Assembly (NCBI GenBank): GCA_965200155.1
Contig: CBDATR010000010.1
Coordinates: forward strand, 448,001-512,000
DNA: 64,000 nt
Origin: Nitrosopumilaceae archaeon
GTDB taxonomy: Archaea; Thermoproteota; Nitrososphaeria; Nitrososphaerales; Nitrosopumilaceae
Direction of reading: 5' to 3'
Both the position numbers and the translations under genes were made by a program. Position 1 is the first letter of the stretch. Every line of letters starts with the position of its first letter. This document shows positions 1 to 64,000 of this stretch, one piece after another. Under the pieces are notes generated by a model that was given only the letters and a program-made list of their open reading frames with translations, was not told the origin of the DNA and did not search any database.

Positions 1-2
1 AG

Positions 3-1490
3 AAAGTACGCAAGCCAAAGGTAGTGCAGCATCCCATGTCCATGCACAAGCTCACTCTGGCTACTCCGGGGGAGCAGTTTCGGGGAAAGCTTCTAAAGTT
101 TCAGAAAAAGGGACTGGACTTTCTAATCAAGTCCAACGGCAATGCACTGCTGGCCGACGAGATGGGTTTGGGCAAGACCGTTCAGTCATTGGCATATGTG
201 GCCACCGAGAAGAGGGCCTTTCCGGTTCTGGTTGTGGCGCCCTTGGTGACCCTGAACAACTGGCAGCGCGAGATAGACAAGTTCCTGAAGCGAAAAAGCC
301 GAAATGGCAGAATAATGACAAACCAGACCCCCACATCCACCATAATACGCACTGGCCGCCGACAAGAATTGCCAAAATCTGACTTTTACATAATTAATTA
401 TGATCTTCTACATAAACGCCAGAAGGACATAGGCAAGCTGGATATACGTACTATAATATGCGACGAGGTGCATAACCTGCGTTCCATTAAGACAAAGAAG
501 TATGCAGCAATCAAGTATCTGGCTGCATTGCCTTCGGTGACTCGAAGGCTTGGACTCTCAGGCACGCCCATATACAACCGGGGCTCAGAGATCTGGCCAA
601 TTGTAGACATACTAAGGCCCGGTATGCTTGGAAGCTATGCGGAGTTCTGTGAATATTTCTGCTACATCAACGACAAGGGAAAGGCTATCGTATTGGAGAA
701 CAAGCGTGAGGGTCTCCGGCGGCAATTACAGGAACATGTCATGTTGCGCAGAAAAAAGTCCGACGTTCTAAAGGAGCTGAAAGAGAAAGTACGGTACAAG
801 GAGGTTATAGATGCAGATACCGGATACTATCAGGGTGAGCTGGCGCGTATACATGAGTCTATGGAACAGGAGCAGAGGGAGGCCAAAACCAAGTTTAACA
901 TATCTGCATCCTATCAGCGTGCTATACAAAGCGAGAGGCTGGCAGCGGGCATGTCCAAGATACCTACCGTTACCAATTTTGTTCGAAACATAATGGAGAT
1001 AGAGGAGAGTGTGGTGGTCTTTTGTCATCACAAGGCTATACACCGCCTCTTACACGAAAACCTGCAGGAGTTCTCGCCTGCATCTATAATAGGCGGGCAA
1101 ACCGATAACGTGCGCCAGGACAACATAGACCGCTTCCAGAGTGGCTCCACCAAGATGATGATTGCTGGCCTGCGGGCGGGCAATGTGGGGATAAATCTGA
1201 GCCGTGCCAAGTATGTCGTATTTGCAGAGTTGGACTGGAGCCCTGCTATTCATCAACAAGCCGAGGATCGGCTACATCGCATAGGTCAGAAAGAGACTGT
1301 ATTTGCGTATTATCTTATAGGTAATGGTACACTGGACGACCATGTGGCCAACGTCCTGGTTGACAAGGGTTACGAGATAGATCCCATACTGGATGACACA
1401 AAGGAAGTATACGAGAATGGTGAAAAAGCTCAGCTAATACTGGCGCAGATACGTGACAAGATAGGGCAGTCTACAGATTCTTCAGCCTAG
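3..1490 (+). CDS. SNF2/HARP-like DEAD/DEAH helicase (5' end lies outside the window)
   Basis: LADEMGLGKT Walker A, DEVH, SGTP and QAEDRLHRIGQ motifs; frame is open back to the window start. Confidence 0.9.
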   Translation, partial: KVRKPKVVQHPMSMHKLTLATPGEQFRGKLLKFQKKGLDFLIKSNGNALLADEMGLGKTVQSLAYVATEKRAFPVLVVAPLVTLNNWQREIDKFLKRKSRNGRIMTNQTPTSTIIRTGRRQELPKSDFYIINYDLLHKRQKDIGKLDIRTIICDEVHNLRSIKTKKYAAIKYLAALPSVTRRLGLSGTPIYNRGSEIWPIVDILRPGMLGSYAEFCEYFCYINDKGKAIVLENKREGLRRQLQEHVMLRRKKSDVLKELKEKVRYKEVIDADTGYYQGELARIHESMEQEQREAKTKFNISASYQRAIQSERLAAGMSKIPTVTNFVRNIMEIEESVVVFCHHKAIHRLLHENLQEFSPASIIGGQTDNVRQDNIDRFQSGSTKMMIAGLRAGNVGINLSRAKYVVFAELDWSPAIHQQAEDRLHRIGQKETVFAYYLIGNGTLDDHVANVLVDKGYEIDPILDDTKEVYENGEKAQLILAQIRDKIGQSTDSSA

Positions 1491-1992
1491 TTATAATGTC
1501 CTGTTTCTTCTGGGGATCTATATCTAGGGATTCTATATCCTTGATTATGCCATTTATCGCAGTCGGTGAAGCATCAAGTGTCTCTCGTCCAGCATGGGTG
1601 GTCTGGTAAACGCGCTGGACGCGATCAGTCCGCAGTGGATATGATACCACGTGACCCTCTTTTTGCAGTGTGTCCAAAGTATCCTGTACCTTGTCCTCTT
1701 CTAGGGTCATACACGCCGCAGTCTGGTACAGGGTCAGCGGCTGCACATCCAGTAACCGCAACAGGCGTGTACTTGTTGGCGTCTCCTCGCCCCATAGGTA
1801 ATTCCGGGCATCCTCGGTCAGCTCAAAGTGTTCTCCGCATCGAACTATAACATGTCTCTCCAGCATTGATGCTAGTTGGTCCATTATGCGCCCGGTGCTC
1901 ATCTTGGACAGATTTGACTGTGCAATGGCGTGCTCGTCAAGCTTGCCCTGTATGGCTAACAGGACAAAATCCAAATCTCCCTTTACCAGCAT
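1471..1992 (-). CDS. Hypothetical protein, probably winged-helix-like
   Basis: 173-aa ORF converging on the helicase, with two wHTH-like segments. Confidence 0.55.
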   Translation of the reverse strand: MLVKGDLDFVLLAIQGKLDEHAIAQSNLSKMSTGRIMDQLASMLERHVIVRCGEHFELTEDARNYLWGEETPTSTRLLRLLDVQPLTLYQTAACMTLEEDKVQDTLDTLQKEGHVVSYPLRTDRVQRVYQTTHAGRETLDASPTAINGIIKDIESLDIDPQKKQDIITRLKNL

Positions 1993-2061
1993 GTTTTTGT
2001 ATATTTGTGACTGTTATAAATTGCCTGCATTACGATTCCACTCTGCTCAGGTAAACAACAC

Positions 2062-2475
2062 TTAGTTTACCGAAATTACGGTAAATTTTTTCACGTCCAG
2101 GGCGTTCTGCGAATACAAGCCATCCCACAGAAAGACATCCACCGTGTATGTACCTGGTGCATGGGGTGTCCAGGAGACTGCAATGTCCAGCTGCTGACCT
2201 GTGTCCACCTCGCCACCAAACCATTTCAGTAATACTATGGTGTCATTATGATCAGTTACCTGCACTATGTACACAAATTCCTGACTGGGGGATGTATCAT
2301 TAGATATGGTGGATGATATGTAGATCTTTTGGTTGGCGTTAACGTGATCTATTATGGGTACCCCGATGGCGTCCACCAGTATTGGCGATGCCATCTCCGC
2401 ACCATACGCAATGGCGCCTCCCAACACGAATATGGATAATATGGCTATTTGTATCAACATAAGCGGGGTATACAT
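2062..2475 (-). CDS. Exported hypothetical protein (signal peptide plus Ig-like beta domain)
   Basis: Hydrophobic N-terminus; C-terminal SWTPHAPGTYTVDVFLW motif typical of thaumarchaeal exported proteins; start uncertain. Confidence 0.65.
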   Translation of the reverse strand: MYTPLMLIQIAILSIFVLGGAIAYGAEMASPILVDAIGVPIIDHVNANQKIYISSTISNDTSPSQEFVYIVQVTDHNDTIVLLKWFGGEVDTGQQLDIAVSWTPHAPGTYTVDVFLWDGLYSQNALDVKKFTVISVN

Positions 2476-2619
2476 GTGCCACATAATATGTCTGATGGGT
2501 ATTGATACTGTGTGATTTGCAACCTGATCGTGGAATATTATATCAATGCATGCCTGCACCAGTTATCTGGGTCGATTACAAACAACATTTATGACATGTC
2601 TGTACGTTGAATCAGAATA

Positions 2620-3381
2620 ATGTCGCTCATATTAGTGGATGTCCAGGATGGAATTTGTACTGTAACAATCAACCGACCGGACAAACTTAATGCAATGAAC
2701 ACTGATGTAGCGCGGGAATTAATTGCGACCTTTGAGAAGGCTGGTGCAGATGATAGTATTCGCGTAATAATTCTGACCGGTCAGGGTAACAGAGCATTCT
2801 CTGCCGGGGCGGACATCAAATACATGTCTACCATAAGTCCCGAGGAGTCTGTAACATATGCTAAACTGGGTCAGCTTGTGACTAACACTATCGAACAAGT
2901 ACCCCAGCCTACCATTGCAGCGGTAAACGGTTTTGCACTGGGCGGTGGTTGCGAAGTGGCCATGTCCTGTGACATACGTATAGGTTCAGAAAAGGCAAAA
3001 CTAGGCCAGCCTGAGGTAACCATTGGAATACCTCCAGGATGGGGTGGTACCCAAAGACTCATGAGAATAGTGGGAATTGCCAAAGCCAAAGAGTTGGTGT
3101 ATACCGGCAAGACGATTGCTGCACAAGAGGCCTTGAGTATAGGACTGCTTAACGGGGTTGTACCACCAGATTCACTGATGGATGAGGTCAAAAAAATGGC
3201 TCAGATCATAATCGCAAACTCATCTATGGGTGTGCAAATGTCCAAAGTTGCCATAAATCGCGGACGTAACACTGATCTTGACACAGGCTTGTCCATTGAG
3301 CTGCTGGCTTGGCGTAACTGCTTTACGCATTCGGATCGAGAGACCATGATGAATGCGTTTCTGCAACGATCCAAAAAGTAA
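2620..3381 (+). CDS. 3-hydroxypropionyl-CoA dehydratase / crotonyl-CoA hydratase (crotonase family, 3HP/4HB cycle)
   Basis: [18 protein letters not shown] and GQPEVTIG motifs; closely resembles the Nitrosopumilus enzyme as recalled. Confidence 0.9.
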
Positions 3382-3605
3382 GAATTCTTGTCAGGTTTTT
3401 TTCATAATATGGCCGTCGCTATGTGTACCGGTATACTTTCACGTCTTGCAGGCACGATCATAATCTCGTACGCGTATTTTTGATCCGGTGAACTATTGCA
3501 TACTATTCTGAGTCCAAATTGGACGCGCATAAGCTAAGGAGAACGGTATGCTCTGGACCAATATCTAGAACAACACTTTTAGCCAAAAAATACGCAGTGT
3601 TATTG

Positions 3606-4295
3606 TTGGCAACAAAGTGGCTAAAACAGTATGGAATACCCGGCAAACTCATTGTGGTGGAAGGTATAGATGGCTCCGGTAAGTCTACCCAGCTTCGATT
3701 GCTGGAAAAATGGCTTCGCTTCAACAAATTGGATGTATTTCTGACCGAGTGGAACTCGTCGTTTATGGTTAAATCCATAACCTCCAAGGCCAAAAAGAAA
3801 ACCACCCTTACCCCTACAACCTTCAGTCTATTACATGCCACTGATTTTGCAGATCGCTTTGAGCGCAACATAATGCCGCTTCTCCGAGCAGGTTACTTTG
3901 TTCTGGCAGATAGGTACGTCTATACCGCGTATGCGAGAGATGTAACTAGGGGTTGTAGGCCGACATGGGTGCGTAAGGTGTATGACTTTGCATTAAAACC
4001 TGATATTGCATTCTACTTTCGCGTTCCCATAGACGTATCAATGGAGCGTATACTGACTGGCAGACCCAAGCTCAAGTATTATGAGGCTGGCATGGATCTG
4101 GGCCTGAGTAAGAGCGAATATGAGAGCTACCGTATATTTCAAAGTAGAATAATACACCAGTATGAACTAATGCGGGAAAGGGAAAATTTTGTAATTATTG
4201 ATGCAGCCCTTGACATAAAAAAACAGCAAAACATTATGCGTGATATAGTAAAACAAATAGTAAATGTGAAAACGCTGGATGAGGAGGAAGTGTAA
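3606..4295 (+). CDS. Thymidylate kinase-like protein 1 (possible PPK3 catalytic subunit)
   Basis: Intact P-loop EGIDGSGKST and LADRY motif; start probably a TTG near 3603-3606. Confidence 0.85.
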   Translation: MATKWLKQYGIPGKLIVVEGIDGSGKSTQLRLLEKWLRFNKLDVFLTEWNSSFMVKSITSKAKKKTTLTPTTFSLLHATDFADRFERNIMPLLRAGYFVLADRYVYTAYARDVTRGCRPTWVRKVYDFALKPDIAFYFRVPIDVSMERILTGRPKLKYYEAGMDLGLSKSEYESYRIFQSRIIHQYELMRERENFVIIDAALDIKKQQNIMRDIVKQIVNVKTLDEEEV

Positions 4296-4990
4296 TGTCA
4301 AATTCCCGTGTGCCAAAGTGGTATGGCCAAAGCATACATGATATCAAGATAAATGGCAGGCTCATAGTGATTGAGGGTCCTGATGCATCAGGCCGCAGCT
4401 CACAAATTGAAAGACTGACCACCCGCTTGGAGGCAGACGGTTTTGCGGTACTGAACACCGGCCTGAAACGTTCTGCACTGATTGGCGCTGGCATCCTGGA
4501 AGCCAAGCGTAACATAACATTGGGTAAGCGTACCATTGCTTTATTCTACGCTGCGGACTTTGCGGATCAGCTGGAGCACAAGATAATCCCTGCCTTGCAA
4601 GCCGGTTACGTGGTATTGGCGGATCGTTATATCTACACCCTGATAGCCCGCAACACAATACGCGGCATACGTCGCCTGTGGTCCTCCAACTTGTATGGCT
4701 TCGCCTTGGTACCGGATCTGGTGTTTTATCTTGATGTGGATCCATTCAAGCTGGTTCATAGGGTCTTTGAGAAACACAAGCAGCTGGATTATTATGAATC
4801 CGGCGCCGATATGGGACTCTCAGATGATATGTTTGAATCATTCATAATGTACCAGCAAAAATTGGCTCAGGAGTTTAAGGCACTAAAGAAAAAGTATGGT
4901 CTCGTATCAGTAGATGGTAATAGATCATCAGATCAGGTCTACGAGACTTTGGAAGAGCGTATACGCGAATATTTGGCGCAAGACCGATAA
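4295..4990 (+). CDS. Thymidylate kinase-like protein 2 (degenerate P-loop; possible PPK3 regulatory subunit)
   Basis: EGPDASGRSS and LADRY; TAATG overlap with the preceding gene. Confidence 0.85.
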   Translation: MSNSRVPKWYGQSIHDIKINGRLIVIEGPDASGRSSQIERLTTRLEADGFAVLNTGLKRSALIGAGILEAKRNITLGKRTIALFYAADFADQLEHKIIPALQAGYVVLADRYIYTLIARNTIRGIRRLWSSNLYGFALVPDLVFYLDVDPFKLVHRVFEKHKQLDYYESGADMGLSDDMFESFIMYQQKLAQEFKALKKKYGLVSVDGNRSSDQVYETLEERIREYLAQDR

Positions 4991-5053
4991 CTGCGCATGT
5001 GTCTGGATTTTATAACATCCGCGTAAATCATTGTAATTTATTCTTAAAAATTT

Positions 5054-5145
5054 GTATGAGTTCACCTGTGTCTAAATTTACGCACAACTGATCGCGACAG
5101 TTAATGTGATTTGTGCACAAGATTCCGGAAGACGTGAACTCATAC
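5054..5145 (-). mobile_element. MITE-1 (IS66-type, 92 bp)
   Basis: TIR GTATGAGTTCAC; 8-bp TSD AAAAATTT. Confidence 0.95.
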
Positions 5146-5347
5146 AAAAATTTGGCTCAATGAGTGCATTGTATTATTGGTGAAGTTTATACAAAAAATT
5201 GAATTTTTATGTTCTAATTACATGGCGTCTGCATTAGTGTGGACTTCTGGTTTCGCTGTATATGAAACAGTGTTGTATAAGCGCAAAAACTCGGCTATAC
5301 TCAAATTACAATAACAATTAAAACCTGATGTTAGCTAATACATGCTA

Positions 5348-5421
5348 GGGCCCGTAACTCAGCTTGGTAGAGTAACCGACTCATAATCGGTGAGCCGCGG
5401 GATCGAAGCCCACCGGGCCCA
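5348..5421 (+). tRNA. tRNA with CAT anticodon, probably tRNA-Ile2
   Basis: GGGCCCG/CGGGCCC acceptor stem; ACCGA-CTCATAA-TCGGT anticodon arm; GGGCCC start is typical of archaeal Ile2. Confidence 0.9.
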
Positions 5422-5524
5422 CTACAATATTTTAAATCACGACATACACTGCAATGTGTGGCAGCAATGAGGAATCAGAGTTATACCTGATATGTGATGA
5501 GAAGGCATTTGACTGAGCTGCCAA

Positions 5525-6157
5525 TTACCAACGTGGTTCGTATACCATGACCACTTTGCCGTCTTTTATGGTAAATCCCATGGTGGCCAGCGTGGTTCTA
5601 GACGTGGAACTATTGCGCTCTAGTATTTTTTGCGCTATCTCTTTCCGTAATTTTGAATTCATATGTTGCCCTATCTTGTATTTGCCCCTTATCTCTGATG
5701 GTATGAGCTTGATCACTGCGGTGTGTTTTAGCGCTTCATCGCCCTGTTGCATGGGTGCATAGCCTCCCTCAGGCTGATACTTGGTCATTAGCCCATTGAG
5801 TGCAAGGCACTTCTCTGTTTCATCTTCCACCAAGTATGCCTGCCCCTTCATAACCACGCTAACATAAAGCGTGTCTGCCACGGAGGCATCAGTTGGATGA
5901 GTGAAGTATGATGGCAGAAACTCTAACTCCTGATCAACCTCGAAACCTGCCAAGGGACTGCGCTTCATATTGTCCAGCTTCTCGCCTCTTGTGTGTGAGT
6001 GCATGTATATGATACCGCCTAGAAAAGCGTAATTCATTGGTATTATTTGAGGAAAACCATTTTTGTCTATGGTGGCAATGCGGCCAACGTGCTGTGTCTC
6101 CAAAAACTCGGCAATTATACGGGATGATTTCATCTCCAGCTTGCCAAGCAGTTGCAT
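5525..6157 (-). CDS. Pyridoxamine 5'-phosphate oxidase-family flavin/F420-binding protein
   Basis: GRIATIDKNGFPQIIPMNY and IYMHSHTRGEKLDN split-barrel motifs. Confidence 0.8.
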   Translation of the reverse strand: MQLLGKLEMKSSRIIAEFLETQHVGRIATIDKNGFPQIIPMNYAFLGGIIYMHSHTRGEKLDNMKRSPLAGFEVDQELEFLPSYFTHPTDASVADTLYVSVVMKGQAYLVEDETEKCLALNGLMTKYQPEGGYAPMQQGDEALKHTAVIKLIPSEIRGKYKIGQHMNSKLRKEIAQKILERNSSTSRTTLATMGFTIKDGKVVMVYEPRW

Positions 6158-6179
6158 ACTTTGGATAATATGATCTTGT

Positions 6180-6413
6180 CTATAAACTGTCTTTATGGGT
6201 ATTTTGTCGCCAAGCAAAACTGTCTTCCGCTAGCCGTATGCGACTTGACTCCGCAGCGTCTTCTACCATGTCGTACAAGTTATGGAGACTTGCAGGTTTT
6301 ATTGCCTCTTCTTCTCTAATACACAATTGAATGTCTTGCAACGTGTTTATGGCATTGTCAACTATGTGGTTAGTCTCGGCCATGAGATCGGCCCAGTCAT
6401 GTTTGCCCATCAC
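6180..6413 (-). CDS. Small hypothetical protein
   Basis: 77-aa ORF overlapping the stop of the LLM gene (ATGA). Confidence 0.5.
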   Translation of the reverse strand: MMGKHDWADLMAETNHIVDNAINTLQDIQLCIREEEAIKPASLHNLYDMVEDAAESSRIRLAEDSFAWRQNTHKDSL

Positions 6414-7573
6414 TTTGCTGTCTGTTCATGGAGGTATGGCATTACGTGATTTGCAAACTTGTCTATGGATCCCAGATACTCCTTGCCCCAGAATCTAATG
6501 ACAAAGTGTGTAACGCCAGCCTTTAGGAATCTCTCAAAGGTGGGTATGATATCATCTGGTGTGCCTATGGCGGTAGAGGAGCGTGCTATTGAATCGGGCA
6601 GCTTTGTTGCCGCCTCTCTCATGCGTACTATCCAATCAGAGTCTGACATGGAATACTCGGTAAAGTATTTTCTAAAGTCGAAACCCTCTATCTGTTTCAG
6701 GTTATGTACCCGTAGAATCTCTGGCTTAAACAGGCTTACCTTTACCGCTTCCTTCATCTTTGCCCATGATAGCTCAGCATCTTCGGAAAAGTAAACGTCA
6801 ATGTCCAGTGCCCATTCGAACCGTTCTCTCTCCTCTTTGGGACGGTCGTTCTTGTCCATTGATGCCACTATTTGTTGGCGATGATCCTCGAAGAGTTCTG
6901 GCGTATACCCTATGGGCAGCCACCCATCTCCAAGCTTACCTGTCATTGCCAGTGTGCGCTTTCCTCCCGCTGCCATGTAGGTGGGTATACGAGGCTTGCG
7001 TATTGGTGGTGCTTGCAGGCATGCTGATCGCAGTTGGTAAAACTTGCCTTCATAGTCTACAGTATTATCCGGATTTGAATTATACAATTCATGAATCACC
7101 TCTATCTGCTCTTCCCATTTACTGACAGGACTAACAAATGGTATGCAGAACTCCTTGAGGTTCTGAGCCTCGCCTGCACCTATGCCCAGTATGGCTCGAC
7201 CTTCCGAGATTCTATCTAGCGTAATGGCTGCTAGTGCTATGTTGGATGGGTGCCTACGTATGGCATCTGTAACACAGGTGCCTAGCTCCACGTTCTTTGT
7301 TAGCGCTGCAATTGCTGACAACATGACCCATGGATCCAACACGATGGCCTTCTTCCACTGGGGAACGTTTGTGTGATCCATGTAGAATATGGAGTCGTAC
7401 CCCGTCTTGTCGGCTAACATACACGCGGTCAATATGCGCTCTTCGTTGTAACCTGCACGAGCTACATTAAGTCCATTCTGTATGCCAAATTTTATTTTTT
7501 TAGACGCCAACGTATTGAAGCAGTGTATACTGTATTTAAAAAGCTTCTTTGTGTCTGCTAATTTCTCATACAC
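6410..7573 (-). CDS. LLM-class (F420-dependent) oxidoreductase
   Basis: GYDSIFYMDH, LDPWVMLSAIAA, LGTCVT and GRAILGIGAG motifs. Confidence 0.9.
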   Translation of the reverse strand: MYEKLADTKKLFKYSIHCFNTLASKKIKFGIQNGLNVARAGYNEERILTACMLADKTGYDSIFYMDHTNVPQWKKAIVLDPWVMLSAIAALTKNVELGTCVTDAIRRHPSNIALAAITLDRISEGRAILGIGAGEAQNLKEFCIPFVSPVSKWEEQIEVIHELYNSNPDNTVDYEGKFYQLRSACLQAPPIRKPRIPTYMAAGGKRTLAMTGKLGDGWLPIGYTPELFEDHRQQIVASMDKNDRPKEERERFEWALDIDVYFSEDAELSWAKMKEAVKVSLFKPEILRVHNLKQIEGFDFRKYFTEYSMSDSDWIVRMREAATKLPDSIARSSTAIGTPDDIIPTFERFLKAGVTHFVIRFWGKEYLGSIDKFANHVMPYLHEQTAK

Positions 7574-7765
7574 TCTACAAAATGGGTCTATCGGGATATT
7601 GACGGTAACAGAAGGGTGTGTTTGGTAAAGGGGTATTTTATATTACACAAATCAACAAATACAGCAAGGTACTTGTACCAAAAATTCATCCTTTATGTGT
7701 TGGGTGAACTCAGCTATATCTTGGAATATGACGGTTTTCCCCAAGTCTTGGAGAGTAAATTCTTT

Positions 7766-7857
7766 GTATGAGTTCACGTCTTCCGGAATCTTATGCACAA
7801 ATCACATTAACTGTCGCGATCAGTTATGCGTAAATTTAGACACAGGTGAACTCATAC
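7766..7857 (+). mobile_element. MITE-1
   Basis: TSD AATTCTTT. Confidence 0.95.
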
Positions 7858-8053
7858 AATTCTTTCATTATGCTTAAATTTCCACAAATTGGGCCAGGCA
7901 CTGCATGTATATGCTTTGGTTTAGGTAGGCATTCCTGTATTATGTGGTATAAAAAAGTCAAAAATGGATATTCCAGCATTAATACAATTATAATAATCGT
8001 ATCTGTCTACGTTTTTGAAGTGATATTGTATGAGTTCATCTATGTCTAAATTT

Positions 8054-8145
8054 GTATGAGTTCACGTCTTCCGGAATCTTGTGCACAAATCACATTAACT
8101 GTCGCGATCAGTTGTGCGTAAATTTAGACACAGGTGAACTCATAC
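8054..8145 (+). mobile_element. MITE-1 (left end of the composite)
   Basis: Full 92-bp copy. Confidence 0.95.
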
Positions 8146-8380
8146 ACATAGAGTGTACCGCCGGTTTGATGACGGTGGGAAGCACCAGCTGGGCGCATTT
8201 ATTAGACCTTATGCGCATGATTGACAGTAACAGCCCATGTTGCTTCAAACTGGGGTGTATTTTATGGCACACAATCCGTCAAGCATGAACAATGTGAATG
8301 GCACCTGCCAGCACTAACGTATGTCGTGTAGTGGGGTAACCGGATCTTGATGAAGTATATCGGAAGTGAGCTAAACGGTT

Positions 8381-8479
8381 GTATGAGTTCACCTGTGTCT
8401 AAATTTACGCACAACTGATAGAACCGGTTACCAGTTAATGTGATTTGTGCACAAGATTCCGGAAGACATGAACTCATAC
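8381..8479 (-). mobile_element. MITE-1 variant A (99 bp)
   Basis: Centre AGAACCGGTTAC; no TSD, replaces about 11 bp present in the IS5 copy near 63545. Confidence 0.9.
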
Positions 8480-8534
8480 CATTAATTTAGTGGATTTTCT
8501 GATGAGTAATATTCGAATTATAATAACACGGAAA

Positions 8535-9701
8535 TTATGGACAGATATTTTTCAAGAATTTCTTGTACCTGGTATGCTTGTGCATAATGTGTAAATTATG
8601 CAACCCAGATACTACGAGTAGATCTTCCCGGAATTCCTCACGACTGCCATCATATACCTGACTTAATCTACGATATACCTTTAGCATTCGAATTACATTC
8701 TCGATTAATATGCGCCTTTTTGATACATATTGGTTGTATTTCCTTTCAGTTTTAGTGAGTGATTCCCTACCCCTGTATGGAATTATGACCTTTGCGCCGG
8801 GTAGGAAGTCTTTCATACCCTGGTATCCTGCATCTGCTATTACTGTTATCTTATCGGATGGTGGCGTGGTTGATTCTTTTAGGGACTTGCCCCATTTGCC
8901 ACCGAGGGGAATATCATTCTTGAATATACCATAATCGTGTCTTTTTCCCTCATATACTCCACTTACGTGAATTATCAGTCTTTTCTTGTTTGATGTTATC
9001 TGTACGTTATACGTGTGGGTTTTTTGTTTACCAGAGTACATTGCCTCCTGATTTTTTTTAGGACGTTGTACGCGTACATGTGTCCCGTCAGTCTTTATCT
9101 CCCCTCCGGCTCGGCCTGGAACAATTTCCTTAAAGTCGGGTGTTGACTTGATTTGTGATATTGCTTTTGCAACGGTATCTGCCGTTGGAAGTATCTTGAT
9201 CAGTCCCTGCTTTGTAAACTGGATGTAACGGCATATGTTTGACTGGTTTATCTTGAGTATTGCTGCCAGCAGCTCCTGCTTTGTATTGCAGCGCAGGCGT
9301 ATCAGTGTAACTAAGAGTACATGCCTGACCGGAAATTTGTTCACATGGCCGCGATCATTTGTAAGTTCTAAGAATCGCCGTGCATCATCGCCTTCCAGGG
9401 ACTCTACGTATTCTGTGAATCTGGTTAGTATCCATTTGAACTCTTCCGGGGTGCATCCGGTCAGGGAATGAAGCTGATCCTTGCGTTCTATGATGTCATC
9501 AAGATTTGAAACGAGGGCATTCTTTGTTTGAGCTTCAAGTTTGGCGTGCAGGTTTGTTACTTCGGCCTCGGACCTGGTGCGTAGCCGGTAGTACTCTGTG
9601 ACTAACTGCTCCCTGGTGAGTTCTTCTGCTTTTAGCATACCTGGTATTACAAAATTAGGTCTTAACTTTTCTGTTTCACACGAGTCTGTGGGAAAACCCA
9701 T
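8535..9701 (-). CDS. IS5-family DDE transposase, intact
   Basis: SLTG HTH region, TDGT, YSGK, HD, ADAGYQG and RILIENVIRMLKVY motifs. Confidence 0.9.
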   Translation of the reverse strand: MGFPTDSCETEKLRPNFVIPGMLKAEELTREQLVTEYYRLRTRSEAEVTNLHAKLEAQTKNALVSNLDDIIERKDQLHSLTGCTPEEFKWILTRFTEYVESLEGDDARRFLELTNDRGHVNKFPVRHVLLVTLIRLRCNTKQELLAAILKINQSNICRYIQFTKQGLIKILPTADTVAKAISQIKSTPDFKEIVPGRAGGEIKTDGTHVRVQRPKKNQEAMYSGKQKTHTYNVQITSNKKRLIIHVSGVYEGKRHDYGIFKNDIPLGGKWGKSLKESTTPPSDKITVIADAGYQGMKDFLPGAKVIIPYRGRESLTKTERKYNQYVSKRRILIENVIRMLKVYRRLSQVYDGSREEFREDLLVVSGLHNLHIMHKHTRYKKFLKNICP

Positions 9702-10384
9702 GATACTAGGTCAATTGTTCGTATCTAACAACTTGGTTTAGACGTGCAGGGTGGGAGAAGTGATTCTGCGCATACGGTCTATTGCGCGATACCCAGATTG
9801 CAGGATTCTATATTGATCCCGGTGCTCAGGACGCCCGGATCAAACTTGACAACGATTTGATCCGGAGCGCATGTGAATCGCTGTGGGCCGTCCGCGCAAA
9901 TTGAGGCAGGAGCAGAATCCATTCTACATTAATGATACTGAACTACAGAAGGGATTGAATAAAGGCATGTTCGTATTCCTATATGTGGAGCCCACCAATA
10001 GAGCAGTGGAACCGGTTCTGATACGCAGTGGTATTCCGGAAACATTAGTGGTTAGATAAAGGGTGTAATGCGCCGCATGTCCATATGTGTTCAGACATGG
10101 GGGGCTCAGGGCCTTTCTGTAATGAACGAGGTTGCTGCCAGAATGCAATTATAATTAAAAAACTTGGATGCATTCTATCTTATTATGTGATCAAAACACG
10201 TGAACTCATACCTAAATTTACGCACGACTGGTAGCCGCGGTTAAATGTTTGAGAACGTGGTTGGGGAATACATGATCTCATACAGTCACTTGAGGGTGAG
10301 CAGGGCTTCCGTACTGGAATATGCACAAGACATGCAGTATAAGGAACATGGATTTCTATCACTACCGCGATATACTACGAATCC

Positions 10385-10476
10385 GTATGAGTTCACGTCT
10401 TCCGGAATCTTATGCACAAATCACATTAACTGTCGCGATCAGTTATGCGTAAATTTAGACACAGGTGAGCTCATAC
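10385..10476 (+). mobile_element. MITE-1
   Basis: TSD ACGAATCC. Confidence 0.95.
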
Positions 10477-10946
10477 ACGAATCCCACTTCAAAAATCTAG
10501 ACAGATACTAACAATCTATTACGTCAGGCGTAAAAATTCAAAGGTTCTACATGCAGGCTGAGTAGTCTACTAAATCTGGGAAACAGCTTTGCCCAAACTA
10601 CCATAAAATATCAATGCGCGCACCACTTTGGTGTGATGGGATGTTTCGGGGAACAGCGCAGTCACTCTCAGGCAAGCCTGGGGCAGCCTGCCTCACACCA
10701 CTTCGGCGGTTTTCTATCCACCAGGCCCGGCGCGCTCAATTTGTTGAAGATGGATTTTGATGATTTCCCGTAAAAAACTGAGTCATTCTTAAATCTGTCG
10801 CCGTACCAAGTAGTAGATTTGCTTCAACATTCACCTAAGTTACGACTTTAACAAGTTAGTGGGGACATGGACTCATGCTGTATCGTGGATTAGTTGTACA
10901 TCACACATAGTATGTGTTTTCCTCCATTCATAATGAACCTAATTTA

Positions 10947-11038
10947 GTATGAGTTCACCTGTGTCTAAATTTACGCATAACTGATCGCGACAGTTAATGT
11001 GATTTGTGCATAAGATTCCGGAAGACGTGAACTCATAC
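10947..11038 (-). mobile_element. MITE-1
   Basis: TSD CTAATTTA. Confidence 0.95.
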
Positions 11039-11359
11039 CTAATTTAAGGAGTGAAAGGTTGCCCTCTCGATATTATTTAGGAAAATAGATACACATTTTC
11101 CTGTAATGCTCCGGTGGTTCTCTGTCGTGGTTTTCCATGGCTGGGTATTCTCTAATTACACCAAAATCATAAATACGGTAAGCTGGGATTTACATAAAGT
11201 AATATACAATAAAACAGCCAAGGCGATTATATTCCTGGTACAGGGAAGCCGATCAATTCGCGAAACAGGACTACGGTGAGGTTATGTCTTTTTACAAGAA
11301 TTTTTATTTTCAATTAATGATACAATTATGCTTGAGATTATTCTACTGTAAAATAATTT

Positions 11360-11449
11360 GTACAAGTCCACTTATGCATAAATTTACGCACGAAGGATCT
11401 AGATAATTAAAACGATTTGCGCATAGAATTAAGGGAAACGTAAACTTAC
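11360..11449 (-). mobile_element. Old, degenerate MITE-1 relative
   Basis: Retains TAAATTTACGCA and GATTTGCGCATA blocks at MITE spacing. Confidence 0.55.
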
Positions 11450-11634
11450 GTGTTGCAACTATGGAGATTATGGATAAAGATCAGGGAATCCATGATAGTG
11501 GTGGATTTTGTGTGTGATCGTTTTGAGCATCGTTGATTTACACACCTATTTGCATAATGTCCTGTGTATGACAAATAACATAATTAATACAATTTAAACA
11601 TGAAATAAAAATAGACGTGATCTCCTGCTTGCGG

Positions 11635-11726
11635 ATGTGAGTTCACCTGTGTCTAAATTTACGCATAACTGATCGCGACAGTTAATGTGATTTGTGCATA
11701 AGATTCCGGAAGACGTGAACTCATAC
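11635..11726 (-). mobile_element. MITE-1
   Basis: TSD GCTTGCGG; left terminus mutated. Confidence 0.9.
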
Positions 11727-11987
11727 GCTTGCGGTGCTTTTATTTTACAGAACTTTGAAAAATACTAGACACGCGTAAAGAAAGAGAGACTTATTACAAG
11801 ACACCAAGTAGCACCATTTCCTGATAAACTCCTCCACATCTATCACTAGTGCACCAGAACTGCGCTAACCAGCAATTGTTCTGACATGGGCGGCGCCTAT
11901 CTATTACGCATTCACGAGGTTTACGTGGTCACAGTCTCCATTCAAAGTATGATGACCTGTGTCATAATGCAGAAAGTGCTTGGGCAG

Positions 11988-12131
11988 GTATCGTTTAGGT
12001 CACCCCTAGGCAACTATTTAAAATACACCGCTAACGTGTCCATTCTTGCTTTTTCTATCATGGCGCATCACATATGCCCATGAATTTACCGTCTAGATGT
12101 TGATCTTTAACGCGAGACCTAAACGGTTAAC
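11988..12131. mobile_element. MITE-2 (GTAACCGTTTAG-ended family)
   Basis: Ends GTATCGTTTAGGTC and GACCTAAACGGTTAAC; near-TSD TTGGGCAG/TTGGGCGG; interior resembles 32466 and 55280. Confidence 0.7.
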
Positions 12132-12178
12132 TTGGGCGGGTCCAAAGCAATTATAAAGCTATACTCGAAAATGTGGTC

Positions 12179-12352
12179 ATGATTTCCTTGAAGTGTCCCG
12201 AGTGTGATGCAGACATAATGATACCATCTGATTCGGTTAAGGGAGAAATAGTTTCGTGCCAAGATTGTGGCCAGAGCTATGAAATAACTGAACTTGATAA
12301 CACGTTACAACTAAAGGTTGCAGAAACTGTGGGCGAAGATTGGGGCGAATAG
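12179..12352 (+). CDS. lysW: Amino-group carrier protein LysW/ArgW (57 aa, missing from the ORF track)
   Basis: CPEC...CQDCG zinc site and C-terminal GEDWGE signature. Confidence 0.95.
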   Translation: MISLKCPECDADIMIPSDSVKGEIVSCQDCGQSYEITELDNTLQLKVAETVGEDWGE

Positions 12353-12378
12353 TCCCACATTATAATAATACAAAAAGA

Positions 12379-13323
12379 CTAGAGGTTTCCAGTGTTTATG
12401 TCATTAAGGCATTGTACGATATCTTGTTTTGTGACTGGAATGGGGTTAGGGTCTAAGTGTCCGCGGTCGGTCATTACCGTGTCCGCAGCATTGGATACGT
12501 CTGCTTTTAATTTCATTTTCTCGAAACCCAATTTCTCCATACACTCCTTAAATTTCTCATAGAACTCAGACTTGTTGAACTTGTGTGCTACCGTAGTACA
12601 TGAGGACAATGAGTAACCGTGTGGTACTCCCTCGTTGGAGAATACATACGAAAGCGCGTGTCCCAATGTGGTAGATGCGTTCCCAAAACCTATGCCGGAC
12701 AGCATAGATCCATACGGATAATCCTGTGGACGATCGTTCATAATCGCCTCGTAAAGTTTGTTGAATGCCTCTTTACACATGTTACGGGTTAGATCATTAC
12801 CAAGCTTACTGTCATGTCCTTCGGATGCTTGTGCTAGTGCGTCACATACTGAGTTGTTTATAATTCGCTGAGGGGTCCCATCCATGAAGTATGAGTCCAC
12901 TACTGCCATGTCTGCTAGAAATCTATCCTCGCGCAACAACTTTTTCTTCCCGTCAAACTTCAGTACACAGTATGTTGTCATCTCGGCCCCGGTACCAAAA
13001 GTGGTGGGGATTAGTATCTTGGGTTTGTTCATCTCCGCTGCTGAGTATTTGACGACGTCCAAGGAGCTTCCGCCCCCCAGACCTATTATGACTGACGGAT
13101 TCTTGTCCTTGTATGACTCTATCACCGAATTAACATCAGCGATGGATGGTTCGGGAGTAACCTTGTCAAACAACATGTAGTTCTTGATTCCCATTCGTGC
13201 TATCCACTTATCAGATAAGGCGGGAGGCGCAGTGGTTACTATGAGCGCATTGTCTGGATACTCTGTTTGGCCTAGGGCATCTTGACCAAAATTGATGATT
13301 TTTGGTATTCTTACCGTATTCAT
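12379..13323 (-). CDS. Iron-containing alcohol dehydrogenase, probably malonic semialdehyde reductase (3HP/4HB cycle)
   Basis: GLGGGSSLD, PTTFGTGAE, GHALS and PHG motifs; closely resembles Nitrosopumilus Msr as recalled. Confidence 0.85.
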   Translation of the reverse strand: MNTVRIPKIINFGQDALGQTEYPDNALIVTTAPPALSDKWIARMGIKNYMLFDKVTPEPSIADVNSVIESYKDKNPSVIIGLGGGSSLDVVKYSAAEMNKPKILIPTTFGTGAEMTTYCVLKFDGKKKLLREDRFLADMAVVDSYFMDGTPQRIINNSVCDALAQASEGHDSKLGNDLTRNMCKEAFNKLYEAIMNDRPQDYPYGSMLSGIGFGNASTTLGHALSYVFSNEGVPHGYSLSSCTTVAHKFNKSEFYEKFKECMEKLGFEKMKLKADVSNAADTVMTDRGHLDPNPIPVTKQDIVQCLNDINTGNL

Positions 13324-13364
13324 TATTCTTGCTCTGCAAACTAGCGTTATATAGGTAAGTACTG

Positions 13365-13456
13365 GTATGAGTTCACGTCTTCCGGAATCTTATACACAAA
13401 TCACATTAACTGTCGCGATCAGTTATGCGTAAATTTAGACACAGGTGAACTCATAC
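13365..13456 (+). mobile_element. MITE-1
   Basis: TSD AAGTACTG. Confidence 0.95.
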
Positions 13457-13482
13457 AAGTACTGCCCATGTACAAATAATCT

Positions 13483-15177
13483 GTATGAGTTCACGTGTTT
13501 TGATCACATAATAAGATAGAATGCGTCCCAGTTTTTTTAATTATAACTGCATTCTGGCAGCAACCTCGTTCATAACAGAAAGGCCTTGAGCCCTCCATGT
13601 CTGAACACATGATACAAATGTAGACATGCGGCGCATTGCCCTTTCGCCACCCTTTATCTGACCACTAATCTTGCGGAATACCACTGCGTATCGCAAAGCC
13701 TGCTCCGCTGGATTGTTGGTGGGCTCTACACAGTCATATTCTAAGAATACGAACATGCATGGTATGGCCTTATTCAATCCTTTTACCTTCTTTTGTAGTT
13801 CAGTATCATCAACATCACAGTACTGATGCAGAATGGATTCTGCTCCTGCCTCAAATGAGTGTCGTAATTGCGCGGACGGCCCGCAGTGATTCAGGGATTC
13901 CCGTGCGCTCCGGAACAATCCTTTCAGGTCGTTGTCAAGTTTGATCCGGGCGTCCTGAGCACCGGGATCGATATAGAATCCTGCATGTAATGCCTGGGTA
14001 TCGCGCAATAAATGCGCCCAACACAACTGGTGCTTCCCACCGTCATCAAACCGGCGGTACACAACGTACCTGTCTGTGACTATCGCGCCCTGGTAACCGT
14101 TCGGGTATTTGTTCACTACATTTGAACTCCTACTTTTGTCATATATGGACATCATCCACTCTTCGGCCCGCATCCCCCATACCCAGCCACGCCTACCCGC
14201 CAGTGATATACCAGTTTCGTCCACATGAATGCTGGGTGATTTTATTATATTCTCATGAATTGTTTCCATAAATGATTCACATGCATCGGCGGCCCTGGCA
14301 ATTATGTTGTTTACTGCACCCACCGATATATTTAGGCCGAAGAGATCCCTCGAAATTACAGGTATGCGTTTTATTGGAATCTTTTCCGCACGCAATGCAG
14401 TGATGGCACCGCATAATTGAACCCCAAAACTACCACTCTTTGGGACGCCCGCTGCTGGGGCCAGTTGTTTTTTGCCGCACTTGCATGCAGCCATTTCTAT
14501 CACATGAAGGGTCTCCTCTATTTTGGCTGGTATTAATTCCGTTATGTGTCGTTGTTTCCAACCAATTTTTGTCATCATATTGCCGCACTCACATAGTGGA
14601 GTATGCTCAAAGGTGTGATGCACTACTCTGCCGGGGTTGTGGGAACGGGAAACCCCCTTGTGTCCCTTTTGCGCGCCAGCCTTTTTGGCTGATTTCGTAC
14701 TGGCTTCTGTCTGTTGCTTATTATCTCCCTGTTTTCGCTTCTGTTCCTCCTGTTTTCGCTTCTTGTACTGGAGGGATTGAAGGGATGGTGGCGAGTGAGC
14801 ATTCTCATAATATTTAAGTCGCGTTGTGAGTACCGCAATTTTCCTGTCTTTTTCTACTAATTCCTCTTTTAATTCACTTACATAATTTCTAATAATTTGG
14901 AAATCTTGTATATGATTTCGTATTTCTTTTATGGTGTGTGACATATATGCTTCCAATACTCTCACACGTTCCTTGTAATGTGCAAGATCTTTCTTGTAAT
15001 CCTCAATATCTTTCTTGATAGACGCAAGGGTATCCTGAAGAAGTTTATTTTCCAGTTCCAATTCCTTATAGGACCGGCGTCTTCTCATTAGATTCTTATT
15101 GCAAATTTGGTATTTAAGTAAAATATTGCCATACCAATCTATATCTTAGTGAATGATCAAAACACGTGAACTCATAC
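13483..15177 (-). mobile_element. IS66-family (single-ORF, ISBst12-type) insertion sequence, complete; likely driver of MITE-1
   Basis: 24-bp TIR GTATGAGTTCACGTGTTTTGATCA shares its terminus with MITE-1; no TSD retained. Confidence 0.9.
13541..15088 (-). CDS. IS66 transposase (TnpC-like), intact
   Basis: Coiled-coil N-terminus, GAQKGHKG, HVDETG, TDRY, QLCWAHLLRD and PTNNPAEQALR motifs. Confidence 0.95.
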   Translation of the reverse strand: MRRRRSYKELELENKLLQDTLASIKKDIEDYKKDLAHYKERVRVLEAYMSHTIKEIRNHIQDFQIIRNYVSELKEELVEKDRKIAVLTTRLKYYENAHSPPSLQSLQYKKRKQEEQKRKQGDNKQQTEASTKSAKKAGAQKGHKGVSRSHNPGRVVHHTFEHTPLCECGNMMTKIGWKQRHITELIPAKIEETLHVIEMAACKCGKKQLAPAAGVPKSGSFGVQLCGAITALRAEKIPIKRIPVISRDLFGLNISVGAVNNIIARAADACESFMETIHENIIKSPSIHVDETGISLAGRRGWVWGMRAEEWMMSIYDKSRSSNVVNKYPNGYQGAIVTDRYVVYRRFDDGGKHQLCWAHLLRDTQALHAGFYIDPGAQDARIKLDNDLKGLFRSARESLNHCGPSAQLRHSFEAGAESILHQYCDVDDTELQKKVKGLNKAIPCMFVFLEYDCVEPTNNPAEQALRYAVVFRKISGQIKGGERAMRRMSTFVSCVQTWRAQGLSVMNEVAARMQL

Positions 15178-15351
15178 AGTATTATGTCTCCACGTTTTAT
15201 CTCTCACTCATTCTCCTTGTAATGTGCAAGTTCTTTCTTGGTAGACGCAAGGGTATCCTGAAGAATCTGATTTTTCAGTTCCAATTCCTTATAGGACCGG
15301 CGCCTTCTCATTAGATTCTGATTGCAAATTTGATATTTAAGCAAAATATTG

Positions 15352-15443
15352 GTATGAGTTCACGTCTTCCGGAATATTATGCACAAATCACATTAACTGT
15401 CGCGATCAGTTATGCGTAAATTTAGGCACAGGTGAACTCACAC
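15352..15443 (+). mobile_element. MITE-1
   Basis: Part of the tandem duplication; no TSD. Confidence 0.9.
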
Positions 15444-15529
15444 TCTGAATTTCCAGTTCCAATTCCTTATAGGACCGGCGCCTTCTCATTAGATTCTGAT
15501 TGCAAATTTGATATTTAAGCAAAATATTG

Positions 15530-15621
15530 GTATGAGTTCACGTCTTCCGGAATATTATGCACAAATCACATTAACTGTCGCGATCAGTTATGCGTAAATT
15601 TAGGCACAGGTGAACTCATAC
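15530..15621 (+). mobile_element. MITE-1
   Basis: Second copy in the tandem duplication; shares private SNPs with 15352. Confidence 0.9.
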
Positions 15622-16065
15622 AAAAGGATTGAATAAGGCCATACCAGGCATGTTCGTATTCTTAGAATATGACGGTGTGGAGCCCACCAACAATCCAGCG
15701 GAGCAGTGGAACCGGTTCTGATACGCAGTGGTATTCCGCAAGATTAGTGGTCAGATAAAGGGTGGTGAAAGGGCCATGCGCCGCATGTCCATATGTGTTC
15801 AGACATGGAGGGCTCAGGGCCTTTCTGTAATGAACGAGGTTGCTGCCAGAATGCAATTATAATTAAAAAACTGGGATGCATTCTATCATATTATGTGATC
15901 AAAACACGTGAACTCATACCTATATCTTAGTGAATGATCAAAACACGTGAACTCATACTGTTCATGCTTGACTGATTGTGTGTCATAAAATACACCCCAG
16001 TTTGAAGCAACCTAGGCTGTTACTGTCAATCATGCGTATAAGGTCTAATATATCGTCCATGTGGT

Positions 16066-16365
16066 TTACGATCGCCTTTTCTTTCTGTGTGGGAGTTGCT
16101 TTTCAACCTCGGCTTGGCGACTATCTACAGTAAGAATAATCTTCTGTACCATACCATCAAGATCATCGTCTGTAGCCTTAGGTTCTATGCAATTGGATAT
16201 GTCTGATATAACTCCGGATATCTCCGCGCTTACCTCCTCAAAACTCTCAGGATCCTCGTATGCCTGTGCATATAGCTGCTTAAGCCGTCCCACCTGACTT
16301 ATTACAGAATCTGTCAGTGTGAATTTGTACGTGGAACCATTTACCGATACTTCCTTTACAATCAT
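16066..16365 (-). CDS. Hypothetical protein
   Basis: 99-aa ORF with plausible composition. Confidence 0.6.
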   Translation of the reverse strand: MIVKEVSVNGSTYKFTLTDSVISQVGRLKQLYAQAYEDPESFEEVSAEISGVISDISNCIEPKATDDDLDGMVQKIILTVDSRQAEVEKQLPHRKKRRS

Positions 16366-16682
16366 ACCGTTTCATTTTTTGAGGTATCCTTAAAGGTTTT
16401 GAGCCGGGATTCACGAATGCATGAGTATGCCGGATTGTGAGGTTGAGTAACATGTAAAATGGTTGTATTATTTTCGTAATGTTGTCTTTGTTAATAAAAT
16501 ACCTATTGGTCCATAAGAGTATACGTAACTGTTCAGTATATAGTAGAGTGGATACAGATTATGCCTGCATGTTCCGGTAATAATAACGGCATACGTTTGT
16601 AATAGTATCGATTATCTCGACTTGCTAATCCCTGTAAAAATATTCTGAGCATATATTCCGCAGGATGCATCGCAAGTGAAAC

Positions 16683-16774
16683 GTATGAGTTCACCTGTGT
16701 CTAAATTTACGTATAACTGATCGCGACAGTTAATGTGATTTGTGCATAAGATTCCGGCAGACGTGAACTCATAC
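16683..16774 (-). mobile_element. MITE-1
   Basis: TSD AGTGAAAC. Confidence 0.95.
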
Positions 16775-16814
16775 AGTGAAACTTGATATGTTATGTTAGT
16801 GTAATTTTGTAGAT

Positions 16815-17126
16815 ATGAGAGATGATGACAAGTTTGAGATTATGCGTGCAATGGATATGCTGCCCCATGTGGCAGGGGCCAGTTTTGCCACAGTATGGTT
16901 CCGATTAAACGGCAATCGCCGTCCTACTAGGGATGAATTTAGAATAAAGACTACAGAATATCTGAGCGCCGCATGTGATGCACTGGAATCATTTCCTGAC
17001 ACTGAAAAGTTTGTACCCATAAAAAAATACATTCGCAAGCGGATCAAGACCGAGATTGCCGATATATTAAATGGTAAAAATGGTGAGATCGAAAAGAGAT
17101 ATGATAGATATGTAGATTATGGGTAA
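16815..17126 (+). CDS. Conserved thaumarchaeal hypothetical protein
   Basis: 103 aa ending RYDRYVDYG; resembles Nitrosopumilus hypotheticals as recalled. Confidence 0.7.
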   Translation: MRDDDKFEIMRAMDMLPHVAGASFATVWFRLNGNRRPTRDEFRIKTTEYLSAACDALESFPDTEKFVPIKKYIRKRIKTEIADILNGKNGEIEKRYDRYVDYG

Positions 17127-17167
17127 CTACTGCCAAATCATATGTCTCATTATACATCTAATGTTTT

Positions 17168-17393
17168 GTATGAGTTCACGTGATTGGTGTAATGCATTCT
17201 ACTACAGAAAGGGCCGGTGTGGACTTTATCTGGCCGGGAATCGTCCCCGGAACACGTCCATGAATGATTCAATCCCTTCTGCAGAATGGCGCCGGCCTCA
17301 ATTTGAGCGAACGGCTTTGATCCGGGCGTGATCGGGGTATGAGTTCACGTGTTTTGTTCATTCACTAAGATATAGATTGGTATGACAATATTT
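17168..17393. mobile_element. IS66 end fragments and decayed transposase pieces
   Basis: GTATGAGTTCACGTG termini at 17168 and 17337. Confidence 0.65.
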
Positions 17394-17485
17394 GTATGAG
17401 TTCATCTGTGTCTAAATTTACGCATAACTGATCGCGACAGTTAATGTGATTTGCGCATCAGATTCCGGCAGACGTGAACTCATAC
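17394..17485 (-). mobile_element. MITE-1
   Basis: Joins an IS66 end to a truncated IS5; no TSD. Confidence 0.9.
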
Positions 17486-18743
17486 ACCCGGATACTACGA
17501 GTAGATCTTCCCGGAATTCCTCCCGACTGCCATCATATACCTGACTTAATCTACGATATGCCTTGAGCATACGTATGACATGCTCGATTAATATGCGCCT
17601 TTTTGATACAGTTTTGTTATATTTCCTTTCAGTTTTAGTGAGTGATTCCCCGCCCTTGTATGGAATTATGACCTTTGCGCCGGGTAGGAAGTCTTTCATC
17701 CCCTGGTATCCTGCATCTGCGACTACTGTTATCTTATCAGATGGCGGCGTGGTTGATTCTTCTAGGGACTTGCCGCCAAGGGGAATATCATTCTTGAATA
17801 TGCCATAATCGTGTCTTTTCCCCTCATATACTCCACTGACGTGAATTATCGTATGAGTTCACCTGTGTCTAAATTTACGCATAACTGATCGCGATAGTTA
17901 ATGTGATTTGTGCATAAGATTCCGCAAGACGTGAACTCATACGAATTATCAGTCTTGATGTCATCTGTAAGTTGTACGGGTGGGTTTTTTGTTTACCAGA
18001 ATACATTGCCTCCTGATTTTTTTCAGGACGTTGTACGCGTACATGTATCCCATCAGTCTTTATCTCCCCTCCGGCTCGGCCTGGAACAATTTCCTTAAAG
18101 TCGGGTGTTGACTTGATTTGTGATATTGCTTTTGCAACGGTATCTGCCGTTGGAAGTATCTTGATCAGTCCCTGCTTTGTAAACTGGATGTAACGGCATA
18201 TGTTTGACTGGTTTATCTTGAGTATTGCTGCCAGCAGCTCCTGCTTTGTATTGTAGCGCAGGCGTATCAGTGTAACTAAGAGTACATGTCTGACCGGAAA
18301 TTTGTTCACGTGCCCGCGATCATTTGTAAGTTCTAAGAATCGCCGTGCATCATCGCCTTCTTCCAGGGACTCTACGTATTCTGCGAACTGGTTAGTATCC
18401 ATTTGAACTCTTCCGGGGTGCATCCGGTCAGGGAATGAAGCTGATCCTTGCGTTCTATAATGTCATCAAGATTTGAAACGAGGGCATTCTTTGTTTGAGC
18501 TTCAAGTTTGCCACGCAGGTTTGTTACTTCGGCCTCGGTGCGTAGCCGGTATTACTCTGTGACTAACTGCTCCTTGGTGAGTTCTTCTGCTTTTAGCATA
18601 CCTGGTACTACAAAATTAGGTCTTAACTTTTCTGTTTCACACGAGTCTGTGTGGGAAAACCCATGATACTAGGTCAATTGTTCGTATCTAACAACTTGTT
18701 TTAGACGTGTAGGGTGGGAGAAGTGATTCTGTGCATACGGTCT
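17486..18743 (-). pseudogene. IS5-family transposase pseudogene (copy 2)
   Basis: Near-identical to 8535-9780 with indels, a MITE insertion and 3' truncation; end ACGGTCT followed by ATT. Confidence 0.9.
17851..17942 (-). mobile_element. MITE-1
   Basis: TSD GAATTATC; inside IS5. Confidence 0.95.
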
Positions 18744-18786
18744 ATTGCAGCATACAAGTTAAATATTCTATATAGGTAGATTAAAT

Positions 18787-18939
18787 ATGGAGATTGCCAT
18801 GCAAAAAAAGTTTGGTAGTATGCAAAGTTGTCAATGTGGCATATGCGGTCATCGTAATGCAGAAGAATGTGTAAAGAATGAATGTGTCTGTTGTCTTAAT
18901 TTTCACGTACGCTCAGGACCGGGCAGACGTGATCACTAG
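18787..18939 (+). CDS. Small Cys-rich (metallothionein-like) protein, 50 aa, missing from the ORF track
   Basis: ...SCQCGICGHRNAEECVKNECVCCLNFHVRS... Confidence 0.6.
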   Translation: MEIAMQKKFGSMQSCQCGICGHRNAEECVKNECVCCLNFHVRSGPGRRDH

Positions 18940-19174
18940 ACCATTACGGCCAGATACTAGACTCGATGATTATGTTGTACAACATCCCCAAACTTAGAGA
19001 TGTATGTAATAGACTAGAGGCAGAGAACTTTTCATACTGCCAGTAATAATGCCCATACATAGATTGTAATTGTTAATGGGGTGCGCCATCACATGGAGTT
19101 TGTGAGCGCAAGATGTGCCAGTCTGTATTTAGTGCCAAGAGACAGGGGGATGCACAAAGCCATACCCAACAGGC

Positions 19175-19903
19175 GTATGAGTTCACGTGTTTTGATCATT
19201 CACTAAGATGTATAGATTGGTATGACAATATTTTGCTTAAATACCAAATTTGCAATAAGAATCTAATGAGAAGACGCCTGTCCTATAAGGAATTGGAACT
19301 GGAAAATCAGATTCTTCAGGATACCCTTGCGTCTACCGAGAAAGATCTTGCACATTACAAGGAACGTGTGAGAGTATTGGAAGCATATATTTCACGCACC
19401 ACAAAAGAAATACGAAATCTCACACACGATTTCCAAATTATTAGGAATTATGTAAATGAATTGAATGAGAAATTAGAAGAAAAACAGGGGAAAATTGCGG
19501 TAATCACAACGCGACTTAAATATTATGAGAATGCTCACTCGCCGTATGAATTCACGTCTTCCGGAATCTTATGCGCAAATCACATTAACTGTCGCGATCA
19601 GTTATGCGTAAATTTAGACACAGGTGAACTCATACTGTTCGTATTCCTAGAATATGACAGTGTGGAGCCCACCAACAATCCAGCGGAGCAGTGGAACCGG
19701 TTCTGATACGCAGTGGTATTCCGCAAGATTAGTGGTCAGATAAAGGGTGGTGAAAGGGCCATGCGCCGCATGTCATATGTGTTCAGACATGGAGGGCTCA
19801 GGGCCTTTCTGTAATGAACGAGGTTGCTGCCAGAATGCATTTATAATTAAAAAACTGGGATGCATTCTATCTTATTATGTGATCAAAACACGTGAACTCA
19901 TAC
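19175..19903 (+). mobile_element. Internally deleted IS66 derivative with both TIRs
   Basis: About 1 kb of transposase core replaced by a MITE at 19544. Confidence 0.9.
19544..19635 (+). mobile_element. MITE-1
   Basis: Sits at the deletion junction; no TSD. Confidence 0.9.
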
Positions 19904-20013
19904 TCCATTTGAACTCTTCCGGGGTGCATCCGGTCAGGGAATGAAGCTGATCCTTGCGTTCGATGTTGTCATCAAGATTTGAAATGAGTGCGTTCTTTGT
20001 GAGATTCGAGTTT

Positions 20014-20105
20014 GTATGAGTTCATCTGTGTCTAAATTTACGCACAACTGATCGCGACAGTTAATGTGATTTGTGCACAAGATTCCGGAAGACGTGAACT
20101 CATAC
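20014..20105 (-). mobile_element. MITE-1
   Basis: TSD TCGAGTTT. Confidence 0.95.
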
Positions 20106-20301
20106 TCGAGTTTGCCACGTAGGTTTGTTACTTCGGACTCGGTGCGTAGCCGGTTGTACTCTGTGACTAACTACTCCTTGGTGAGTTCTTCTGCTTTTGG
20201 CATACCTGGTACTACAAAATTAGATCTTAACTTTTCTGTTTCACACGAGTCTGTGTGTGAAAACCCATGATATTAGGTCAATTGTTCGTATCTAAAAACT
20301 T

Positions 20302-20393
20302 GTATGAATTCACGTCTTCCGGAATCTTATGCACAAATCACATTGACTGTCGCGATCAGTTATGCGTAAATTTAGACACAGGTGAACTCATAC
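20302..20393 (+). mobile_element. MITE-1
   Basis: TSD AAAAACTT. Confidence 0.95.
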
Positions 20394-20544
20394 AAAAACT
20401 TGGTTTAGACGTGCAGGGTGGGGGGAAGTGATTCTGCGCATACGGTCTAGTATTTCTGTTATTTTTTGTAACAGCTGCACTCCTTCTTGATATGTTTTAG
20501 GCACCCCACCAGACGGTGATCCTTGCACCCACACAACATACAGG

Positions 20545-20919
20545 TCACATCTTTTCGAGTACATCATTTATTTTGTCAGTTAAGTCTTTTTCGTTCAGCG
20601 CCTCCAATATTTTGTGCCGAATATGTCTGAGTCTACCTGGATCATCGCCATATAGCGGCTCCATGATGTATATCTCCCTTTCAAAATAGTAATCATTCAG
20701 AAACAGTTCCGCCCTAGATGATAGACCGGCTATGTCAATGCTAGGATAGTCTTTGGGATCTACCTTGCTTACTATGACTTGCATTATACCCTTGATTCGA
20801 AGCAGCTCCTGTCTTAGTATGGTAAGATCTCCGGGCTTATCTTGGAGTTCAGATACGATATTATATGAATCCAGTAACTGTGTGAGAAGGCCACGTATGT
20901 ATTGTCTGTGGGTTTTCAT
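20545..20919 (-). CDS. Conserved thaumarchaeal hypothetical protein
   Basis: Helical ORF with YYFEREI...LYGDDPGRL motif. Confidence 0.65.
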   Translation of the reverse strand: MKTHRQYIRGLLTQLLDSYNIVSELQDKPGDLTILRQELLRIKGIMQVIVSKVDPKDYPSIDIAGLSSRAELFLNDYYFEREIYIMEPLYGDDPGRLRHIRHKILEALNEKDLTDKINDVLEKM

Positions 20920-20988
20920 GTATGTAGTACGTAAATATTCACTAAAGTATGTATTTAATATTAAGTTAGAATTACACATGTGTGTAGA

Positions 20989-22044
20989 ATGATAACAGAA
21001 AAAGTGACGCAGTTAATCCGTGACGGAATTGGGAAACGCGCCAGACTTGAGCACATTCTACGCCAAATACAGAAGGGCGAGAATCTGCGCCGGTGGGACA
21101 AGGATTATCTAGATATGCTGGAAAATATCAATATTGTATTACCGCATAACAAGGACCTGTTAAAGATTATTCTTGATTGTGGCATAGGTGATCCTGGGCG
21201 TATACGATACATGCAGAGGAGAGTAGGGGATGGAAAGGATCTCCACAAGCCGGATGCAGAGTATCTTGTCTCCCTATATCACAGAGTGGTGCAGGACGGG
21301 TATGATGAGCCAGCCCAGGAGTCAGAGACCGAAGAGTCCCAGGGCGACATGAACGCGTCCGGCAGCGTTGCCAATGATGCGCCACACCAGACTATAGTGC
21401 ATCTGGACGCGCTGAAGAGTCACCTATACTCAATCCTAGACAGACATAGAAACGATGAGAAGAACCAGTTAGCAGACATAATGGAATTGTTGGAAAAAGT
21501 GCAACAAAGTGTGGACTCCATGAAAGCTGGACAGCAAGAGCTGGAACAGTATAGATTACGCCTTAGTGAGATACAGGAAAAGCAAGAAGAGATAACCCGT
21601 AACATATCTGATGAGAGAATGCAGATACACGCACTCATCGAGGATCAGCGGGAGAATATGGAAAAACAGTTACAGTTGACAGGAGAAATTCGCAATGAAT
21701 GGGCGCATCTGGAACAAAAATCATCCCAGTTGGCAGAAGTCGTGGAATCCATGGATGCGCAAAAGGAGAAGTTGACCAACGCACGCAGCGTGTATAGAAC
21801 TCTGGTACTAGAAGAAAAGAAGCTTGTCAAGTATCGCAAGAGTATGGAAAAAGAGAATATGGATATGGAGAAGGCACGGGAAAAGATACAGAAGAAGATA
21901 GAGAACGAGAAAGAGAAGATAGAGAGTCAGCTCGCACTAAAGAGAAAGATGTCCCAGGAGATTGAGCAGTTAAATGAAACAAAGAAGAGAAGAACCGAAC
22001 TTGAAAAGGAAACCAAGTCCATGCGAAAGACTGCCGATACGTAG
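20989..22044 (+). CDS. Coiled-coil protein with two N-terminal GxG..R repeats
   Basis: Long E/K/Q-rich heptad C-terminus. Confidence 0.75.
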   Translation: MITEKVTQLIRDGIGKRARLEHILRQIQKGENLRRWDKDYLDMLENINIVLPHNKDLLKIILDCGIGDPGRIRYMQRRVGDGKDLHKPDAEYLVSLYHRVVQDGYDEPAQESETEESQGDMNASGSVANDAPHQTIVHLDALKSHLYSILDRHRNDEKNQLADIMELLEKVQQSVDSMKAGQQELEQYRLRLSEIQEKQEEITRNISDERMQIHALIEDQRENMEKQLQLTGEIRNEWAHLEQKSSQLAEVVESMDAQKEKLTNARSVYRTLVLEEKKLVKYRKSMEKENMDMEKAREKIQKKIENEKEKIESQLALKRKMSQEIEQLNETKKRRTELEKETKSMRKTADT

Positions 22045-22659
22045 TTACAGTTTTACGCTTAGTTCTTCGCCATTTCCCACTGGTACTAGAACAGAGCGGA
22101 CCAATGGGTGGTTACGCGCGTACTGTGCAAACTCATCCATCATGTGGGAGAATTTGGGCGGATGTGTCATGTTGTCGGTAGCCACCAAACCCCCGGTTCT
22201 CACCATAGGAAGTACCGTGTCAAAATAGTGCCGTATATTCTCCTTATCAGCGTCAATAAGAACAAAGTCAAAATGCGAGCCGTATATGTTGGATAGTTCC
22301 ATGTCATGGAGTATATTCTTGGCAACACCGCGCCTCACCTGGATCACATCATCAACCCCCGCATCCCGAAAATTACGCATAGCCCGCTCTATCTTTTTTT
22401 CATCCATCTCTATGGTGATGACCATTCCGGATGTACCGCGCACCGCTTCTGCCATCAAGATTGTTGAAAAGCCGGTAGACATGCCTATCTCAAGTATATT
22501 CTTGGCCCCCATGGCCCGCAGTAGTATGTTAAAGAATACGCCGGTGTCATAAGTAATGGCAGACATTAGCTGGCCCGGTGGAATGATAATATCCCGGGCA
22601 TTTTCCCGCATAGATGCAGTATTGAGCCGTTCAATGACACGGGCTATTCTTTCGTCCAC
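22045..22659 (-). CDS. SAM-dependent O-methyltransferase (COMT/CCoAOMT family)
   Basis: ILEIGMSTGFST, FDFVLIDADK and GGLVATDN motifs. Confidence 0.9.
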   Translation of the reverse strand: MDERIARVIERLNTASMRENARDIIIPPGQLMSAITYDTGVFFNILLRAMGAKNILEIGMSTGFSTILMAEAVRGTSGMVITIEMDEKKIERAMRNFRDAGVDDVIQVRRGVAKNILHDMELSNIYGSHFDFVLIDADKENIRHYFDTVLPMVRTGGLVATDNMTHPPKFSHMMDEFAQYARNHPLVRSVLVPVGNGEELSVKL

Positions 22660-22972
22660 AAATGAGGTCAGATAACAGTCATAATTAGAAGTTATGAAGT
22701 ATGAGTTCAGGTGTTTTGATCATATGATAATATAGAAACAGCGTTTTTAGCTTGGTAGGAGATATCCAAGTTTTTTAGTTAGATGTTATCGTAATTATTC
22801 TGGAGCAATGGTGAGTTAAACTATAACTGCGTTCTAGGGGCAATCTCTGCCATTACCGAGAGTTTCTGGGCCCTCCATGTCTGGATGCATGATACTAATA
22901 TAGACATACGGCGCATGGCTTTTTCACCACCCTTTATGTGGCCGCTAATCTTGCGGAATATGGCAGGATATC

Positions 22973-23064
22973 GTATGAGTTCACCTGTGTCTAAATTTAC
23001 GCACAACTGATCGCGACAGTTAATGTGATTTGTGCACAAGATTCCGGAAGACGTGAACTCATAC
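22973..23064 (-). mobile_element. MITE-1
   Basis: Inside IS66; TSD imperfect. Confidence 0.9.
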
Positions 23065-23236
23065 TATCGTAATGCCCGCTCTGCGGGATTGTTTGTGGGT
23101 TCCACATAATCATATTCCAGGAATACGAACATGCCCGGGATGGCACGTTTTAATCCCCTTACCGTCTTTTACAGATCAGTGTCATTGATGTTTGTGTACT
23201 GGCATAGTGTGGATTTTGCCATGGACTTAAACGAGT

Positions 23237-23328
23237 GTATGAGTTCACCTGTGTCTAAATTTACGCATAACTGATCGCGACAGTTAATGTGATTTGTGCA
23301 TAAGATTCCGGAAGGCGTGAACTCATAC
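23237..23328 (-). mobile_element. MITE-1
   Basis: TSD AAACGAGT. Confidence 0.95.
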
Positions 23329-24859
23329 AAACGAGTGACGTAATTGCGCGGACGGCCCGTCACGTTCCAGTGATTCCTGTGCATTCCGGAATAGCCTCTT
23401 CATGTTATTATCAAGCTTGATTCGGGCATCCCGGTTGCCGGGGATCGATATAGAATCCTGCTGCGTGCAACCCTCGGGTATCGCGCAACAAGTGAGCCCA
23501 GCATAATTGATGCTTGTTACCATCGTCAAACCGGCGGTACACGACGTACCTGTCAGATATGACTACCCCTGGTAGCCATCCAGATACTAGTCTACTACGC
23601 CGGAACTCCTGCTTCTGTCATATGTGAGCATCATCTGCTGCCCGGAAAGCATTTGCCATGCCCACCCACGCCTGCCCGCCAGCGATATTCCGGTCTCGTC
23701 TACGTGGACGCTGGGTGATTTCATTATGTTCTGATGAATTATTTCCATGAATGGCTCACAGGCATCGGTTACCCTGGCAATTATGTTATTTACTGATCCC
23801 ACCGATACATGCAGGCCCAGAATCTCCTTTATGGTGGCTGGTATGTTTTTGATGGTCATTCTTCCCGCGCGTAAAGTGGCGATAATATAGTTTATTCTAG
23901 TATCAAAATCACCACTCTTTGGCACCCCCTCTGCCGGGGCCATCTGTTCTTTACTGCAGTCGCATTTGGCTATCTCTATTTCGTGAAGAATATCCTCAGT
24001 CCTGGCCGGTATTAAATGCGTCACGTATCGCGATTTTGTACCAATCACTGTCATACCGCAGTCGCATACCAGGTTATGGCCCTCATATGTGATGCGTGAT
24101 TATATCGGGGTTACATTTACTGGAGACGCCCTTGTGTCCCGCCTGACTGCCAGCCTTTCTTGTGGATCCAGTACTTGTCTGCTCCCCTTCTGCCCTTCCT
24201 CCGCTCTTCCTCTTGTCTGCCCTGTACTGGAGTGATGGCGGGGAGTTGGCATTCTCATAATATTTGAGCCGGGCCGCGGCTACCGCAGCTTTGCTGTGTT
24301 TTTCTTCTAATTCCTCTTCTAATTTAGCCACATATTGACGAATATATCCAAAATTCTGTATGGTTTTTTTCAGTTCTTCTATAATATTTGCCATATCATC
24401 TTACAATACCTTCACGCGTTTCATTGCATCTGCAAGATCCCTCTTGGTGGACGCAAGGGTGTCCCGAAGCAGCCGGTTTTCCTGCTACCATTTATTATGT
24501 GTTGTGTGTCTACTCGTTAGATTCTATTTCAAACTAGGTGAAGCGCAATATTGTCGTACCAAGTCAATTACAATCTTATCATATGATCAAAACACGTGAA
24601 CTCATACGTTATGAAAGCTGTCTCTAAGCAGCGATGACAAGAACGGCTTGGTGACAACAATATAACCAACGTTGAAAAATATATGCCATATGATGATACT
24701 GCGCAACAAGGTTGCCGAGCTCGTGGACTAACACACGAGGCTGATCAAAAACATTGAGGAATAAAATAGGAAACAGTCAGGTACAGCATTGCCGGATCAT
24801 GGAGTTAGAGCCAGAATACAATAAGTATTGATTGACATTAAGTTGATAAAGATTTTGAG

Positions 24860-25115
24860 TTCCTACTGTCTATCGGGAGCTCGCCTAGCATAAAAGTCGA
24901 AAAACATTGAAAGGGAGTTCTTCGGTCGATTCCAGAAATCCATGGAACCTACCAGTACACAAGACTTCCCAAGTATGCGCGGAATGCGTGTTCGTCTCTC
25001 TTGAGAATACAGGTGAAATGAAAACAAGAGTGGCGCCATACATGTCAAACGCACCAAAGGCCAAGGATATAACAAACGAGTGCAAGTGTGGTAATGTGAC
25101 ACCGTCATCGGCGGT
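24860..25115 (+). pseudogene. Possible TnpB (IS605 OrfB) remnant
   Basis: HKTSQVCAEC resembles the TSQxCxxC zinc-finger motif. Confidence 0.3.
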
Positions 25116-26086
25116 TGTAATGTATGAAAAGTCGGTCCGCTAGTCATTGGCATCCTGCTCCATCCATTTTGCATCATTTGCCCTAATTGTCTGGGTCGCC
25201 TTTTTATTCCTGGAGTGGTGTTTCGCCGTTATCTATCCAGTGAGAAGTGCAACCTTCTCTCATTGTAGTAGTCCACATAATCCCGGAGACTGTCATAATG
25301 CCATATCTCATTGGACTCTTAAATAAGAGTCCCCTCGTCCTCAATCGTTCTGTAGAAGCGCTCCAGTTTGACATTTGTCTGCGGGTGGTATGGCCTGGAA
25401 TTGATTAGTATGATGTATTGATCCAGCAGTTCTTCCTAGAATAGTGGGTTTCCAGTTCTTTTTGCCCTTTTATTGTCCTACGAAACACGCGCCGTTATCC
25501 GAGATGCAGGGGCGCCGAATCTCTTTATCGCCAGTCTCAGTAATAGAACGGCGTTCTCTGAGGTTGCATGCTCAAATAGTGCCGCTCCGACTATACACCT
25601 GGATGCATCATCTATGAGATTCAGTCCCCCTGAAGCGCTCATCTTTCATGACATGCCAATGCCACATTGCATTGGAATATTTACGCTCATAGCGTACCCA
25701 CTCTGACTTTGCAGGTGATGAGACTGTCGTGCCGTTCTTTTTCATTATGTGATATACTGCGCGATATGTATTCTGTCTAAGCCTCTTTGCAATACGTACT
25801 ACTCCGGCGGGATCCTTGCTGTATGCTTCAGTTACCATTCGTATCTGGGTGGCGGTGATTGGTATCATGGGCCTGCCCATCTTTACTCGAGTCGTTCTCG
25901 TTCTCTGGTTCACAATCTTCGTACGTGTATTGAACTGATGTGTAGGTCTTGAGCTATTTTGGTGGCGGCAACGCCTCTTGCGCTGTCTTACTATTGATTT
26001 CTCTGTTATTCTCTTTACCATCTGGCTTGTGTAATCTGAACTACTGTACGCCGGATCCTAAGCGGACTTACTTTTCGTACTATTGA
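25116..26086 (-). mobile_element. IS481-family element, decayed
   Basis: TGT-started imperfect TIR; WVRYERKYSNAMWH, DDASR and YHPQTNxKLERF fragments; 12-bp flanking repeat GTCATCGGCGGT. Confidence 0.85.
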
Positions 26087-26195
26087 ATGTCATCGGCGGT
26101 AAAGAGATAGACACGGTGTGCCCTGTATCGCATTCCGGGTAGGTCAACCATGTAACACTCCACACAATGGAGAGACTAAATTCTGCTGTTTCATT

Positions 26196-26287
26196 GTATG
26201 AGTTCACGTCTTCCGGAATCTTGTGCACAAATCACATTAACTGTCGCGATCAGTTGTACGTAAATTTAGACACAGGTGAACTCATAC
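26196..26287 (+). mobile_element. MITE-1
   Basis: TSD GTTTCATT. Confidence 0.95.
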
Positions 26288-26419
26288 GTTTCATTTGCGA
26301 AACAGTGCTTGCGTGAACCACTCCTTACAGGTTTGCTTGTCTATTTTTGGGCCATGAAAACACGCCTCAATTCGGAGCGACCCATGTCAGGCGAATTCAT
26401 GAGCATAAAGAATGCAGCA

Positions 26420-26824
26420 CTACTCACGTGATGGATGGGAGCAGAGCTCTGAGAGTACGCCGTGCAATGACTTGGGATGTATGAACGTGACTTGCGTTCC
26501 CTCGGATCCGTCACGCACATCTCCCAAGAATCTCAATCCGCAGGATTTCATGCGATCAACCTCACCGTGTATGTCATCAGTCCCCAAAGCAATATGGTGC
26601 AAGCCCGGACCCTTCTTTTCCAGGAATTTCTTGATTGGACTGTTCTCACCAATGGGCTCCATAAGCTCGATGCGACCGTTCTCCAAGGGTATGATACCCA
26701 CCGAGACGCCTTCTGACTCTACGCGCTCATACCTCACATCAGAGACGCCCAAGGCCTTGGAGTACGTTTCCATGGCTTCCTTTAGGTTTTCTACTGCAAT
26801 GGCCATATGGTCGATGCGCATCAA
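26420..26824 (-). CDS. mce: Methylmalonyl-CoA epimerase
   Basis: IDHMAIAV, IELMEP, GLHHIA and FIHPK motifs. Confidence 0.95.
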   Translation of the reverse strand: MMRIDHMAIAVENLKEAMETYSKALGVSDVRYERVESEGVSVGIIPLENGRIELMEPIGENSPIKKFLEKKGPGLHHIALGTDDIHGEVDRMKSCGLRFLGDVRDGSEGTQVTFIHPKSLHGVLSELCSHPSRE

Positions 26825-28365
26825 AAGACCTCCTGTGGCGAGTACGCCCCAAACACTTTCCGGAAGGTATTGCTTATTTCCCCTGTGGTGGCCTTGGCCC
26901 TGGCAGCATCTATTATGAATGGCATCAAATTCTTGTCGGTTTCCGCGGCAGACTCCAAGGCAGAGAGGGCAGACTCTGCCTGTGTGCCACGGGAGCCGCG
27001 CAATGACAGAAGGGCTTCCCTCTGCTGTATCTCTACACGGTCATCTATGCGTAGCAGACTGGGCTGCGTCTCCTGTGCATCCACATACTTGTTTACACCC
27101 ACCAGTATGCGCTGGTCCTGGTCTACCTCCTTCTTTAGACGGTACGCGTTCTGTCTTATCTCCGACTGGAAAAAACCGCGCTCAATGGCAGCAACTGATC
27201 CGCCCATATCCTGTATGCGCTTGAGATAGTCCCAGACACCCTCCTCTATCTTTGCACAGAGATCCTCCATGTAATGCGAACCGGCCAATGGATCCACAGT
27301 CTTGGTCATTCCGCTCTCATGGGCCACTATCTGTTGTGTCCTGAGGGCTATCTTGGCAGACTCCTCGGTGGGCAGTGCCAAAGCCTCGTCCCGAGAATTG
27401 GTGTGCAGTGATTGTGTACCACCGGCTACCGCAGCCATGGTCTGGATGGCCACCCGCACGATATTGTTGTCGGGCTGCTGGGCCGTCAGGGATTCGCCGC
27501 TGGTTTGTGTGTGGAACTTTAGCTGCATGGACTTGGGATTCTTGGCGCCAAACCACTCCTTGAGTATTTGCGCGTATATCTTGCGCGCCACCCGGAACTT
27601 GGCCACCTCTTCAAAGAACTCGATAGTGCAGCAGAAGAAGAATGACAGTCGTGGCGCAAACTGGTCTATCTCCAGACCGCGCTCAAGACATGTCTTGATG
27701 TATGCTATGGCATTGGCCAATGTGAATGCAACTTCCTGGGTAGCCGTACAACCGGCCTCCCGCATATGATAGCCGGATATGGATATAGGGTACCACCGGG
27801 GTACGTTCTGTGAGCAGTATTCTATCATGTCACCTATCAACCGCATGGACGGCTGGGGAGGATAGATGTAGGTATTTCGCGCGATATACTCCTTTAGGAT
27901 GTCGTTCTGTGTTGTACCCCGGAGTTGATCGCTTGTGAACCCCTGGGACTGACCCACAACCACATAATATGCCAGAAGTGTGGATGCAGTGGAGTTAATG
28001 GTCATGGACGTACTTACCTTGCCAAGAGGTATCCCGTCAAATGCGGTCATCATGTCCTGTACTGACGCAATGGAGACCCCAACCTTGCCCACCTCACCTT
28101 CCGCTGGGGCAGAGTCAGGATCGTGGCCTATCTGCGTTGGCAGATCAAATGCCATGGATAGGCCTGTCTGGCCCTTGTCCAGCATAAACTTGAATCGCTC
28201 ATTGGTCAGGCGAGCATCGCCAAATCCAGAGTACTGTCGCATAGTCCAGAACCGGTCCCTATACATGCCGCCGTGTATACCGCGAGTATAGGGATACTCT
28301 CCTGATTCCTGTTCCCCATATATCCGGTTCACCTCGAATCCCGAATCAGTGTATAATGATGCCAT
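26821..28365 (-). CDS. mcmA: Methylmalonyl-CoA mutase, large subunit
   Basis: PYTRGIH, WTMRQYSGFG, QNDILKEY and SGYHMREAG motifs. Confidence 0.95.
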   Translation of the reverse strand: MASLYTDSGFEVNRIYGEQESGEYPYTRGIHGGMYRDRFWTMRQYSGFGDARLTNERFKFMLDKGQTGLSMAFDLPTQIGHDPDSAPAEGEVGKVGVSIASVQDMMTAFDGIPLGKVSTSMTINSTASTLLAYYVVVGQSQGFTSDQLRGTTQNDILKEYIARNTYIYPPQPSMRLIGDMIEYCSQNVPRWYPISISGYHMREAGCTATQEVAFTLANAIAYIKTCLERGLEIDQFAPRLSFFFCCTIEFFEEVAKFRVARKIYAQILKEWFGAKNPKSMQLKFHTQTSGESLTAQQPDNNIVRVAIQTMAAVAGGTQSLHTNSRDEALALPTEESAKIALRTQQIVAHESGMTKTVDPLAGSHYMEDLCAKIEEGVWDYLKRIQDMGGSVAAIERGFFQSEIRQNAYRLKKEVDQDQRILVGVNKYVDAQETQPSLLRIDDRVEIQQREALLSLRGSRGTQAESALSALESAAETDKNLMPFIIDAARAKATTGEISNTFRKVFGAYSPQEVF

Positions 28366-28371
28366 CCCATA

Positions 28372-29319
28372 TCACCGTAGCAGGCGCCCCGCCATAATCT
28401 CTGCAGCTGTATAGGGATCCAGCTGACCGGACTTTACCGCGCCTACATCTGCCTGTAGTAGTCCGGACCACTCCATACCAAGTCGTAACTGAAACTTGGT
28501 TAAAATCATATCTCTAAGTTCTGACTCCAAGGCAATAGTCCGCCGCTGTTCCCTGTTGGCACTATTCTTCTCCAAGGTACTCCGTATTGCATCGTATAGT
28601 TCCTCTACACCAGTCTTCTCCTTTACCGAAGTTCGAAGTATTGTGGGATTGCGCCCGGAGTCACCTATGAAATCCCTAACCGCATCATACAAGGACGCTG
28701 ACGCCGGCAGGTCAGACTTGTTAACCACACAAATGTCCCCGATCTCGGTTATCCCCGCCTTTATGGTCTGAATGCTGTCACCCGTATGGGGGTTGAATAC
28801 AACCACCGTGGCATCGGATATGGCAGATATATCCACCTCGGTCTGGCCCGCCCCGACACTCTCCACGATTATAATGTCATATCCCGCATACTCCAGCACC
28901 CTTATGCTGTCACGCAGGGACGCGGACAGTGCTCCGGTTGCGCCACGGGATGCCAGGCTTCTTATGTAGACCCCGGAGTCGGTGGACTGGGTCATGCGTA
29001 CACGATCCCCCAATATGGCGCCGCCGGTGATATGACTGGAGGGGTCTATTGCAAGAACCGCTGCGTGTATATCTTTTTGCGACATTACTGTCGCGATACT
29101 GTCTATAAGCGAGCTCTTCCCGGCGCCTCCGGGACCGGTCACACCCACTATATCAGAGCCACCCGTATGTGGGAATATGGTACGCATCATGTCTGCGTAT
29201 TCGGGTGTGTGATTCTCCACTATGCTCAGCGCTCGCGCTATTGCCCTGCGTCTGCCGGCCTTGAGCTCTTTCATGTCTATGGGCATTTCATGCATCATTG
29301 TATTAACCACAATATACAT
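28372..29319 (-). CDS. meaB: MCM-associated GTPase MeaB/ArgK
   Basis: GPGGAGKSS, GGAILGDRVRM and ESVGAGQ motifs. Confidence 0.95.
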   Translation of the reverse strand: MYIVVNTMMHEMPIDMKELKAGRRRAIARALSIVENHTPEYADMMRTIFPHTGGSDIVGVTGPGGAGKSSLIDSIATVMSQKDIHAAVLAIDPSSHITGGAILGDRVRMTQSTDSGVYIRSLASRGATGALSASLRDSIRVLEYAGYDIIIVESVGAGQTEVDISAISDATVVVFNPHTGDSIQTIKAGITEIGDICVVNKSDLPASASLYDAVRDFIGDSGRNPTILRTSVKEKTGVEELYDAIRSTLEKNSANREQRRTIALESELRDMILTKFQLRLGMEWSGLLQADVGAVKSGQLDPYTAAEIMAGRLLR

Positions 29320-29708
29320 TATCTTACAAATATGACCGGGGCCACCCCTTGGCCCGCCTCACGAATTTCCGTTTTCATGCGTATCTGCCCCAGTGTCTCG
29401 TGCTGGATGTCCAGTATGATAGGATGCACACCCCACCCGTATTGTGGCGGAGCCGGTAAAATCACCGTGTCATAAAAGGAGTGACCGTCGTATGTACGCT
29501 GCAGGGTCTCGGCCATGCCCTGAATCTCCATGATCACATATTCAGTACGCTCTGACTGGTCAAAAAAATGTACGTGAACGACACCGTCCGCATAGGTAGC
29601 GTTTATGTGAAAGAACTCTGGATCCTGTGGCCGGGTAATATCAGATATGAGAAAATACAATCCCAAGGTTCCCGCAAGGGCCGCGACGCACAATATGGGG
29701 ATGATCAT
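29319..29708 (-). CDS. Membrane-anchored hypothetical protein
   Basis: N-terminal TM helix; translationally coupled to its neighbours. Confidence 0.7.
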   Translation of the reverse strand: MIIPILCVAALAGTLGLYFLISDITRPQDPEFFHINATYADGVVHVHFFDQSERTEYVIMEIQGMAETLQRTYDGHSFYDTVILPAPPQYGWGVHPIILDIQHETLGQIRMKTEIREAGQGVAPVIFVR

Positions 29709-32182
29709 GCCACATTATCTATATCACGTTGCGAGGCCCGGGCGCGGAACTTTTCATATATGGACACAAGCTCCTGTGTCTGTCGCAGAGTCCGCTTAGT
29801 ACCCGGTACCGGATGCTTCCTGAAGAAGTCACCGATTTGCATTCCCTGCTCCTGAGTCAGGGCAGGCGCCATGCCGTATATTATACGGGAGAATATGGGA
29901 TTTCCGTGGCCTATCTTGGCCTCCATTTTACCCCAATTCTGCTGTAACCATGGCCATAACATTCCATATCCGTTGGGGTTCGCTGCCACGCGTAACACGG
30001 GCAGTTGCATATCCTGGGAGCGTACAGCATCAGATAATGCAAAGTCCAGTGTCTTGCGCAGCATGGCCTTGCTGCTAAATCCGCACATTCCTGATAGTAT
30101 GCGCAACTTCTCCTCTATGGACTGGTTCTCCAGGAATAGCTTGACAAACATGTCATGCAGTTTGGTCCCGCCGGGTCCGGCGGCCACCGTAAAGACAGGC
30201 TCCCGCATGTCAGGATGTACCGATGATGGATGGTCATAGAATGAGTCGGTCATGCCACGGGAGCGCATATTGACCTCCTGGTCTCCCAGATAGCCCAGCG
30301 CCTTTACGGTTATACCGCGCAAGAACGCGTATGTATGTGGATCTCTCTCCAAGGGATGCCAGCCCAGCCGCTTTAAGATGCCGGAGAAGAGAGGCCTCGC
30401 CACCTCGGCGACACGGGCATTCCAGCCCCGGCCCCCCGTCATGTTCAGCAACAATACCATATTACGGGATACGTCCATTAATGGAAGGTAGTCGTGCTTG
30501 TGATTGTACTGGGAGACCAAATCCAGATAATCACCTATGTCCACCATACCAGCGACACAGAATGCAAATGCATCGTTTTGGACACCCCACGAGTCCTTGG
30601 AAGAGAGGCGGTGTCGACCAATTTGGGATTTTATCTCTGAGTATAATTCCCCCTTGTATAATACCCGGTAAAAACCCGTACGTTCCGGATTGGCAGTAAA
30701 ACTTCGGGCCGACTCCAGCGTCGCAACACGCTCATTCATGATATGAGTTCGTATCCGGCGACCGTTTCGAAACCTGACCGGTATGGGCCAAATCGACCGT
30801 CTAGACTCAGTACCGTCTGCACGAAATCTCTCCTGCTTTAGAACGACATCAGGACCGGAGCGCTCTGCCTTTATAATGGGAAAACCGGGGCGGGATAGCC
30901 AGTCTTCCACCATAGAGCGGACAGGCTTATTCTTTCCCTCCATGCATTCCCAGAGATCCCCGCCGGAAGCATTTTTGTAAGCGAACCGGCGCAGATAGCG
31001 ACGCAAGCCTGTGCGAAATGTTACCGGTCCCACAAAGTCCTCCAGCATACGCAGTACACAACCACCCTTGTCATAGGATATGGCATCGAATATTTCCTGT
31101 ACCTGGGAGGGCGATCTCACTTCCACATCTATGGGATGGGTCGAACGTAGTGAGTCCATAGTCATGGCGCCGTTTATCGAGTCGTCCACAAACTGGTCCC
31201 AAAGGTTCCACTCCGGATGGAATACGTCCAGAATTTTTGTGGCCATAAATGTTGCAAAGCTCTCGTTCAGCCAGAGATCATTCCACCATTGCATGGTAAC
31301 AAGATTGCCAAACCACTGGTGCGCCAGCTCATGGGATATAACCTCCGCGATGAGCTGCTTGGTGCGGGTGGAGGAGTTATTCTCGTCGTATAATAGCAGG
31401 CTCTCCCGGAATGTTATGGCGCCCCAGTTCTCCATGGCACCGGCTGCAAAGTCAGGTAATGCCACAAGATCCAGCTTGGGCAGGGGATATGGCTTTGCAA
31501 AGTATTTCTCAAATTCCGGAAGTAGTTTCTTGGTCACCCCCAAGGCATATCTCCCCTGATGAGACTTGCCCGGTACAGTAACTATACGTATGGACCCTCC
31601 ATCGCTCAGATATTCAAAGTTACCCACCCCCAGATATAACAGGTACGTTGACATTATGGGTGTCTTTTTGAATTTGTATACGGTGCGCCCCTTCTTTCTT
31701 GTCTCCCGCTGTACGGGCATATTGGATATGGCAGTCATATTACCGGGGGTGATTATGGTAACTCCAAAGGTAGCCTTGCAGTCAGGCCTATCCCAGCAGG
31801 GGAATGCGCGCCGGGCATCCGCGGGCTCAAATTGTGTGGTGGCCAGATACATTGTCTTGCCGTCAACTGTGTACCTGCTCCTGTAAAAACCCAGTAACCG
31901 GTCATTTAGTGTACCGGTATAGCCAATATCCACCACACAGTCACCGGACACCTCTTGGGGCAACCGTATGTGCAGAGTCTCGGCTTTACTGTTAGTCTCA
32001 GCCCGTAATGTTGTACCGGATGTTAATATGGTGCACGAGTCTACGACTAAATCCGCTGCATCCAAAGCCAGAACAGATATGGCATCAGGGCATCGTACCG
32101 ATATGCGCGCCCTACCCCGAAACGTAAAATCATCAAAGTTTGGCTCAAACTCCAGATCATAATGTATTGGGATGGCGCTCAT
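29705..32182 (-). CDS. pepN: M1-family aminopeptidase (PepN/ERAP-like)
   Basis: GAMENWG, HELAHQW...LNE and YDKG motifs; probable start MSAIP at 32182. Confidence 0.95.
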   Translation of the reverse strand: MSAIPIHYDLEFEPNFDDFTFRGRARISVRCPDAISVLALDAADLVVDSCTILTSGTTLRAETNSKAETLHIRLPQEVSGDCVVDIGYTGTLNDRLLGFYRSRYTVDGKTMYLATTQFEPADARRAFPCWDRPDCKATFGVTIITPGNMTAISNMPVQRETRKKGRTVYKFKKTPIMSTYLLYLGVGNFEYLSDGGSIRIVTVPGKSHQGRYALGVTKKLLPEFEKYFAKPYPLPKLDLVALPDFAAGAMENWGAITFRESLLLYDENNSSTRTKQLIAEVISHELAHQWFGNLVTMQWWNDLWLNESFATFMATKILDVFHPEWNLWDQFVDDSINGAMTMDSLRSTHPIDVEVRSPSQVQEIFDAISYDKGGCVLRMLEDFVGPVTFRTGLRRYLRRFAYKNASGGDLWECMEGKNKPVRSMVEDWLSRPGFPIIKAERSGPDVVLKQERFRADGTESRRSIWPIPVRFRNGRRIRTHIMNERVATLESARSFTANPERTGFYRVLYKGELYSEIKSQIGRHRLSSKDSWGVQNDAFAFCVAGMVDIGDYLDLVSQYNHKHDYLPLMDVSRNMVLLLNMTGGRGWNARVAEVARPLFSGILKRLGWHPLERDPHTYAFLRGITVKALGYLGDQEVNMRSRGMTDSFYDHPSSVHPDMREPVFTVAAGPGGTKLHDMFVKLFLENQSIEEKLRILSGMCGFSSKAMLRKTLDFALSDAVRSQDMQLPVLRVAANPNGYGMLWPWLQQNWGKMEAKIGHGNPIFSRIIYGMAPALTQEQGMQIGDFFRKHPVPGTKRTLRQTQELVSIYEKFRARASQRDIDNVA

Positions 32183-32258
32183 GATAACCGTGGAATACCG
32201 TCTCTTATGAACATTGATGAAGAATTGACGCAGGCGACCACCCCCGGGGCAGTATGCC

Positions 32259-32346
32259 ATATGAGTTCATGTCTTAATCTCGTGCTCAAATCATGCTAAT
32301 TGCCACTATCGGCCGTGTGTAAATCTAGACACAGGTGAACACATAT
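32259..32346 (+). mobile_element. Degenerate MITE-1 relative
   Basis: ATATGAGTTCA...TAGACACAGGTGAACACATAT. Confidence 0.65.
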
Positions 32347-32465
32347 GATTCGAGTTTGTGCGCTCAGACCTCACGCTGAACCTGACACGGATTTTGCCAT
32401 AAAAGCAGATACGGTGCGTACATGCGCCTCAGAGATCATGGGTTACTGAAACGGTTACCAAACAT

Positions 32466-32589
32466 GTAACCGTTTAGATCGCGTAAAAATCAGACACCTA
32501 TGATAAACCCATGGGCATATGTAAGATAGAAAAGGCATGAATTGATATGTTCGCGGTGTATTTTGCTCAGGGGTGATCTAAACGGTTAT
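32466..32589. mobile_element. MITE-2 (124 bp)
   Basis: TIR GTAACCGTTTAGATC; TSD CCAAACAT. Confidence 0.85.
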
Positions 32590-32636
32590 CCAAACATTAT
32601 AGACAAACTTAAAATGCTCAATGCCATAGCCGGAGC

Positions 32637-33395
32637 ATGGCACTACTTACCGTAAAGAACATCCGTAAGCATTTTGACGGGAACGTGGTTTTAGATGGCA
32701 TCGACATGGAGCTGGAAGCTGGCAATGTGTACCAGCTCATTGGACCAAACGGCTGTGGAAAGAGTACGCTGGTCAATGTTATAGGAGGAGTCCTAAAGCC
32801 CGATACGGGTAGCGTTGTATTTGACGGCCACGATATAACAGGAAAAGAGCCTCACGAGGTATACGAGCATGGGTTGGTGAGGTCATTCCAGATACCACAA
32901 CCCTTTGTGAATCTGTCAGTCAACGAGAACGTTATGACATCCAGTACCAAGAATCGGGGAGATACATACAGGAATGCCCCCCTGCGCAGAAAGTGGGTTC
33001 CTGATGAAAAAAAGTTACAAAAACAAGCCGATGAACTTCTGGACATGCTCAATATAGACAAGGTGCGGGACAATTTGAGTAACAATTTGAGTGGGGGGCA
33101 GATGAAATTATTGGAGTTGGGCAGAATAATGATGTCTGGGGCCAAGATGATATTTATGGACGAGCCCATAGCGGGCGTGAACCCAACCTTGGCTCACGAG
33201 ATATTTAAAAAGATAAACCACATACGTAAAGAGCTGGGCATCACTTTTCTCATAATCGAGCACCGTCTTGACATATCATTTCAGTATGTAGACATAGTGT
33301 TGGCCACAGACCAGGGCCGTATATTGGCCGTGGATACACCAGACAACATTGTAAAGAACATAGATGTGATAGAGTCGTACATGGGAGTGAAATGA
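32637..33395 (+). CDS. livG: Branched-chain amino acid ABC transporter ATPase LivG
   Basis: GPNGCGKST, VRSFQIP, LSGGQMKLLE and DEPIAGVNP motifs. Confidence 0.9.
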   Translation: MALLTVKNIRKHFDGNVVLDGIDMELEAGNVYQLIGPNGCGKSTLVNVIGGVLKPDTGSVVFDGHDITGKEPHEVYEHGLVRSFQIPQPFVNLSVNENVMTSSTKNRGDTYRNAPLRRKWVPDEKKLQKQADELLDMLNIDKVRDNLSNNLSGGQMKLLELGRIMMSGAKMIFMDEPIAGVNPTLAHEIFKKINHIRKELGITFLIIEHRLDISFQYVDIVLATDQGRILAVDTPDNIVKNIDVIESYMGVK

Positions 33396-34117
33396 GCGAC
33401 AAGCAAGTAGTACTGAGAACTGAAAAGTTGGATGCAGGGTTTGCCAAGAGTCACATCCTGTTTGGATTAGACTTTGAGGCAAGACATAACGAGATTACTG
33501 TTATTGTGGGACCAAATGGTTGCGGAAAGAGTACACTGCTCAAGAGCGTATTTGGACTCACTACAATATACTCAGGAAAGATAATCTACAATGATAAGGA
33601 CATTACCGGCTTGGCACCGCACCAGATTACCCGTAAAAAAATAGCATACCTTCCTCAGGTCAACAATGTCTTTGCCAATCTAACCATAAACGAGAATCTC
33701 ATAATGGCCAGCTACACACTCACAAAGAAGGAGTACAAGGAGAGACTCCCGCGTATATACGAAACATTCCCCATATTGAACGAGTACCGGAACAAAAAAT
33801 CCACCGTACTCAGCGGAGGCCAGAGACAGATGCTAGGTATGGGAATGGCCATGATGAGAAAACCGGAACTGATGCTTTTTGACGAACCGACCGCGGGACT
33901 GTCACCCAAGCTTGCGGATCAGGTACTAGAAAAGATAGTTCAGATGAGGGATGAGTTGGGCATCACCATAATGCTTGTAGAGCAAGATGTACAACGGGCC
34001 CTGAAGGTTGGAGACAAGGTATACCTCTTTGCAGGAGGCAAGAACATTTTTGATGGCAAACCCGATGAACTACGAAGTCATCCTGAACTGGGTCGCATGT
34101 ACTTGGGCGCCCACTAG
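33392..34117 (+). CDS. livF: Branched-chain amino acid ABC transporter ATPase LivF
   Basis: LSGGQRQML, DEPTAGLSP and LVEQ motifs. Confidence 0.9.
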   Translation: MSDKQVVLRTEKLDAGFAKSHILFGLDFEARHNEITVIVGPNGCGKSTLLKSVFGLTTIYSGKIIYNDKDITGLAPHQITRKKIAYLPQVNNVFANLTINENLIMASYTLTKKEYKERLPRIYETFPILNEYRNKKSTVLSGGQRQMLGMGMAMMRKPELMLFDEPTAGLSPKLADQVLEKIVQMRDELGITIMLVEQDVQRALKVGDKVYLFAGGKNIFDGKPDELRSHPELGRMYLGAH

Positions 34118-34237
34118 TGAATGTTTGTCTGATTACATGAATTACTCCAAGATATGCATATCAATCGGGGCTATGCCGGGCAGATAGCATAATGTGTCAG
34201 CCCATAACGTGGCAGAATTATGCGAGCAGTATTATCG

Positions 34238-35962
34238 CTACCAGTAATTGGCGCGTATCTTTTCTATTACCATCTCGTGTTCCCGACTCTTGCGACGGGC
34301 ATATCTTTCCATGGCACCCAAGGGAACACCACCCAAGGAACGGGCAATCATATTAAAGAAGTACCTCTGCGGCCCCCGGGCACCGGTCTTGGTCATGAAC
34401 TTTTGAATGCCATACTTGAAGTTGTGCTGCCATGTCTTGTACATCACACCCAACTGGGCCGGGTCCATCTCGTTGCCTATATTGAAGAACTCTGACTTTT
34501 CCAGCAGACCAATAGGCACAAAGGTAAGAGGCGTAGCCGTAAACATGGACTCCGGCTGTTCCTGCTCCAACTCGTTTATGAGACGTATGGTCTCCCAAGA
34601 GTCTTCAGGAGTTTCGTCGTTGTCCAGTCCCATTATAAGGGTAAATGCAGGTATCCAGTAGTCTTCATTGAGGGTCTTTACCCCTTCCTTTACAACCCAG
34701 TGCCACTCCTCGGGTGAGTAGGGTGCAAGCTTGCGATCTGCGTATTTGTCTATAAGTCGGAGACTGCCTGTCTCAAAGCCGCACTGTATACCAATGACGT
34801 TGTCAGGGCCAGATTTCATTATGCGGGACAGGTTAGGAATTAGTTTCTCATCGGCAATGGCACCGGCCAAGGTTCCATGAGTTGGATTGGTGTGCTCTAT
34901 ACCGGCAGACATTATTGCAGTGAAGAGCTCTTCCAAGGCTTCCCGGTTGGGCTCCATACCCTTGCTTGTTCTTGGATCCATACCGTAAACGAATATGTCA
35001 TCGCTGTGTACCCACGCGGATCTTGTTCCACCCTTCTTTATGTTTATCTCAATCTCTTTCTTTACCTTCTCCGGAGGATAGTATCGTAGCGAACGTAGTG
35101 TAACGTCACAGAATTTGCAACCCCGCCCGCAACCACGCATAACCTCGATCATGCCATGCATGCTAGGCTCCACTATGTTTGGTATCTCTTCCAAGTCCGG
35201 GCGATCCCAAAAGTTCACAAACCGTCCATACATCTTCTTTCCAGACCGCTCGAACTCCTTTATGTTCACCTTAAAGTCAGCCCTCTTACGGAATGGATCC
35301 ATATTCTCAAACTGACCATCCATAAGGTAACGGAAGAATTTACCAGCGTGTCCGTCTATCTCCGGCGCAATACCGCCTAGCTCACCCTCCAGAATTGCAT
35401 ATATGCCAAATTCCTCTATCTTCTCGGGAGCATAATTGTACTGCCAGGTTCCCGATGCGCCCGATATAACCTTGGCTTGACTTCCGGTCCTCTTCTTGGC
35501 CTTATTGATGCGACGGTGCAGCTCCGTATTGTAGTACTCATCATAGGATGTCTGTTTGCGCCCATAAGTGAAGGTCATAGTTACCGGACCCATGCCCAAG
35601 GGATCCATCTCATATGTTCCAATTACCTGCGTCTCTGGTCCGATAAATTTCTCGATGTGGTTTGGATGGGCTATAACCACCTCGTCCCTACTGAATCCGT
35701 CCCGCAATAATCCTGCCTCCACTTTGCGAAGGCCATAGGGTGCATAATTCGCTACTCCATTAGTATGAGGTATGTAGTTACAGATAAAGTCGAATAGTAC
35801 CTTGGGGGTGACCTGGTTTTTCAGTATCTTGTACCAGAAGCTCTTCTTGTCACGATGGGGATCAATGGCCGGGGCGCATCCAAAGAATGTAGCAAGAGAC
35901 AGGTGACGATACGGTGACATGAGGGTGCGATCCGCGGTCAGTACTATCTTTGGCTTGGCCAT
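34238..35962 (-). CDS. B12-binding radical SAM protein, GDGT ring synthase (Grs)-like
   Basis: KIVLTADRTLMS, APYGLRKVEA, DPLGMGP and RGCGRGCKFC motifs. Confidence 0.75.
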   Translation of the reverse strand: MAKPKIVLTADRTLMSPYRHLSLATFFGCAPAIDPHRDKKSFWYKILKNQVTPKVLFDFICNYIPHTNGVANYAPYGLRKVEAGLLRDGFSRDEVVIAHPNHIEKFIGPETQVIGTYEMDPLGMGPVTMTFTYGRKQTSYDEYYNTELHRRINKAKKRTGSQAKVISGASGTWQYNYAPEKIEEFGIYAILEGELGGIAPEIDGHAGKFFRYLMDGQFENMDPFRKRADFKVNIKEFERSGKKMYGRFVNFWDRPDLEEIPNIVEPSMHGMIEVMRGCGRGCKFCDVTLRSLRYYPPEKVKKEIEINIKKGGTRSAWVHSDDIFVYGMDPRTSKGMEPNREALEELFTAIMSAGIEHTNPTHGTLAGAIADEKLIPNLSRIMKSGPDNVIGIQCGFETGSLRLIDKYADRKLAPYSPEEWHWVVKEGVKTLNEDYWIPAFTLIMGLDNDETPEDSWETIRLINELEQEQPESMFTATPLTFVPIGLLEKSEFFNIGNEMDPAQLGVMYKTWQHNFKYGIQKFMTKTGARGPQRYFFNMIARSLGGVPLGAMERYARRKSREHEMVIEKIRANYW

Positions 35963-36019
35963 TACTAGGTGATGAAATTTTTAAAATATACTTTAAATCT
36001 TTTGGCTTGTCCAGGGGAT

Positions 36020-36977
36020 TCAATAGTACGAAAAGTAAGTCCGCTTAGGATCCGGCGTACAGTCGTTCAGATTACACAAGCCAGATGGTAAAGAGAATAA
36101 CAGAGAAATCAATAGTAAGACAGCGCAAGAGGCGTTGCCACAACTAAAATATCTCAAGACCTGAAACAAGGCACGTACGAAGATTGTGAACCAGAGAACG
36201 GGAACGACTCGAGTAAAGATGGGCATGCCTATGATACCAATCACCGCCACCCAGATACGAATGGTAACTGAAGCAATACAGCAAGGATCCCGCCGGAGTA
36301 GTACGTATTGCAAAGAGGCTTAGATAGAATTACAATATATCGCGTAGTATATCGCATAATGAAAAAGAACGGTACAGCAGGATCATCACCTGCAAAGTCA
36401 GAGTGGGTACGCTATGAGCGTAAATATTCCAATGCAATGTGGCATTGGCATGTCATGAAAGATGAGAGCTTCAAGGGACTGAATCTCATAGATGATGCAT
36501 CCAGGTGTATAGTCGGAGCGGCACTATTTGAGCATGCAACCTCAGAGAACGCCGCTCTATTACTGAGACTGGCAATGAAACAATTCGGCGCCCCTGCATC
36601 TCGGATAACGGCGCGTGTTTCGTAGGACAATAAAAGGGCAAGAAAAGCTGGACACCCACTATTCTAGGAAGAACTGCTGGATCAATACATCATACTAATC
36701 AGTTCCAGACCATGCCACCCGCAGACAAATGGCAAACTGGAGCGCTTCCATGGAATGATTGAGGATAAGATATGGCATTATGACAGTCTCCGGGATTATG
36801 TGGACTACTACAATGAGAGAAGGTTGCACTTCTCACTGGATATAGATAACGGCGAAACGCTGCTCATGGCCTTTAGGAATAAACCTTCATAAGGCGACCC
36901 AGACAATCAGGGCAAATGATGTAAAATGGATGGAGCGAGATACCAATGACTAGCGGACCGACTTTTCATACATTACA
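36020..36977 (+). mobile_element. IS481-family element, decayed
   Basis: Homologous to 25116-26086; ends CATTACA; no TSD. Confidence 0.85.
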
Positions 36978-38459
36978 TCCGGACTAGAACCAGGCACAAC
37001 CTATATGGTAAATGTATACGCTGATAACACCAAAGCAATGAGCGTCGGCTCGTTCAACTTTGAAACCAGGGACACGAACCATTCCATTATGATAGAGGAC
37101 CTGGATACCACTGCTATATCGCACCATGCCGCATCCTTCTCGTGGATGGCGAATCATCCGGGTTTCTTTGGGTATAGGGTGACGACTGACTCCAATGATG
37201 TTATAACACAGGGCCATACAGGTTATTATCAGGCCAATACAACCATTAATCTAGACGTTGACAGCCTGCAACCGGGCACCAACTACAACTTAAAGGTCAG
37301 CGCCCTATATAATGGAACTAGTGGTTATATGGAGGTAGGCTCCGCGACAAAATCATTCTCCACTACTAATCCTCCACTGGCAGACCTTGCCGTACACAAG
37401 ACATTCTCTACTCATGTAGATTTAACGTGGACCGCAATATCCAGGCAGTCTGAGTATATTGTGAAGGTAACGGATTCATCCGGTCATGTAACGAGTCATA
37501 CAACACACCACGCCCCGGCCGATTCCATTGTTAAATATAGATTATATGGACTTGAACCATGTCAATCTTATACTGTAATGGTATCGGCCCCATCTCACCC
37601 GGTTACCGGTCCGGCTACGGATTCAGACCCAATCACATTCTCCACTTGGAATACTAAACCAATACGTAGTACAGACAAAGTGTCACGTGTTGGCTACTGC
37701 TATTTAGATGAGAGTAGTATCACAATACATTGGGACCGGTATGAGAATGGTAATAGCTATGTGGTGTTTCTAACAGGGAACGATGGCGATACGACCAGAC
37801 ATGTGGCAAATGGAATCTCACATACTATACATGATTTGATACCAGGTACCACGTATAGAGTTGAGGTCCAGCTAAATGGTAATGAAAATACAAAGTCACA
37901 CAAGATACATTTCACTCCCTCATTCCCGACACATATGTGGGGACTTGTAGTGACTAGTAAAACTGATGGTGCTACTGCTTCCTGGCAGAAATATGGTGAT
38001 ACAAACGACTATGTGATTCGCGTGAATGATTCCAATGGCGCAAGAGTACTCGTGAATCATGTTGCCGGAACCACTCATACTATAACAGGCTTGGATTCAG
38101 ATACCTCATACCAGGTACTAGTCCGGCTCAAGGGCGACACTACTATGTTCTCAAATACCAAGACATTCACTACACTCTCAGCGAATGGCGGCTTGACGGG
38201 AGTCGAAGACTCCATAGTACTGAATGTGAACCCAACCACTAATGGCGCCAATCTATCTTGGAATCAGTACCATTCCATGACAGATTATGTAGTGCGTATC
38301 AATAACAATGATGGCAGTCGTCACTCTGCACATCATGTCTCAGGTACCACGTATACTATAACAGGCTTGGATTCAGATACCTCATACCAGGTACTAGTCC
38401 GGCTCAAGGGCGACACTACTATGTTCTCAAATATCAAGACATTCACGACACTCCAGTAA
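36978..38459 (+). CDS. Fibronectin type III repeat protein, 5'-truncated by IS481
   Basis: About 5-6 FN3 repeats (GLEPGTTY, SLQPGTNY, GLDSDTSY); frame begins mid-domain at the IS end. Confidence 0.85.
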   Translation, partial: SGLEPGTTYMVNVYADNTKAMSVGSFNFETRDTNHSIMIEDLDTTAISHHAASFSWMANHPGFFGYRVTTDSNDVITQGHTGYYQANTTINLDVDSLQPGTNYNLKVSALYNGTSGYMEVGSATKSFSTTNPPLADLAVHKTFSTHVDLTWTAISRQSEYIVKVTDSSGHVTSHTTHHAPADSIVKYRLYGLEPCQSYTVMVSAPSHPVTGPATDSDPITFSTWNTKPIRSTDKVSRVGYCYLDESSITIHWDRYENGNSYVVFLTGNDGDTTRHVANGISHTIHDLIPGTTYRVEVQLNGNENTKSHKIHFTPSFPTHMWGLVVTSKTDGATASWQKYGDTNDYVIRVNDSNGARVLVNHVAGTTHTITGLDSDTSYQVLVRLKGDTTMFSNTKTFTTLSANGGLTGVEDSIVLNVNPTTNGANLSWNQYHSMTDYVVRINNNDGSRHSAHHVSGTTYTITGLDSDTSYQVLVRLKGDTTMFSNIKTFTTLQ

Positions 38460-38714
38460 CTTGCAATTACAAAGAATGGGTGAGCAAAGTGGTGTGCCTA
38501 GCTACACGTCTGATAGAGGAGTCAGCGAGTTTGTGCGCAATTGAATTCTGAAAACAACCAATTATGTATTGATTAAACTGCGGTTATACCGTGCGGCGAC
38601 ACCCTACGCCCCATTTAACGGACGCATCACTCCCTCTGGTACCTGTTGATGGAATGGTATACAGCATGGTAAGTCCTGACCGCGTGTTGTGTGTAATGAT
38701 CGTAACCGCTTTGT

Positions 38715-38773
38715 CAAGAGGACTCTTATCTAAGAGTCCAACAAGAGGACTCTTATCTGAGTCCAACAAGAGG
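38715..38773. repeat. Short tandem hairpin repeat
   Basis: CAAGAGGACTCTTATCT(AA)GAGTCCAA, about 2.3 copies. Confidence 0.7.
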
Positions 38774-39078
38774 CATGAGAGGATGCGATAATCGCACTGA
38801 TGTAGGCGTGAGGGGGACTGATCATCTCATAAGAGACTACACCGGAAATGGTGCTTTCCGGGTTACCCACGCGCAAGACTGCCACCACTCATGATGAACG
38901 TCAATACAGAATCATGGAACTACAGGTGGTGAGAAGGGGATGACTGGTGAATAATACATGATTCGCGGTGTACCTGTTCGTCATGCTGGATTCTGGTTGG
39001 ATAAGATGGTTGCCACACTTGAGCAGGAAATTATATACGAAAGTAGCACTGCAGTAGGGCTTTCACTAGAATAATGAT

Positions 39079-39202
39079 TTCCAGTCCAGGAATGGCGGCA
39101 TAGTTACAATAAGTCGTGTAACAAGTTCAACCAGGGAACCGGTTCTATTCCATGGAATGGTGAATCATTCTAGTTACGCGTAGCGCCATTCTTGGACTGG
39201 AA
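39079..39202. repeat. Inverted-repeat-bounded structured element
   Basis: TTCCAGTCCAGGAATGGCG / CGCCATTCTTGGACTGGAA (18/19 match). Confidence 0.7.
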
Positions 39203-39737
39203 CGGGTTACATTCCATTTTCGTCCCTAGTTGGAGCGATACGCTTCTCCTGTGCTACTTTCGTATATAATTCCCTGTCCAGCGGGAGTGTTTCATACGAA
39301 ATTATGTCGCTTAGTCATACGTATCCCTCTCCGTCCATTTTGGGTCGTTCTATCTTGATGCGCGCCTGTTATGAAATGCCCTGAGCGGGGTCTCCAGATT
39401 ATGCACGTCAAGAGCAAAGTGAAGCTGTACATCATTGTAGTATTCTACATAACCTGACAGGCTTTCATAATGGAATATCTCATCCTCGATGCTCCGGTGA
39501 AATCGCTCCATCTTGCCATTGGTCTGGGGATGGCTGGGACGGCTATTGATGAGCTCAATACCCCGATTGAGCAGCTCATTTTCAAATATGGTGAGCTTTC
39601 ATTTCTTCTTTGGAGCCTTGCTACGCACTCCAACGAGGCATGATCCATTATCTGACAGTATATCTGCCGGGGTTCCGAACTGCTCTATCGCCTTGCGTAA
39701 TACCGTAATGGCGTTCTAGGAGGCTGCCTCCCGGAAC

Positions 39738-39829
39738 GTATGAGTTCACCTGTGTCTAAATTTACGCATAACTGATCGCGACAGTTAATGTGATTTGTGC
39801 ATAAGATTCCGGAAGACGTGAATTCATAC
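39738..39829 (-). mobile_element. MITE-1
   Basis: TSD CCCGGAAC. Confidence 0.95.
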
Positions 39830-40098
39830 CCCGGAACAGTTGAGCGGTAACTATGCGGCGCGAGGAGTCATCTATGAGATTCAGGCCCTCAAACCGCGGT
39901 TCTTTCATGACATGCCGGTCAACATGTCATAGGGCATTGGAATACTTTCTTTCATATCGCACCCACTTGCGTTTTTTGGGTTTTGCGGGGGATGCGGTCA
40001 CCAGATTGTTGTCCTTCATGATACAATATATGCGCCAGCAGCTGATCTTTCCCCAAATCTTGGCAGCTGTACACAATACACCAACCGGCTCCTTTTTG

Positions 40099-40190
40099 GT
40101 ATGAGTTCACGTCTTCCGGAATCTTATGCACAAATCACATTAACTGTCGCGATCAGTTATGCGTAAATTTAGACACAGGTGAACTCATAC
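40099..40190 (+). mobile_element. MITE-1
   Basis: TSD CCTTTTTG. Confidence 0.95.
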
Positions 40191-40437
40191 CCTTTTTGTG
40201 TACAGAACCTGTCGTATTTCTTCAAGTGTGAATCCATACTGGGACGGCCGGCGCGTCCAGGAACTGGATACTTGCCGGTCCTGCGGAATTCGATCTGAAT
40301 ATGCCTTTGCGAGACGCTTACTTCGTATATGACTGAGGTGCTCTTTCCCTTACTGATGACGTATCGGAGAACTTTTTCATCTCAGGTGCTTGACCATGTT
40401 TTTCTTTGATTTGCAGAATCTCTGTTAGTCGTTTTTG

Positions 40438-40529
40438 GTATGAGTTCACCTGTGTCTAAATTTACGCATAACTACTCGCTATAGTTAATGTGATTTGTGC
40501 ATAAGATTCCGGAAGACGTGAACTCATAC
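40438..40529 (-). mobile_element. MITE-1 with compensatory stem change
   Basis: Centre AACTA-CTCGCTA-TAGTT; no TSD. Confidence 0.9.
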
Positions 40530-40594
40530 CATTCATTAGTGCCTTAATCTTAGTGCAACCTAATTTTGGTACACTTGAGTCCATATCATTCACA

Positions 40595-41773
40595 AGTTTG
40601 TTGCATAACTGACTTTGACAGAATACAGGTTCCCCATGTCGTAATCTACGTTACTGCCGCGTCCGCCCACTCGTTGCACTCGTATGTTATCCCATTTCCG
40701 CGCCATTAATCCGTGCCCGAATAATCGTTTGAACGGGAACCGGCTCTAATGATTATCTCGATTATCCATCGCCTGTTGTACCCTTTTGCCGCCTTCTAGT
40801 ACTGCTTGTTTTCGACCTTTTCCTCATCAGAAAGGCGGAAAATGGGCGATTCCGGGCTTCCTCCAAGACTGCAAGTCCCCACGAGTCGCCTTTCCTTTGG
40901 TGGAATTTAGCTGGATCGGGATGGTTGTCCGGATTCGATTATCACTGCACAATTTCATGTTATCCCTGGACGCGTATGCGCCATCCGCAAGCAACTCGAG
41001 GTTGCATGCGCGCTTGTCATCATTATTCGGTAAGGGGGACACACCGTTAGTCAGCGCGTTTCCGGGTGGTGGCTTATCTGTTGGTCCTGCCAGAGATGGC
41101 AACTGTTGCAATGGGTCCGGAACTTTCCAATTCCAGGGTGTGCTTCCTGTCCAGTTGTGACTCTTCTGCATACGAGCCCAGTACTGCATTGTTTAACATG
41201 CGCGTATCCCCAACCCACTCGCCGGTAACCGTAAATGCATATGCTCTCCCAGTCCGCGAGCACATGAATCCGCGCCTCTTTTTCCATTTGGCCCTTATCC
41301 ACTCACCACGATTCAAGGCCGGTCGAGTTAACAATCATTGGCCCTCGTCAGCTTTTTGTCTGTGCCGACAATCATGCCATCCCCTTGTCCATGCCAATCT
41401 CTTCCGCGTCTGTATATTATGGAGTAGTGCGGGGTTTGGTGCCCTTCTAGTAGTCCTGCAAGGAATCCGGATACCTGCCTGTATCTCATACCTAATGCCG
41501 TTCTCAGTGTCATGTAACATGCCCACAGCATACTGGTAGGGAGCACCCTCTTTGTTATGGTTGGCCTTTTCAATTCCACGCATGATCAAAGCCAAATAGC
41601 CTTCCGCTGGACGTACTTGGCATTGTCGGCGAATACCATCAAGTTTGTTTAAAAAATCTCAGATGTAATACTTGGATCCAAGTTAGTAATTACTATGACA
41701 GAATAAACGAAAATACTCAAACCGTTTTCACATACATTTTTAATCTAACTTGTTTGGGGTTATGCAAGAAACT
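40595..41773 (-). mobile_element. IS5-family IS903-group element, transposase pseudogenised
   Basis: TIR AGTTT(G/C)TTGCATAAC; NRGEWIRAKW, LADGAY and GYNRRWIIEII..FKRLFG fragments. Confidence 0.85.
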
Positions 41774-41845
41774 AGCTACAAACAAAAGATCTAGAAGAAA
41801 ATACTCAGACTCTGGTTAAACGCGAATAACATCGCGAACAACTCC

Positions 41846-42283
41846 ATGAATAGAATAGTCCACGCGGTTACCAAAGGTGCGGACAAGGTAGTATTAGAGA
41901 ATTTATCACCAAAAGCGATGACCAGTTATGGCAGGAACCACAAAAGAACAATGAACCGTTCCATGCGCGAGAATCGCGTCGGCGAGTTCCGCCGGAAAGT
42001 AGTACAAAAGTGCGAGGCACTGGGGATTGAATTGGTGGCTGTGCCAGCAAAATACACGAGCCAGACCTGTCACGTATGTGGACACGTTGACAACAAATCA
42101 CAATCAACTAGGGACACTTTCAAGTGTGTCCTATGTAACCGGGAGTTTCACGCCGATATCAACGCGGCGTATAGTAACCGGCTCCCCTGCACAGGGCGGC
42201 TGAGCGAGTCGTCCATGGGGTGGTTTACTCGCCCAACAGCAAGGTGCCATGAAAAAAGACTTATGGCTGGCGCTATAATTCAA
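41846..42283 (+). pseudogene. tnpB: TnpB (IS200/IS605) C-terminal half with probable omegaRNA/right end
   Basis: VVLENL, YTSQTCHVCG, FKCVLC and HADINAA motifs; TTCAA at 42279-42283. Confidence 0.8.
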
Positions 42284-42472
42284 TTCTTGTGTGATGCTCT
42301 AAATGATTTATTACAAACCCGCATCCGCGGTACGTCAATAATGGTTGCTCACCAGTAGTATGAGTTCCGGTATTTCTCGATTGCGTGATAAGATCGCACT
42401 AATCCCTGTCATCGGTTATGTGTAAACGTGAGTATGAATAAACACACAATCGTCTAATTTTTAACCCTCACA

Positions 42473-43402
42473 ATGGAATGGCGCCCAGTGAAATCGATAA
42501 ATTTTTCTCTTCTGGCCGGCGAGGAAATAGCTTCTACACTGGGAAAGCGGGGAACACAGACGGATATTACATTATATGACAAAAAAGAGTCAGGCATCAT
42601 ACGTACATACGTGGTGCCCAATGGGTTTCCGGAAAAGATACAATCATTACTTCAGGCAATAAACTTGGCTGAATATGCAATAATCCACTTGGATACACTG
42701 GACCGGTTTGCTGGCGAACAAATACTGGCTTTGGATGCATTACGACGTACTGACGGCATACTGAGTCATAACATCAATGTGGATCACGATTCGGTTCTCC
42801 GTGCAGTAAAGGATACCGTGGTGGAAAAGTACCGGTTTGTAGAACCTTCCGATATACGGGTAGATACGCTAAACTTTGATCCAATGGTGAAACACGGGGA
42901 TGCCCGGGTAGTCGTGGATCACTGCTTTGATGTCAAGGGTGTGGGGACCGTTGCCTTGGGCAGGGTGATATCTGGCAGTATCTCAAAATATGACACACTT
43001 GTCCTTCAACCTCGTGGAGTACAGGCTACAATCAAATCTATACAGATGCATGATGATCCAGTAGGGGATGCGATATCGCCCGCTCGGGTGGGATTGGCAT
43101 TAAAGGGCGTACGGCCTGATCAGGTAAGGCGAGGTGATGTACTGTGCGGCGGTACGATGCCCATAGTATCTGATACAATATCCCTGAATTTCACGAAAGT
43201 GCAGTACTACAAAGGCGAGCCCACAGTCAACCAGATGTGTATTGCAAGCGTGGGTTTGCAGGTTGTATCGGGCAAGATATCATCCACAGAACCGCTAAGC
43301 ATATCCTTGGATAGGCCAGCAGTATATGAAATAGGAGAGCGATGCGTACTGCTCAAGCCTGAATCGTCTATACGAATAATGGGTAGTGGTGCCCTATTGT
43401 AA
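42473..43402 (+). CDS. SelB/EF-Tu domain II-like translation factor lacking a canonical G domain (aSelBL-like)
   Basis: VDHCFDVKGVGTVALG, IKSIQMHD and RVGLALKG motifs. Confidence 0.8.
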   Translation: MEWRPVKSINFSLLAGEEIASTLGKRGTQTDITLYDKKESGIIRTYVVPNGFPEKIQSLLQAINLAEYAIIHLDTLDRFAGEQILALDALRRTDGILSHNINVDHDSVLRAVKDTVVEKYRFVEPSDIRVDTLNFDPMVKHGDARVVVDHCFDVKGVGTVALGRVISGSISKYDTLVLQPRGVQATIKSIQMHDDPVGDAISPARVGLALKGVRPDQVRRGDVLCGGTMPIVSDTISLNFTKVQYYKGEPTVNQMCIASVGLQVVSGKISSTEPLSISLDRPAVYEIGERCVLLKPESSIRIMGSGALL

Positions 43403-43504
43403 TGGCCTGCATATGTGGTACAAAATTACATGAGGGACAGCAGTGGCTGTGATTTCAACCATCACTCAGGTAACAGTAATAAACCATCTTGATTAAACGG
43501 AAAC

Positions 43505-43957
43505 ATGAATCGCCGTGTACCTTTGGTGATAATGGCGGTTGTAATTGCCGCCATTGTGTCTTATGCCATAAGCCCGTACTTTATGGAGTCGGAGGTGTAT
43601 GAGGAGTTGCCCGATACGGTGACAATTTCCGATGACATGATTGCATACGGTGGTACGTTTGTGGGTGTTGGTGACGGCATCCATGATGCCCAAGGGGTGG
43701 CATCTGTACTCGTACAGGATGATGGCAGCTACCTGTTGCGCCTAGAAGAGTTTAGATCCACCAACGGTCCTGATTTGTACGTATATCTATCCACTGACAA
43801 GGGCATAGACGACTTTGTAAGTCTGGGTAATTTGAAGGCAAATCGCGGTGATCAAAACTACGAGATTCCTGCTGGCACGGACATAGAGCAACACGATCAC
43901 GTCCTGATATGGTGCAAGCCCTTTAGTGTACTCTTTGGTAGTGCACAGCTTGAATAG
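43505..43957 (+). CDS. DM13 domain protein
   Basis: NGPDLYVYLS, LKANRGDQNY and IWCKPFSVLFG motifs. Confidence 0.9.
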   Translation: MNRRVPLVIMAVVIAAIVSYAISPYFMESEVYEELPDTVTISDDMIAYGGTFVGVGDGIHDAQGVASVLVQDDGSYLLRLEEFRSTNGPDLYVYLSTDKGIDDFVSLGNLKANRGDQNYEIPAGTDIEQHDHVLIWCKPFSVLFGSAQLE

Positions 43958-43971
43958 CGTCGTGGTGCCAG

Positions 43972-44343
43972 TTGAGGCTGTTTGGAGATCCGCAGAAAAA
44001 GAAGAATGCCCAGCAGGCAGGCAAGATACGTAGCCTAGTGAAGGAGAAAAAATACTCTGACGCACTAAGGGTGGGACAAGAGTATCTTACACGTGTTCCC
44101 GACAACCATGATGTCTTGTTTATAATGGGCGGCATACACTACATGCGAAAGCAGTATGGTAAGGCACTAAAGTACTTTGAAGCTGCACTTCAGATAGGCA
44201 GGTATGATACCGATGTGTTGATACTAAAGGCCCAGTGCCACATGCGGTTAGGTCAAATTCAGAAAGCCAGAATGTGTTGCGAAGATATCCTGGAAGTAGA
44301 TCCCAAAAACCGTGAGGCACGTGACATAATTAACCGCACCTAG
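43972..44343 (+). CDS. TPR repeat protein
   Basis: Two to three TPR motifs. Confidence 0.8.
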   Translation: MRLFGDPQKKKNAQQAGKIRSLVKEKKYSDALRVGQEYLTRVPDNHDVLFIMGGIHYMRKQYGKALKYFEAALQIGRYDTDVLILKAQCHMRLGQIQKARMCCEDILEVDPKNREARDIINRT

Positions 44344-44408
44344 TACGTATCCATATCTTTTCCAACTATATGACCAGATAATATTCTCCCACTCCGCGTG
44401 GAGATATT

Positions 44409-45218
44409 CTAAATGTCTAACCCAATATCCAGGGCAGGGGCCGAGTTAGTCATGGAGCCCACTGATACATAGTCTGCACCACTACTTCCGTACAACTCTA
44501 TGTTGCCTGCTGTAATGCCGCCTGATGCCTCCAGCTTTACTGTGTCCCTCAATCCATCTCTTACAAGTGCTGATACGGTTCTCTGTATATCTTCTGGCGT
44601 AAAATTGTCCAGCAGTATGAGCGGCGCCCCAAATCTTGCTGCGCGTAACGCATCTTGTATCGTATCTACCTCTACCTCAAAGTGTGCACTCTTCTTCTTG
44701 GCGCACTGTATGATTCTGTCCAGGGATCCCTCTATTGCTATGTGGTTGTCTTTTATCATTATCATCTCTCCCAGATTCATGCGGTGGCGCTTGCCACCCC
44801 CGGCTTCCACTGCCTCCTTGTCAAATCGTCGCAGGCCTGGGGCTGTCTTCCTGGTGGACAGAAGCGTCACATTGGGGGGTAATCGTGAAGACAGGGTGGC
44901 GGCCATACTGGCTATGCCGCTCATGCGCGACAGCAGGTTCAGTGCGGTTCGCTCTAGGGAGAGTATATCCGAGGCCCTGCCCGCGACGGTCATGATTTTC
45001 TCTCCCGACTCTACGGCACATCCATCCTTCACTATAATGTTGCATGTGCATCCCCGTGTCTCAAATATTGTCTTGGCGTGGAGTGTGCCGGATATTGTAC
45101 CTTCCTGCCGTGATACTATCCGTCCGGTTATATGCACGTCCGGAAGTAGATCCGATGTAGGATCCCCCTCGCCCAGATCCTCCTCTAAAAAACCAAGTAT
45201 GACATCATTCGAGGACAA
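44409..45218 (-). CDS. nadC: Quinolinate phosphoribosyltransferase
   Basis: TRKTAPG, HRMNL, KDNH, LLDN and EASGGI motifs. Confidence 0.95.
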   Translation of the reverse strand: MSSNDVILGFLEEDLGEGDPTSDLLPDVHITGRIVSRQEGTISGTLHAKTIFETRGCTCNIIVKDGCAVESGEKIMTVAGRASDILSLERTALNLLSRMSGIASMAATLSSRLPPNVTLLSTRKTAPGLRRFDKEAVEAGGGKRHRMNLGEMIMIKDNHIAIEGSLDRIIQCAKKKSAHFEVEVDTIQDALRAARFGAPLILLDNFTPEDIQRTVSALVRDGLRDTVKLEASGGITAGNIELYGSSGADYVSVGSMTNSAPALDIGLDI

Positions 45219-45225
45219 ATTCCGG

Positions 45226-45414
45226 TCAGGTTATTCTAAGGGCATACTTGCCCCTGCGGGTTACCCCTAATGTATGTCCTATCTGAGACCCATTGGGCTC
45301 GACCACCAGTGCAATGCCGGTCCAGTCCGGTGTAAGATCCGAGGACTTGCAGGCAGGACATACCTTGCCTGTTGTGACAAACTTACACTTGCGGCATGCC
45401 ATCTCGCGTCCCAT
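45226..45414 (-). CDS. spt4: Transcription elongation factor Spt4 (RpoE'')
   Basis: ACRKC...CPAC...W.G...GKYAL. Confidence 0.95.
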   Translation of the reverse strand: MGREMACRKCKFVTTGKVCPACKSSDLTPDWTGIALVVEPNGSQIGHTLGVTRRGKYALRIT

Positions 45415-45417
45415 CTA

Positions 45418-46011
45418 TTACTCCTCCTTGCTGGATCCCCCGCCTTCTGCATTGGTCACCTCTTCGTTTATCCATTCATTAGTACCTAGGAACGGCTGCC
45501 TGCATGTGATTCCTATCTTGCCCAATGATGCACCCTTGCCTAGGGATACTGCCGTAATACGTGATCTAAGTTTTGATCCAACACGTAGTGTACGTCCGCT
45601 TTGATTGGCAACTATAACTCCTGCCTTTACATCACTTCGTAGATAATCATTCATCACCTGGGACAGGTGTAGAAGGGCATCTGATGGGCCTATTCTCACA
45701 AATGCTCCAAAGTCTGTTATATCCACAATTTCGCCGTTCACAATCTCGTTCATCTTTGGATAGAATGTGAGCGCCTCAAATTCCACCCGGTGGAATGTAC
45801 CACTATCTCCTGATACCATCTTTCCCATCTCGTCCACATTTGCATCCAGTATGATTATGATGTATCCCAGATCCGCGCTTATGGATGACTCGTACTTTTC
45901 CTTGAGTGTGCTTATGGCAGCCTTGCGTAATGCTGTGCCAAAGAGATCTGGCGGGATCCTGACTACATCGATCATGGTCGTTATGGAAAACAACTGTAAT
46001 GACAACCTCAT
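45418..46011 (-). CDS. rpo7: RNA polymerase subunit Rpo7 (E')
   Basis: VRIPP, FGAFVRIGP, LLHLSQV and TCRQPFLG motifs. Confidence 0.95.
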   Translation of the reverse strand: MRLSLQLFSITTMIDVVRIPPDLFGTALRKAAISTLKEKYESSISADLGYIIIILDANVDEMGKMVSGDSGTFHRVEFEALTFYPKMNEIVNGEIVDITDFGAFVRIGPSDALLHLSQVMNDYLRSDVKAGVIVANQSGRTLRVGSKLRSRITAVSLGKGASLGKIGITCRQPFLGTNEWINEEVTNAEGGGSSKEE

Positions 46012-46170
46012 GGTTTCATTTTATGAACCTTTGTGTTGATTGGGCGATCATTTAAGATATGCTGGATATGCTAACGCTTGGGATATGTGCCCGTATTCTG
46101 TGTGTGCAGTGACGCTGTGGTTTGGCAGCAAGTGCCGCCTTGAATCGGCTTTTGAGTGACCTCCGCCAAG

Positions 46171-46262
46171 GTATGAGTTCACCTGTGTCTAAATTTACGC
46201 ACAACTGATCGCGACAGTTACTGTGATCTGTGCACAAGATTCCGGAAGACGTGAACTCATAC
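46171..46262 (-). mobile_element. MITE-1
   Basis: TSD CCGCCAAG. Confidence 0.95.
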
Positions 46263-46375
46263 CCGCCAAGTGTCATACAGAACAGGATTCACACTACCCT
46301 GCCTGCCTTGATAGAGTATGTTATACTGTTGGATTATCTAAAAATAAATAATGCCATAATATGGTTTAGACTATA

Positions 46376-47461
46376 ATGGTTGGTGTAGATCAGGTGCTTG
46401 AAAAGCTGGCCACTGTTATAGATCCGGACCTGAAGAAGGATATAGTATCAATGGGCATGATTAAGGATCTGGAGATTGATGGGGGAGATCTCAAATTTAC
46501 GCTGGAGCTCACCACACCTGCGTGTCCCTTCAACGCGGAAATAGAGGATGATGTCAGGAATGCCGTCAATACCATAGACGGAATTGCTAACTTTGACATG
46601 AAAGTTACTGCCAAGGTGATGGAGGGCAGGTCCTTGGAGGACGATACTGGGATGACGACGGTAAAAAATATCATCGGTGTTGCCAGTGGCAAGGGTGGTG
46701 TTGGTAAGTCTACAGTATCTTTGAATCTTGCACTGGCACTATCTCAGAGTGGCGCAAAAGTGGGATTGCTGGATGCTGACATATACGGTCCTAGCGTACC
46801 GCTTATGCTGGGCATGAAAGATGGATATATGGAGGTGGAGGAGAACAAGTTACAGCCCGCCCAATCACACGGTATACGCGTTGTGTCCTTTGGATTCTTT
46901 GCGGAGCAGACCCACCAAGCCGCCATATATAGGGGGCCTATAATATCTGGTATACTACGACAATTTCTGGTTGATACCAATTGGTCTGATCTGGATTATC
47001 TTGTAGTTGATCTACCTCCCGGTACCGGTGACATACCCCTTACGCTGGCGCAGACTATACCCATAACGGGCATACTGGTAGTGACCACGCCTCAGGATGT
47101 TGCAAGTAACGTGGCAGTCAAGGCTATAGGCATGTTTGAAAAACTAAATGTTCCCATAATTGGTGTTGTGGAGAACATGAGCTCCTTTGTATGCAATAAA
47201 TGCGACGCCAAACACCACATATTTGGCCAGGGCGGTGCCGAGGCAATAGCGAAGCAGTTCGACATACCATTCTTGGGCGAGATACCACTTAATTCTGGAA
47301 TAATGAGTGGCTCAGACTTGGGCAAGCCCATAATGATTACAGATTCGGAGTCGGAAGGTGCAAGCTCGTTTAGGACCGCTGCAAGAAATGTTGCTGCCCA
47401 ATGTAGTATACTGGCTGCCAAACTACAGGAGCAGACAACTACTGATTCGGATTCGGCGTGA
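46376..47461 (+). CDS. mrp: Mrp/ApbC/Nbp35 Fe-S carrier ATPase
   Basis: DUF59 N-terminus; SGKGGVGKST, DADIYGPS, DLPPGTGD and ENMS..C..C motifs. Confidence 0.95.
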   Translation: MVGVDQVLEKLATVIDPDLKKDIVSMGMIKDLEIDGGDLKFTLELTTPACPFNAEIEDDVRNAVNTIDGIANFDMKVTAKVMEGRSLEDDTGMTTVKNIIGVASGKGGVGKSTVSLNLALALSQSGAKVGLLDADIYGPSVPLMLGMKDGYMEVEENKLQPAQSHGIRVVSFGFFAEQTHQAAIYRGPIISGILRQFLVDTNWSDLDYLVVDLPPGTGDIPLTLAQTIPITGILVVTTPQDVASNVAVKAIGMFEKLNVPIIGVVENMSSFVCNKCDAKHHIFGQGGAEAIAKQFDIPFLGEIPLNSGIMSGSDLGKPIMITDSESEGASSFRTAARNVAAQCSILAAKLQEQTTTDSDSA

Positions 47462-47973
47462 AACTACCTGTTAGACACCGCCATCTGTTTAAGGATCCCA
47501 TGGGTTTGCTGATCGCAGACTCTGATGTTACAAAGAAACTGGTGTCCAAAGAACTGGATGGTTTCTGTCATATAGTAACGGTAGGAGATCGTACCACCGA
47601 ACGCATTCTGGGATTTGAGCTAAAACCGGATGTACAAATAGTTGATGGTCTGGAACAGAGACAAAAGCGATCCGTACCGGGAGAGTTTCTGGAAACTATA
47701 ACATGCATTAACCCAGCCGCTAACATAACTGATGATGCGGTATCTGCCGTGATTAAGGCATATTCCATGAAGAGACCCACTAGAATATTGGTCAACGGCG
47801 AGGAGGATCTGTTGGTGGTGCCCGCTCTGTTACATGCCCCAAAAGACACCATAGTTCTGTATGGCCAACCTGGGCAGGGGTTGGTTTTTGTAGTAGCAGA
47901 TAATACATCTAGGAATAGGGCTGCTCATATGATGGAGTTGCTGGAACGGGATGATGAGACGGTGGCTGAATGA
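47458..47973 (+). CDS. GTP-dependent dephospho-CoA kinase (DUF359)
   Basis: TVGD, NPA, GEEDLL and YGQP motifs. Confidence 0.9.
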   Translation: MKLPVRHRHLFKDPMGLLIADSDVTKKLVSKELDGFCHIVTVGDRTTERILGFELKPDVQIVDGLEQRQKRSVPGEFLETITCINPAANITDDAVSAVIKAYSMKRPTRILVNGEEDLLVVPALLHAPKDTIVLYGQPGQGLVFVVADNTSRNRAAHMMELLERDDETVAE

Positions 47974-48056
47974 ATGCATGATTACAATACCAAAGTATCT
48001 GACCTCCAGCAACCACCTTACGGGCGCACCGGTATGACTGGGAATGCATATCTTTG

Positions 48057-48134
48057 GTGTGAGTTCACCTGTGTCTAAATTTACGCATAACTGATCGCGA
48101 CAGTTAATGTGATTTGTGCATAATATTCCGGAAG
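48057..48134 (-). mobile_element. MITE-1, truncated by IS481
   Basis: Last ~14 bp missing. Confidence 0.85.
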
Positions 48135-49326
48135 TCAATAGTACGAAAAGTAAGTCCGCTTAGGATCCGGCGTACAGTAGTCCAGATTGCACAAGCCAGA
48201 TGGTAAAGAGAATAACAGAGGAATCAAGACAAAAGAGGCGTTGCCGCCACCAAAATAGCTCAAGACCTGAAACAAGGCACGTACGAAGATTGTGAACCAG
48301 AGAACGGGAACGACTCGAGTAAAGATAGGCAGGTCCATGATACTAATCACCGCCACCCAGATACGAATGGTAACTGAAGCATACAGCAAGGATCCCGCAG
48401 GAGTAGTACGTATTGCAAAGAGGCTTAGACAGAATTACAATATATCATATCGCGCAGTATATCGCATAATGAAAAAGAACGGTACGGCAGGATCATCACC
48501 TGCAAAGTCAGAGTGGGTACGCTATGAGCGTAAATATTCCAATGCAATGTGGCACGTAGACTGGCATGTCATGAAAGATGGTATGAGTTCACGTCTTCCG
48601 GAATCTTGTGCACAAATCACATTAACTGTCGCGATCAGTTATGCGTAAATTTAGACACAGGTGAACTCATACAAGTTAAGACCTAATTTTGTAGTATCAG
48701 GTATGCTAAAAGCAGAAGAACTCACCAAGGGTATGAGTTCACGTCTTCCGGAATCTTGTGCACAAATCACATTAACTGTCGCGATCAGTTGTGCGTAAAT
48801 TTAGACACAGGTGAACTCATACGAAAGATGAGCGCTTCAAGGGACTGAATCTCATAGTTGATGCATCCAGGTGTATAGTCGGAGCGGCACTATTTGAGCA
48901 TGCAACATGAGAACACCGTTCTATTACTGAGACTGGTAATGAAACGATTCGGCGCCCTTGCATCTCGGATAACGGCGCGTGTCTCGTAGGACAATAAAAG
49001 GGCAAGAAAAGCTGGAAACCCACTATTCGAGGAAGAACTGCTGGATCAAGACATCATACTAATCAATTCCAGACCATACCACCCGCAGACAAATGGCAAA
49101 CTGGAGCGCTTCCCTAGAACGATTGAGGATGAGATATGGCATTATGACAGTCTCCGGGATTATGTGGACTACTACAATGAGAGAAGATTGCACTTCTCAC
49201 TGGATATAGATAACGACGAAACACCACTCCAGGAATAAAAAGGCGACCCAGACAATTAGGGCAAATGATGCAAAATGGATGGAGTGGGATGCCAATGACT
49301 AGCGGACCGACTTTTCATACATTACA
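48135..49326 (+). mobile_element. IS481-family element, decayed, containing a composite MITE insertion
   Basis: Homologous to 36020-36977. Confidence 0.85.
48581..48822 (+). mobile_element. Composite: MITE-1 (48581-48672) + 58-bp IS5 fragment + MITE-1 (48731-48822)
   Basis: A single TSD GAAAGATG flanks the whole unit. Confidence 0.9.
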
Positions 49327-49397
49327 CACAAATATTCTGGAAACTGATTAACTATATTGCAGCGTGCATTTCTGCATACAATAACTTGTAGATGAAA

Positions 49398-49492
49398 TGG
49401 TGGACCGGGTGGGATTCGGACCCACGACCTTTGCGGGATTACTCCTTACGCAGTGTGAGTGCGTCATCCAAACCAGGCTAGACGACCGGTCC
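49398..49492 (-). tRNA. tRNA-Val(CAC) with a 17-nt non-canonical intron (49430-49446) and encoded CCA
   Basis: GGACCGG/CCGGTCC acceptor; ACGCA-CTCACAC-TGCGT arm; BHB motif TGCG-TAA-GGA-GTAA-TCC-CGCA-AAG. Confidence 0.9.
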
Positions 49493-49652
49493 ATAGTCTG
49501 GCAGTATTGTGTGCTTTTTGTTTCTTTTGGTGTGTGCCACTCTACTACATTATCGAGAGTCTATCTGGCTTGTCGTATTATGTGGTATTCGTGGCTGTAC
49601 TGTAGAAAATAGTGCAGAAATACAGAATTAAAATCTGGTACCAAAGATTTTG

Positions 49653-49751
49653 GTATGAGTTCACCTGTGTCTAAATTTACGCATAACTGATAGAACCGGT
49701 TACCAGTTAATGTGATTTGTGCATAAGATTCCGGAAGACGTGAACTCATAC
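49653..49751 (-). mobile_element. MITE-1 variant A (99 bp)
   Basis: TSD AGATTTTG; centre AGAACCGGTTAC. Confidence 0.95.
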
Positions 49752-49776
49752 AGATTTTGTGCATCTTGTAGACTTG

Positions 49777-50364
49777 TTAATGTTCATAGACTGGTTTGTT
49801 TACACCAAATTCTAGATTATTTATCTTGTAATATATTATCTCGCCACGACGCTCTATTATTGCTATGACCGGCTTTTTTCCCATCCTGGCCATTTCATTT
49901 ATTTTTTTCTGAAAGGAACCGGCATTCTCCCGATGCCCTTCGGAAAATCCAAATACAAGAAATTTGGATCCTTTTACACCAAAATGAGTTCTATCGTACA
50001 CACGAAAATCTATGCCAAAGCCGAATCCGTCCTTGGGTACGTAACCGCGAGTGCGAAGATCTCTGTATATTAAATATTTTGAGAATGCGTTTGGATCGAC
50101 CTTCTGGTATGATTCCAATAAAGTATCAAAGTCCAGTTTATTTCTACCCTCTCTTACTACCAGTTTTTCTGTTGCCACTAGATATAGCGCCTCAAATGGT
50201 TTTAGATTATACCCGTCCGGTTCTTGATCGCCAAAGCCATCACTACTGAATGCATGTATGACTTCCTCGGACAGTATCCTGATACGGTCGCCGATCAGGC
50301 GCCCCTTGGCCGGTGGACGCTTCACTGAGAAATGATCGCTGCCTTGTACCGTGACATCACTCAT
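49777..50364 (-). CDS. endA: tRNA splicing endonuclease subunit
   Basis: L..FEALYL and IYRDLRTRGYVPKDGFGFGIDFRVY motifs. Confidence 0.9.
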   Translation of the reverse strand: MSDVTVQGSDHFSVKRPPAKGRLIGDRIRILSEEVIHAFSSDGFGDQEPDGYNLKPFEALYLVATEKLVVREGRNKLDFDTLLESYQKVDPNAFSKYLIYRDLRTRGYVPKDGFGFGIDFRVYDRTHFGVKGSKFLVFGFSEGHRENAGSFQKKINEMARMGKKPVIAIIERRGEIIYYKINNLEFGVNKPVYEH

Positions 50365-50476
50365 ACACTGCGCACTTTTGCCGTATGTATATCTCTGTCT
50401 TTGCAGGAAATGGGATCAATCCTAATAGTGTATGCCTTGTAGGTTGGCGTGGTGACGCACTGGCAGTCCCTGCTAG

Positions 50477-50878
50477 GTAACCGTTTAGGTCACTCCGAAT
50501 TGCTTTCATAACACAAAATCCGGTAACCACAAGCCCGAAGCAGTGGGTGATAGACACCGCCAGCCCTAACGTATGTTGTGTTCGCAAATGTCGCGCAGTG
50601 AGATAACAGGATTTAGTCCCTACCCTGGTGGCATATTAGGAAAAACACTTGGGTGACCTAAATGATTGTATGAGTTCACGTCTTCCGGAATCTTGTGCAC
50701 AAATCACATTAACTGTCGCGATCAGTTGTGCGTAAATTTAGACACAGGTGAACTCATGCAACAAATCCGCATTTGTCATATACAACCCCTGTCTTGAATG
50801 TCAAAGAATTATGGTGTTCGCTGTATGCCCATGAATTCAGTCTAGGTGTATGATCTTTAACTCGACCTAAACGGTTAC
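50477..50878. mobile_element. Composite MITE-2 element with an internal extra end and a MITE-1
   Basis: TIR GTAACCGTTTAGGTC; TSD CCTGCTAG. Confidence 0.85.
50668..50759 (+). mobile_element. MITE-1
   Basis: Inside the MITE-2 composite; no TSD. Confidence 0.9.
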
Positions 50879-50926
50879 CCTGCTAGTCTGAAAAGGGTTT
50901 TATGAGGCTCATAAATTATCGTCAAC

Positions 50927-51577
50927 ATGATCGACGAATCCAAGATAAGAAAAATGGTCCATGATGCAAAAGAGGCCTCCAAGAATAGAGGGTTTCAACA
51001 GGCCGTTGAATTGATAACCATATTCAAGGACATAGACGTCAAGAAAGGATTCCAGATAAATGAGGTAGTACAGCTTCCCCAGAGCAGCTCACAGGCTAGG
51101 GTATGTGTCCTGGCCGGTGGGGACATGAAAACAAAGGCTCAGGAATCCAATGCTGATGCTGTGGTGGATGCAGACGAGCTGGGACGGTTGGCCACAGACA
51201 GAAGAGCGGCACGCAAGTTCATTAATAAGTATGATTTCTTCCTGGCTGATACCAAGATAATGCCCGTTGTGGGCAAGTCTTTGGGTCAACTTTTGGGTCC
51301 CCGGGGAAAGATGCCCACGCCCGTGCCATTTAATGCACCTATAGAGTCGTTTCTCCAGAGATTCAAGGCATCCATACGCGTAAGAGTACGTGGATCCCTG
51401 TCTGTGTCATGTAAGATTGGTAATGAGTCAATGCGTGATGAGGATCTGGCAACTAATGCTACGGTGGTATTGGGGGCAATCGAAAAGAAGCTGCCCAATG
51501 GCAACAAAAACATACGTGATGTAATGATGAAGACCACTATGGGCGGAATAATAAAAGGTGCCAAGAGCAATGCATGA
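50927..51577 (+). CDS. rpl1: 50S ribosomal protein L1
   Basis: LGPRGKMPTP and KTTMG motifs. Confidence 0.95.
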   Translation: MIDESKIRKMVHDAKEASKNRGFQQAVELITIFKDIDVKKGFQINEVVQLPQSSSQARVCVLAGGDMKTKAQESNADAVVDADELGRLATDRRAARKFINKYDFFLADTKIMPVVGKSLGQLLGPRGKMPTPVPFNAPIESFLQRFKASIRVRVRGSLSVSCKIGNESMRDEDLATNATVVLGAIEKKLPNGNKNIRDVMMKTTMGGIIKGAKSNA

Positions 51578-52433
51578 AAATCGAACCGCATATCCAAAAA
51601 AGAAGAGTGATATGCATGCACAAATACTGCAATTGTCCTCTGAACATAGGGTCGTGGCCCTTATACGTATGGAGAAGGTGCGTGCATCACAAATACTACA
51701 GCTGCGGAAGAAGCTAAAGGATCAGGTAAAATTCGTCAGCGTCAAGGATAGGGTTGCAGTAAGAGCCCTTGAAAAGGTAGGCATAAAGGGTGTAGAGAAA
51801 CTGATACAAGATATTAGCGGTCAATGCATGTTGATCTTTACTAGCCTCTCACCTTTCCGTCTCAATATCATGCTTGCCAAGAACAAGATAATGCTTGGTG
51901 CCCGCGGAGGCGATGTTGCCAGTATAGACGTTATCATTCCTGCAAGAAACACCGGAATAGCTCCCGGACCCATGCTTACAGAGTTTAAGGAAGCAAACAT
52001 CCCCACCAAGATAGATCAGGGTACCATATGGATATCCAAAGATACCACGCCCGTCAAGAAAGGCGAGGTGATAAACGAAAAGCTAGCTGCCATGTTGGGC
52101 AAGCTTGACATTAAACCCATAGAAGCGGGCATATCTCTTCACTCAGCCATCGAGGAAGGCAACAGGTATGACAACAATGACATGACCGTTGACATTCAGG
52201 CAGTGGCCGATAGCGTAGCCCAGGCTCACAATGAAGCGATGAACCTCTCAATAGACGCAGGCTATGTTACACCATTGAATATAGCCCAGATACTGGCAAA
52301 GTGTGCAGCTTCTGCACGTTCCTTGTCCATTGAATCAGGACATATGACAGAAGAGACCAGGGATGCCATACTTTCCAAAGCCCATGATCAGGCCAACTCT
52401 CTGATACACAGTAGCGGTTATGAGCCCTCGTGA
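51570..52433 (+). CDS. rpl10: 50S ribosomal protein L10 (P0)
   Basis: PARNTGIAPGP, TKIDQGTI and LDIKPI motifs. Confidence 0.95.
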   Translation: MHENRTAYPKKKSDMHAQILQLSSEHRVVALIRMEKVRASQILQLRKKLKDQVKFVSVKDRVAVRALEKVGIKGVEKLIQDISGQCMLIFTSLSPFRLNIMLAKNKIMLGARGGDVASIDVIIPARNTGIAPGPMLTEFKEANIPTKIDQGTIWISKDTTPVKKGEVINEKLAAMLGKLDIKPIEAGISLHSAIEEGNRYDNNDMTVDIQAVADSVAQAHNEAMNLSIDAGYVTPLNIAQILAKCAASARSLSIESGHMTEETRDAILSKAHDQANSLIHSSGYEPS

Positions 52434-52603
52434 TTCCTGTAACGGATGATCTAGCGCATTCTCTCCGGTAGAGTCGTTATCTACCATTTCATCGTGTGTA
52501 AATGTAGGCATGCGGTACAATTGGCATCTCATATTGCCCATTATGAGAGGCGTACCTTTTGTACGCTATATAATGAAAAAACTGATCTTGCATATAGCCT
52601 GAT

Positions 52604-52906
52604 CTAGCCAAACAGCGAGGAGAGACCTTCCATAGCCGCTTCCTCATCTTTTCCTTCTTCCTTCTTCTCTTCTTTCTCTTCGACCTTTTCCTCTACGGTT
52701 TCAGCTACGGGGGCTGCGGCCGCCACTGCCACAGGTGCAGCTTTGATCGCCTCATTGATATCCACATCAGCCAATGCTGCCACCAAGGACTTGACTTGCG
52801 CCTCGTTGACCTGAGAGCCAGATGCTGATACTACTGCGGTGAGATTCTCTTCACTGATGTCTTTTTGTAGTTTATGAAGAAGTAAAGCAGCATAGACGTA
52901 TTCCAT
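52604..52906 (-). CDS. rpl12: 50S ribosomal protein P1/L12
   Basis: [11 protein letters not shown]...GLSSLFG. Confidence 0.97.
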
Positions 52907-52958
52907 GGTAATGCCAAACAGCGATGTACATTATATAAATCGTAACTGCAAGCCGTAA

Positions 52959-54788
52959 GTAACCGTTTAGGTCGCACCATGACTTAACCATATATTCTGA
53001 TTAGTCCAATACACGACATATGGAAGACCCCGAGGTTGAGATTCTACGGGACAAGTTAGCCAAGGTCATGGCTGAATAAGAAAGAAACACCAAAATGAAG
53101 AGAAAGATTTGATTATCCGCCGGTTGTCTTAGAGGGAGGATCTGGAGTCAACCAATGCGAGGAAACGTAAAGAATTGGCATTGCGTGAGGAATATTTAGC
53201 TCAACTAAGGTAGCGTATGAGTTCACGTCTTCCGGAATCTTATGCACAAATCACATTAACTGTCGCGATCAGTTATGCGTAAATTTAGACACAGGTGAAC
53301 TCATACAAGGTAGCAGCTCAACCGCAAGCACATACTAATTTGCTCAATAACTGACGGATGGTACATCCAGAAGTCAAAATACTGCGAGACAAACTAGCCG
53401 GATCTATAGGCGCTAACGGTAAACTGATCAGAATAATCAAAGGGAAAGACATGATCATCGAGATACAATCAGAGAGGATTACAAGGTTGGAGACAACGTT
53501 GAAGATAATACTCGCAGCGAGGGATGTGGAAGTAAAATCATTAAAGAATCGTCTCCGATACTATGAAAGCCCGCATACCCCAACCATCACAGAACTCCAT
53601 TCAGAAGATGAAAAAAGCCGCAAAGAAAAAGGTAAACGCCACTCAAGCGAGGCCGGAGGAGCGGGCACCCAGGAAAATCCCACAACAGAAGGCCTGGCAA
53701 AATAGTCCGCAAGACCCCTGACAGGTGTTCAAAATGCGGCTCTAAAAACCTGGAAAAGACCGGCAACACCACAACAGACATACCCGTTATTCCGAAAGCC
53801 GAGGTTACCGCGCACATAATAGAGGAGTGCCGGTGCCTAGAAGTCATAACATTACGGATATGGTACATGAACCCGGAGTGATCCCGGGCACACAATTTGG
53901 ACCCAACTTATTGACCATGATCACCACTGCATATTACAATGGTTCCACACTGCAGGGTATCGCGTACACCATGAAAATGTACGATGCAGGCTCCTGCAAG
54001 GCAGCAATACAGCACACCATGGAAGCTGCATCTGAAAAAATGGAGAAAGAGGTGGGAAAAATCCGGGAGGATTTGGCCAAATCCTAGACCATACTGATGG
54101 ACGAGACCCCCCTCTCGCTGAACGGCAAGACTGTATACGCGTGGGCGTGCAGTGGAAATGACAGCATAGCATACAAGCTGGCCACCTCACGCTCATCGGA
54201 GATAATCAAAATGTACTATTCAGACATACTGGACAAGCTAATCACGTGTGACGGATATGCCGGATATAACATATTTTACAATATACGAGGTGCTGGGCAC
54301 ATATTACGGGAATCAAAAGATGCATCCGAGGCCCGGCCCACCGGAAACATTACATAAAATGCTTCAGGATATACGCCGAGGCCCGGGACTTGAATCCTGA
54401 AGAGACGACTCCGGATATCCTAGATTCGTTCGAGATACGTGTGCTCTCCATAGCCACCCGGTGGCAAAAGCTGGGTGTAAAATTCGGCAATAAGCTGGAA
54501 GGGCATCTCCAAATCTGTTTACATTCCTGCGCTACCCCGGAATGGCACCCACTAATAACGAGTCTGAGCGCGTGCTGCGCCGCTTCGTCATACATCGCAA
54601 GATACGCATGTCTTGGGGCTCATACAAGGGTATGAAGGTAGTAGAGAACATCCTGACCTGCATGATAACGTGGAGAAAGCGCGGACTCAACACAGATACT
54701 GTCCATACTTGGGGCAAGTTAAACGACCATACCAAGAACAATCTGGTGTAGTGCATTTCTCTTTGCTAAGGGTGACCTAAACGGTTAC
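52959..54788 (+). mobile_element. IS66 element (GTAACCG-ended family), transposase pseudogenised; probable parent family of MITE-2
   Basis: TIRs GTAACCGTTTAGGTC / GACCTAAACGGTTAC; MDETP, TCDGYAGY and PTNNESERVLR fragments; duplicated N-terminus. Confidence 0.85.
53215..53306 (+). mobile_element. MITE-1
   Basis: TSD AAGGTAGC. Confidence 0.95.
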
Positions 54789-55166
54789 CCCTGCATCCAT
54801 ACTATCGGATAACGGCGCGTGTTTCGTAGGACAATAAAAGGGCAAAAAGAACTGGAAACCAACACTATTCGAGGAAGAACTGCTGGATCAAGACATCATA
54901 CTAATCAATTCCAGACCATACCACCCGCAGACAAATGGCAAACTGGAGCGCTTCCATGGAATGATTGAGGATAAGATATAGCATTATGACAGTCTCCGGG
55001 ATTATGTGGACTACTACAATTAGAGAAGATTGCACTTCTCACTGGATAGATAACGGCGAAACGCCGCTTCAGGAATAAAAAGGCGACCCAGACAATTAGG
55101 GCAAATGATGCAAAATGGATGGAGCGGGATGCTAATGACTAGCGGACCGACTTTTCATACATTACA
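54789..55166 (+). mobile_element. IS481 3' fragment
   Basis: Matches 48955-49326. Confidence 0.85.
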
Positions 55167-55279
55167 GGCTGGATACACGGTAACGTATTCTCTCGCGGCT
55201 CTGTTGGTATCGGGCATAGGCCCCGGATTGTCTCATAATATGGCGAGTTACACAAGTCTGCTACATGCAAGTCTGGGAC

Positions 55280-55530
55280 GTAATCGTTTAGGCCGCCCCT
55301 AGTCAACCGTTCAAAAATACGCCGCGAACATAACTGCTCTTGTTTTGTATGAGTTCACGTCTTCCGGAATCTTGTGCACAAATCACATTAACTAGAACAA
55401 CCTGTTCCATCAGTTGTGCGTAAATTTAGACACAGGTGAACTCATACCTTGTTTTTTCTAACATGATATCACATATACCCGTAAATTTGCCGTCCTGATG
55501 CCTGATCTTTAACCCGACCCAAACGGTTAC
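55280..55530. mobile_element. MITE-2 interrupted by MITE-1
   Basis: GTAATCGTTTAGG...CCCAAACGGTTAC; interior homologous to 11988. Confidence 0.75.
55347..55447 (+). mobile_element. MITE-1 variant B (101 bp)
   Basis: TSD CTTGTTTT; centre AGAACAACCTGTTCC. Confidence 0.95.
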
Positions 55531-55730
55531 AGTTCACATGTGTTCACACTTGGCTATGATTGGCAGGATTTGTGACCGTGAGTGCGTGTGTCTTGTTGCC
55601 ACTTCTGGCTACAGTACCAAAATGTAACGATTCTATAACAGAGTATGATCAGTGCGGTTTGGGAAGGCTATACATGTAACATGGCAATCATGTCACCAGT
55701 CCCTAGAGATTTATTATTGATTAAACACAC

Positions 55731-56192
55731 ATGAGTATGGAAAACTATGCAGGGAATATAATATCCAATTTGGCTGGCCTGCCAGAGTTCCTGCGAAAAC
55801 CCATGCTACGCAGCAGGATGGCAAACTTTTCCGGCCTAACTGATGCTGAAAAAATCGAGGTCATAGATGATGCCCTAAGTGCAAGCTCTACGGTACCTTT
55901 TGATCTCTTTGCAAACCTGTTTGGGACGTGGCTACAGGTGCTAGCAGAAATGGACGTACAGAGCCGACGAGTAATACTGGAATACTATATACGCCATCTC
56001 GCGGAATATCCGGAGAATGTTATTGGCCTGCATGTAGATGGACTGACAGGAATATTTGTTGGGCTCAGCGAGGAGTACCAAAATGTGATAATAATCTCTG
56101 TACGGGATATAGTGAATGGTATAGGGCCGGAACAAAAGCGAAGGGTACTGCTACTTGTGCCGTCTGTGATAAAAGATAAGCTGGAAGCCTAG
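55731..56192 (+). CDS. Conserved thaumarchaeal hypothetical protein
   Basis: LAGLPEFLRKPMLRSRM N-terminus. Confidence 0.75.
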   Translation: MSMENYAGNIISNLAGLPEFLRKPMLRSRMANFSGLTDAEKIEVIDDALSASSTVPFDLFANLFGTWLQVLAEMDVQSRRVILEYYIRHLAEYPENVIGLHVDGLTGIFVGLSEEYQNVIIISVRDIVNGIGPEQKRRVLLLVPSVIKDKLEA

Positions 56193-56455
56193 GCATCAGG
56201 GTTACGATTGTCCTCATTGGCGTAATCTATGACATCACCTTTGGCGCTAAGGACACCGGCAAATATTTTTTCATGTTTCTTGAGGGCTTTTCGGTGATCT
56301 GGCAGGGACATGTCCAGACGCATCTCGTTCATCACCATTATGCGATACTCCTTCCATTCTGCCCAACATTTGTTACAGCAAGGGTATCTGGCCGCAAATG
56401 GATCCAGCTCCTCATCAGAGGGTATCTCGTTCTTGCACTTTGTACATGCAGACAT
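56189..56455 (-). CDS. Fe(II)-trafficking YggX-like protein
   Basis: C..CWAEW...VMNEMRLDM motif. Confidence 0.75.
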   Translation of the reverse strand: MSACTKCKNEIPSDEELDPFAARYPCCNKCWAEWKEYRIMVMNEMRLDMSLPDHRKALKKHEKIFAGVLSAKGDVIDYANEDNRNPDA

Positions 56456-56527
56456 ACGCGCCGAAAACATGTTAGCGAATTTATCCCTTTGCCAAATAAT
56501 ATAGGAGTGGCTTTCCTACAAATATGC

Positions 56528-56734
56528 ATGAAGATAAAGTGTGCCAAATGTCAGGAAAGTGCAAATCTCACACCGGACTTTGCCACCATAACATGTGAGC
56601 ACTGCGGTTTGGAGTGCACTTATGGCGAATACGTCAAGTTTGTGGCCCATAATGATGCCACCTACTCAGACATATTGGCCGACTATGCAGGCAACAAAAG
56701 CCAGCCCATGGGGACACTGGACGATTGGGATTGA
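56528..56734 (+). CDS. Small zinc-ribbon protein
   Basis: MKIKCAKC...CEHC...YGEYV. Confidence 0.7.
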   Translation: MKIKCAKCQESANLTPDFATITCEHCGLECTYGEYVKFVAHNDATYSDILADYAGNKSQPMGTLDDWD

Positions 56735-56770
56735 CAAGGAATATAAAACCGGCATCCGCGAAAAATATGC

Positions 56771-57208
56771 TTGTCAGAATTAGAAGATCCACCTGTATTG
56801 AATGAGGTAGATCAGGCCCTAAACAAAGCGGCAGATATGTATCGCAAGTTAATGGAACGTGATGACGTAACGGACGAGCAGCGAGAGAAGATGGAGGGAA
56901 ATCTCCAAGCAATGATGGAGCGAGAGGTCATAGAGAATAGCGAAGCACACCAACCAAAGGAGATCATATCAGACGAGGTACAGGTAGGACCACCCACCCT
57001 GACCCGCTTTGAAAAGGCGCGTATAATGGGGGCAAGGGCATTACAACTTTCCATGGGGGCCCCGCCCTTTGTGGACATACCAGTAGAGGCAAAGATGTCC
57101 CTAACTATAGCAAATGAGGAACTGGATATGCGGGTCATACCCATAGTAATTAGACGTACGCTCCCCAATGGAGACTTTCAGAACATTCCAATAAGATTAT
57201 TTGACTAG
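56771..57208 (+). CDS. rpo6: RNA polymerase subunit Rpo6 (K) with acidic N-terminal extension
   Basis: LTRFEKARIMGARALQLSMGAP and IRRTLP motifs. Confidence 0.95.
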   Translation: MSELEDPPVLNEVDQALNKAADMYRKLMERDDVTDEQREKMEGNLQAMMEREVIENSEAHQPKEIISDEVQVGPPTLTRFEKARIMGARALQLSMGAPPFVDIPVEAKMSLTIANEELDMRVIPIVIRRTLPNGDFQNIPIRLFD

Positions 57209-57325
57209 GCTACGGCCAAAACACGTAACCGGCATTTTCGGTATCAAGGATTCCGCAAGTGATCATGTACTCACTTTGGATTGAGGGGAATCACAGTTGC
57301 GCTTCACAGGTATTTTCGGTAAAAT

Positions 57326-57670
57326 ATGCAGTTGACACCACATAATTTAATACCACACAATTATCAGTGTGTTATAGTGTCAGCACAAAAAAACACATGG
57401 ACAAATATGCCTGATGATCAGGTCATGCTTGTAAGTGGGGCGCCCATCATGAATATGGTCATAGAAGCCATGTCTACACTTGGTGACAAGGAGCTCTTGT
57501 CCATAAGGGGCAAGGAGGAAGACATACCAAGAGCCGTGGTGGTTGCCAACATACTCACAGAAAAGATGATGAGCAATAATTCCAAGGTTTACAAGATAAT
57601 CCTAGATGCCATCATAAAACCGGACGGCAGTATGGCATCAACCATCGAGATAATTATGACAAAAGTCTAG
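57326..57670 (+). CDS. Alba-like nucleic-acid-binding protein (start may be 57407)
   Basis: IRGKEEDIPRAVVVANI...STIEI. Confidence 0.65.
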   Translation: MQLTPHNLIPHNYQCVIVSAQKNTWTNMPDDQVMLVSGAPIMNMVIEAMSTLGDKELLSIRGKEEDIPRAVVVANILTEKMMSNNSKVYKIILDAIIKPDGSMASTIEIIMTKV

Positions 57671-58083
57671 TACATGGTACCAGGGCCTCTCAAAAGCAGG
57701 TTCTCGCATTCCTTGCAAACCTGCTCGTCTATACCCGTCTCTATTTGATGATGTATCTCGCATATGAGCAGGCTTGACTTGATATAGTTACACAAGCCGA
57801 TAAATTTGGAGAGGCTGGCGGGGGTATAAGCCCGATCTGATGCCAAGTCACGGCTGAGGTCATCTATCATTCTTGCAACATTCTTGTCTTTGAGCAGTTT
57901 TTCTATAAGGGCAGGATCCCCCCGAGTTCCCCGGATGTAATTGCTAATGGCAGCCTGGGTTACGCCCAGCATTTTGGATATTGTATACTCGGCTATTCCG
58001 TGATCCGCGGTCAGCTTCTTTGCCAGGATTGCCCGTATGGCAGGGATTAGTGTCTTTGACTCTATCTCGGCAGGCAACAACAT
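57667..58083 (-). CDS. HTH transcriptional regulator (COG2522-like)
   Basis: IPAIRAILA...LGVTQAAISNYIRGTRG. Confidence 0.85.
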   Translation of the reverse strand: MLLPAEIESKTLIPAIRAILAKKLTADHGIAEYTISKMLGVTQAAISNYIRGTRGDPALIEKLLKDKNVARMIDDLSRDLASDRAYTPASLSKFIGLCNYIKSSLLICEIHHQIETGIDEQVCKECENLLLRGPGTMY

Positions 58084-58237
58084 TGGTAACTATGACTTGG
58101 ACAGCAGATTTATGTTTTATTTATTATAGGTAAAGCTAATCCATAGTTTGTCGCATGCCACACGAATTTGGTTGCACGCTATCCAAAATCACGTTGTGTG
58201 ATACAAAAACATATGCCTGACCCTACATCACTTATAC

Positions 58238-59179
58238 ATGATTTTGGACATATACGGGCTTTTGGACAAGGCGTGCAGGGAGTGTAATGCGGATGCCGTG
58301 GCGCTGTCCGGGGGCTTGGACAGCACCATAATAGCATACATGATCAGGGAACGATCCCCCCAGGGCATATCTGTCATATCCAAGGACTTTGTGGCAACAG
58401 ACTTGACGTACTGCCAGATGGCAGCCTCCCGGCTGGATATTGGTACGCGTATTGTACAACCGGACACTCCCCAGATACTGGAAGCCATAAGTGAATGTAT
58501 AGGCATACTGGGTAATTTCAACAACATTGAGATACGAAATAGCGCAGTGATGTATCTTGCCATAAAGGCCGCCAAGGAGATGGGCTCCCATTCGCTAGTT
58601 ACGGGAGATGGTGCCGATGAGATATTTGCCGGCTATGACTTTTTGTGCAGGATCAGTCATGACCGTCTGGCTACAGAACTCCGTCGCATAAGGAGTGTGA
58701 TGCACTTTACATCCGCAGACATGGGCAAGCACATGGGAATAAAGATTGAGTCGCCTTTCCTGGATCCGGATCTGCTGGAGGCCGCTGCCAATATACGTCC
58801 GGAGATGCTCATAGGAATGCATAATGGAGCAAGAATGGGCAAGATGATACTGCGCCATCTATTCAAGGACAGAATACCACACCAGATAGCGTGGAGGGCA
58901 AAGTCTCCCATGCAAGACGGGGCAGGTACCTCGGGATTGATAGGTATGCTGGACGCGCTAATGCCCGGCGACATATTTGATGAGCGTGTCAAGTGTATAC
59001 AGGAGAGTGACGGCATCCGCATCCGTACCAAGGAGTCGCTATTCTATTATGAAGAATACCGGAAGCGGTTCAGTGTGCCAATAGCAGCTCCCTCGGACAG
59101 GCGAAGCTGCCGGTACTGCAAGTATGCCCTAAGTGATAACTCTAATTTCTGTAGGATGTGTGGGGCCTTTCCTGCCTAG
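58238..59179 (+). CDS. Asparagine synthase-like ATP-pyrophosphatase with C-terminal zinc ribbon
   Basis: LSGGLDS, TGDGADEIFAGY and SPFLD motifs; no glutaminase domain. Confidence 0.85.
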   Translation: MILDIYGLLDKACRECNADAVALSGGLDSTIIAYMIRERSPQGISVISKDFVATDLTYCQMAASRLDIGTRIVQPDTPQILEAISECIGILGNFNNIEIRNSAVMYLAIKAAKEMGSHSLVTGDGADEIFAGYDFLCRISHDRLATELRRIRSVMHFTSADMGKHMGIKIESPFLDPDLLEAAANIRPEMLIGMHNGARMGKMILRHLFKDRIPHQIAWRAKSPMQDGAGTSGLIGMLDALMPGDIFDERVKCIQESDGIRIRTKESLFYYEEYRKRFSVPIAAPSDRRSCRYCKYALSDNSNFCRMCGAFPA

Positions 59180-59310
59180 CGCCACCGACGGGGTTTGATG
59201 AATATTCGGCGGCACCCATTACAGCAAAAATAGTAAGTCTTCCCCTTGTGTTCGTGTACCAGAGCCAGCTTCTCGTCAAGCTCTATTCCACACACGGGAT
59301 CCACGGGCAT
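59176..59310 (-). CDS. YHS/TRASH domain protein (44 aa, missing from the ORF track)
   Basis: MPVDPVCG...GKTYYFCCNGC. Confidence 0.85.
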   Translation of the reverse strand: MPVDPVCGIELDEKLALVHEHKGKTYYFCCNGCRRIFIKPRRWR

Positions 59311-59351
59311 AACCTACGGCGCTGCAGTCCATTTATAAATCCAATATCATA

Positions 59352-59470
59352 AACGCCAGCACTGTTGCTTCCCAAGAGCTCTCGCACCTTAGTAACACAA
59401 CAGCGACACTAGGTTTGACTTCCAAGTTCGGAATGGGATTGGGTCGCACCCTAGCGCTATGGCCGGCTTG
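59352..59470 (-). rRNA. rrf: 5S rRNA
   Basis: GGCCATAGC...ACCCAATCCCATTCCGAAC...GAAGTCAAAC; about 119 nt with paired ends. Confidence 0.95.
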
Positions 59471-59807
59471 TCACTTGTCATTATTGGGCCATTTATTAAG
59501 GTGGCGGAAAGTGTCACGATTTCACAGAAATCCGGGATAAATGGTACCTATGGAATGCCAACTGCTAGAACAGGACCCGCCATATGGTAACCGTTTAGAT
59601 CACCCTCGGCATACTTGTTTCTACTCAACTTCCTGTTCCGGGTAGCCAAAACCTAGACTAACGTATTTTGAAATTGTATAGCCTTCGGTCATCGTGATAA
59701 CCCCCGCAAACTCGTACCCGGACTTTTGGTTTTTTGTGTTACCTAGATAGTTACTGTCAGGAATGCGGAATATGGTAAATATAGATGAATATCAGATTGA
59801 ATGTTAA

Positions 59808-60941
59808 GTGTTGGTATTATTCACCCCCGAACTAGTTTCACACCGTAAACTAGACATACTGTTTCTAATGGGCATATCCCTAGTCTTTCTTGCCCCCGGA
59901 AGCACCTTTGCGGTAGGCGAGTATATAGAGTATGACATAATAGCGGATTATCATTTGTCGTTGCTGGATACGTACATCTTTTATGGTGACACGCTTGCAG
60001 GTGAAGAGTATTTGATACTTGATGAGTATAGTACAGTGCTCTCTGATTACATCACACTGCTGGCTGAATATATTCTCTATTATGATGAGTTGAGCGCATA
60101 CGAGTCATTTGAGTACACCATACAGTTAGACGAGGACATAATTTTACTGAAGGTGTATGTCACACTGCTAGATGGGTACATTTTTGACGATTATAGAGGA
60201 CATTTTGTTCCTGTTTATAGACCGGATTATGTATCATATTATGGCGTAGGGACATGGTTGTACGATATTGACTTTCTCGAGGCAGAGGCAGATTGGCTTA
60301 ACGAGACGTTCTATTTACCATATGATGTTATTATAGCGGCCTCCGAATGTGGTGAGGAAAATGCATTTTATAACTCCTATTACAAGATGGTTATCCTATG
60401 TTATGAGCTTGTAGATCATCTTTTTGACATATACTACGAGTTCAACGGAGATAATGAAAGCTGTTTTGATATAATTTATGATGGTACAGTTGAGGAAGTC
60501 TGTGAAAGTGCAACGGACTTTGTATTTGCTAATGTATATGCGGCATTATACCACGAGATGGGGCACGCCGTACTGGGCATCTATAACCTGCCATATACCG
60601 GCCTTGAGGAGAACGTGGCTGATCAGTTTTCCGGTTTGGTACTTAGTCGCACTGAAGGTGGATATGACATGATGCATAATGTAGCAAAGTATTGGCAGTA
60701 CTCGTCTGAGTCATCAGAACCGATACCGTGGGATACACATGCGGGGGACCTACAACGATTCTATAACATATCATGCTATGTGTATGGGGCAGATACATAC
60801 TACAACGCGTTTCTGGTCGAAGATGGACTACTCCCCGAAGACCGTGCCGTATGGTGCGAGGAGGAATACGAGCAAATATCATATGCGTTTGGGCATCTGC
60901 TGTATGATTACAATAACGGCTTTTTTAATCACATTCCATAG
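59808..60941 (+). CDS. DUF4344-like exported zinc metallopeptidase
   Basis: ECGEENAFY, LCYE, YHEMGH, EENVADQF and H...QRFYNISC motifs. Confidence 0.8.
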   Translation: MLVLFTPELVSHRKLDILFLMGISLVFLAPGSTFAVGEYIEYDIIADYHLSLLDTYIFYGDTLAGEEYLILDEYSTVLSDYITLLAEYILYYDELSAYESFEYTIQLDEDIILLKVYVTLLDGYIFDDYRGHFVPVYRPDYVSYYGVGTWLYDIDFLEAEADWLNETFYLPYDVIIAASECGEENAFYNSYYKMVILCYELVDHLFDIYYEFNGDNESCFDIIYDGTVEEVCESATDFVFANVYAALYHEMGHAVLGIYNLPYTGLEENVADQFSGLVLSRTEGGYDMMHNVAKYWQYSSESSEPIPWDTHAGDLQRFYNISCYVYGADTYYNAFLVEDGLLPEDRAVWCEEEYEQISYAFGHLLYDYNNGFFNHIP

Positions 60942-61065
60942 ATATGTGACCCTTGTCCCGATATTGTGAATATCACTCATTAACTAGTGTGGTTCTTTAC
61001 TCATGTCTATGGCTCCAAGTTGTACAAGAATTTTTCGTAGTATTTCCCCCAAGAACGCGGTAGTG

Positions 61066-61158
61066 GTATGAGTTCAGTTCTTCCTAAATCATGTTGGACT
61101 AATGATACTGATCATTGCAATCTGCCGTACGTAAAATTAGGCTTAGCTGAACCCATAC
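61066..61158 (+). mobile_element. Divergent MITE-1 relative
   Basis: GTATGAGTTCAG...CTGAACCCATAC, 93 bp. Confidence 0.7.
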
Positions 61159-61260
61159 GTATGGTCTGGAAGATATACGTTTGCGCAGATTATAGCGGTC
61201 ATCATAAGTCTTTGGGCGACTAATTTGATCAAAATAACACAATTATCACAGGCTTATTTG

Positions 61261-61361
61261 GTATGAGTTCACCTGTGTCTAAATTTACGCATAACTGATG
61301 GAACAGGTTGTTCTAGTTAATGTGATTTGTGCATAAGATTCCGGAAGACGTGAACTCATAC
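61261..61361 (-). mobile_element. MITE-1 variant B (101 bp)
   Basis: Centre GGAACAGGTTGTTCT; no clean TSD. Confidence 0.9.
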
Positions 61362-61531
61362 CTTGCATCTGCTGATTTAGCCTGTCTGCCATCCTGTTGT
61401 GATATTTTATGGAAAATCACCGCCAAGACTTATGGTGACTGCTATAGTACTACATAAGCGCATGATTGAGGAAGACAGGAACTCATACTGGTGCGGCAAC
61501 ACTAAAAACTACATCCTTCTCTCAATATGTC

Positions 61532-62041
61532 ATGCTTGGCAGAAAACCTGTACTGAAAGAGGGTGTTCACATCTTTAGTACAATATCGGGAACAGAGCAT
61601 ACTGACTTTGTTATTGGTGTAGTAACAGGTACGGAGGGCAGACAAGTTGGCATAAATGGCATTCGTGTATCCATGGTGGGACTGAAGAATAAAGTGGAGC
61701 AGGGTAAGGCTGGCCAAAGGTCACAGGAGATACTGACAAATCCTACACCGGATAACCTCATCATGGGACTCATATATAGGGTGGAGTATGACAACTATAC
61801 ATCAATACTGGATTTGAACAAAGACAAGTGTGACATAATTCCGCCCAAGGTGTACAGCATAATTGAGGGATGGATACGGGAGTCATTACCGGAGATGCTC
61901 AATAACATACTTTCACTGCCGCCAGGTCCAGAACGGGATGAGGCAAAAAGAGTCGTACGACATCGTATGGATACCCTGCTGGACAAGAATCTCAAGCGTA
62001 CATTATACTCTGTGTGTCGCAGTCTCAAGATACTAAACTAG
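61532..62041 (+). CDS. Conserved thaumarchaeal hypothetical protein
   Basis: MLGRKPVLKEG...LYSVCRSLKILN. Confidence 0.75.
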   Translation: MLGRKPVLKEGVHIFSTISGTEHTDFVIGVVTGTEGRQVGINGIRVSMVGLKNKVEQGKAGQRSQEILTNPTPDNLIMGLIYRVEYDNYTSILDLNKDKCDIIPPKVYSIIEGWIRESLPEMLNNILSLPPGPERDEAKRVVRHRMDTLLDKNLKRTLYSVCRSLKILN

Positions 62042-62151
62042 TTAGATCAGTCTGGTTCTGATGATTATGTCGCACTCTGCACAAATCATTACAATCCATA
62101 GCGCGTAAATTTAGACATGCATGAATTCTTTCAGTATGTGTTTGAGACTTT

Positions 62152-62604
62152 CTAAGTTCGCTTTGCCACGGTTTCTTGCATAAGCTGGCGCAAGTGTGCC
62201 TTGTTGCGTACAGTATTGCCGCCTACCTTCTTGTAGAGCATCCAGAACTCTGGATTGGTTATGTCTTTACGATCCTTGGCTATCTTTAGCAATCGACGGA
62301 GGGACCTGACTTTGGCTACATATGTCTCCTTGGTATGCGTACGTGCCCCCTTGCGTCCCTGCTTGGAGCCGTGCTTGGTGCCTCTCCTGTTACGCTGATT
62401 CCTCTTGTATTGAGCCCTGCCTCGTGATGTACCCTTGAACGGCTTTATTGTTATTGTCCCTGCCGTGATAAGGGCGCGAATATTTTGGCGGGTAATGGAA
62501 TCGCCTATGTCTTCCAGTCTGTCAGCATCAAAGCGTATGCGGTGCACACCAACCCCTGTGACACGAGCTGCTAGGCGTTTTTTCGCTAGAAGATTAATTG
62601 CCAT
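62152..62604 (-). CDS. rpl19e: 50S ribosomal protein L19e
   Basis: KKRLAA, TRQNIRALI, SRGR and GSKQGRKGAR motifs. Confidence 0.95.
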   Translation of the reverse strand: MAINLLAKKRLAARVTGVGVHRIRFDADRLEDIGDSITRQNIRALITAGTITIKPFKGTSRGRAQYKRNQRNRRGTKHGSKQGRKGARTHTKETYVAKVRSLRRLLKIAKDRKDITNPEFWMLYKKVGGNTVRNKAHLRQLMQETVAKRT

Positions 62605-62992
62605 ACACGCTCACTCTCCCGTTGAATATCTTGAATTTTTGTTGCATAGCTACTTTTAGTATTCGAACTCTCTTGCGTGTTCCAACAGAGTGCCCCAGTC
62701 GTATGCCATCCGAAGACGGTTGCAATGCCTTCAGATCTTCCACCCTAAACACAACGTTATCAGTATATCCTGATGGATGCAATCCTCGCGCAACCTTGGG
62801 TCCCCTGTATCCAACTTTGACCAATCCTGGCCTACCCCGACTCTTTTGCTTGCGCTGGTGATTATCTATGCCCTTGGGTTTTCTCCATCTCGGCTTGAGC
62901 CTGTCGTATCTCCAACTCTCCGGCCGCATAAACTTTGGCTTGGCCTTCTTTACTTCGTGCCGTTTTGCGATGGCACCCTTATTTATGGACAT
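62594..62992 (-). CDS. rpl32e: 50S ribosomal protein L32e
   Basis: WRKPKGIDN, VGYRGP and RGLHPSG motifs. Confidence 0.95.
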   Translation of the reverse strand: MSINKGAIAKRHEVKKAKPKFMRPESWRYDRLKPRWRKPKGIDNHQRKQKSRGRPGLVKVGYRGPKVARGLHPSGYTDNVVFRVEDLKALQPSSDGIRLGHSVGTRKRVRILKVAMQQKFKIFNGRVSVYGN

Positions 62993-63039
62993 ATGGCTAT
63001 GTCCAATTGCTCAAAATAAATAGTTATTGAAAGCCAAGG

Positions 63040-63267
63040 GTATGAGTTCACGTGTTTTGATCATATGATAAGATTGTAATTGACTTGGTACAACAATATT
63101 GCGCTTAAATACCAAGTTTGAAATAGAATCTAATGAGTAGGCGTATAACACGTAATAAATGGGAGCAGGAAAACCGGCTGCTCCGGGACACCCGTACGTC
63201 CACCAAGAGGGATCTTGCAGATGCGATGAGACACGTGAAGGTATTGGAAGATGATATTGCAAATATT
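63040..63267 (+). mobile_element. IS66 (second subfamily) 5' end, interrupted by IS5
   Basis: Matches 24385-24607. Confidence 0.85.
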
Positions 63268-64000
63268 AGACCTTATGCGCATGATTGACAGTAACATCCC
63301 ATGTTGCTTCAAACTGGTATGAGTTCACCTGTGTCTAAATTTACGCACAACTGATCGCGACAGTTAATGTGATTTGTGCATAAGATTCCGGAAGACGTGA
63401 ACTCATACTCAAACTGGGTGTATTTTATTGCACACAATCAGTCAAGCATGAACAATGTTAATGGCACCTGCCAGCACTAACGTATGCCGTGTAGTGGGGT
63501 GACCGGATCTTGATGACGTATATCATGAGTGAGCTAAATGGTTACCACAAAACCCATTAATTTAGTGGATTTTCTGATAAGTAATATTCGAATTATAATA
63601 CCACAGAAATTATGGACAGATATTTTTCAAAAATTGCTTGTACCTGGTATGCTTGTGCATAATGTGTAAATTATGCAACCCGGATACTACGAGCAGATCT
63701 TCCCGGAATTCCTCACGACTACCATCATATACCTGACTTAATCTACGATATACCTTTAGCATTCGAATTACATTCTCGATTAATATGCGCCTTTTTGATA
63801 CATATTGGTTGTATTTCCTTTCAGTTTTAGTGAGTGATTCCCTACCCCTGTATGGAATTATGACCTTTGCGCCGGGTAGGAAGTCTTTCATACCCTGGTA
63901 TCCTGCATCTGCTATTACTGTTATCTTCTCAGATGGCAGCGTGGTTGATTCTTTTAGGGACTTGCCCCATTTGCCACCGAGGGGAATATCATTCTTGAAT
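63268..64000 (-). mobile_element. IS5-family element (copy 4), running off the window end
   Basis: ATT followed by AGACCTTATGCGCA end; transposase C-terminus 63610-64000. Confidence 0.9.
63317..63408 (-). mobile_element. MITE-1
   Basis: TSD TCAAACTG. Confidence 0.95.

Follow-up and report, generated by a model that had tools for sequence, protein, structure and literature searches.

The window analysed here is a 64,000-nucleotide stretch of contig CBDATR010000010.1 from a sponge-associated Nitrosopumilaceae archaeon, a repeat-rich metagenome bin whose assembly is 87.6% complete. It holds copies of a 92-bp MITE, an intact IS66-family transposase gene (515 aa, ORF 13541-15088) with non-autonomous derivatives of that family, a degraded element of a second IS66-like family, a MITE of about 270 bp, an IS5-like element and a tnpB remnant. 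Short palindromic sequences, referred to here as scars, lie within several of these elements.

8336-8347, plus strand: GTAACCGGATCT, not a scar but native subterminal sequence of an IS66-like right end
8420-8431, plus strand: scar AGAACCGGTTAC in place of CGCGA (site B, +7), in the 92-bp-family MITE copy 8381-8479
10007-10019, plus strand: scar TGGAACCGGTTCT, first non-autonomous IS66 derivative copy (the parent IS66-family element mobilises the 92-bp MITE)
13693-13699, minus strand: unscarred IS66 allele, reading GCAAAGC on the gene strand and falling near transposase residue 464
15707-15719, plus strand: inherited scar TGGAACCGGTTCT, second IS66 derivative copy
19692-19704, plus strand: inherited scar TGGAACCGGTTCT, third IS66 derivative copy
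39134-39146, plus strand: GGGAACCGGTTCT, in the five-copy MITE of about 270 bp; no empty allele known
39198-39210, plus strand: TGGAACGGGTTAC, in the five-copy MITE of about 270 bp
40735-40747, plus strand: GGGAACCGGCTCT, in the IS5-like element (about 40595-41774), on the gene strand between RWIIEIII and FKRLFG; frameshift
42174-42186, plus strand: GTAACCGGCTCCC, in the tnpB remnant directly after DINAAY, replacing about 4 bases (+8); frameshift
49692-49703, plus strand: scar AGAACCGGTTAC, 12-base form at site B, in MITE copy 49653-49751 with its own 8-bp target duplication
52959-54788, plus strand: degraded 1830-bp IS66-like element of the second family, with tips GTAACCGTTTAGGTC...GACCTAAACGGTTAC
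55394-55408, minus strand: scar GGAACAGGTTGTTCT in place of CGCGAC (site B, 15-base form, +9), in MITE copy 55347-55447
61300-61314, plus strand: 15-base scar GGAACAGGTTGTTCT, in MITE copy 61261-61361

Distribution and shape of the scars

A direct check of the window found the expected letters at every one of the scar sites. With at most one mismatch allowed, GAACCGGTTC matched the window nine times against 1.16 expected and RKAACSGGTTMY gave 26 strand-matches against 4.9 expected, and none of 100 shuffles reached either count. Genome-wide, exact GAACCGGTTC occurs 113 times, and RKAACCGGTTMY is found at 162 sites in the 2.38-Mb genome compared to 4 for the reversed control. Nine congeners carry 0-12 RKAACCGGTTMY sites per genome, and enrichment of the motif is absent in eight of them; the congener with 12 sites (G008) has 10 of these in one repeat and lacks the IS66-like family with GTAACCG tips described below. 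The 162 sites collapse to 29 sequence contexts, and scars make up about 0.08% of the genome.

Scars are 11-15 bases long and form a near-constant palindrome in which two inverted 5-base arms (RKAAC / GTTMY) flank a variable centre of 1-7 bases, observed as CG, C, G, AGGTT and GGGTCAT. The half-sites GGAAC, AGAAC and GTAAC combine freely around the constant core, the majority being GGAAC or AGAAC, and the arms can differ within a single scar. At least 21 of the 29 contexts lie in mobile elements: 12 fall in repeats of at least three copies, which cover 21% of genome positions (P=0.012), and nine further contexts were placed individually.

Replacement events and inheritance

The 92-bp MITE is present in 585 oriented copies, 408 of them unscarred at 92 bp and 145 scarred. 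The sequence-only reading took two MITE variants to be filler replacements, and unscarred reference alleles (CGCGA and CGCGAC) confirm this. Scarred copies went on transposing and occupy many loci with their own target duplication at each. About 600 MITE copies are reshaping the genome of this archaeal symbiont. The IS66 site is also found in two states: at least 14 copies read GCTTTGC, and about 40 carry TGGAACCGGTTCT, where the filler adds two codons; the three window copies share one inherited scar that replaces GCTTTGC, as had been proposed. Mobile-element copies inherit scars, and later point changes are present within them.

In ten events with a known earlier state, the direction of change could be read directly: 1-7 bases were replaced by 7-15, with a net gain of +6 to +9, the same range as first reported from the window. 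None of these resolved events made a target duplication, and no direct repeats flank the scars, with only two chance repeats of 3-4 bases among 253 relaxed-pattern contexts, so the early claim that duplications are lacking holds. Resolved palindromic targets are the centres of TCGCGA (struck at least two times) and TTCCGGAA; another resolved target is the loop of a 20-base hairpin element, and TGTGA, TTACGC, GCTTTGC and approximately ACAT are non-palindromic. Second events also occur at the centre of earlier ones, as in GGA[GTAACCGGTTAC]GTTCC and AGA[GTAACCGGTT..]. One MITE is scarred at several positions, and the scars are spread over six or more unrelated elements, which bears out both the recurrence and the independence of the events. 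Whichever origin holds, they are clean lineage markers for dating mobile-element bursts in this genome.

Scars within genes and at element tips

Four scars lie in transposase or TnpB genes, all in or just after conserved C-terminal motifs. Six intact congener tnpB genes read ...NAA-x-NIL[YH]R[AV]AG, whereas here a 12-base filler stands in place of about 4 bases, and the frameshift predicted from the window alone is found in 30 of 30 TnpB frames. The frameshift claimed for the RWIIEIII...FKRLFG transposase is likewise present, the filler occurring in all 24 copies of the IS5-like element found by flank anchors; no empty allele was seen among these 24 copies in this genome. An IS1595-like gene is shortened by filler. 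The inverted ends of the ~270-bp MITE resemble the ends of the congeners' TnpB elements, and one paralogue has 5 extra bases at the TGGAACGGGTTAC site, giving GGAAC-GGGTTAC-GTTCC.

The second IS66-like family has the tips GTAACCG...CGGTTAC, and two such tips, when abutted, equal a GTAAC-type scar exactly. Joining GTAACCGTTTAGGTC-family tips at the shared CG yields GTAACCGGTTAC, and joining them at TT/AA yields the 11-mers GTAACCGTTAC and GTAACGGTTAC; both forms are observed among the scars. A census of the tips gave GTAACC 205, ATAACC 9, AGAACC 2 and GGAACC 1. The family has 308 ends in this genome compared to at most 13 in the nine congeners, and within the genus both it and the scars are specific to this genome, a co-occurrence that concerns one genome. 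The 92-bp MITE has repeatedly inserted in AACCGTTT at the tips of this second family (14 of 317 distinct sites, at most two mismatches); judged from these landings, IS66-family insertion is drawn to scar-like tip sequence.

Enzyme searches

Profile searches of the 87.6%-complete assembly detected no reverse transcriptase (RT) of the organism. The sole RVT_1 match belongs to a eukaryotic LTR retroelement (gag-protease-RT-RNaseH) on a host-like contaminant contig, with no AACCGGTT near its RT. Ku (PF02735) gave no match in the same assembly, where the positive control was detected, and neither Prim-Pol nor the serine, tyrosine and Y1 recombinase families were found there. A Y2 search gave no match either, but its positive control was likewise negative. 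The proposed end-tailing enzyme has no counterpart among the RT, Prim-Pol and Ku families searched, apart from the RT of the host retroelement, and the responsible enzyme could be encoded in the missing 12% of the genome. The abundant cut-and-join enzymes are IS66-family DDE transposases, one of them with the intact 515-aa frame; Cas1 is also present. Only two of the matches of 288 CRISPR spacers lie outside the array, both partial and neither in a scarred element, and CRISPR self-targeting with escape mutations was rejected because no spacer matches the scarred sites.

Origin of the scars

Our best guess, offered tentatively, is that the scars are filler left by transposase-linked break repair. 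On this view a DNA break is rejoined after each of its two ends has come to bear a short tail of defined sequence (RKAAC and 0-3 more bases), and the scar would be the heritable result. The tails would be joined at an overlap of one or two bases (CG, or TT/AA), at the cost of a few target bases and with no target duplication. Their most likely source would be the resident IS66-family elements and their transposition machinery: a transposase would act on other mobile DNA in a reaction that aborts or goes astray, and microhomology joining would then repair the damage. We infer the break, the transposase as its agent and the mode in which target bases are lost. The identity of GTAAC-type scars with abutted IS66-like tips points to this origin over general repair; end joining is favoured by the 1-7-base variation in the centre of the scars; and an IS66-family transposase is favoured by elimination, since the RT, Ku, Prim-Pol, Y1 and serine/tyrosine recombinase searches found no candidate. 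Also in its favour are the restriction of both the second family and the scars to this genome, the clustering of contexts in mobile elements, and the attraction of IS66-family insertion to the tip sequence. Counting against it, GGAAC and AGAAC make up the majority of half-sites, and no element with RGAAC tips was found in the genome; the co-occurrence of family and scars concerns one genome, and the congener with 12 motif sites lacks the family. The sequence-only reading had named one explanation that would overturn its own, a full-length transposon ending in GGAACC or AGAACC; a search for such an element found none. DDE integration is expected to duplicate 8-9 target bases, and contrary to that expectation the scars lose 1-7 target bases without repeats. 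No full element was seen at a scar site among the matches listed for MITE copies, in which chaining was noisy, and a search for intermediate remnants of 14-84 bases returned 13 matches, none beyond multi-scar MITEs and chance pairs. If scars are written by a transposase, they represent a DDE outcome not described before, with tip bases left on foreign DNA and target bases lost, and would preserve natural traces of aborted transposition in the genome of an archaeal symbiont.

The original proposal, a dedicated sequence-specific end-tailing and end-joining system that adds a defined oligonucleotide to both 3' ends (RNA- or protein-templated) with annealing at CCGG, now seems unlikely. Its picture of two joined tails stands as far as the inverted arms around a variable centre and the short self-complementary overlap are concerned, whereas its tailing enzyme was not found. 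The constant core with freely combining half-sites, the small target loss without duplication, and the fact that most half-sites match no resident element tip would all suit such a system. A general repair activity, however, should mark unique DNA too, which is at odds with scars lying mostly in mobile elements; in addition, eight of nine congeners show no enrichment of the motif. More broadly, it is possible, if doubtful, that a present or recent undescribed activity recognises particular DNA, above all mobile elements and short palindromes, including its own product, cuts out a few bases and writes the RKAAC/GTTMY palindrome. The position of the four gene scars at C-terminal motifs suggests that such an activity could disable or reshape mobile-element nucleases, or be a 12-base parasite of mobile elements. 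A dedicated activity would add a new form of sequence-defined DNA writing to those of prokaryotes, one that frameshifts the TnpB and IS5-like families in every copy found. Also improbable is a self-propagating micro-element, a palindrome of about 12 bases moved by a symmetric nuclease or recombinase with a preference for short palindromes, earlier copies of the element among them. Such an element would account for the second events within earlier scars and for the palindromic and hairpin-loop targets, but not for the non-palindromic ones; four MITE scar sites lie outside loops in predicted single-strand folds, no serine, tyrosine or Y1 recombinase was found, and arms that differ within one scar argue against a copied unit.

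Three further explanations fare worse. It is very unlikely that nested IS66-like elements or MITEs left the scars on excision, as ordinary footprints or as 'nearly precise' remnants: this would explain the tip identity of the GTAAC class, but the donor site must retain both copies of the 8-9-base duplication, and no context has them, target bases being missing instead. Losing target bases while keeping tips between them is geometrically impossible, and the remnants show no size continuum. Local template switching at each site, by quasi-palindrome correction or snap-back synthesis, we regard as highly improbable, even though two scars with their flanks form perfect 16-base palindromes (AAAGAACCGGTTCTTT, TTGGAACCGGTTCCAA). 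One core recurs at unrelated sites, and the suspected local template proved not to be general: 19 of the 29 contexts have no scar 8-mer within 150 bases, and most of the ten that do lie next to another scar or to a motif copy resembling a TIR. The 'template' suspected near 8335 is native IS66-like right-end sequence, with 41 copies genome-wide, mostly GTGACCGG... An assembly, polishing or adapter artefact is barely credible. The bin is repeat-rich, and somewhere in 42062-46196 the window and the short-read contigs disagree by 8 bases; however, scar letters are present in contigs of four runs from two studies (the loose ends CAGGTTGTTC in 4/4 and AACCGGTTCT in 1/4 runs), scarred copies with their own target duplications stand at many loci, and scars have acquired later point changes.

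Comparison with known systems

The recurrent palindromic scar pattern is real and matches no described repair or transposon footprint. Excision of Tc1/mariner and P elements leaves footprints with a few terminal bases of the inverted ends back to back at a variable junction, which the GTAAC-type scars resemble in equalling the abutted tips of a resident family; the scars differ in having target loss and no flanking duplications, in that the commoner GGAAC/AGAAC arms match no resident tip, and in that no filled alleles were found. 'Nearly precise excision' of Tn10/Tn5, a product of slippage between repeats within long inverted ends, leaves remnants of about 50 bp in which the 9-bp duplication is retained. 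Those remnants are short palindromes built from the two ends of an element; the scars are short palindromes as well, but they have 11-15 bases, and a Tn10-type origin was rejected for want of a retained duplication and of intermediate remnants. The fillers that alternative end joining leaves at breaks, and the P-nucleotides of V(D)J joining, share with the scars a small deletion plus short insertion and a palindromic character, yet they copy local sequence and differ at each site, whereas the scar core is the same in 29 contexts, 19 of them without a local template. Ku/LigD end joining was set aside given the lack of a Ku gene in the 87.6%-complete assembly, as was RT-templated writing of the retron, DGR or telomerase-like kind, the only RT being that of the host-like retroelement without AACCGGTT nearby.

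REP/RAYT sequences, mitochondrial GC clusters and 'byp' inserts, which are at least 20-50 bases long and have defined targets or duplications, and the cyanobacterial HIP1, which has 8 bases and spreads by substitution, are also short palindromes that multiply in one genome and can sit in genes. We know of none among them that swaps a few bases for a 12-base palindrome or is confined to mobile elements. Compared with a MITE- or REP-like unit, for which constant sequence, variable flanks and a defined target or duplication would be expected, the scars give a mixed picture: a constant core in 29 contexts and renewed hits on earlier scars on one side, no duplication, independently varying arms and no Y1 transposase found on the other. 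An iterated palindrome of the HIP1 type was rejected because the 162 sites represent 29 contexts, mostly in mobile elements, that arose by insertion-deletion.

Motif excess and distribution of the scars

All the scar letters reported in the sequence-only reading were present at their positions in the window. There, GAACCGGTTC with at most one mismatch occurred nine times compared to 1.16 expected, and RKAACSGGTTMY with at most one mismatch gave 26 strand-matches compared to 4.9 expected; none of 100 shuffles reached 9 or 26, respectively. Across the genome (G000, an assembly of 2,380,067 bases in 51 contigs, 87.6% complete, in which the window is C10:448001-512000), exact GAACCGGTTC was found 113 times and ranked second among 10-base palindromes, AGAACCGGTTCT was the commonest 12-base palindrome, and RKAACCGGTTMY occupied 162 sites versus 4 for the reversed control and 0-12 sites in nine congeners. 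Among the congeners, the motif was in excess in G008 alone (12 versus 3 for the control), and 40 other genomes of the order that were searched contained GAACCGGTTC at most 10 times each. Repeat ends on ten G008 contigs (L018-L028) read ...CCCACC-GGAACCGGTTAT-ATT, with the copies diverging directly after. An unbiased comparison across every pair of repeated 12-mer flanks yielded 1,949 distinct short insertion-deletion events, and the longer allele was nearly palindromic in 68; 32 of these carried an AACC/GGTT core, about 14 more were point-mutated copies of the same scars, and the rest were mostly microsatellite.

The 162 strict sites collapsed to 29 contexts, and independent scar events in the genome number roughly 20-25. 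Repeats with three or more copies make up 21.3% of genome positions but held twelve of the contexts (binomial P=0.012). The other 17 were classed as unique; among them, four are diverged tnpB copies, two belong to an IS1595-like transposase, one resembles an end of the second IS66 family and two adjoin MITE-like fragments. Together with the repeat contexts, at least 21 of 29 are therefore in mobile elements. For the remaining eight, about 2-4 would be expected by chance from the reversed-motif control. An orthologous empty site for one scar pair (C24 482700/482734), at a locus adjoining MITE-like fragments, had no match in nine congeners.

The stretch was present in seven public runs from two studies, four of which were labelled sponge metagenome. 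Compared to short-read contigs from four runs of the two studies, unique parts of 30001-50000 showed no differences over 5.5 kb, and the scar letters were also present in the loose ends of these contigs. Most scars were not bridged by the short-read contigs, which stop at repeats. The tnpB scar was spanned in four runs by contigs covering 42062/42077-46196, with 8 gap positions that may lie at the scar or elsewhere. Over 42062-46196, the contigs of all four runs were 8 bases shorter and differed at 5-7 letters. An artefactual origin of the scars is largely excluded.

Scarred MITE copies form lineages

The 92-bp MITE, with ends GTATGAGTTCAC...GTGAACTCATAC, is present in about 600 copies genome-wide, 32 of them in the window (5054-63408). 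Its autonomous partner is an IS66-family element, with a Pfam DDE_Tnp_IS66 match on a 515-aa frame (13541-15088). Among 585 oriented MITE copies, 408 had the unscarred 92-bp form and 145 were scarred at the following sites.

Scars of the 92-bp MITE: bases replaced, scar, net gain
Site A: TTACGC replaced by GGAACGGGTCATTCT, +9
Site B, longer form: CGCGAC replaced by GGAACAGGTTGTTCT, +9, 68 copies
Site B, separate event: CGCGA replaced by AGAACCGGTTAC, +7, 20 copies
Site C: TGTGA replaced by AGAACCGGTTCT, +7, 41 copies with site C alone
Site D: CCGG replaced by GGAACCGGTTCC, +8

Perfect 8-bp target duplications flanked scarred classes (38 of 68 and 26 of 41 copies) as often as the unscarred form (247 of 408). 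Scarred copies therefore kept transposing, and each class represents descent from one event. No copy combined a B-type with a C-type scar, and A was almost always accompanied by C, a pattern that fits lineages. The presence of the same scar with either T or C at two linked MITE positions was considered as proof of recurrence and rejected, since lineages sharing two or three scars also differ internally at position 65; together with the B/C exclusion and the pairing of A with C, this indicates that scars mark lineages. The two positions, 32 and 65 (e.g., window 8412 and 8452), are covarying T/C sites 33 bases apart (unscarred copies: TT 177, CC 123, mixed 67). One possibility for the flips within multi-scar lineages is read-polishing across copies. 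In some copies a second event was nested within an earlier scar (GGA-GTAACCGGTTAC-GTTCC and AGA-GTAACCGGTT..), with GTAAC scars inside RGAAC scars, and from this nesting order the arm type may have changed over time.

The MITE target consensus was G-C-W, an A/T-rich 8-bp duplication, and W-G-C. Roughly 40% of copies had no duplication and the distribution was bimodal, suggesting that copies have often recombined or that the assembly joined sequence across repeats. Tips of the second IS66-like family have also been hit repeatedly by the MITE (window 8382; at least 14 sites genome-wide), giving the duplication AACCGTTT. MITE target preference was rejected as the source of AACCGGTT, since the duplications are A/T-rich and the AACCGTTT matches come only from tips of that second family. 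Targeting of hairpin loops was likewise rejected; when four MITE sequences were folded as single-stranded DNA, the predicted structures did not put the four scar sites in loops, and the ensembles were diffuse.

Scars in transposase and tnpB genes

In a derivative of the IS66 element, GCTTTGC is replaced by TGGAACCGGTTCT (+6), with at least 14 copies unscarred and about 40 scarred. All 24 copies of the IS5-like family and all 30 of tnpB were scarred. The sequence-only reading had proposed a frameshift in tnpB from a broken protein motif, and the congeners bear this out: six intact tnpB genes (G005, G006, G008) encode HADVNAA-x-NIL[YH]R[AV]AG, whereas every one of the 30 frames in G000 has DINAA-x-S-(N/D)-(R/W)-.. 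with the old continuation LYGAAE or LHRAAE kept in another frame. About four bases have therefore been replaced by twelve (+8). Two further observations in that reading, the lack of target duplications and a net gain of +6 to +9, also agree with our data, as no scar had flanking direct repeats and the resolved events gained +6 (IS66), +7, +8 or +9 (MITE) and +8 (tnpB). A metagenome scan returned no matches to scarred or unscarred tnpB alleles. Four scars in nuclease genes all fell within or just past conserved C-terminal motifs, which we take to hold the last catalytic residue.

Positions of scars in nuclease genes
tnpB: two codons past DINAA
IS5-like: between RWIIEIII and FKRLFG
IS1595-like: directly after HTN; the Pfam match ends at position 117 of the 153-position profile
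IS66: about residue 464 of 515, within the Pfam match 230-479

The G000 assembly holds about 30 tnpB remnants, with no Y1 or serine-recombinase transposase gene found, and intact tnpB genes of 450-470 aa are numerous in G005 and G006. A 5-copy MITE (window 38960-39230) that contains two scars known by motif only has inverted ends, GGAAATTATATACGAAAGTAGCAC, resembling a G005 tnpB element end (L003, 2150-2190), and from this likeness it is probably a tnpB-element derivative. Hairpin micro-elements of about 20 bases (GGGGCGG-loop-CCCGCCC-AA; G000:C10:40161-40184, window about 42216-42240, 61 sites genome-wide) occur within tnpB elements as well as in tandem runs, with 4-base repeats at their flanks and compensatory stem changes. 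Within tnpB elements, the loop T of this 20-base hairpin is replaced by GGAACCG in several copies, while the loop is unaltered in one aligned copy.

Possible origins of the scars

The second IS66-like family, with ends GTAACCGTTTAGGTC...GACCTAAACGGTTAC, is represented in the window by a degraded copy with IS66-type motifs (52959-54788), and some of its copies have 8-9-bp duplications. G000 contains 308 of its ends, and none of nine congeners has more than 13 matches; a species-genome scan for the tip gave four single matches in unrelated bacteria, which were taken as chance. Two tips joined at their shared CG produce GTAACCGGTTAC, and joined at TT/AA they produce observed 11-mers. The scars behave as though two short tails of defined sequence had been joined at a break. 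Of the sources considered for these tails we tentatively favour IS66-type transposition chemistry, as possible though doubtful. The scar arms are mostly GGAAC or AGAAC, whereas the tips read GTAACC (205), ATAACC (9), AGAACC (2) and GGAACC (1). A transposon with GGAACC/AGAACC termini, suggested earlier as an alternative, did not emerge from the G000 search.

Ordinary footprints are largely excluded. An excision footprint needs a duplication copy on each side, but the scars instead lack target bases; there were no remnants of intermediate size, and no scar site was occupied among the MITE copies listed, where the inverted ends, which match in either orientation, made the chaining of partial matches noisy. 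The net gain of +6 to +9 resembles the families' 8-9-bp duplications, but no model tried converts two duplication copies to the constant palindrome. Local template switching is also largely excluded. For the string at 8336, GTAACCGGATCT, earlier offered as a local template, an origin by fusion of a tip to an internal deletion was rejected, as the bases upstream are also conserved and the string is present 41 times. Splicing of a bulge-helix-bulge mini-intron and translational bypass were rejected by reasoning: removal of the scar leaves bases lost, and 8 bases are too short for an intron of this type.

The tails might instead come from a dedicated tailing activity, which we consider unlikely. 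The enzymes for which the sequence-only reading had suggested a search (RT, Prim-Pol, Ku) did not turn up: profile searches of the 87.6% complete assembly found no RVT_1, Ku or Prim-Pol of the organism's own. RT-templated writing was rejected, as the sole RT locus is a retroelement of eukaryotic LTR type (G000:C50:20800-24114, L015; gag with CCHC, protease, RT and RNase H), and because it bears this element contig C50 is probably sponge-host rather than archaeal DNA. A self-targeting micro-element as the origin is judged improbable. The same profile searches found no Y1 transposase, serine recombinase or tyrosine recombinase; the Y2 transposase profile had no match, but neither did its positive control, so this negative carries no information. 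The assembly does contain Cas1, tnpB remnants and two IS66-type families, of which one has an intact frame. The Cas1 match, within a 555-aa open frame, adjoins a CRISPR array (G000:C9:69442-92087, outside the window) of 289 repeats of 36 bases and 288 spacers mostly of 36-38 bases. CRISPR targeting was rejected, as two of 288 spacers had partial matches elsewhere and none matched scarred elements. The reverse complement of the CRISPR repeat's hairpin core (..AACCGTTAGG..) resembles the second-family end (..AACCGTTTAGG..; window 52959-52973 and other ends) over about 10 bases, a likeness that may be chance.

No description of the motif or of such scars was found in titles and abstract openings of the literature. 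The scars are a real, lineage-specific insertion-deletion signature of defined sequence, concentrated in mobile elements.
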